From Candidatus Phoenicimicrobium oleiphilum (GTDB taxonomy: Bacteria > Atribacterota > Phoenicimicrobiia > Phoenicimicrobiales > Phoenicimicrobiaceae): a DNA stretch of 27,345 nt. Numbering within the stretch: the stretch's first letter is position 1; each line of letters opens with the position of its first letter. The notes under the pieces are model-generated. The model saw only the letters and a list, made by a program, of their open reading frames with translations, did not search any database and was not told the origin of the DNA. The DNA is taken from assembly GCA_039638295.1 (NCBI GenBank), contig JBDIWJ010000019.1:1-27345 (forward strand), given 5' to 3'. Of the stretch, positions 1-27,345 are shown one piece after another. The position numbers and the translations under genes are program-made.

Positions 1-67
1 GGTAACTTATACATACGAGATACAAATTTAGTTTTAATCTGCAAGTTTATTAGAAAGTAGTTATTCA

Positions 68-2344
68 ATGAAAATTAGAGAAAATATAATTATTAAAGGC
101 ATTGTCCAGGGAGTTGGATTTCGACCCTTTATTCATAAATTAATAAAAAACTATAATTTATCTGGTTGGGTTCTCAATTCAAACCAAGGGGTGGAGATAG
201 AAGTTGAAGGGGAAGAAGAAAAGTTAAATAGTTTTATTGACGATATTACCGAGAAACTTCCTCCATTAGCGAGAATTGAGGAGATAGAAGTAGTTAGGCT
301 TCCCTTAATAGGTTATAAAGGATTTTTTATTAAAAAGAGCAAAGCAAGAGAAGAAAACAGTCTTGTATTAATATCACCTGATATAAGCATATGCAAAGAT
401 TGTTTGCAAGAATTATTTGACCCTCAAAATAGACGTTTCCAGTATCCTTTTATAAATTGCACTAATTGTGGTCCTCGTTTTACCATTATCAAAGACATTC
501 CGTATGATAGAGAAAAGACTACAATGAGTGTATTTAAGATGTGCCCCCAATGTCAGAGTGAGTATGATAATCTGGAAAATAGAAGATACCATGCTCAACC
601 TAACGCTTGTGCTCACTGTGGTCCACAGGTATTTATCTATAATAAAGATAGAAAAAAAATAAAAAATGTTAATCCCATAGAACAAGCTGTCAAATTCTTG
701 CAAGAAGGGAAAATTGGTGCGATTAAAGGGCTAGGTGGTTTTCATCTAGCTTGTGATGCTACTAATGACCAGGCGGTCTTAAGATTACGAAATTTAAAAA
801 AAAGAGAAGCTAAACCTTTTGCCTTAATGTCTTTTAGTTTAGAAAAAATTGAGCAATATTGTGATATGGAAAAAGAGGAAAAAGAATTATTACAAGACAG
901 AGCACGACCAATAGTTTTACTAAGGAAGAAAAAAGACAGTTTAATCTCCTCATTTGTAGCTCCCAACAATAATTGTTTAGGGGTAATGTTGCCTTATACT
1001 CCCCTACATTATCTTTTATTAAAGGATAATTTTTTAGCCTTAGTTATGACCAGTGGGAATTTTAGTGAGGAACCCATAATTGGTGACAATCAAGAGGCTT
1101 TAGAAAGATTAGATAAGGTAGTTGATTTTTTTTTGTTATATAATAGAGAAATATTTAACCGTTGTGATGATTCAATAATAAAGATTACAAACCATAATAG
1201 TGTTTTTTTTCGAAGAGCTCGAGGATATGTTCCCGATCCTATAGCCCTTGATTTTAGGTTAAAAGAAGTCTTAGCTGTGGGAGGGGAATTAAAAAATACT
1301 ATTTGTTTCTCTAAAGGAAAGTATATTTTTCCAAGTCAATATCTGGGAGATTTAAAAAGTTGTGGAGCTTTAAACTTTTTTGAGGAAACAATAGAGAAAT
1401 TTGAAAAGATTTTTAGGATTAATCCCCAAATTATCGCCTGTGATTTACACCCTGACTATCTTTCTACAAAATATGCAGAAGAAATGGGAGTAAAGAGGGG
1501 AATAGAAGTAGTCAAAATCCAGCATCATTATGCCCATATAGTAAGTTGTATGGCCGAAAATAATGTTAGAGAAAGAGTGATTGGAGTAGCATATGATGGT
1601 ACCGGTTATGGAGATGATGGTAAGATTTGGGGAGGAGAATTTTTGTTGTGTGATTTAAAAAAATATTTTCGAATAGGTCATTTAAGATATGCTCCTTTGC
1701 CTGGAGGAGATAAAGCTATTGCAGAACCCTGGAGAGTTACCTATAGTTACTTATATTCTATTTATGGTAAAAAGGTAAAAGAACTTAAAATAGGTTTTAT
1801 TCAAAGGCAAAATCATAATAAATTATCAATTATGGAAAAAATGATTGAACAGAAAATAAATTCCCCCCTTACTTCAAGTTGTGGACGTTTATTTGATGCT
1901 GTGTCTGCCTTGATTGGCATAAGAGATGAGGTAAGTTACGAAGGGCAGGCAGCGATGGAGATGGAAGCAATTTGTATTTCTGGAATCGAAGAGGGTTATG
2001 GATTTGATATTTACAAAGAAAATAAAGAATTTATTGTCAATCCTGAAAATATCTTTAAAGAAATTATTAGTGACCTTAAAAATGGAGTAGGTAAAGGGGT
2101 AATTGCTACCAAATTTCATAATACCGTAGCTGATTTTACTGTGGATTTATGTGTTAAAATAAGAGAGATAACCAATCTTAACAAAGTTGCCTTAAGTGGA
2201 GGAGTATTTCAAAATCGTTATTTAACCGAAAGAATTATTTTTCTTTTGGAGAAAGAGGGTTTTCAAACATATATCCAGCGAAAAGTACCCCCTAACGATG
2301 GAGGGATATCTCTGGGACAGGCAGTAGTTGCGGGAAGCAAATAA
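68..2344 (+). CDS. hypF: Carbamoyltransferase HypF ([NiFe]-hydrogenase maturation)
   Basis: 758 aa ORF. N-terminal acylphosphatase motif GIVQGVGFRPF, zinc fingers (CKDC...CTNC, CPQC...CAHC), KGLGGFHL, QHHYAH, DGTGYG and C-terminal PPNDGGISLGQ. Confidence 0.98.
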   Translation: MKIRENIIIKGIVQGVGFRPFIHKLIKNYNLSGWVLNSNQGVEIEVEGEEEKLNSFIDDITEKLPPLARIEEIEVVRLPLIGYKGFFIKKSKAREENSLVLISPDISICKDCLQELFDPQNRRFQYPFINCTNCGPRFTIIKDIPYDREKTTMSVFKMCPQCQSEYDNLENRRYHAQPNACAHCGPQVFIYNKDRKKIKNVNPIEQAVKFLQEGKIGAIKGLGGFHLACDATNDQAVLRLRNLKKREAKPFALMSFSLEKIEQYCDMEKEEKELLQDRARPIVLLRKKKDSLISSFVAPNNNCLGVMLPYTPLHYLLLKDNFLALVMTSGNFSEEPIIGDNQEALERLDKVVDFFLLYNREIFNRCDDSIIKITNHNSVFFRRARGYVPDPIALDFRLKEVLAVGGELKNTICFSKGKYIFPSQYLGDLKSCGALNFFEETIEKFEKIFRINPQIIACDLHPDYLSTKYAEEMGVKRGIEVVKIQHHYAHIVSCMAENNVRERVIGVAYDGTGYGDDGKIWGGEFLLCDLKKYFRIGHLRYAPLPGGDKAIAEPWRVTYSYLYSIYGKKVKELKIGFIQRQNHNKLSIMEKMIEQKINSPLTSSCGRLFDAVSALIGIRDEVSYEGQAAMEMEAICISGIEEGYGFDIYKENKEFIVNPENIFKEIISDLKNGVGKGVIATKFHNTVADFTVDLCVKIREITNLNKVALSGGVFQNRYLTERIIFLLEKEGFQTYIQRKVPPNDGGISLGQAVVAGSK

Positions 2345-2345
2345 C

Positions 2346-2512
2346 GTATCGAGTACCCTGTATCGCGTAAAATACAATAATAAGTGATCTGTAATGAGTA
2401 ATTAATTATGGGTTACGAGATTATTTAGTTAACCTGTTTACCGGTTACCGTTAACCGGCAAACAGGCTAACTGGGTAACTAATGTAATTGGCTAATTGGC
2501 AAATTGGTTAAT
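2346..2512. repeat. Intergenic repeat mosaic (GTATCG 7-mers, GTAAT module, AACC/GGTT hairpin, AATTGG 8-mers)
   Basis: GTATCGA-GTACCCT-GTATCGC follows the hypF stop. Hairpin TAGTTAACCTGTTTACCGGTTA/TAACCGGCAAACAGGCTAACTG. AATTGG recurs at 8-nt spacing (2486, 2494, 2502). Confidence 0.85.
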
Positions 2513-2545
2513 TAATTTATAGATTACATTTATAGGAGAAAAAAA

Positions 2546-2761
2546 ATGTGTTTAGCTATACCGGGAAAGGTGAAAAAAATATTTAATGATAATACAGCAG
2601 AAATAGAAATTGGGGGTATTGTTAAAAGGGCGAGTTTAGATTTAATTCCTCAAGTTGTAGTTGGTGATTATGTGCTTTTGCATGCTGGTTTTGCTATTGA
2701 AGTTATTGACCAAGAAAAAGCTTTAGAGATATCTAAGGCCTGGGAGGGGAATATAGATTGA
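2546..2761 (+). CDS. hypC: Hydrogenase assembly chaperone HypC/HupF
   Basis: MCLAIPGK N-terminus, GDYVLLHAGFAI motif, AGGAG RBS. Confidence 0.97.
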   Translation: MCLAIPGKVKKIFNDNTAEIEIGGIVKRASLDLIPQVVVGDYVLLHAGFAIEVIDQEKALEISKAWEGNID

Positions 2762-3834
2762 AATACATTGATGAATATAAAAATAAAGAGATAGCCCAAA
2801 ATATCCTTTGGCAAATTAGAAGGATTTCTAAAAAAAAGATTAATCTGATGGAAGTTTGTGGAACCCACACTGTAGCTATATTTAGAAATGGAATAAGAAA
2901 AATGTTACCCCAAAATATTAATCTTATCTCAGGACCAGGTTGCCCAGTTTGTGTAACTCCTATTCAATATATCGATGAAATTATTGCTTTTTCTCGAAAG
3001 GATAACTTCATTATAACCACTTTTGGAGATATGATTAGAGTACCAGGTTCAACTTCTACTTTAGAGAAAGAAAAGGCCAATGGTTCTGATGTAAGAATTG
3101 TATATTCAACTTTAGACGCCTTGAAAATTGCCTATGATAATCCTGCTAAAAATATTGTCTTTATGGGAATAGGATTTGAAACTACTTCCCCCACCATAGC
3201 TCGGGCTATTTTAAAAGCAGAAGAGGAAAAAATTAAGAATTTTTCTGTTTTAAGTGTAGCTAAGATTATACCTCCCGCAATGAGATTCTTATTAGAAAGC
3301 GGAGAAGTAAATATTGATGGATTTATTTGTCCGGGACATGTAAGTGCTATTATTGGAAGCAAGCCTTATAGTTTAATCGCCTTCCAGTATGGTGTCCCCT
3401 GTGTTATTAGCGGATTTGAGCCTCTGGATATTTTGCAGAGTATCTATTTGCTGATTAGACAGATTGAAAATGGTAGGGCGGAGGTAGAAATACAATATGA
3501 GCGAGTAGTTAAACCTGAAGGGAATAAAATTGCTATGGATAAAATTAATGAGGTATTTAAGGTAGTCGATTCCGATTGGAGAGGAATAGGTAACATCCCT
3601 CTTAGCGGTTTGGAGATAAAAGATAAATATGGGAAATTCAATGCCAGAAAATTTGCGATAAAAAAAGAGGAAACTAAAGAACCAAAAGGTTGTCTTTGTG
3701 GAGAAGTACTGAGGGGAGTTATAACCCCACCTGAATGCCCTCTTTTCAAAAATATTTGTACTCCTGAAGATCCCAAAGGAGCGTGTATGGTTTCCACCGA
3801 AGGCACCTGTGCCGCCTATTATAAGTATAACTAG
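2758..3834 (+). CDS. hypD: Hydrogenase formation protein HypD
   Basis: MEVCGTHT, GPGCPVC, GFETT and PGHVS motifs, C-terminal CMVSTEGTCAAYY. The TTG start overlaps the hypC stop (TTGA). Confidence 0.98.
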   Translation: MKYIDEYKNKEIAQNILWQIRRISKKKINLMEVCGTHTVAIFRNGIRKMLPQNINLISGPGCPVCVTPIQYIDEIIAFSRKDNFIITTFGDMIRVPGSTSTLEKEKANGSDVRIVYSTLDALKIAYDNPAKNIVFMGIGFETTSPTIARAILKAEEEKIKNFSVLSVAKIIPPAMRFLLESGEVNIDGFICPGHVSAIIGSKPYSLIAFQYGVPCVISGFEPLDILQSIYLLIRQIENGRAEVEIQYERVVKPEGNKIAMDKINEVFKVVDSDWRGIGNIPLSGLEIKDKYGKFNARKFAIKKEETKEPKGCLCGEVLRGVITPPECPLFKNICTPEDPKGACMVSTEGTCAAYYKYN

Positions 3835-4027
3835 TCGTTAGTGAATAGGATATTTAGTTATCCAATTACCCGGTTAACCAGTTTGCCAGTTAAATTATTC
3901 GTTAATTTCAAATACGGGTTCTTAGTTATAAGATGAGAGTTGGTTGATACAGTTAACCAACCTGATTTTAATTCTTCAACCGGACACCGGTAAATTGGGT
4001 AACTGGCTAACCAAACATCAACGACTA
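3832..4027. repeat. Intergenic element with terminal inverted arms made of 7/8-mer repeats
   Basis: TAGTCGTT (3832-3839, includes the hypD stop) is complementary to AACGACTA (4020-4027). Inner arm 3853-3891 is imperfectly complementary to 3978-4015. Confidence 0.8.
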
Positions 4028-4047
4028 AATAAGAAAGGGAAAAGATA

Positions 4048-5058
4048 ATGAAGGAAGAAAAAATATTATTGAGTCATGGAAGTGGAGGAAAATTATCTTA
4101 TAATTTAATAAAGGAACTATTTTTAGCAAATTTTAATAATTCTTATTTAGAAAGACTTGATGACGGAGCAGTATTAAATATTGATGGGTTAAGGCTGGCT
4201 TATACTACTGATTCTTATACAGTAGACCCTTTGTTTTTTAATGGAGGAAATATCGGAGAGCTCGCAGTTTACGGTACTGTTAATGATTTAGCGATGTGTG
4301 GGGCAGAACCTTCATACTTAAGTTGTTCTTTTATTATTGAAGAGGGATTTCCTTTGAGTTTATTAGAAAAGATTATTTCAAGCATAAAGAAAGCGTCATT
4401 AGTTGCGCATGTTGATATAGTGACGGGAGATACTAAAGTAGTGAATAAAGGAGCAGCGGATAAAATATTTATTAATACTACCGGAATTGGGGTAGTAAAA
4501 GAAGGAATAAATATCTCTGGGAATAATGCCCAGGTAGGAGATTTAATTGTAATAAATGGACCTATAGGTAATCACGGGATTGCAGTTTTATCAGAAAGAG
4601 AAGGTTTAAAGTTTGAAACAGAGATAAAAAGTGATACCGCACCTCTTTCTTCTTTAGTAGCAGAAATGTTAGAAGTTAGTAAAGATATCCATGTCTTAAG
4701 AGATCCAACGCGAGGAGGCTTATCTACCACCTTAAATGAAATAGCCCTATCTTCAAAGGTAGATATAGAGATAAACGAAGGTGATATCCCTATTCAGGAA
4801 GAGGTAAGGGCTGCTTGCGAAATATTGGGTTATGACCCCTTGTGCCTTGCTAATGAAGGTAAATTGGTGGCTTTTATTCCTTCAAAAATTGCCCCCAATG
4901 TGCTAAAAAAGATGAAAGAAAACAAATACGGAAAAGAATCAAAAATTATCGGCAGAGTGGTAAAAAAATCGGAGGGAAAAGTTTATCTAAACACCACTAT
5001 TGGAGGGGAAAGAATAGTCGATATGTTAACTGGAGAACAATTGCCTCGGATATGTTAA
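4048..5058 (+). CDS. hypE: Hydrogenase maturation protein HypE (carbamoyl dehydratase)
   Basis: SHGSGG, GTVNDLAM, TGDTKVV and RDPTRGG motifs, invariant C-terminal PRIC. Confidence 0.98.
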   Translation: MKEEKILLSHGSGGKLSYNLIKELFLANFNNSYLERLDDGAVLNIDGLRLAYTTDSYTVDPLFFNGGNIGELAVYGTVNDLAMCGAEPSYLSCSFIIEEGFPLSLLEKIISSIKKASLVAHVDIVTGDTKVVNKGAADKIFINTTGIGVVKEGINISGNNAQVGDLIVINGPIGNHGIAVLSEREGLKFETEIKSDTAPLSSLVAEMLEVSKDIHVLRDPTRGGLSTTLNEIALSSKVDIEINEGDIPIQEEVRAACEILGYDPLCLANEGKLVAFIPSKIAPNVLKKMKENKYGKESKIIGRVVKKSEGKVYLNTTIGGERIVDMLTGEQLPRIC

Positions 5059-5060
5059 TC

Positions 5061-5370
5061 AATTTGCCGATTCACCAGTTACCCAATTTACCAATTAAAA
5101 CTCTAAAAATACAAGAGCAAAAGATAAGTATTTTTAATCAGATAAATTAATAAATTGATTAATGCGTTAAAAAATGATAATTTAAGAATAGAGATTTTTA
5201 AAATTCGTCGAATAATATATAGAAATACAGTAATTTGTAATTAGTTTATGTTTTTAAATCTGAAAAACAGGTCACTTTTCACCTATTACTCCCTACGTAG
5301 CACGTAACTTACCAAAAGACTGGCAAACTAATTTAATTGGAGAATTGGTAAATTGGTGGATTGGTAAATT
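5061..5370. repeat. Intergenic element with ~39-bp terminal inverted repeat (CCAATT/AATTGG 8-mer arms)
   Basis: 5061-5099 (AATTTGCCGATTCACCAGTTACCCAATTTACCAATTAAA) pairs with 5332-5370. By hand: 31 Watson-Crick pairs, 5 G-T and 3 mismatches. Confidence 0.85.
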
Positions 5371-5407
5371 AATTTATTTGTAAATTTAATTAAAGGGGGT
5401 TATAAAT

Positions 5408-5932
5408 ATGAAAACGAAAAAGGAAAGTGCTTATGTGAAACTAGCTCGAGAAACAATTGAAAATTATGTTAGGTTTGGGAAGATTATTTCTCCTCCCCAA
5501 GATTTACCCGATGAGATGATTAATAAAAAAGCAGGGGTATTTGTTTCTCTTAAAAAAAAGGGCAATTTAAGAGGTTGTATCGGAACTTTTATGCCTACTC
5601 AGAAAAATATAGCTTATGAAATTATAAGAAATGCCATTAGTGCTGCTGTTGATGACCCTCGTTTTCCTCCTGTCACAGTTTCTGAATTAAATGATTTAAC
5701 TATTTCTGTTGATGTCCTATCATCACCCGAGGAAGTTTCCGATATCTCAAAGCTTGATCCCAAAAAATATGGGGTAATAGTCAGCAGTGGTTATAAAAAA
5801 GGTTTGTTGTTGCCAGATTTAGAGGGAGTGGATACGGTAGAAGAACAGATTGATATTGCTAAACGTAAAGCAGGAATTTATCCTGATGAAAAAGTAAAAT
5901 TATATCGATTTGAAGTGAAAAGATTTTTTTGA
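5408..5932 (+). CDS. amrA: AmmeMemoRadiSam system protein A (AMMECR1 family)
   Basis: [24 protein letters not shown] and [10 protein letters not shown] motifs. Confidence 0.93.
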
Positions 5933-5935
5933 TTA

Positions 5936-6127
5936 GTATCGAGTATCGCGTATCGAGTATCGCGTGAAGAGAGAACAAATTAGGAATCAGAAGCCAAAAT
6001 ATTATTACCATATATTCTATAGCGGGTTGGATTTATCCGACTCGGCTTTACTTATCACTGTATTTTAACCGGTAAACTGGCTAACTAATTTAATTGGTGA
6101 TTGGGGAATTGGTGAATTGGCAAATTG
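5936..6127. repeat. Intergenic repeat mosaic: (GTATCG[A/C])x4, REP-like palindrome, AATTGG 8-mers
   Basis: GTATCGA GTATCGC GTATCGA GTATCGC at 5936-5963. ATAGCGGGTTGGATTTATCCGACTC at 6019-6043. AATTGG tract at 6092-6127. Confidence 0.85.
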
Positions 6128-6146
6128 AAAAGAGGTGATTGATTAA

Positions 6147-7145
6147 ATGAAAGAAGCTCTATTCTATAAATTAGTTGATAAAGATAAAGGTATTATAAAA
6201 TGCTTGCTTTGTCCCAAAGGTTGCTTAATAAAAGAAGGTCAGGTTGGTTTTTGTCGGTCTCGGAAAAATATAAATAATAAATTATACTCTTTAATTTATA
6301 GTAAAGTTTCTTCGTGTGGATTTGATCCTATTGAAAAGAAACCTTTGTATCACTTTTACCCTGGAACTCCAGTTCTTTCTTTAGGAACAGTAGGGTGTAG
6401 TTTTTCCTGTTCCTTCTGTCAGAATTGGACCATTTCCCAGGGAAGTATAGAAAATGTTTCGGTAGAAGAACTATCTCCTGAAAGAGCAGTACAATTAGCT
6501 CTTGATAATAATTCTCCAGGAATTGCTTATACCTATTCTGAACCTCTAATCTGGTACGAATATGTTCTTGATACTGCAATAATAGCAAAAAAAAATAATT
6601 TAAAAAATATATTAGTTACCAATGGATTTATTAATCGAGAACCTCTTCTTAAACTTTTGCCTTTTATTGATGCTATGAATATTGACCTTAAATCTTTTCG
6701 AAATTCTTTTTATCAAAAGTATTGTAAAGGAAGCCTTTCTCCAGTATTGCAAACTATCGAGATTGCAAAATCTTATTCCCATATAGAGATTACTAATTTA
6801 CTTATTCCTGAATTAAATGATCGAGAGGAGGAGATTAAAGAATTAGTAAATTGGCTTGCATCCCAAGGGGAGAATATACCTTTGCACTTTTCCCGATACT
6901 TTCCTTGTTACAAGATGAACATCGAAGCAACACCAATTTCAACTCTATATAAGGCTCGAGATATTGCCCAAAAAAAATTAAAATATGTTTATATAGGTAA
7001 TATCTGGGATGAGGAAGCTAACACCACTTATTGTGGTAATTGTAAGAAAATTCTAATCAAGCGTACAGGATATAATATTATTAATTTAGGTTTAGACAAA
7101 ACCGGTAAATGTAAATATTGTGGCGAACAAGTAGCCCGTATTTAG
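6147..7145 (+). CDS. amrS: AmmeMemoRadiSam system radical SAM enzyme
   Basis: N-terminal CLLCPKGC...GFC, DPIEKKPLYHFYPG, radical SAM CxxxCxxC (CSFSCSFC), YTYSEP, PLHFSRYFP, C-terminal CxxC pairs. Adjacent to amrA. Confidence 0.93.
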   Translation: MKEALFYKLVDKDKGIIKCLLCPKGCLIKEGQVGFCRSRKNINNKLYSLIYSKVSSCGFDPIEKKPLYHFYPGTPVLSLGTVGCSFSCSFCQNWTISQGSIENVSVEELSPERAVQLALDNNSPGIAYTYSEPLIWYEYVLDTAIIAKKNNLKNILVTNGFINREPLLKLLPFIDAMNIDLKSFRNSFYQKYCKGSLSPVLQTIEIAKSYSHIEITNLLIPELNDREEEIKELVNWLASQGENIPLHFSRYFPCYKMNIEATPISTLYKARDIAQKKLKYVYIGNIWDEEANTTYCGNCKKILIKRTGYNIINLGLDKTGKCKYCGEQVARI

Positions 7146-7158
7146 ATGTTAGGAATTG

Positions 7159-7204
7159 GTTTTCAGTTTACAGTTGTCGGTTTTCAGTTATCAGTTTACA
7201 GTTT
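7159..7204. repeat. Tandem heptamer array (GTTTTCA-like) x6
   Basis: GTTTTCA GTTTACA GTTGTCG GTTTTCA GTTATCA GTTTACA read directly. Confidence 0.9.
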
Positions 7205-7235
7205 ATTATGTTTTATATTGCTTCACGAATATGGT

Positions 7236-7300
7236 GTAGGGGTCGGATTTATCCGACCCAAACCAACAATTTTTGCGGGCTTGATAAATCAAGCCCCTAC
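7236..7300. repeat. Inverted pair of GTAG-type REP-like palindromes (REPIN-like)
   Basis: GTAGGGGTCGGATTTATCCGACCC (7236-7259) and inverted GTAGGGGCTTGATTTATCAAGCCC (7300-7277). A GTAG foot plus palindrome is the hallmark of RAYT-associated REPs. Confidence 0.85.
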
Positions 7301-7324
7301 TTTAACAGGTGAGATGCCTGTCTT

Positions 7325-7435
7325 ACTAACAACTAACGACTATTCACTAACGACTATTCTAACTGGCTAACTGGGCAAATGGATAACTAATGTAATTGGT
7401 CAATTGGTAGATCGGCAAATTGGTGAATTGGTCAA
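7325..7435. repeat. ACTA(ACG/TTC) heptamers followed by AACTGG/AATTGG octamers
   Basis: ACTAACA ACTAACG ACTATTC ACTAACG ACTATTC (7325-7359), then an 8-nt periodic tract to 7435. Confidence 0.85.
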
Positions 7436-7443
7436 ACATTGAA

Positions 7444-8724
7444 TTAAACCAGGTATCTCCAATAGATATATATCGATGCGACGATAAGATTAAGAATAAC
7501 CAGGGGGAAAGCCACTTTAACAAAATACCAAAAAGGTATAGGCTGCTTGTTTTTATCAGCAATGTCGGCGACTATTAAGTTAGAAGCTGTACCTATTAAA
7601 GTACCATTAGCCCCAATATTTGCTCCTAAAACAAGTGCCCACCATAGCATATTAAGGTTGGGTCCAAGATGGTAGGATATATTTTTTAATATAGGAATGG
7701 CTAAGGCTATTATAGGAATGTTATCAAAGAAGGATGACATAAAGGTAGATAATCCCAGGATAGAGAAACCCAAAAAATTTAGATTTCCTCCCGAAAAAGA
7801 TAGGAGTTTGGAAGACACAATTTTAATTAAACCATTTTCTTCCAGTGTTCCGGCCAGGATATTTAAACCAATCAAAAAGAAAATTATCTTCCAATCAACT
7901 TGCGTATAAATTTTATCGGGATTATCGTGGCTGACAAATAATAAAATTATTGCTCCCAATAAATAGATTATTCCCAGGTTTAAATTGATTAAATGAGAAA
8001 AAAATGAGACTATAATAGTAATAGTCAATATCAATAAAGAATTTTTAAATAAAGGAAGGTTGGTAATAGCTTTTTTTTCATCAATTTTGTCAAAATGGGA
8101 AATAATTTCTTTGGGTATATTATTTTTTTTAAAAATTTCTTTAAAATAATTTTTAAGGTAAAATGCACTTATTATTATGAGTATTAGGGAAATAGGAGCC
8201 ATGTGATAAATAAAATCATAGAAATTAAGTTTTGCTGAAGAGCCTATCATTATATTAGCTGGAGTCCCGATATAAGTAGCCATACCACCAATGTTGGCAA
8301 AGATAATTTCAGAAATTAAAAAAGGTACGGAAGATATTTCTAATATATTAGTAATAGCCAGAGTAATATTAGCTAAAAAGAGCAGTAAAATAATTTCATC
8401 TAATATTGAGGAAAGAAAACCCGCTAATAAAGAGAGGGAGATTAAGAGAACTAAGGGGTTTCCTTTACTGTATTTGGTGGCTTTTATTGCTAAATATTGA
8501 AATATCCCGCTCTCTTTTGTTATTATAGTAAAAATCATCATTCCTATAATAATAGTTAATTTATTAAAATCTATATAAGTGATAGCCTGTTCAAATTGTA
8601 TTAACCCTAAGGCAATAGTCAGAATTGCTCCGAAGAAGGCAGCGGTTGTCCGAATTCTACGATTGGTAAATATTAAAAAGTAAGTTATAATTAGTATGAT
8701 TAAACTTAGGATTAATTTATTCAT
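7444..8724 (-). CDS. ArsB/NhaD/SLC13-family (ion transporter superfamily) permease
   Basis: 426 aa, highly hydrophobic. Duplicated motifs ANIGGMATYIGTPANIMIG and GANIGANGTLIGTASNLI, SSFFDNIP. AGGAG RBS on the minus strand. Confidence 0.85.
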   Translation of the reverse strand: MNKLILSLIILIITYFLIFTNRRIRTTAAFFGAILTIALGLIQFEQAITYIDFNKLTIIIGMMIFTIITKESGIFQYLAIKATKYSKGNPLVLLISLSLLAGFLSSILDEIILLLFLANITLAITNILEISSVPFLISEIIFANIGGMATYIGTPANIMIGSSAKLNFYDFIYHMAPISLILIIISAFYLKNYFKEIFKKNNIPKEIISHFDKIDEKKAITNLPLFKNSLLILTITIIVSFFSHLINLNLGIIYLLGAIILLFVSHDNPDKIYTQVDWKIIFFLIGLNILAGTLEENGLIKIVSSKLLSFSGGNLNFLGFSILGLSTFMSSFFDNIPIIALAIPILKNISYHLGPNLNMLWWALVLGANIGANGTLIGTASNLIVADIADKNKQPIPFWYFVKVAFPLVILNLIVASIYIYWRYLV

Positions 8725-8965
8725 TTTTGTCTCCTAAAATCCTTTTTATTAATACTATAATTTAAAGTACTAATACAAATAATAATATAAGAATAACAAG
8801 ATTTTCAAAATACATTTCTTTTTTAAAAAGAATTTTCTTTTATATTATTGAAATTTCTTTTAAATTGCGATATTAAAAGATACTATGCAAAAATTATAGC
8901 ATAAATATTTAAATTGTGAACTAGTAATTTGTTTTTAAATATAGGTTAAAAAGGAGAAATGGAAG

Positions 8966-10006
8966 ATGGTGGGAGATTTTATATTTGGGTCATTTTCCAA
9001 GAATATTGGAATTGATCTGGGCACCTCTACTACCTTAGTATTTGTTAAGGGTAAAGGAGTGGTTTTATATGAACCTTCGGTGATTGCCATTGAAGAAGGT
9101 AGTAATAGGATATTAACAGTTGGTGAAGAAGCAAAAAAAATGATGGGCCGAACTCCGCGAGGTATATTAACGGTTAGACCTTTAAAAGAAGGAGTAATAG
9201 CTGATTTTGAATTAACTGCTGAAATGTTAATGTTTTTTATCAAAAAAGTTCATGTTCGTAATCGTTTTATAAAGCCAACTATAATTATTTGTGTCCCTTC
9301 GGGAGTTACTGAAGTGGAAAAAAGGGCAGTGTCAGATGTTGCTTATCAATGTGGAGCAAGAAAAGCATTTTTAATAGACGAACCAATAGCAGCAGCCATT
9401 GGAGTAGGACTACCTATCTTTGAACCAATGGGGAATTTGATACTTGATATAGGAGGGGGAACTTCTGAGGTAGCAGTCATTTCTTTGGGAGGAATAGTAG
9501 TAAATGAATTAACTAAAGTTGCTGGAGATTATATAAATTCTACAATTGAAAAATATATTAAACAAGTACATAACTTATATATTGGTGAATTGACTGCTGA
9601 AGTCCTTAAAATTAATCTATCTGAGAATGAGAAAAACGAAGAAAATAAAAGTTATGAAATTAGCGGAAGAGACAGATTAACGGGTCTACCTAAAATAATT
9701 AATATCTCAAAAGATGAATTAAGAGAAGCTTTGTCCGAGCCTATAAGAATAATTGCCAATACAGTACGGTTAACCTTGGAAAAGACACCTCCTGAATTAG
9801 TTGCTGATATTTTAGATAAGGGTATAATTATGACTGGTGGCGGCTCGTTGTTATCAGGATTATCACTGCTTTTACAAGAAGAAATGGGTATTGCCACTTT
9901 TATATCTCCAGAACCAGAATATTGTGTAATTAAAGGAATAGGAAAAGCATTAGAGAATTTAAATTTTTACCAAAGAGTTTTAATTAGAACAAGCAGAGGA
10001 GTTTGA
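8966..10006 (+). CDS. mreB: Rod shape-determining actin-like protein MreB
   Basis: IGIDLGT, EPSVIA, RPLKEGVIADF, VPSGVTEVEKRAV, DIGGGTSEVAVISLGG, LEKTPPEL and TGGGSLL motifs. Confidence 0.96.
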   Translation: MVGDFIFGSFSKNIGIDLGTSTTLVFVKGKGVVLYEPSVIAIEEGSNRILTVGEEAKKMMGRTPRGILTVRPLKEGVIADFELTAEMLMFFIKKVHVRNRFIKPTIIICVPSGVTEVEKRAVSDVAYQCGARKAFLIDEPIAAAIGVGLPIFEPMGNLILDIGGGTSEVAVISLGGIVVNELTKVAGDYINSTIEKYIKQVHNLYIGELTAEVLKINLSENEKNEENKSYEISGRDRLTGLPKIINISKDELREALSEPIRIIANTVRLTLEKTPPELVADILDKGIIMTGGGSLLSGLSLLLQEEMGIATFISPEPEYCVIKGIGKALENLNFYQRVLIRTSRGV

Positions 10007-10008
10007 AC

Positions 10009-10265
10009 TAGTCGATAGTTGTTAGTGAATAGTGTATAGTGTAAAGCATGTAAAACGAAAGAATAAAATAGTATCTCGTATCTTGTAAATAAGATAGAAT
10101 CCAGAATCTTGAATATTAGTAGTAAATAGCAATAACATTTGGTTAGATAGTTGATAAATTAATAGACAGACGAGAAACCTGCCCAATGTGTTCACAACTC
10201 GCAACTAGAAGTTTGTACCTGTAATTTTAATCGGTAAATCGGCGGATTGGGGAATTGGAAAATTG
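10009..10265. repeat. Intergenic repeat mosaic (TAGT 7-mers ... AATCGG/AATTGG 8-mers)
   Basis: TAGTCGA TAGTTGT TAGTGAA TAGTGTA TAGTGTA (10009-10043). GTATCTCGTATCTTGT near 10074. An 8-mer tract at 10229-10265 runs into the mreC TTG start. Confidence 0.8.
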
Positions 10266-11081
10266 AGAAAATTTATTTATCGGAATAATCCTTGGTTAAT
10301 TTTTATTATTTTAATTATAATAACTTTATTTATAATGACCATAGATTATCATGGCAAGATGTATCTAAAGTGGTTGGAAAGTATTGCACTGGGAGTGTTT
10401 TCTCCGGTTAGTCGGGGAATAAGTTTGGTTACAATTAATGTAAAAAATTATTTAGGTTCGATAGCTGAATTCGAGAGAATGGGAGAGGAAAATAAGGAGT
10501 TAAAAGAAAAGATTGAATCAGCTCTTCACGAAAATGCTATATTAAAGGAAAAATTAATAGCTTATGATAGATTAAAAAGATTATTAGAACTTAGAGAATC
10601 TTTCTCTTATGAAATGATTCCTTCTTTAGTAATTAGCCGGGAACCAGGTAACTGGTTTAATAGTATAATTATTGATAAAGGGAGAATTGATGGTGTTGAA
10701 GAGAATATGGCAGTAGCTACTCATTATGGTTTGGTAGGTCGGGTAATTAGTGTTAGTTCTCATACTTCAAAGGTGTTATTAATATTAGACCAACGAAGCG
10801 CCGTAGGGAGTATGATTCAGAGATCGAGAGATATTGGAGTGATAAAAGGAACAGAAAGTAATTATTGTTATATGGAATACCTTTCTCAAGATGCTGATGT
10901 AAAAATAAATGATATTGTAATTACTTCGGGATTGGGGAGTATTTTCCCTAAAGGAATTAAAATAGGTAGAGTAGTAGTTGTTAAAAAGGAAAAACATGAT
11001 CTATTTCAAGAAGTTATAATAAAGCCAGAGGTAGATTTTACCAAATTAGAGGAAGTATTTGTAGTAAAAAAAATTGAATGA
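10263..11081 (+). CDS. mreC: Rod shape-determining protein MreC
   Basis: N-terminal TM helix, coiled coil, IIIDKGRIDGV, GLVGRV and TSGLGSIFPKGIKIG motifs. Follows mreB. Confidence 0.95.
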   Translation: MRKFIYRNNPWLIFIILIIITLFIMTIDYHGKMYLKWLESIALGVFSPVSRGISLVTINVKNYLGSIAEFERMGEENKELKEKIESALHENAILKEKLIAYDRLKRLLELRESFSYEMIPSLVISREPGNWFNSIIIDKGRIDGVEENMAVATHYGLVGRVISVSSHTSKVLLILDQRSAVGSMIQRSRDIGVIKGTESNYCYMEYLSQDADVKINDIVITSGLGSIFPKGIKIGRVVVVKKEKHDLFQEVIIKPEVDFTKLEEVFVVKKIE

Positions 11082-11088
11082 ATAATTA

Positions 11089-11226
11089 TTAGCTATCCAG
11101 TTGAACGGTTAGCCAGTTAATTAGTTATTTGGTTACCTGGTTAGTTAGTTAATGAATTAATAATAAACTAGTGAACCAGTTAACTGGATAACTATCTAAC
11201 TAAGCAACTAACAACTAACGACTAAT
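11089..11226. repeat. GTTA/TAAC octamer hairpin module with GTTAATGAATTAATA loop, then ACTAACG heptamers
   Basis: 11121-11194 aligns by eye with 15784-15857. Its reverse complement resembles 27070-27136. Confidence 0.8.
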
Positions 11227-11244
11227 CTAATAGGAGGAATCATC

Positions 11245-12522
11245 ATTTATAAAGTAATAAAATTAGAAAATGGTTTAAGAATCATAGCAGAAGAAATGCC
11301 CTATATGAAATCAGTAGCAATTGTTTTTGGTATAGGAATTGGGTCGAGGTATGAAGAAGATGACCATCAGGGTATTTCGCATCTTATTGAACATATGCTA
11401 TTTAAAGGAACTAATAAGAGAAAGAATACTTTAGAAATATCTCAAGCCATAGAGAGTATTGGTGGAGAAATAAATGCTTCTACATCCAAAGAGATTACTC
11501 ATTTATATGTAAAGGTACCTCAGGAACAATTTAAAATTGCTTTCGATGTATTAGCTGATATAATATTAAATTCATTAATAAGAGAAGAGGATCTTTGTAA
11601 AGAAAAAAACATAATTATCGAAGAGATAAAAAAATATGAAGATATACCAGAGGAATTAGTAGAAATCTTGCTGGACAAGATAATGTGGAAAGATCACCCT
11701 CTGGGAAGGCCTATTCTTGGAGATGTGAAGAGCATAAGCAATATTCAAAGAGAAAATTTATTATCTTATATAAATGAGTTTTATCGGCCCAATAATTTAG
11801 TAGTAAGTGTTGCAGGAAATATTAAGTTTGCAGATGTAATTTTACAAGTTAAAAATTACTTTAAAGGAATGGAAAAAGGGGAAATTAAAGGATATCTGCC
11901 TGCGAATAGTAATCAGAAGACTATTCAAATAGGGATAAAATTTAAAAAGAGTAGTCAGACTCATCTTTCTCTTGGTTTCCCTGGAATTTCTCGATTAAAT
12001 CCTGATAAATACTGTATGGATTTATTAGATATAATATTAGGGTCAGGATTAAGCTCGCGACTTTTTCAAGAAATAAGAGTTAAAAAGGGTTTGGCTTATG
12101 ATATCCATTCATTTATTCAATATTTTAACGATGTGGGTTCTTTTAATATTTATGCAGGTATTGATTCAAACAGGATAAAAGAAACTATCCGGGCAATTTT
12201 AGGAGAGCTTAAAAAAATAAAGGAAGATAATTTAAAAGAAGGGGAATTAAAAAAAGCTAAAGAGATGTACAAAGGTTCATTGTCATTGAGTTTAGAAGGA
12301 ACTTTAAGCCGAGCATTTTGGTTGGGAAATAGAATGCTTTTGTATGATAAGCCCATTACTTTTCAGGAAGTAAAAGAAAGAATCGAAGAAGTAAGGGAGA
12401 AAGATATTCAAAGATTAGCTCGAAGTATTTTTATAAAAGATAAAATAAATTTATCCATTATTGGTCCTTTTAAAGAAAAAAATAAAGATGAATATAGTTC
12501 CATTTTGCAAGAACTAAGATAA
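11245..12522 (+). CDS. M16 (pitrilysin/insulinase) family zinc peptidase; probable ATT start at 11245 (ORF track starts at 11296)
   Basis: Inverted zinc motif HLIEH (HxxEH) + MLFKGT, GGEINAST, SSRLFQEIR..KGLAY. The in-frame extension IYKVIKLENGLRIIAEE lies behind AGGAGG (11232-11237). Confidence 0.92.
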   Translation: MYKVIKLENGLRIIAEEMPYMKSVAIVFGIGIGSRYEEDDHQGISHLIEHMLFKGTNKRKNTLEISQAIESIGGEINASTSKEITHLYVKVPQEQFKIAFDVLADIILNSLIREEDLCKEKNIIIEEIKKYEDIPEELVEILLDKIMWKDHPLGRPILGDVKSISNIQRENLLSYINEFYRPNNLVVSVAGNIKFADVILQVKNYFKGMEKGEIKGYLPANSNQKTIQIGIKFKKSSQTHLSLGFPGISRLNPDKYCMDLLDIILGSGLSSRLFQEIRVKKGLAYDIHSFIQYFNDVGSFNIYAGIDSNRIKETIRAILGELKKIKEDNLKEGELKKAKEMYKGSLSLSLEGTLSRAFWLGNRMLLYDKPITFQEVKERIEEVREKDIQRLARSIFIKDKINLSIIGPFKEKNKDEYSSILQELR

Positions 12523-12677
12523 TCAATAGTGAATAATTATTAGTATATAATTATAGCATAGCGGGGAGGGCAAGGTTTTTAACCTCTATACTAAAAGATA
12601 TTCACTGTATGTTATACTAATTATTAACAGCTAATTTAATTGGTAAATTGGTAATCGGTGAATGAAGGAATAGAAAT

Positions 12678-12866
12678 ATGCCATTAAAGTTAGGAATAGG
12701 AGATGTCATTAGATTAAAGAAGAAACATCCCTGTGGAGGTTTCCACTGGGAAATTACCAGAACTGGTATTGATATTGGCATAAAATGCCTTTGTTGTGGG
12801 AGAAAAGTTTTAGTTCCTCGAGTGAAAATAGAGAAAAAAATTAGAGAAATTATTCCTAGAGACTAA
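12678..12866 (+). CDS. DUF951 family small protein
   Basis: GDVIRLKKKHPCGG..WEITRTG.DI.IKC..CGR pattern. Typical position upstream of rpsF in Firmicutes-like genomes. Confidence 0.88.
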   Translation: MPLKLGIGDVIRLKKKHPCGGFHWEITRTGIDIGIKCLCCGRKVLVPRVKIEKKIREIIPRD

Positions 12867-13062
12867 AGATTGGTTTAATTATATAGGAATTTCCTTTTCC
12901 CATAAGCCTTAATTAGTTTATAGTTATGAAACGAAAAAAGGAAAGCACAAAACGTTAAAATGGAAAATTTAAATTTGTAGCAATATAATTATAATATTAA
13001 ATTTTTTTCCTTTTATTTCTAATTATATACCGAAAGTTATCAACTAAAATCCTGTATTTAAT

Positions 13063-13097
13063 GCTAACGACTAACGACTATTCACTATCGACTATTT
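13063..13097. repeat. ACTA(ACG/TTC/TCG) heptamer array x5
   Basis: GCTAACG ACTAACG ACTATTC ACTATCG ACTATTT, nearly identical to 7325-7359. Confidence 0.85.
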
Positions 13098-13231
13098 AAG
13101 AGTTTTGAATTATAGTTTACTTCACACGATAATCGATGTGCATTACGATATACTAACGGCTAATTTATTAATTAACTGGATAACTAAACAAACTGCTAAC
13201 TAAATTGATACGCGATAATTTCTTGAAAAAC

Positions 13232-13259
13232 TTGATATCAAAGATATCTGTGATATAAT
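13232..13259 (+). promoter_or_regulatory. Sigma70/SigA-type promoter of the rpsF operon
   Basis: TTGATA (13232-13237), 16-nt spacer, extended -10 TGnTATAAT (13251-13259). Confidence 0.7.
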
Positions 13260-13280
13260 ATAAATCGTTTCATATTTCTA

Positions 13281-13337
13281 CTTTCCTTGCTCCTGGAAAA
13301 TATTTCAGGGGCTGATGTAGTCCAAAAGGAGGAGGTG
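13281..13337 (+). promoter_or_regulatory. S6:S18 ribosomal protein autoregulatory leader RNA
   Basis: CTTTCCTT can pair with the SD-containing AAGGAGGAG. Inner stem GCTCCTGGAA/TTTCAGGGGC. TAGTCCAAAAGGAGG resembles Firmicutes rpsF leaders. Lies directly 5' of rpsF. Confidence 0.75.
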
Positions 13338-13342
13338 AACAG

Positions 13343-13654
13343 ATGAGAAGTTATGAATTAATGCTAGCTATTAATCCCCAATTAGAAGAGGAAGAGTTGG
13401 ATTCTTTAATAAACAAGTTTAAGAAGTTGATTAAGCATGAAAAGGGAAAGGTAACTAAAGTAGATAAATGGGGAAAAAGAAAGTTAGCTTATGAAATTAA
13501 GGATTTCCAAGAAGCATATTATGTAGTTTTAAATTTCAATGTAGATGAAAAGAATATTTCTGAATTGGAAAGAGTTATAAAATTGGAAGAAAAAATTATC
13601 AGATATTTGTTAATTTTATTACAGAAAACAATCTCTTCTTCGCAGGAAGTTTAG
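13343..13654 (+). CDS. rpsF: 30S ribosomal protein S6
   Basis: MRSYELM, WGKRKLAYEI, IIRYL motifs; strong GGAGGTG RBS. Confidence 0.97.
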   Translation: MRSYELMLAINPQLEEEELDSLINKFKKLIKHEKGKVTKVDKWGKRKLAYEIKDFQEAYYVVLNFNVDEKNISELERVIKLEEKIIRYLLILLQKTISSSQEV

Positions 13655-13716
13655 TCAAGTATTAAAGAATAAGTAAAAAAACAGGGGATAGATTAAAGGA
13701 GGAACAATATACATTA

Positions 13717-13947
13717 ATGGTAAAATATAATTTTGTTAGAAAACCTCAAAAAAAGGTTTGTTATTTTTGTGCAGAAAAAGTCATTGCTGATTATAAAAAC
13801 GTAGATTTATTAAAGAAATTTATCAGTGAACAATGTAAGATTTTACCCCGGAGAGTAACGGGGAATTGTGCGAAACACCAGCGTATACTTGCAATTGCCA
13901 TAAAACGGGCAAGAGAAATAGGCTTGCTTCCATATATACCTAAATAA
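13717..13947 (+). CDS. rpsR: 30S ribosomal protein S18 (zinc-binding C+ form)
   Basis: [38 protein letters not shown]. Confidence 0.97.
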
Positions 13948-14049
13948 GTAAACCAATTTATAAGTATATGGCAAATAAAATATTGTTGTGACTTGTAAAT
14001 CAGATTTTTGAGTTGCAAGTTACTAATAGCGAATTTACAAAAAAGAAAT

Positions 14050-14076
14050 AGGGGCGTATTTGCTATACGCCCCTTT
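14050..14076 (+). terminator. GC-rich hairpin after rpsR (REP-like palindrome, possible weak terminator)
   Basis: AGGGGCGTAT-TTGCT-ATACGCCCCT followed by only a short T run. The ATAG foot resembles the GTAG REP family. Confidence 0.5.
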
Positions 14077-14145
14077 GTATAACTAATGAATAAAAGAGAG
14101 TTCAAAGGAGAAATTTTCCTTTGACCATCTTGAGAGGTTTTTTTA

Positions 14146-15108
14146 TTGGAAGATAGAGTACCCACCAAATCGATAGTTGAAGGTGCATTTTTAGCTGCAA
14201 TTACTGCTATCTTATTTATAATTAGTATATATATTCCCTTGTTGGGAACTTTAGTAAGTTTTTTATGTCCTCTGCCCATTATAATTTTATATTTACGGCA
14301 CAGTTTAAAGTTTACCATTATTTCAATATTTATATCTGGAATTTTAGTAAGTATTATTGCCGGTCCTTTACAGGGACTTATGATATTACTTGGATTTGGG
14401 ATATTGGGTGTAACTTTAGGATATACTATAAAAAAAGAATTATCCTTTAATGAGATTATTTTACTTGGAAGCATAGCTTCTTTATTTTCTAAAGTAATGA
14501 TTATATTGATTGGGATTTGGCTTTTAGATATTAACCTTTTAATATTTGATGTAGAGCAAATAGATAAAATTGTAACCCAATCTTTAAATTTTTACCAGGG
14601 TATAGGATTGACTGGAGAGCAGTTAGATTTCCTGAAAGAATCTTTAACTCAAACTTTAAATATTTTTCGAATAGTATTTCCTGCTATGTTGATACTTGCA
14701 TCAGTTTTTGATGTATTTATAAATTATATAGTTGCCCGAGTGGTTTTAAAGAGGTTTGGATATAATTTACCTGGTTTTAGTTCTTTTTCTAACTGGAGGG
14801 CTTCTAAATCTTTTTTTTGGAGTTATCTCCTCGGGATAATATCAATATTTTTAGGAGTCAAATATAACATCCCTCTTTTAAATAAAATTGGTGTAAATGT
14901 ACAAATATTTTTTACTATAGTATTTTTTGTTTGTGGCCTTTCTTTGGTTAATTTTCTATTGGAACGATATAAAATAAAATCTTTTCTAAAATGGATTATA
15001 TATATTATGATATGTATACAACCTATTCTCTCCCAAATTACCACCTGGACTGGTATATTAGATATATGGATAGATTTTAGGAAATTAATAGAAGCCAGGG
15101 TGAAGTAA
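14146..15108 (+). CDS. YybS/DUF2232 family membrane protein
   Basis: TKSIVEGAFLAAI, PLPIIILYLRH, C-terminal GILDIWIDFRK. Conserved position between rpsR and rplI. TTG start. Confidence 0.88.
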   Translation: MEDRVPTKSIVEGAFLAAITAILFIISIYIPLLGTLVSFLCPLPIIILYLRHSLKFTIISIFISGILVSIIAGPLQGLMILLGFGILGVTLGYTIKKELSFNEIILLGSIASLFSKVMIILIGIWLLDINLLIFDVEQIDKIVTQSLNFYQGIGLTGEQLDFLKESLTQTLNIFRIVFPAMLILASVFDVFINYIVARVVLKRFGYNLPGFSSFSNWRASKSFFWSYLLGIISIFLGVKYNIPLLNKIGVNVQIFFTIVFFVCGLSLVNFLLERYKIKSFLKWIIYIMICIQPILSQITTWTGILDIWIDFRKLIEARVK

Positions 15109-15222
15109 TATAGTTGAAAGTAAATAATTGGTGAATTGGTCAATCGGTGAATCGGAGAATTAAATAAATATTGCTAAAAATAGCAGAAGAATTTATAATA
15201 AAGAGTAAGGAGGTTGCCAAAT

Positions 15223-15699
15223 ATGAAGGTAATTTTAAAACAAGATATTAAAAAAGTTGGAAAAATAGGAGATGTAGTAGAGGTAAGTGATGGTTTTGCT
15301 CGTAATTTTTTAATTCCACAAGGCAAAGCAATTTCCTATACCAAAGGTAATTTTAAACAAATAGAATATTTGAAGAAAAAAGAAATAGATAAAAAGGAAA
15401 AAGAATTAAACGATGCAAAAGAATTGGCTGAAAAACTAAAAAATATCTCCTTGGAAATTAAGGTAAAAGCAGGGGAGAAAGACAAACTTTTTGGTTCCGT
15501 CACCAGTAAAGATATTTCGGATATTCTATCAAGCGAATACAACATTGAATTAGATAGAAAAAAAATTGATTTAAAAGATCCATTAAAAAAATTAGGAGTT
15601 TATGATATTTCAGTTAACTTGTATAAGGATGTAGTTTCTCAGATTAAAGTTAATTTAATTTCTGATTCCGAGTCTGTTGCAGAGACAAAAAAAGAATAA
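15223..15699 (+). CDS. rplI: 50S ribosomal protein L9
   Basis: MKVILKQD, GDVVEVSDGFARNFLIP, KLFGSVT. The ATG at 15223 is 9 nt after AGGAGG and is preferred over the track's TTG at 15214. Confidence 0.97.
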   Translation: MKVILKQDIKKVGKIGDVVEVSDGFARNFLIPQGKAISYTKGNFKQIEYLKKKEIDKKEKELNDAKELAEKLKNISLEIKVKAGEKDKLFGSVTSKDISDILSSEYNIELDRKKIDLKDPLKKLGVYDISVNLYKDVVSQIKVNLISDSESVAETKKE

Positions 15700-15700
15700 A

Positions 15701-15919
15701 ATCGTGTATCGCATATAGTATATCATAAATAAAATAGAGGTCAGTAGTCAGAATATTAAATAGCGTATAGCCTATTTTGTTAGTTAGTTAATTGGTTGCC
15801 TGGCTAGTTAGTTGATGAATTAATATCAAACCAGCTAACTAGTTAACCAGATAACCAGTTAACTAAATTGACTGGCCAACTGGCTAACTAAATACTTGTG
15901 ACTATTCCCTTACGACTAA
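15701..15919. repeat. Intergenic repeat mosaic with GTTA/TAAC octamer hairpin
   Basis: Degenerate GTATCGC after the rplI stop. Hairpin module at 15781-15866. AACTGG 8-mers and TACGACTA lie before the dnaB RBS. Confidence 0.8.
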
Positions 15920-15938
15920 ATAATTGGGAGAAGTTTAT

Positions 15939-17273
15939 ATGGAAATAGGTAGAAATCCTCCTCAAAATATTAGCGCAGAACAAGCCGCTTTGGGATCAAT
16001 GCTCCTTCAGGAAGAAGCGATTTTACATAGTATGGAGGTTTTAAAACCCGAAGATTTTTATAGAAAGTCTCACCAAATTATTTTCAGGTGCATTCTTGAA
16101 TTATTTGATAAAGGCAAAGGTGTTGATTTAGTTACTTTAACTGAGGAGCTAAATAGAAGAAATGTTTTAGAAGAAGTAGGAGGAGTGACTTACCTTACTA
16201 ATCTGATTAATAGTGTACCAACTGCAGCAAATATAGAGTATTATGTCAAAATTATCGAAGAAAAATCTATTTTGCGAAATTTAATTGACAATGCAACCAA
16301 AATTATCTCTATGGGATATGAAGAAAAAGAAGAAGCAAAAGTATTATTAGATCAGGCAGAACACTTAATATTTGAAGTTTCCCAGAGAAATATTAACCAG
16401 TATTTTGTTTCTATTAATGAGGTACTGCAGGATAGTTTTGAAAAAATTGAGGACTTATATCATAGGGAAGAATTCATCACCGGGGTTCCCAGTGGCTTTA
16501 TTGAATTTGATGAGCTTACTACTGGATTTCAACCTTCTGAATTTATCGTCGTTGCTGGAAGACCTGCTATGGGGAAGACAGCATTTTGTATGAATATCGC
16601 TCAATATGTTAGCACAAATAGAAGTATTCCGGTAGCAATTTTTAGTTTAGAAATGTCAAGATCTCAATTAGTGCAAAGAATGCTTTGTTCAGAAGCTCGA
16701 ATTGATGCTCATAATTTAAGGAGAGGACGATTAGCTGAATCAGATTGGGGTATACTTTCTGCTGCTGCTGGTAGATTGGCCTCTGCTCCTATTTTTATTG
16801 ATGACACAGCAGGAATTTCTTGTTTAGAAATTAAAGCCAAAGCTAGACGACTAAAAGCTCAACATAATCTCGGCTTAATAATTATAGATTATTTACAATT
16901 AATCCAAACGGGTGGCAGAGTTGAAAATAGACAACAAGAAATTTCAGAAATTTCTCGTTCTCTAAAAAGTTTAGCCAGAGAGCTAAATGTTCCAGTTATT
17001 GCAGTTTCTCAATTATCAAGAGCAGTAGAACAAAGAGTAGAAAGAAGACCTCGACTTTCCGATTTAAGAGAAAGTGGTGCCATTGAACAGGATGCTGATT
17101 TAGTAGTTTTTATTTACCGAGAAGAATATTATAAACCAAAAACAGATAAAAAAGGAATTGCCGAAGTAATCATCAGTAAACAGAGAAACGGTCCTATTGG
17201 TACTGTAGAATTAGCTTTTATAAAAGAGTATGCCAAATTTGAAAATTTAGCAAGAATTTCTGAAGAAGGTTAA
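15939..17273 (+). CDS. dnaB: Replicative DNA helicase DnaB
   Basis: PPQNISAEQAALG, Walker A GRPAMGKT, FSLEMS, IIDYLQL, SQLSR, DLRESGAIEQDAD, KQRNGP. No intein. ATG at 15939 follows GGGAG. Confidence 0.98.
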   Translation: MEIGRNPPQNISAEQAALGSMLLQEEAILHSMEVLKPEDFYRKSHQIIFRCILELFDKGKGVDLVTLTEELNRRNVLEEVGGVTYLTNLINSVPTAANIEYYVKIIEEKSILRNLIDNATKIISMGYEEKEEAKVLLDQAEHLIFEVSQRNINQYFVSINEVLQDSFEKIEDLYHREEFITGVPSGFIEFDELTTGFQPSEFIVVAGRPAMGKTAFCMNIAQYVSTNRSIPVAIFSLEMSRSQLVQRMLCSEARIDAHNLRRGRLAESDWGILSAAAGRLASAPIFIDDTAGISCLEIKAKARRLKAQHNLGLIIIDYLQLIQTGGRVENRQQEISEISRSLKSLARELNVPVIAVSQLSRAVEQRVERRPRLSDLRESGAIEQDADLVVFIYREEYYKPKTDKKGIAEVIISKQRNGPIGTVELAFIKEYAKFENLARISEEG

Positions 17274-17307
17274 TGATTGCTACCCAAAGAGCAAACAATA
17301 TGGGAAT

Positions 17308-17384
17308 GTAGGGGCACGATGCATCGTGCCCAGAGGAAACATTAAGCAATAACAAGGTGAAGGTACAATTCATTGTACCCCTAC
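17308..17384. repeat. Inverted pair of GTAG-type REP-like palindromes
   Basis: GTAGGGGCACGATGCATCGTGCCC (17308-17331) and inverted GTAGGGGTACAATGAATTGTACCT (17384-17361). Confidence 0.85.
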
Positions 17385-17471
17385 AATATGATTATTACCA
17401 AAAGCCAAAATTTATTGTGAATTTGTTTATAAAGCGGTTAATAAAATAACATTAATTTAATATTAATTTAA

Positions 17472-17500
17472 TTGACAGATAATAAAAAATATAGTAACAT
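17472..17500 (+). promoter_or_regulatory. Sigma70-type promoter of the tRNA cluster
   Basis: TTGACA (17472-17477), 17 nt, TAACAT (17495-17500), AT-rich upstream tract. Confidence 0.65.
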
Positions 17501-17529
17501 TTAGAAGCAAAAATATTTAACCTTTTTTG

Positions 17530-17602
17530 GGGCCGTTAGCTCAGTTGGCAGAGCATCTGACTCTTAATCAGGGGGTCGCAGGTTCGAGGCCTGCACGGCC
17601 CA
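17530..17602 (+). tRNA. tRNA-Lys(CTT)
   Basis: Acceptor GGGCCGT/ACGGCCC, anticodon arm TCTGA-CTCTTAA-TCAGG, T arm GCAGG-TTCGAGG-CCTGC. CCA is not encoded. Confidence 0.95.
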
Positions 17603-17612
17603 TCGAGATAAT

Positions 17613-17687
17613 GCCCCCATCGTCTAGGGGATAGGACACCGCCCTTTCACGGCGGCGACAGGGGTTCAAATCCCCTTGGGGGCACCA
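17613..17687 (+). tRNA. tRNA-Glu(TTC)
   Basis: Acceptor GCCCCCA/TGGGGGC, anticodon arm CCGCC-CTTTCAC-GGCGG, ends in CCA. Confidence 0.96.
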
Positions 17688-17704
17688 ATATATTATTTAA
17701 GGAT

Positions 17705-17780
17705 GGGCGGATAGCTCAGTTGGCAGAGCACCTGCTTCACATGTAGGGGGTCACAGGTTCAAGTCCTGTTCCGCCTACCA
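17705..17780 (+). tRNA. tRNA-Val(CAC)
   Basis: Acceptor GGGCGGA/TCCGCCT, anticodon arm CCTGC-TTCACAT-GTAGG, ends in CCA. Confidence 0.95.
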
Positions 17781-17801
17781 TTTTTTTAATAAGGTTATGA
17801 T

Positions 17802-17877
17802 GCCGGCGTAGCTCAATTGGAAGAGCAACGGAATCGTAATCCGTAGGTTGTCTGTTCAACTCAGATCGCCGGCTCCA
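17802..17877 (+). tRNA. tRNA-Thr(CGT)
   Basis: Acceptor GCCGGCG/CGCCGGC, anticodon arm ACGGA-ATCGTAA-TCCGT, ends in CCA. Confidence 0.94.
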
Positions 17878-17882
17878 TACGA

Positions 17883-18032
17883 TAGTATCGCGAATTGCGT
17901 CAAAATATAGTAATAAGTGATATGTAATGAGTAAAGAGTTTGTGCTCTTAAATTTACAAAAACAGATTTCTTATCACACATTACATAACGGAACTTAATA
18001 ACAAACTGGTTAACCGGATAACTGGATAACTA
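17883..18032. repeat. Intergenic repeat mosaic (GTATCGC, GTAAT module, AACTGG 8-mers)
   Basis: 17892-17934 is nearly identical to 2360-2401. 17937-17984 resembles 5243-5289. AACTGGTT AACCGGAT AACTGGAT AACTAA at about 18004-18033. Confidence 0.78.
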
Positions 18033-18155
18033 ATATTCTATAACTAAAGAATGTACACTTATACTAAAAAAATTAAATGATACCTGCTCTGTTCCCTAGA
18101 TTGTTTACCACCAACTGAAACCTATGAACCAGTGACTAATTTAGCGAGGTAAAAG

Positions 18156-19055
18156 ATGAATAACCTCAAATTGATTTCCCCTAAAGAAGTTAACAGACTT
18201 CTTACCAAATATGATTTTAAATGCAAAAAAAGGTTGGGTCAGAATTTTTTAGTAGACCAAAATACCTTACAAATAATTATTGATTCGCTAAAATTAGATC
18301 AAGAAGACTGCATTTTAGAGGTTGGTACAGGTATTGGCACTCTAACTTCTGCATTATCCCCTCGAGTTAAACAGATTATATCTTTTGAGAAAGATAAAAA
18401 ATTGGCACCCCTTTTAAAAGAAAGTCTTTATTCTCTTGATAATACAGAAGTTATTTTTGAAGATATTATGAATTTTGACCTGGTTAAATTTTTTGAGAAG
18501 AAAAGAAAAAAAGGCGAAAAAATAGAAAAAATAGTGGGTAACCTCCCTTATTATATCTCTCTTGCTTTAATAGGGAAGATCCTTGAACTTAATAAATATC
18601 TTAAGCTTGCGGTATTCCTGGTACAAAAGGAAGTAGGAGAAAGATTATTAGCGAAGGCAGGAAGTAAGGAGTATAGTATATTATCTGTGGTAACTCAATA
18701 TTATTCTCGAGCCGAAAAAATACATTTGGTGCCTCCTACAGTATTTTACCCTAAGCCTAAGGTAAATTCTATGATAATTAGATTGAATATTTATACAGAA
18801 CCACCGATAAATGTTGGTGACGAAAAATTATTTTTAAATATTGTTAAAGCCTCTTTTCGGCAAAGGAGGAAAAGGTTAATCAATTCTCTATCAAATTATT
18901 TTTATGATAAAATTAATAAGTTAGAGATAAAAAGTATTTTAAAAAATATAAACCTTGATAAAAATCGACGTGGGGAAACTCTGACTTTGGAAGAATTTGC
19001 CGCGCTAAGTATAGCGATGAGGGAAAAACTTTCATCAGAAGGATCCAACATCTGA
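18156..19055 (+). CDS. rsmA: 16S rRNA m6,2A dimethyltransferase RsmA/KsgA
   Basis: KKRLGQNFL, LEVGTGIG, VGNLPYYIS, QKEVGERL, FYPKPKVNS, FRQRRK, RRGETLTLEEF. Confidence 0.97.
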   Translation: MNNLKLISPKEVNRLLTKYDFKCKKRLGQNFLVDQNTLQIIIDSLKLDQEDCILEVGTGIGTLTSALSPRVKQIISFEKDKKLAPLLKESLYSLDNTEVIFEDIMNFDLVKFFEKKRKKGEKIEKIVGNLPYYISLALIGKILELNKYLKLAVFLVQKEVGERLLAKAGSKEYSILSVVTQYYSRAEKIHLVPPTVFYPKPKVNSMIIRLNIYTEPPINVGDEKLFLNIVKASFRQRRKRLINSLSNYFYDKINKLEIKSILKNINLDKNRRGETLTLEEFAALSIAMREKLSSEGSNI

Positions 19056-19059
19056 ATTC

Positions 19060-19096
19060 TTGACAATCTGCAATACATATGATAACTTTATCATAT
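19060..19096 (+). promoter_or_regulatory. Promoter with overlapping palindromic operator (ArsR/SmtB-like)
   Basis: TTGACA (19060-19065), 17 nt, TAACTT preceded by TGn. The perfect inverted repeat ATATGATAA-CT-TTATCATAT (19077-19096) covers the -10. Confidence 0.6.
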
Positions 19097-19174
19097 AAAA
19101 TTTTGTTTACATTTAAAATAATTTGAAAAATATAAAGATTGACAATCAGGTTGGTAGGGAAAGAAAAAATTATA

Positions 19175-20431
19175 ATGAGAGCTAAATCAATAAATAACAA
19201 ATTAGAAAATATAAATCAAAAAAATTTCTATTTAACTTTAATGGTTATTTTACTTTCCTTATTTTTAATTATTTTGTTAACTCAATTTTCTTCTCCTTAT
19301 GTAATTAGTTCTTTTGCCGCGAGTACCTCAAATTCGATTAATTCACCAGTTTACTTAGCCTATTTTTATGAAATTGGGTGCCACGACTGTGATAAAGTTA
19401 AAATTATATTGAAAGATATTTCCTTAAAATATTCTGATAATCTAATCATAGAAAGTTTTGACATTAGTCTAGCTGAGAATATGGAATTAGCTGAATCTTT
19501 GGGTGAATTGTATCAGATGCCTGAGGAGGAAAGACTTTTAGTCCCTGTGATATTTATAGGAGATGATTATCTTTTTAGAAGTACTATTACTTATGATAAT
19601 TTAGAAAAATTAATCCAGAAATATTCAACTATAGAAACTATCCCTCCCTGGGAGAAGGTGAAGGAAAAAGATCTTACGGCTCAAGAAAGATTAATTGCCC
19701 GCTTTCAGTCATTCGGATTGGCTGCGGTAGCAGTAAGTGGTCTAATTGATGGTATAAACCCTTGTGCCTTTGCTACTATCATCTTTTTTATTTCTTATCT
19801 TACTCTTATCAATCGAAAAGGGAGAGATATTCTCTGGGTTGGAGGGATGTTTACTTTATCTGTATTTTTGACCTATTTCTTAATCGGTACCGGGGCTTTA
19901 AAGATGATAACTTCATTGTCTTTTCTCCCTTTAGTTCGAAAAATATTTGTTTTAGTTACTGCTATCTTTGTCCTAATCCTGGGAATAGTCAGTCTATATG
20001 ATTATCTTCAGTTTAAGAAAAAAGGAACTACCAAAGATGCAAAACTCCAATTACCTCCATTTTTAAAGAAGTTAATTCATTCTACTATTCGTAAAAATAT
20101 AAAATTAAGTAATTATATTTTGATGGCTGCAGTAACTGGTTTTATAGTATCCCTTTTAGAATTAGCCTGCACGGGCCAGATTTATCTTCCTACTATTATG
20201 TTTATCAGTACTATCCCGAATATGAAGATTAACGCCTTATTTTATCTATTATTCTATAATCTAATGTTTGTAATACCTTTAATTATGGTCTTTTCTTTTA
20301 CCTATTGGGGGACTTCTTCGGCACAGCTGGCTAACCTTACTCAGAAGAATTTTGGAAAGATTAAGATGGCGATGGCTTTGATATTTTTTGGATTAGCCGG
20401 GCTGCTGCTTTATAGCGGAATTTTTTACTAA
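19175..20431 (+). CDS. Thioredoxin-fold (CxxC) domain fused to a CcdA/DsbD-like transmembrane domain
   Basis: N-terminal hydrophobic anchor, FYEIGCHDC, cis-Pro motif VPVIFIG, membrane domain with DGINPCAF and LELACTGQIY cysteines. Start ATG 19175 or TTG 19139. Confidence 0.8.
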   Translation: MRAKSINNKLENINQKNFYLTLMVILLSLFLIILLTQFSSPYVISSFAASTSNSINSPVYLAYFYEIGCHDCDKVKIILKDISLKYSDNLIIESFDISLAENMELAESLGELYQMPEEERLLVPVIFIGDDYLFRSTITYDNLEKLIQKYSTIETIPPWEKVKEKDLTAQERLIARFQSFGLAAVAVSGLIDGINPCAFATIIFFISYLTLINRKGRDILWVGGMFTLSVFLTYFLIGTGALKMITSLSFLPLVRKIFVLVTAIFVLILGIVSLYDYLQFKKKGTTKDAKLQLPPFLKKLIHSTIRKNIKLSNYILMAAVTGFIVSLLELACTGQIYLPTIMFISTIPNMKINALFYLLFYNLMFVIPLIMVFSFTYWGTSSAQLANLTQKNFGKIKMAMALIFFGLAGLLLYSGIFY

Positions 20432-20554
20432 TAATAAGAATATGATAAATTTGTAACTTATATTTAATATTAACGTATAATTGAATAGACAAATCGGTGA
20501 ATCGGCTAAATGGCGCATTAGAAAATTGGTGAATCAACAAAGAGGTGTTTTGAT

Positions 20555-21190
20555 ATGGTCTTTTCTTTAAGGAATAAAAATTATAATATTTTAGTTATCT
20601 TATTAACTATAACTTTTTTGTTTTCTTTTTGCTTATCTGCTTTTTCTAGCGATTCTTCTTTTAGAAAAGGTTTCCCCGCTCCTAACTTTACTCTTAGTAC
20701 TGTAGATGGAGAATCTTTTAATTTAGAAGATTATAAAGAAAAACAGAAGCTTCTTATTCTGTATTTTTGCAATAATGAAAATACGGATTCTGTCTGTGGG
20801 ATAGAAGAATTAGCCAAATATTTCGAAGAGCATATAATTGAGGAAAAATATCAGGTGATTATGATAAATACACGGCGAGATTTAAAAGAAGAAGATATTG
20901 TTCAGATCAAAGAATTTTGGACTAATAAAAAAATATCTTTTACTATACTGTTAGATGATCAGAACGAAGTGAGCAATCTCTACAATATTGAAATTTTACC
21001 AACTACTATATTCTTAGATAAGAATTTAATAGCAAAGAGGGTCTATCCCGGTCTTCTCTCTAAACAACAAAATTTAATGTTCCAGTATCTCACTTATTTC
21101 TTAGCTGCCAAAGAAAGGGGAACTCCCCAAAAAGAGAAAAAGGATGATAGTTGTAACGGTGGAGTGTGTCCTCCACCAGCTGGCTATTAA
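20555..21190 (+). CDS. Exported TlpA/AhpC-TSA-like redoxin with degenerate active site and C-terminal CxxxxC
   Basis: Signal/anchor peptide, PAPNFTLSTVDGE, ILLDDQNEVSNLYNIEILPTTIFLDK. YFCNNENTDSVC replaces the CxxC; the tail is CNGGVCPPPAGY. Confidence 0.75.
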   Translation: MVFSLRNKNYNILVILLTITFLFSFCLSAFSSDSSFRKGFPAPNFTLSTVDGESFNLEDYKEKQKLLILYFCNNENTDSVCGIEELAKYFEEHIIEEKYQVIMINTRRDLKEEDIVQIKEFWTNKKISFTILLDDQNEVSNLYNIEILPTTIFLDKNLIAKRVYPGLLSKQQNLMFQYLTYFLAAKERGTPQKEKKDDSCNGGVCPPPAGY

Positions 21191-21238
21191 TATTAAATAG
21201 ACAGTAAAATAAGAATTTTTTAATAAGGAGAACATGAC

Positions 21239-21979
21239 GTGAAGAAATTATTATTAATATTTATAATAGTGGCATTTATGGGGTTTTTATTTGCCGGTTG
21301 TTTTTCTACCCCCCCAATAGAACCAGAACCAGCCGATCTGGTGGTTCTGGTGGAACTTTATATGGCTATAGGCTGTCACAACTGTGAACTTGTTGAACCA
21401 ATATTAGAACAATTAGTAGTAGAATATGGTTACGACCAGATGGTACTGGTAGAAGAAGCAGTTAATTGGAGTGAATATACTACTCCAGAAATCTCTGAAC
21501 GATATGACTGGTATATTCCTCCTGGAAGTACTGATAGATATATACCCAATATCTTGTTTAATGGTTTAAATGAAAATTGGATTCATGGTTATGCTAATTA
21601 TCAAACTATAAAAAGTAAAATCGATGCCGAATTAGCTAAAGGTTCGGAAATTGTTATTACTACTTCCAGAGATAGCGATACAAATACAACAACTATTGCC
21701 GGCACTATTGAAAATGTGAGCTCTTCTACCTTAACTAATTTAGAGATAAATGGAATGGTTTTTAAAGAACGACAAAATATAAATTTAAAATATTCAGTAT
21801 TTGACATTTTTGAAGAACAAAAAGTTTTAGTGGAATCTCTTACCCCTGAAGATATTTTTGAATTTTCCTTTACTCTGGAAGGATTTGATTGGGAAGCAGA
21901 TAATGTCAACGGAGTTGTCTTTGTTCAGGCACCGGATAGCCCTACTAAAGAGATTTTACAAGCAGCTTTTATAGAATAG
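21239..21979 (+). CDS. Lipoprotein with thioredoxin-like CxxC domain and C-terminal beta domain (Omp28-like)
   Basis: MKK + hydrophobic core + lipobox FAGC (Cys21). VLVELYMAIGCHNC, IPNILFNG, C-terminal VVFVQ...KEILQA. GTG start after AAGGAG. Confidence 0.72.
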   Translation: MKKLLLIFIIVAFMGFLFAGCFSTPPIEPEPADLVVLVELYMAIGCHNCELVEPILEQLVVEYGYDQMVLVEEAVNWSEYTTPEISERYDWYIPPGSTDRYIPNILFNGLNENWIHGYANYQTIKSKIDAELAKGSEIVITTSRDSDTNTTTIAGTIENVSSSTLTNLEINGMVFKERQNINLKYSVFDIFEEQKVLVESLTPEDIFEFSFTLEGFDWEADNVNGVVFVQAPDSPTKEILQAAFIE

Positions 21980-22237
21980 TATCGCGTATCGCGTATCGAG
22001 TATTGCGTGAAGAGAAAGAAAAAGATAAAATAGTGGTTGCAAGTTGCAAGATGTAAGGCGTAAAATAAAAAGCTTGCTTTTAGTTTATTGATTTATACTA
22101 TACACTTAATGCTGTACGCTCTACGCTAACTAAATGCTAATGACTAATCTAATTGATGCATTAATTCATTAGTGAATCGGCAGATCGAAGAACTGGTCAA
22201 CTGGTTAACTGGCAAACCAGTTAACTAGGCAACTAAT
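21977..22237. repeat. Intergenic repeat mosaic: (GTATCG[C/A])x4 ... AACTGG 8-mers
   Basis: TAGTATCGCGTATCGCGTATCGAGTATTGCGTGAAGAGA (from the stop codon) is nearly identical to 5934-5972. GTTGCAAGTTGCAAG and TACGCTC/TACGCTA heptamers. 8-mer tract at 22175-22235. Confidence 0.85.
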
Positions 22238-22262
22238 AACTAAAGAAACAAAGGAGAAAAGT

Positions 22263-23303
22263 ATGTTTGGTAAAAACAAAAATTTTATTATCTTAATAAG
22301 CATAATAGTTATAATAGGAATTTTTTTAATATTTTACAATATTCAAAATAAGTCTTCTCTGCCACCTACAATTTCTATTTCTGAAGAGGAATGGGATTTT
22401 GGAAAGATAAAGGAAGATGAAAGGCCGGTTCATATCTTCACTATCAATAATATAGGGAGAGAAGAACTGATTATCAATCGAGTACGAGCTTCCTGTGGCT
22501 GCACTGCTACGATGCTTTCTTCAGATAATATACCACCCGGAAAGTCAGCTGAACTAAAAGTTACCTTTAATCCCACAGGTTACAATGGATCGGTAAAAAA
22601 AACAATTTATCTTGAATCCAATGATCCTCAGCTTCCCAAGGCGAAAATTACCATAATTGCTGATGTAGAACCTATTCCTTCTCCTAAAGCCTTTTACTCT
22701 AATTCTCAATGGGAATTAGGACTGATTTCGCAGGGAGATTTACCCACTTTTAGCTTTATTATTGAAAATAAAGGAGAGTTAGATTTGATAATCGACAAAG
22801 TAGATGCTTCTGAATACATCAAATATGATGTAGAAATACCTTTAAACATTAACCCAGGAGACAAACAAGAAATAATCTTTACTTATGATTCCACTCAGCA
22901 TGAGTTAGGTGAAGTACGGGAAAGTGTACGAATATATTGCAATGATCCTCGAAGAAAAGCTTTTTCCTTACGCATTAATGGCTATATAAAAGAAAAGTCA
23001 GCTCCCACTGTAGGTATTTCTCCTGTAGTGATAAATTTCAATTTAGCAAGTGATTCAGAAGAAGAGAATATAGGGAAAGTTTCTCTAACCAATTCGGGGG
23101 AAGAGGAAGTAAAAATTACTTCTATAAAAACTTCTGCAGATTATCTTGTTCCCTTGAAATCAGAACTTAAGCTGAATCAAGAAGGGGAAGAAGATATACG
23201 GGTAATATTATTAAAAGATAAAATCTCGGACGAAGTGCAGGTAGGAGAGCAAAAAGAATATCTTTATTTAACCATTGCCTTACCAATCACAATTAATCCT
23301 TAG
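22263..23303 (+). CDS. Membrane-anchored DUF1573 / tandem Ig-like domain protein
   Basis: N-terminal TM helix. WDFGKI...FTINNIGREELII..VRASCGCT...IPPGKSAELKVTF...SNDP, followed by two further similar Ig-like repeats. Confidence 0.8.
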   Translation: MFGKNKNFIILISIIVIIGIFLIFYNIQNKSSLPPTISISEEEWDFGKIKEDERPVHIFTINNIGREELIINRVRASCGCTATMLSSDNIPPGKSAELKVTFNPTGYNGSVKKTIYLESNDPQLPKAKITIIADVEPIPSPKAFYSNSQWELGLISQGDLPTFSFIIENKGELDLIIDKVDASEYIKYDVEIPLNINPGDKQEIIFTYDSTQHELGEVRESVRIYCNDPRRKAFSLRINGYIKEKSAPTVGISPVVINFNLASDSEEENIGKVSLTNSGEEEVKITSIKTSADYLVPLKSELKLNQEGEEDIRVILLKDKISDEVQVGEQKEYLYLTIALPITINP

Positions 23304-23396
23304 TACTTATTTTAACCAGGTTAATTGGTTTGTTGGTTATAATGTATTCATTCCTTAACTAGCTAACTATTTTCTTCACTCGATACCTTGTTTTTT

Positions 23397-23425
23397 TTGA
23401 CAATAAAATTGTATCGTGTTATAAT
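23397..23425 (+). promoter_or_regulatory. Consensus sigma70/SigA promoter
   Basis: TTGACA (23397-23402), 17 nt, TATAAT (23420-23425) with extended -10 TG (23417-23418). Confidence 0.85.
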
Positions 23426-23547
23426 TTTTTCAACCGAAATTATATTTAGAAGAACAAGGAATTTATAGTGTTAGTTAATATTACTTATACTGAAAATAAA
23501 GATAAGCTTAACATTTTAAGAACTAAATTATATAAATAGATTTTTCC

Positions 23548-23583
23548 AGAAACACAGTAATTATTATTACTGTGTTTCTTTTT
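23548..23583 (+). terminator. Intrinsic terminator
   Basis: Perfect 14-bp stem AGAAACACAGTAAT-TATT-ATTACTGTGTTTCT followed by a T run. Confidence 0.75.
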
Positions 23584-23612
23584 ACAAAATTAAATTCTAA
23601 ATATTGACCAAA

Positions 23613-23639
23613 GCAGGAGGTAAATGCAACTATGTGAAT
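23613..23639 (+). promoter_or_regulatory. SigH-like promoter upstream of spoVG
   Basis: GCAGGA - 17 nt - GAAT, the same architecture as the Bacillus SigH promoter of spoVG. Confidence 0.45.
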
Positions 23640-23823
23640 AAGTCTGGAATAAATTATTTAAATCGGATGTACTAAAAGATTATCATAGGAATCTAAACAA
23701 ACTTATGTAAAGAACTAGATAATCAAAGATAAATTATAAATACAAATTTATCGAAATGTATTACTTTACGGTTATTTTAATTAACAAAATAGAAAATCAA
23801 ATACAAAAAAGGCGGTGTAATAA

Positions 23824-24177
23824 GTGGAAATTACAGATGTTAGACTTAGAAAAATTGAAACAGAGGGAAAGTTGAGAGCTTATGTTTCGATTACTTTTGA
23901 TGATTCTTTTGTAGTACATGATCTACGGGTTATCGATGGCAACAAAGGTATGTTTGTCGCTATGCCCAGCAAGAGATTACCCAATGGGGATCATAAGGAT
24001 ATTGCTCATCCAATAAATACTGAAATCAGAGAAAAGATACAAAATGCAGTTTTAGATGTTTATCGTAAAGAAGCAGAGGCAGCCCCTCAAGATAAAGAAG
24101 TAAAGACCGAAGAAAAAGAAGAAGTTGTAGAGAAGACAGAAGAATCTTCTGAAAAAAAAGAAGAGGGTTTGTTTTAA
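23824..24177 (+). CDS. spoVG: Septation regulator / nucleic-acid-binding protein SpoVG
   Basis: [41 protein letters not shown], acidic tail. GTG start. Confidence 0.96.
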
Positions 24178-24204
24178 TTAATTAAAAATATAAATATTTC
24201 GGTT

Positions 24205-24276
24205 TGGGGCGTAGCCAAGCGGTAAGGCACGGGAATTTGGATCCCGCATTCGAAGGTTCGAATCCTTCCGCCCCAG
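24205..24276 (+). tRNA. tRNA-Gln(TTG)
   Basis: Acceptor TGGGGCG/CGCCCCA, D arm GCCAAGCGGTAAGGC, anticodon arm CGGGA-ATTTGGA-TCCCG, GAAGG-TTCGAAT-CCTTC. CCA is not encoded. Confidence 0.95.
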
Positions 24277-24298
24277 CTATAGGAGTAAGCAACAAATA

Positions 24299-24396
24299 GA
24301 GTCAGGCCTGGTGTCTGACTCGAATTTTTATTTTGAATTCATGTACTCGTGAAAACGAGTAATGGTTTTTCGCTTACCCGCTTTTGCGAGCACAAG
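24299..24396. repeat. Palindromic REP-like elements after tRNA-Gln
   Basis: Hairpin GAGTCAGGC-CTGGT-GTCTGACTC (24299-24321). TACTCGT-GAAA-ACGAGTA (24344-24361) with an inverted degenerate copy at 24374-24396. Confidence 0.65.
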
Positions 24397-24481
24397 TTTA
24401 GCTTTAAGTTTTTTGTATATCCTGATAACTGAAAACTTTTACTCACTAACGACTAAAAACTATTTAAATGGAGGTATGGTT

Positions 24482-25846
24482 ATGGAAGATACTGCTATAA
24501 TTATTATGGCAGCAGGTAAGGGTAAGAGAATGAAATCTAATTTTCCTAAAGTCCTCCATAAACTTGCCGGAAAACCAATTTTAAATTATATACTTGAAAC
24601 TGTTAATCAAATTAAGGCAAAAAGAAAAATATTGGTTATTGGGCATAAAGGAGAAAAGATAAAAGAGTTTATTAGAAATAAGATAGAATATGTGGAACAG
24701 ATTGAACAGTCTGGTACTGCCCATGCAGTCTTACAAACAAAAAATTTACTATCTGACTTTAGTGGAGATGTATTAATTTTATCTGGCGATGTCCCCTTTT
24801 TAACTATCAGCACTATAAAAAAACTCTTAAAATATCACAAGGCTAAGAAGTATAGTTGTACTTTAATTTCTACGATTTTGGAAAATCCTTATGGCTATGG
24901 TAGAATTGTCAGAGATGAAGAAGGTAGAATAACAGGAATTATTGAGGAAGCAGACTTACCAGAGGATAAAAAAGGAATACAGGAAATAAATACGGGGATT
25001 TATTGTTTTAGCAAGACCGACCTTTTTCAAGCTCTAGAAAAGGTCATTCCCGATAATAAACAGAAAGAATATTATCTCACTGATACAGTGAAAATTTTAT
25101 TAAAAGATGACTTAAAAGTAGGCAACATAAAGGTAGATGATTATAAAGAAGTATTAGGAATAAATAATCGGATTGATTTGGCCAATGCTACTCACCAAGT
25201 TTACCAAAGAGTTTGTAAATATTTAATGCTTCAAGGTGTAACTATAATTGATCCAGGCAGCACTTTTATAGATGAAGGGGTAGAAATTGGTCAGGATTCA
25301 GTTATTTATCCCTTTACCATTATTGAAAAAGACTCTAAAATTGGTGAAAATTGCCAAATTGGTCCTTACTCTCATTTAATTAATACCAGAATAGGAAAGG
25401 AAGTTAAAGTTTGGGCCTCAATTATAGAAGAAAGTATTATAGAAGATGAAGCTATCATTGGTCCTTATACTCATATAAGACCAGGAACTACTATAAAAAA
25501 AGGAGTTAAAATAGGGAATTTTGTAGAAGTTAAAAAGTCTATTGTGGGAGAGGGTAGTAAAGCGTCTCATTTAACTTATTTAGGTGATGCAGTAATCGGC
25601 AAAAGAGTGAATATTGGAGCAGGAACTATAACCTGTAATTATGATGGAGAAAAAAAGAATAAAACTATAATAGAAGATGAAGTATTTATTGGAAGTAATA
25701 ATTCTTTGGTGGCCCCAGTTAAGATAGGAAAAAAATCTTATACTGGAGCTGGTTCTACAATCACTGAGGATGTACCTGAAGAGAACTTGGCTATTGCTCG
25801 CTCCAAACAAAGAAATATACCAGGATGGAGAAAGAGGAAGAAATAG
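24482..25846 (+). CDS. glmU: Bifunctional UDP-GlcNAc pyrophosphorylase / glucosamine-1-P acetyltransferase GlmU
   Basis: MAAGKGKRMKS..PKVLH, GTAHAV, GDVP, GYGRI, EYYLTD, hexapeptide repeats, NFVEVK, NYDG. The ATG at 24482 is 7 nt after GGAGG. Confidence 0.97.
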   Translation: MEDTAIIIMAAGKGKRMKSNFPKVLHKLAGKPILNYILETVNQIKAKRKILVIGHKGEKIKEFIRNKIEYVEQIEQSGTAHAVLQTKNLLSDFSGDVLILSGDVPFLTISTIKKLLKYHKAKKYSCTLISTILENPYGYGRIVRDEEGRITGIIEEADLPEDKKGIQEINTGIYCFSKTDLFQALEKVIPDNKQKEYYLTDTVKILLKDDLKVGNIKVDDYKEVLGINNRIDLANATHQVYQRVCKYLMLQGVTIIDPGSTFIDEGVEIGQDSVIYPFTIIEKDSKIGENCQIGPYSHLINTRIGKEVKVWASIIEESIIEDEAIIGPYTHIRPGTTIKKGVKIGNFVEVKKSIVGEGSKASHLTYLGDAVIGKRVNIGAGTITCNYDGEKKNKTIIEDEVFIGSNNSLVAPVKIGKKSYTGAGSTITEDVPEENLAIARSKQRNIPGWRKRKK

Positions 25847-25894
25847 AGTAGAGGTTTAAATAAAGGAATTTAAAGAGATGGAGATGAGGAAATT

Positions 25895-26863
25895 TTGGTA
25901 CCTTATAAATTAAAATTATTAAAGATTTTTGCCGGGAATTCTAATAGAGAATTAGCTAAAGAGATATGCAAATATTTAGGCGTCCCTTTGGGAGAAGCAG
26001 ATGTTTCCAGGTTCCCGGATGGTGAAATTAAAGTTAAGATTGAAGAAAGCGTTAGGGGACTAGATGTCTTTATAATTCAATCTACCTGTCCGCCAACCAA
26101 TGAGAACCTGATGGAATTATTAATAATGATAGATGCTTTAAGGAGAGCTTCTGCAGGGAGGATTACCGCAGTAATACCATATTATGGCTATGCCAGACAA
26201 GAAAGAAAGACTCGACCTCGAGAACCAATTACGGCAAAATTAGTGGCAAATTTATTAGTTTCCGCCGGAGCCAATCGAGTACTTACTATGGATTTGCATG
26301 CTGGCCAGATTCAAGGATTTTTTGACATTCCTGTTGACCAATTAGAATCGGTTACTATTTTATCCAAATATTTTAAAGAAAAGGATTTGGATAAAGTGGT
26401 AGTAGTTTCTCCTGATGTGGGGGGGACTGCTCGAGCGAGGGAATTCGCTGGGCGTCTTAAAAAACCTATTGCTATTATTGATAAATATAGATCATCTTTT
26501 GATGATGTAGAAATAATGCATATTGTTGGGGATGTAAAGGGTAAAACTACTATAATAGTTGATGATATTATAGATACCGCAGGTTCAGTAATTAGAGGAA
26601 GTCAGGCTCTATTAAATGCAGGGGTAAAAGAGGTGTATGTTTGTGCTACTCATCCTGTTTTTGCCAATCCTGCTAAGGAAAGATTAAAAAAGTCCATTCA
26701 GGATTCTCTGTTTAAGGAAGTGGTAGTAACTAATACTATTCCTATTGATAATGAAAAGAATTTAGCAGGTATTAAGGTTTTATCGGTGGCAGAGATATTT
26801 GCTGAAGCCATTGGGAGGATTCACAACAATTTATCGGTAAGCGAATTATTTAAAATAAAATAG
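25895..26863 (+). CDS. prs: Ribose-phosphate pyrophosphokinase
   Basis: FPDGE, PYYGYARQ, DLHAGQIQGFF, VSPDVGG, IVDDIIDTAGS motifs. Confidence 0.98.
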   Translation: MVPYKLKLLKIFAGNSNRELAKEICKYLGVPLGEADVSRFPDGEIKVKIEESVRGLDVFIIQSTCPPTNENLMELLIMIDALRRASAGRITAVIPYYGYARQERKTRPREPITAKLVANLLVSAGANRVLTMDLHAGQIQGFFDIPVDQLESVTILSKYFKEKDLDKVVVVSPDVGGTARAREFAGRLKKPIAIIDKYRSSFDDVEIMHIVGDVKGKTTIIVDDIIDTAGSVIRGSQALLNAGVKEVYVCATHPVFANPAKERLKKSIQDSLFKEVVVTNTIPIDNEKNLAGIKVLSVAEIFAEAIGRIHNNLSVSELFKIK

Positions 26864-27156
26864 TATTTAGTAAATAGTGAATAGTCGTTAGTTTTTTAAG
26901 TTAGCTAATGTTCTGTTAAATAAAGTATGTTATATTTCTTGAGATTGCTTCCCCTGTTTTCGCAGGGGCAGGCTTACTTTGCTCTTCGCAATGACACTCC
27001 GTGTTTTGTCATTGCGAGCATTAGTGAAACAATATCAAAACTATCTTACTTTAATTAACTTAGCACTATTTAATTGGTCTGTTGGTTGGTTAAGTATTAA
27101 TTCTTCAACCAGGTAACCAGCTAACGAGCTAACTAAATACGAGATACGAGATACTA
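26861..27156. repeat. Intergenic repeat mosaic including a GTCATTGCGAG-type palindromic element
   Basis: TAGTATT TAGTAAA TAGTGAA TAGTCGT TAGTTTT starting at the prs stop. GAGATTGCTT...TCGCAATGACA/TGTCATTGCGA...CAATATC (26941-27036). TAAC 8-mer hairpin at 27070-27136. TACGAGATACGAGATACTA before the RBS. Confidence 0.85.
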
Positions 27157-27173
27157 AATTGGAGGTTAATAGA

Positions 27174-27345
27174 ATGGAAAAAACAAAATTAAGAGTTGAA
27201 TTAAGAAGTGATAAAGGTAAGGAAGTTAATAAAAAGTTTAGAAGAAAGGGTATTATTCCAGGAGTATTATATTCTCCTCATGATAAAAAAAATCTTCTAT
27301 TAAAAGTAAAAAATGAAAATTTATCAAAATTGATTTATCATAAAA
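27174..27345 (+). CDS. rplY: 50S ribosomal protein L25/Ctc (5' part, truncated by window)
   Basis: GGAGG RBS then MEKTKLRVELRSDKGKEVNKKFRRKGIIPGVLYS (R..G.IP.V.Y motif). Conserved position after prs. Confidence 0.9.
   Translation, partial: MEKTKLRVELRSDKGKEVNKKFRRKGIIPGVLYSPHDKKNLLLKVKNENLSKLIYHK

Follow-up and report, generated by a model that had tools for sequence, protein, structure and literature searches.

The tandem heptamer and octamer arrays that fill many gene gaps of Candidatus Phoenicimicrobium oleiphilum are very probably the arms of cassettes built around a PF05635 four-helix-bundle (4HB) gene. The spacers of the window, the whole 27,345-nucleotide stretch that was analysed, seem on balance to hold nested, gene-less leftovers of such cassettes, exchanged between gene gaps through recombination of their arms. 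The ORF-bearing PF05635 element with heptamers is an already known kind of element; no precedent was found in the papers searched for the link between arrays and cassettes, the nesting or the proposed mobility of gene-less units.

Repeat arrays of the window and the genome

A first-pass annotation of the window had described polarised 7- and 8-base repeats between genes, and its 32 coordinates were reproduced exactly or within one to two bases (three 8-mer sites are a one-base variant), as were all five copies of a recurring junction. Spacers show lag-7 and lag-8 autocorrelation peaks, which are absent from coding DNA and shuffles. At least three in-register units occur with period 7 in 166 and with period 8 in 87 of 701 spacers (14.8 after shuffling in either case), while periods 6 and 9 stay at chance level in the same count. 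An arm-calling model learned from the cassette arms of relatives (the collected loci) found 56 arms in the window, where 18 of 23 spacers are arm-bearing. Genome-wide, 261 of 701 co-directional spacers carry 7/8-mer arms versus 6 of 200 shuffles, and arms per kb amount to 4.3 in co-directional, 3.2 in convergent and 2.2 in divergent spacers and to 0.24 in coding DNA. The two promoter spacers described as repeat-free (8725-8965 and 19056-19150) indeed have zero arms by the model; as a general rule for divergent spacers, however, this absence fails, given that arms occur in 24 of 60 (and in 12 of 48 convergent ones), a class in which some spacers may hide genes or tRNAs overlooked by the simple gene caller. 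An Rfam search of the window returned only five tRNAs. The features, all without strand, are as follows (letters denote arm families).

2345..2513, hypF-hypC stack: left B, C, I; right I, H (arm model)
3835..4027, hypD-hypE stack: I-family unit within outer A-type ends
3851..4014, gene-less I-family mini-cassette in hypD-hypE: two arms and a unique 93-nt linker
5060..5370, stack between hypE and the AMMECR1 gene: left H; right C, H (arm model)
5934..6127, stack upstream of a radical-SAM gene: left B, D; right I, H; families unmatched
7156..7435, stack between convergent genes: left F; right A, I, H (arm model); at its centre a palindrome pair (about 7236-7300) that we take to be REP-like
10009..10262, mreB-mreC stack: left A, B; right G, H (arm model)
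11089..11227, stack between mreC and the M16 peptidase gene: left I; right I, A (arm model)
12497..12654, end of the M16 gene and spacer: right H arm (strain comparison)
13064..13203, right arms A, I upstream of a promoter-like site before rpsF (arm model; promoter judged by eye)
15126..15161, single right H arm, DUF2232-rplI (arm model)
15701..15919, rplI-dnaB stack: left B, D, I; right I, I, A (arm model)
17882..18131, tRNA-Thr to ksgA stack: left B, C; right C, I, F (arm model)
20482..20534, single right H arm (arm model)
21980..22234, stack upstream of a DUF1573 gene: left B, G; right E, A, H (arm model)
23319..23369, short I/I pair downstream of the DUF1573 gene, overlooked in the first pass (arm model)
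24422..24462, right arms F, A upstream of glmU (arm model)
26864..27159, prs-rplY stack: left A; right I, B (arm model); at its centre a multi-copy palindromic element (about 26940-27040)

In 133 of the 139 spacers with arms on both sides, left arms come ahead of right arms that are their reverse complement (chance 38, maximum 51), a statistic inflated by copied blocks that make spacers non-independent. The fixed polarity noted in the first pass stands as an order of arms; since this order reads identically on either strand, it is by itself uninformative on the direction of transcription.

Some features would suit a role in RNA structure, with arms co-opted for RNA processing or translation control by the host, either as stems cut by RNase III or as sites of a repeat-binding regulator that sets operon stoichiometry. 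An RNase III gene is present in this genome, and RNase III cuts Coxiella's intervening sequence (IVS) at the first heptamer (PMC4990558). Two window spacers with long I/I stems fold far better than shuffles (inner pair of hypF-hypC, z -4.8; rplI-dnaB, z -4.6), the median z of folding is -2.4 for 30 two-sided versus -1.1 for 30 arm-free spacers, and H arms lie on the right in 51 cases versus 16 on the left. Nevertheless, we consider a maintained structural system, as first proposed, improbable. Complementarity is no higher within pairs of arms than between arms of one family taken from other spacers (0.504 vs 0.500, n=60, p=0.94), which speaks against co-maintained stems, and most window stacks are unmatched, a matching left/right family being present in only 7 of 18 arm-bearing spacers. 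Moreover, architectures turn over between congeners and strains and differ in nearly every genome (18 distinct ones at rplI-dnaB in 19 arm-bearing genomes of the same family), and the sister family is arm-free at 7 of 8 junctions. In the mreB-mreC spacer, an H arm reaches the mreC start and contains its purine-rich SD-like word, but such a word occurs in only 3 of 30 start-proximal H arms and in no other family, so that right arms do not generally supply ribosome-binding sites and only the mreC case stands.

Four-helix-bundle genes between the arms

An intact unit consists of a left arm, a purine-rich linker, the 4HB gene and a reverse-complement right arm, in the sense of its neighbours. Two intact 4HB genes (the C3 and C43 copies) and one remnant lie inside such arms in this genome, and four clear 4HB coding remnants were found in its spacers; the window itself has arms only. 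PF05635 was found in 32 of 41 genomes searched, with facing repeat arms in most of 63 intact entries, a scan that is partly circular because the arm model was seeded from those cassettes. Unsupervised clustering groups the upstream arm with the reverse-complemented downstream arm of one locus, and in a tree of the 63 intact proteins arm families map onto clades, 8-mer families included; the CCA/GTT-type 8-mer arms, for example, are carried by nine entries that form a 100/98 clade. Window families A, B, C, D, E, F, H and I all occur at intact genes; G was seen only downstream of one, and no intact cassette sampled has an upstream G arm. Three sampled 4HB genes have right-type arms upstream. Clade B was seen between 16 different pairs of neighbouring genes, and downstream of 4 host genes the 4HB clade differs from genome to genome. 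All sites lie between protein or tRNA genes and none inside the 23S rRNA gene, and of the gene families searched only the 4HB gene shares the arms. Intact genes are oriented in sense in 74 cases versus 1 (51 flanks unresolved), a bias that sets them apart from empty units (Fisher p 2e-6). Among 50,697 phage records there were no 4HB matches, while 49 plasmid records matched, mostly cyanobacterial, and facing heptamer arms were seen at two of three cyanobacterial plasmid genes examined and a single arm at the third.

These loci bear out the first-pass reading of the repeats as cassette arms between stop codon and ribosome-binding site, and of the cargo as a four-helix-bundle protein of the 23S-IVS type. 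The expectation that relatives would differ in cargo or length is borne out in part: length varies at 7 of 8 window junctions and cargo is found at other junctions of this genome, but none of 120 loci around the window junctions matched a 4HB gene, and 4HB remnants were found neither in the window nor in orthologous spacers.

Decay, nesting and apparent movement of the units

The polA-coaE junction presents intact, frameshifted, truncated, empty (A/B/I) and collapsed states, in agreement with the earlier idea of deleted cargo. The 4HB gene is lost by frameshift and internal deletion and the arms persist; one deletion junction is common to two spacers. Left arms often provide the stop codon of the upstream gene, in hypD-hypE beginning at that of hypD, and where they abut it the stop is TAG in 39 of 80 cases versus 101 of 494, an enrichment due in part to ascertainment. 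Stops in every one of the three frames, a property already recorded for one heptamer (PMC4679880), characterise left arms of families A (33/36), C (26/26) and E (12/20); as a general cause of the 7/8-base period they are ruled out by B (6/86), D (2/37) and H (0/15).

Newer material lies inside older arms. The innermost families match in 61 of 139 spacers (permutation 20.5, maximum 32), in 38 of 109 without family I (14.4, maximum 27) and in 20 of 48 multi-family spacers (7.2, maximum 15), where outermost matches are at chance. Since the innermost arms match most often, the stacks are nested, as the first-pass annotation had supposed.

Gene-less units are found in either orientation at numerous unrelated junctions and in different genera, and they appear, by comparison of their copies, to move between gene gaps and genera. 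We found 89 arm-plus-linker blocks common to 100 spacers (47 in the same and 19 in inverted orientation). The 164-bp hypD-hypE unit (3851..4014) has 11 matches within this genome and, in another genus, copies of 92% identity at different junctions, while the genes of the genomes sharing it are 77-83% and their third positions 57-60% identical. Heptamers are over-represented generally among bacterial repeats (PMC4692102, PMC4679880) and unit number varies here, as neutral slipped-strand microsatellite growth in AT-rich spacers would predict. We give this hardly any credence: a local, independent, orientation-free simple repeat is refuted by the facing order, the shared unique linkers and the cross-genus identity, and the family match to 4HB clades and the coding remnants argue against it as well.

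In a 99.4%-identical strain, an I/I mini-cassette replaces the H-arm spacer at 12497..12654, and 63 of the 114 differences of this pair fall in 12497-12642, with matching joints in run X9. The swap starts about 25 bases inside the host gene, further difference clusters lie nearby and no close donor is found in this assembly (best 80%), so ordinary allele import by homologous recombination explains it equally well. Indels of X9 inside arms, probably from paralogous copies, were excluded; X9 and X17 are contigs only and an X9 contig spans the divergent promoter gap, and thus they indicate neither transcription nor cleavage. Shared blocks end in arms at both ends in 22 of 72 cases, slightly above chance (null 15, maximum 22).

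Recombinational exchange is, on this comparative evidence, a somewhat favoured candidate for the main route of spread. Left and right arms being reverse complements, a newly arriving unit could pair with resident arms either way round and then replace, or enter, the interior; stacks with left arms before right ones, recurring junctions and hypervariable spacers would result. A transcribed 4HB gene might be needed for a unit to enter a gap without arms in the first place, or to persist in it, because intact genes are sense-locked and empty units are not. Inserts would be tolerated since the stop codon and ribosome-binding site remain outside, as with the 23S IVS inside rRNA. The about 20-45 bases of imperfect homology offered by degenerate arms are short for RecA-type exchange. 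We infer that most stacks are neutral debris and not regulators.

Alternatively, the units could be true transposons, a 4HB pentamer binding its own arms and, with a host or reverse transcriptase (RT) partner, inserting full and gene-less copies in trans in the fashion of MITEs. This is doubtful, even though arm family tracks protein clade, intact genes are sense-locked relative to empty units, a weak bAvd-like match exists and the homologue Avd is a positively charged pentamer required with RT for cDNA synthesis (PMC6182149). The physical linkage of arm and gene means that their co-inheritance does not show recognition, RT (PF00078) had no match in this genome (assembly 91% complete) and no more than 13 of 41 genomes carry RT. 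Compared with the compact allele, filled hypD-hypE alleles are bounded on either side by a direct repeat of 6-7 bases, but neither fixed ends nor a consistent target duplication were seen at polA-coaE, rsmI-metG or alaS-ruvX, and one of the 'empty' alleles is visibly a scar that has collapsed, which other compact alleles may be too; target-site duplication is thus not established. Among the families searched, no mobiliser was found, only one PF01797 match and one GIY-YIG-like gene.

The latter two could suggest that arm stacks are passengers of nested elements, namely REP-associated tyrosine transposases (RAYT) or a small GIY-YIG nuclease with its own palindromes. Consistent with this, in 11 of 14 spacers GC-rich palindromes occupy the interval from the last left arm to the first right one, the GIY-YIG-like gene sits within J arms, and hypD-hypE of the relative G008 is filled by a gene that we take to be RAYT-like. 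It is nonetheless very improbable, as such palindromes are missing from the 164-bp unit and from most shared blocks, and the nested elements are found within the arms and not at their ends.

Known elements and biological meaning

The closest parallel to the 4HB cassettes is the Coxiella burnetii 23S IVS (S23p/PF05635), which has an ORF in complementary ends, heptamers of varying number before the ORF, and a decaying ORF with a large deletion inside a tolerant transcript (PMC4990558). The PF05635 gene, complementary ends, heptamers, repeat-number change, ORF decay and toleration in a transcript are all shared, but the units here occupy hundreds of gaps between protein genes, have at least 10 arm families including 8-mers, nest, and appear to spread without a gene. 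MITEs and REP/BIME elements are short, gene-less, multi-copy, inverted-ended and intergenic, and arise by internal deletion of a gene-bearing parent. The gene-less units share these traits, including multi-copy internal-deletion derivatives at unrelated sites; unlike MITEs, they end in degenerate tandem arrays instead of fixed terminal repeats, show no consistent target duplication at the junctions compared and nest concentrically, and to our knowledge no transposase is known for them. Unlike REP/BIME, the arms are AT-rich periodic arrays and not short GC-rich RAYT-linked palindromes with a conserved tetranucleotide foot, and REP-like palindromes are separate, inside stacks.

Intergenic heptamer repeats are described in Xanthomonas and Nostoc (PMC4692102) and in Beggiatoaceae, Cyanobacteria and Bacteroidetes (PMC4679880). 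Like the arms, they form intergenic arrays of about 2-6 units, with one strand after stops and the other before starts, overlap stop codons and, in Xanthomonas, occur as facing pairs (PMC4692102). In contrast to our reading, these two papers each interpret a single family of repeats as a G-quadruplex or regulator site, and in a word search their available texts gave no hit for four-helix, S23 or intervening-sequence genes. In the literature outside subscription papers and supplements, we found no paper tying intergenic heptamer arrays to PF05635 cassettes outside rRNA, and none on nesting or gene-less mobility of such units. The 4HB proteins are homologous to Avd of diversity-generating retroelements, a pentameric four-helix-bundle family (PMC6182149, PMC10053308), but no RT, template or variable repeat was seen beside the cassettes, whose intact genes neighbour host genes. 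The only solved PF05635 relative found was XCC0516 (PDB 2GSC).

These results join two open questions, the role of PF05635 ('23S IVS', S23p) proteins and the abundance of intergenic heptamer arrays in some bacteria. This genome offers a matched set: some ten families of arms each go with a protein clade of their own, and all decay states from intact to collapsed are present; such protein-repeat pairs come with inherent wrong-partner controls, and the 164-bp gene-less unit suits a mobility test. A non-coding element rewrites host C-termini and fills about 37% of the longer co-directional gaps, in housekeeping operons too, without obvious harm, and in such genomes spacer length and hairpins are no default sign of regulation. 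Tentatively, PF05635 cassettes might even be an unrecognised class of transposase-less mobile elements, in which each clade would recognise its own 7- or 8-base arms and help full and gene-less copies to settle, within older ones, in the gap between stop codon and ribosome-binding site, leaving behind the intergenic heptamer repeats of many bacteria. If true, a long-unexplained type of bacterial repeat would have its origin in cassette debris.

Tandem-repeat arms between genes

The window is contig C19 of the G000 assembly of Candidatus Phoenicimicrobium oleiphilum. This assembly (1.65 Mb, 33% GC, 83 contigs, 91% complete) yielded 1,530 genes with a script caller, with which the open reading frames of the window agree. 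Gene names follow Pfam, and those without a Pfam match are presumptive assignments.

Genes of the window
hypFCDE, AMMECR1, radical-SAM, a reverse-strand transporter
mreBC, M16 peptidase, rpsF/rpsR/rplI/dnaB
tRNAs, ksgA, redox genes, spoVG
glmU, prs, start of rplY

Autocorrelation within spacers peaked at lags of 7, 8, 14, 16 and 21, and no such peaks were found in coding DNA or shuffles. Among the 701 co-directional spacers of 60-800 bases, at least three units in register occurred at period 7 in 166 and at period 8 in 87 (14.8 in shuffles for either), and periods 6 and 9 showed no excess over chance. Arms flanking intact genes in the fetched loci served to seed a cyclic model, which was then refined with relatives' orthologous spacers (146). 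This model placed 709 arms (tandem 7- or 8-mers of families A to J) in 261 of these 701 spacers (shuffles 6/200); genome-wide, it also marked arms in 24 of 60 divergent spacers and in 12 of the 48 convergent ones. The feature is real, and all 32 motif coordinates of the first-pass annotation were correct to within 1-2 bases.

All left arms preceded all right arms in 133 of 139 two-sided spacers (38 in random order). Median distances were 5 bases from the stop codon to the beginning of the first left arm and 29 bases from the end of the last right arm to the next start. The fixed polarity proposed earlier holds as a left-then-right order, but it reads alike on both strands, right arms being reverse complements of left arms. 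Real strand bias was seen only in arm counts (right:left 51:16 for H; left:right 43:13 for D and 101:62 for B).

PF05635 genes and their decay

Matches to PF05635, the four-helix-bundle (4HB) family, occur at three places in G000, two intact genes (the C3 copy, of clade B, and the C43 copy, of clade D) and one remnant, and all three are enclosed by facing arms of types that also occur in the window. Clear 4HB coding remnants were recognised in four G000 spacers, their sense following the left-to-right layout of the host strand where this is defined. PF05635 was present in 32 of the 41 genomes searched, with many copies broken, and flanks were fetched for 12 + 60 regions out of 113 matches. In a protein tree of 63 intact sequences (123 columns, many forks open, partial and broken copies excluded) clades correspond to arm families, the H and I 8-mer arms being carried by a nine-row clade with support of 100/98. 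Tree-free clustering groups upstream arms with the reverse-complemented downstream arms of the same locus and does not split B from E or A from F. Clade B was found at the junctions of 16 different gene pairs, and downstream of four host genes the 4HB clade changes from genome to genome; thus, the arms travel with the element and not with the site. The match of arm family and clade is co-inheritance and no proof of recognition. Intact 4HB genes lay sense to their neighbour in 74 cases vs one antisense (51 flanks unplaced), and facing heptamer arms were present at two of three cyanobacterial plasmid 4HB copies.

The polA-coaE junction displays different conditions of such cassettes in same-family genomes, i.e. 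intact, frameshifted, truncated (G000), empty A/B/I stacks and a collapsed scar of 24 bases, and is arm-free in 10 of 10 sister-family genomes. One empty B unit lost its gene through a deletion bounded by short direct repeats that lie close to the two gene ends, and one identical 4HB deletion junction is common to two G000 spacers.

Two further arrangements were observed in relatives. At three loci (L046, L062, L075) right-type arms lie upstream of an intact 4HB gene, as if the gene stood between two stacks and not inside one. At five (L003, L005, L062, L063, L075) different cassettes share a conserved small hairpin with a Shine-Dalgarno (SD)-like word at their right end, immediately ahead of the following start.

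Nesting, turnover and gene-less units

In 61 of 139 spacers the innermost left arm was of the same family as the innermost right arm (permutation 20.5, maximum 32); leaving aside the near-palindromic family I, this was so in 38 of 109 (permutation 14.4). For stacks of several families the innermost arms matched in 20 of 48 (permutation 7.2), while outermost matches were at chance (10 vs 9.0). Family A lies outside B, and B outside I, on the left and on the right alike, foreign arms stand outside own arms at some intact 4HB genes (a partly circular result, the arm model being seeded from cassettes), and REP-like palindromes are central within the stack in 11 of 14 cases. On another G000 contig (C3:13727-14500), a gene of 104 aa, which we take to be GIY-YIG-like, is nested in J arms and accompanied by a 22-base tandem array and by inverted palindromes of its own. 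Innermost matches, mirrored order, central palindromes and this gene together indicate that new material enters within older arms; this may reflect targeting, or an interior where insertion is safe.

Other elements in spacers
26900-27075, in the prs-rplY spacer between arms A and I: multi-copy palindromic element (6 core copies), resembling the palindromes around the C3 gene
17274-17450, after dnaB: element of ~170 bp carrying two paired REP-like palindromes, repeated on several contigs at ~90% identity, and a 25-base core with 142 matches in G000, counting both strands
hypD-hypE of a relative (G008, locus L114): junction filled by a presumably RAYT-like gene with what we take to be REP palindromes; hypD C-terminus extended

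Eight window junctions were compared, with the best 30 loci per search taken for each.

Same-family genomes with arms at window junctions (G000 included, best 30 loci per search)
rplI-dnaB: 19 of 21
DUF2232-rplI: 14 of 20
hypF-hypC: 14 of 14
hypD-hypE: 10 of 13
mreB-mreC: 15 of 20
mreC-M16: 14 of 19
prs-rplY: 18 of 21
glmU-prs: 1 of 21

Within these loci, architectures came close to one per genome in the same family, and the sister family had arms at hypD-hypE alone (7 of 10). The proposed comparison of orthologous spacers for cargo or length changes between the arms gave a mixed picture: arm architecture varies and polA-coaE carries an intact 4HB gene in a same-family genome, but the 120 loci fetched around window junctions gave no 4HB match. 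In all 21 same-family genomes among the best 30 loci, the glmU-prs gap (25847-25894) keeps to 43-53 bases, with neighbouring gaps invaded; something apparently protects it against invasion. The interiors of two genomes' hypD-hypE spacers (L113, L116) resemble mutual reverse complements by eye, which suggests inversion between arms. A four-gene thioredoxin-fold/DUF1573 block (19151-23303) is shared with the sister species and seemingly missing between ksgA and spoVG in more distant loci; for two of the proteins that it encodes, Pfam gave no match.

In G000, 89 blocks (arms plus at least 25 unique bases) recur among 100 spacers, with orientation conserved for 47 and inverted for 19; together with the shared 4HB deletion junction, they imply that empty units were copied after gene loss. 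A gene-less 164-bp I-family unit in the hypD-hypE spacer (3851-4014) was matched in 15 of 41 genomes and in none of the sister family. Its best copies are 92% identical and lie upstream of ksgA in another genus, whose orthologous genes are 77-83% identical to those of G000 (dnaB third positions 57-60%); paralogues within G000 reach at most 81%. At one of nine loci fetched (L273), from a strain 99.4% identical across 20 kb, 63 of 114 differences fall within 12497-12642; there the strain has an I/I unit in place of the window's spacer, and its M16 stop is altered. Joints in sequencing run X9 are consistent with this swap, and at rplI-dnaB 224 letters give way to 159 unseen ones in a contig of run X11. 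Since the G000 assembly holds no close donor, the L273 swap may be ordinary allele import.

Mechanism and effects on host genes

We lean towards exchange by recombination through the arms. Arm-to-arm recombination would exchange units, and entering a new site, or persisting, would require an expressed 4HB gene. Such exchange would account for units in both orientations, for junctions that recur and for mosaic stacks, although shared-block ends favour arms weakly and the homology is short. Transposition driven by the 4HB protein, with gene-less copies moved in trans, comes second and seems rather unlikely: the homologue Avd, a charged pentamer, works together with a reverse transcriptase, but none was found in the 91% complete G000 assembly, 13 of 41 genomes have one, and consistent target duplication was not seen. 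Carriage by other elements is improbable next to recombination or transposition, and slippage very much so.

Host genes are affected, as the left arm often provides the upstream stop codon, the last codons of polA, rsmI and hypD vary with arm family, and an SD-like word lies inside an H arm at mreC (rare elsewhere). Matched stacks fold into long stems, and G000 has an RNase III gene. Yet arm pairs are no more complementary than unrelated arms of the same family, and 11 of 18 arm-bearing window spacers have no matching left and right family. We read most stacks as neutral debris; regulation is doubtful, less likely than recombination or transposition.

Two conserved sites were also observed
13280-13330: hairpin leader upstream of rpsF in relatives, possibly a site of ribosomal-protein autoregulation, for which Rfam gave no match at gathering score
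11230-11296: SD word and protein-like conservation ~50 bases before the called ATG of the M16 peptidase, which probably starts upstream at a non-standard codon

In the Coxiella 23S intervening sequence (IVS), heptamers precede the S23p ORF, RNase III cuts at the first repeat and the ORF decays (PMC4990558). Intergenic heptamers with the same stop/start bias are described for Xanthomonas and Nostoc (PMC4692102) and for Beggiatoaceae (PMC4679880), and the portions consulted do not mention these genes. In the main texts of openly accessible papers, we found no published link between intergenic heptamer arrays and PF05635 cassettes. Identification of the feature as an IVS-type PF05635 element is well supported; what is new relative to such elements is the genome-wide nesting of arms and the apparent mobility of gene-less derivatives.
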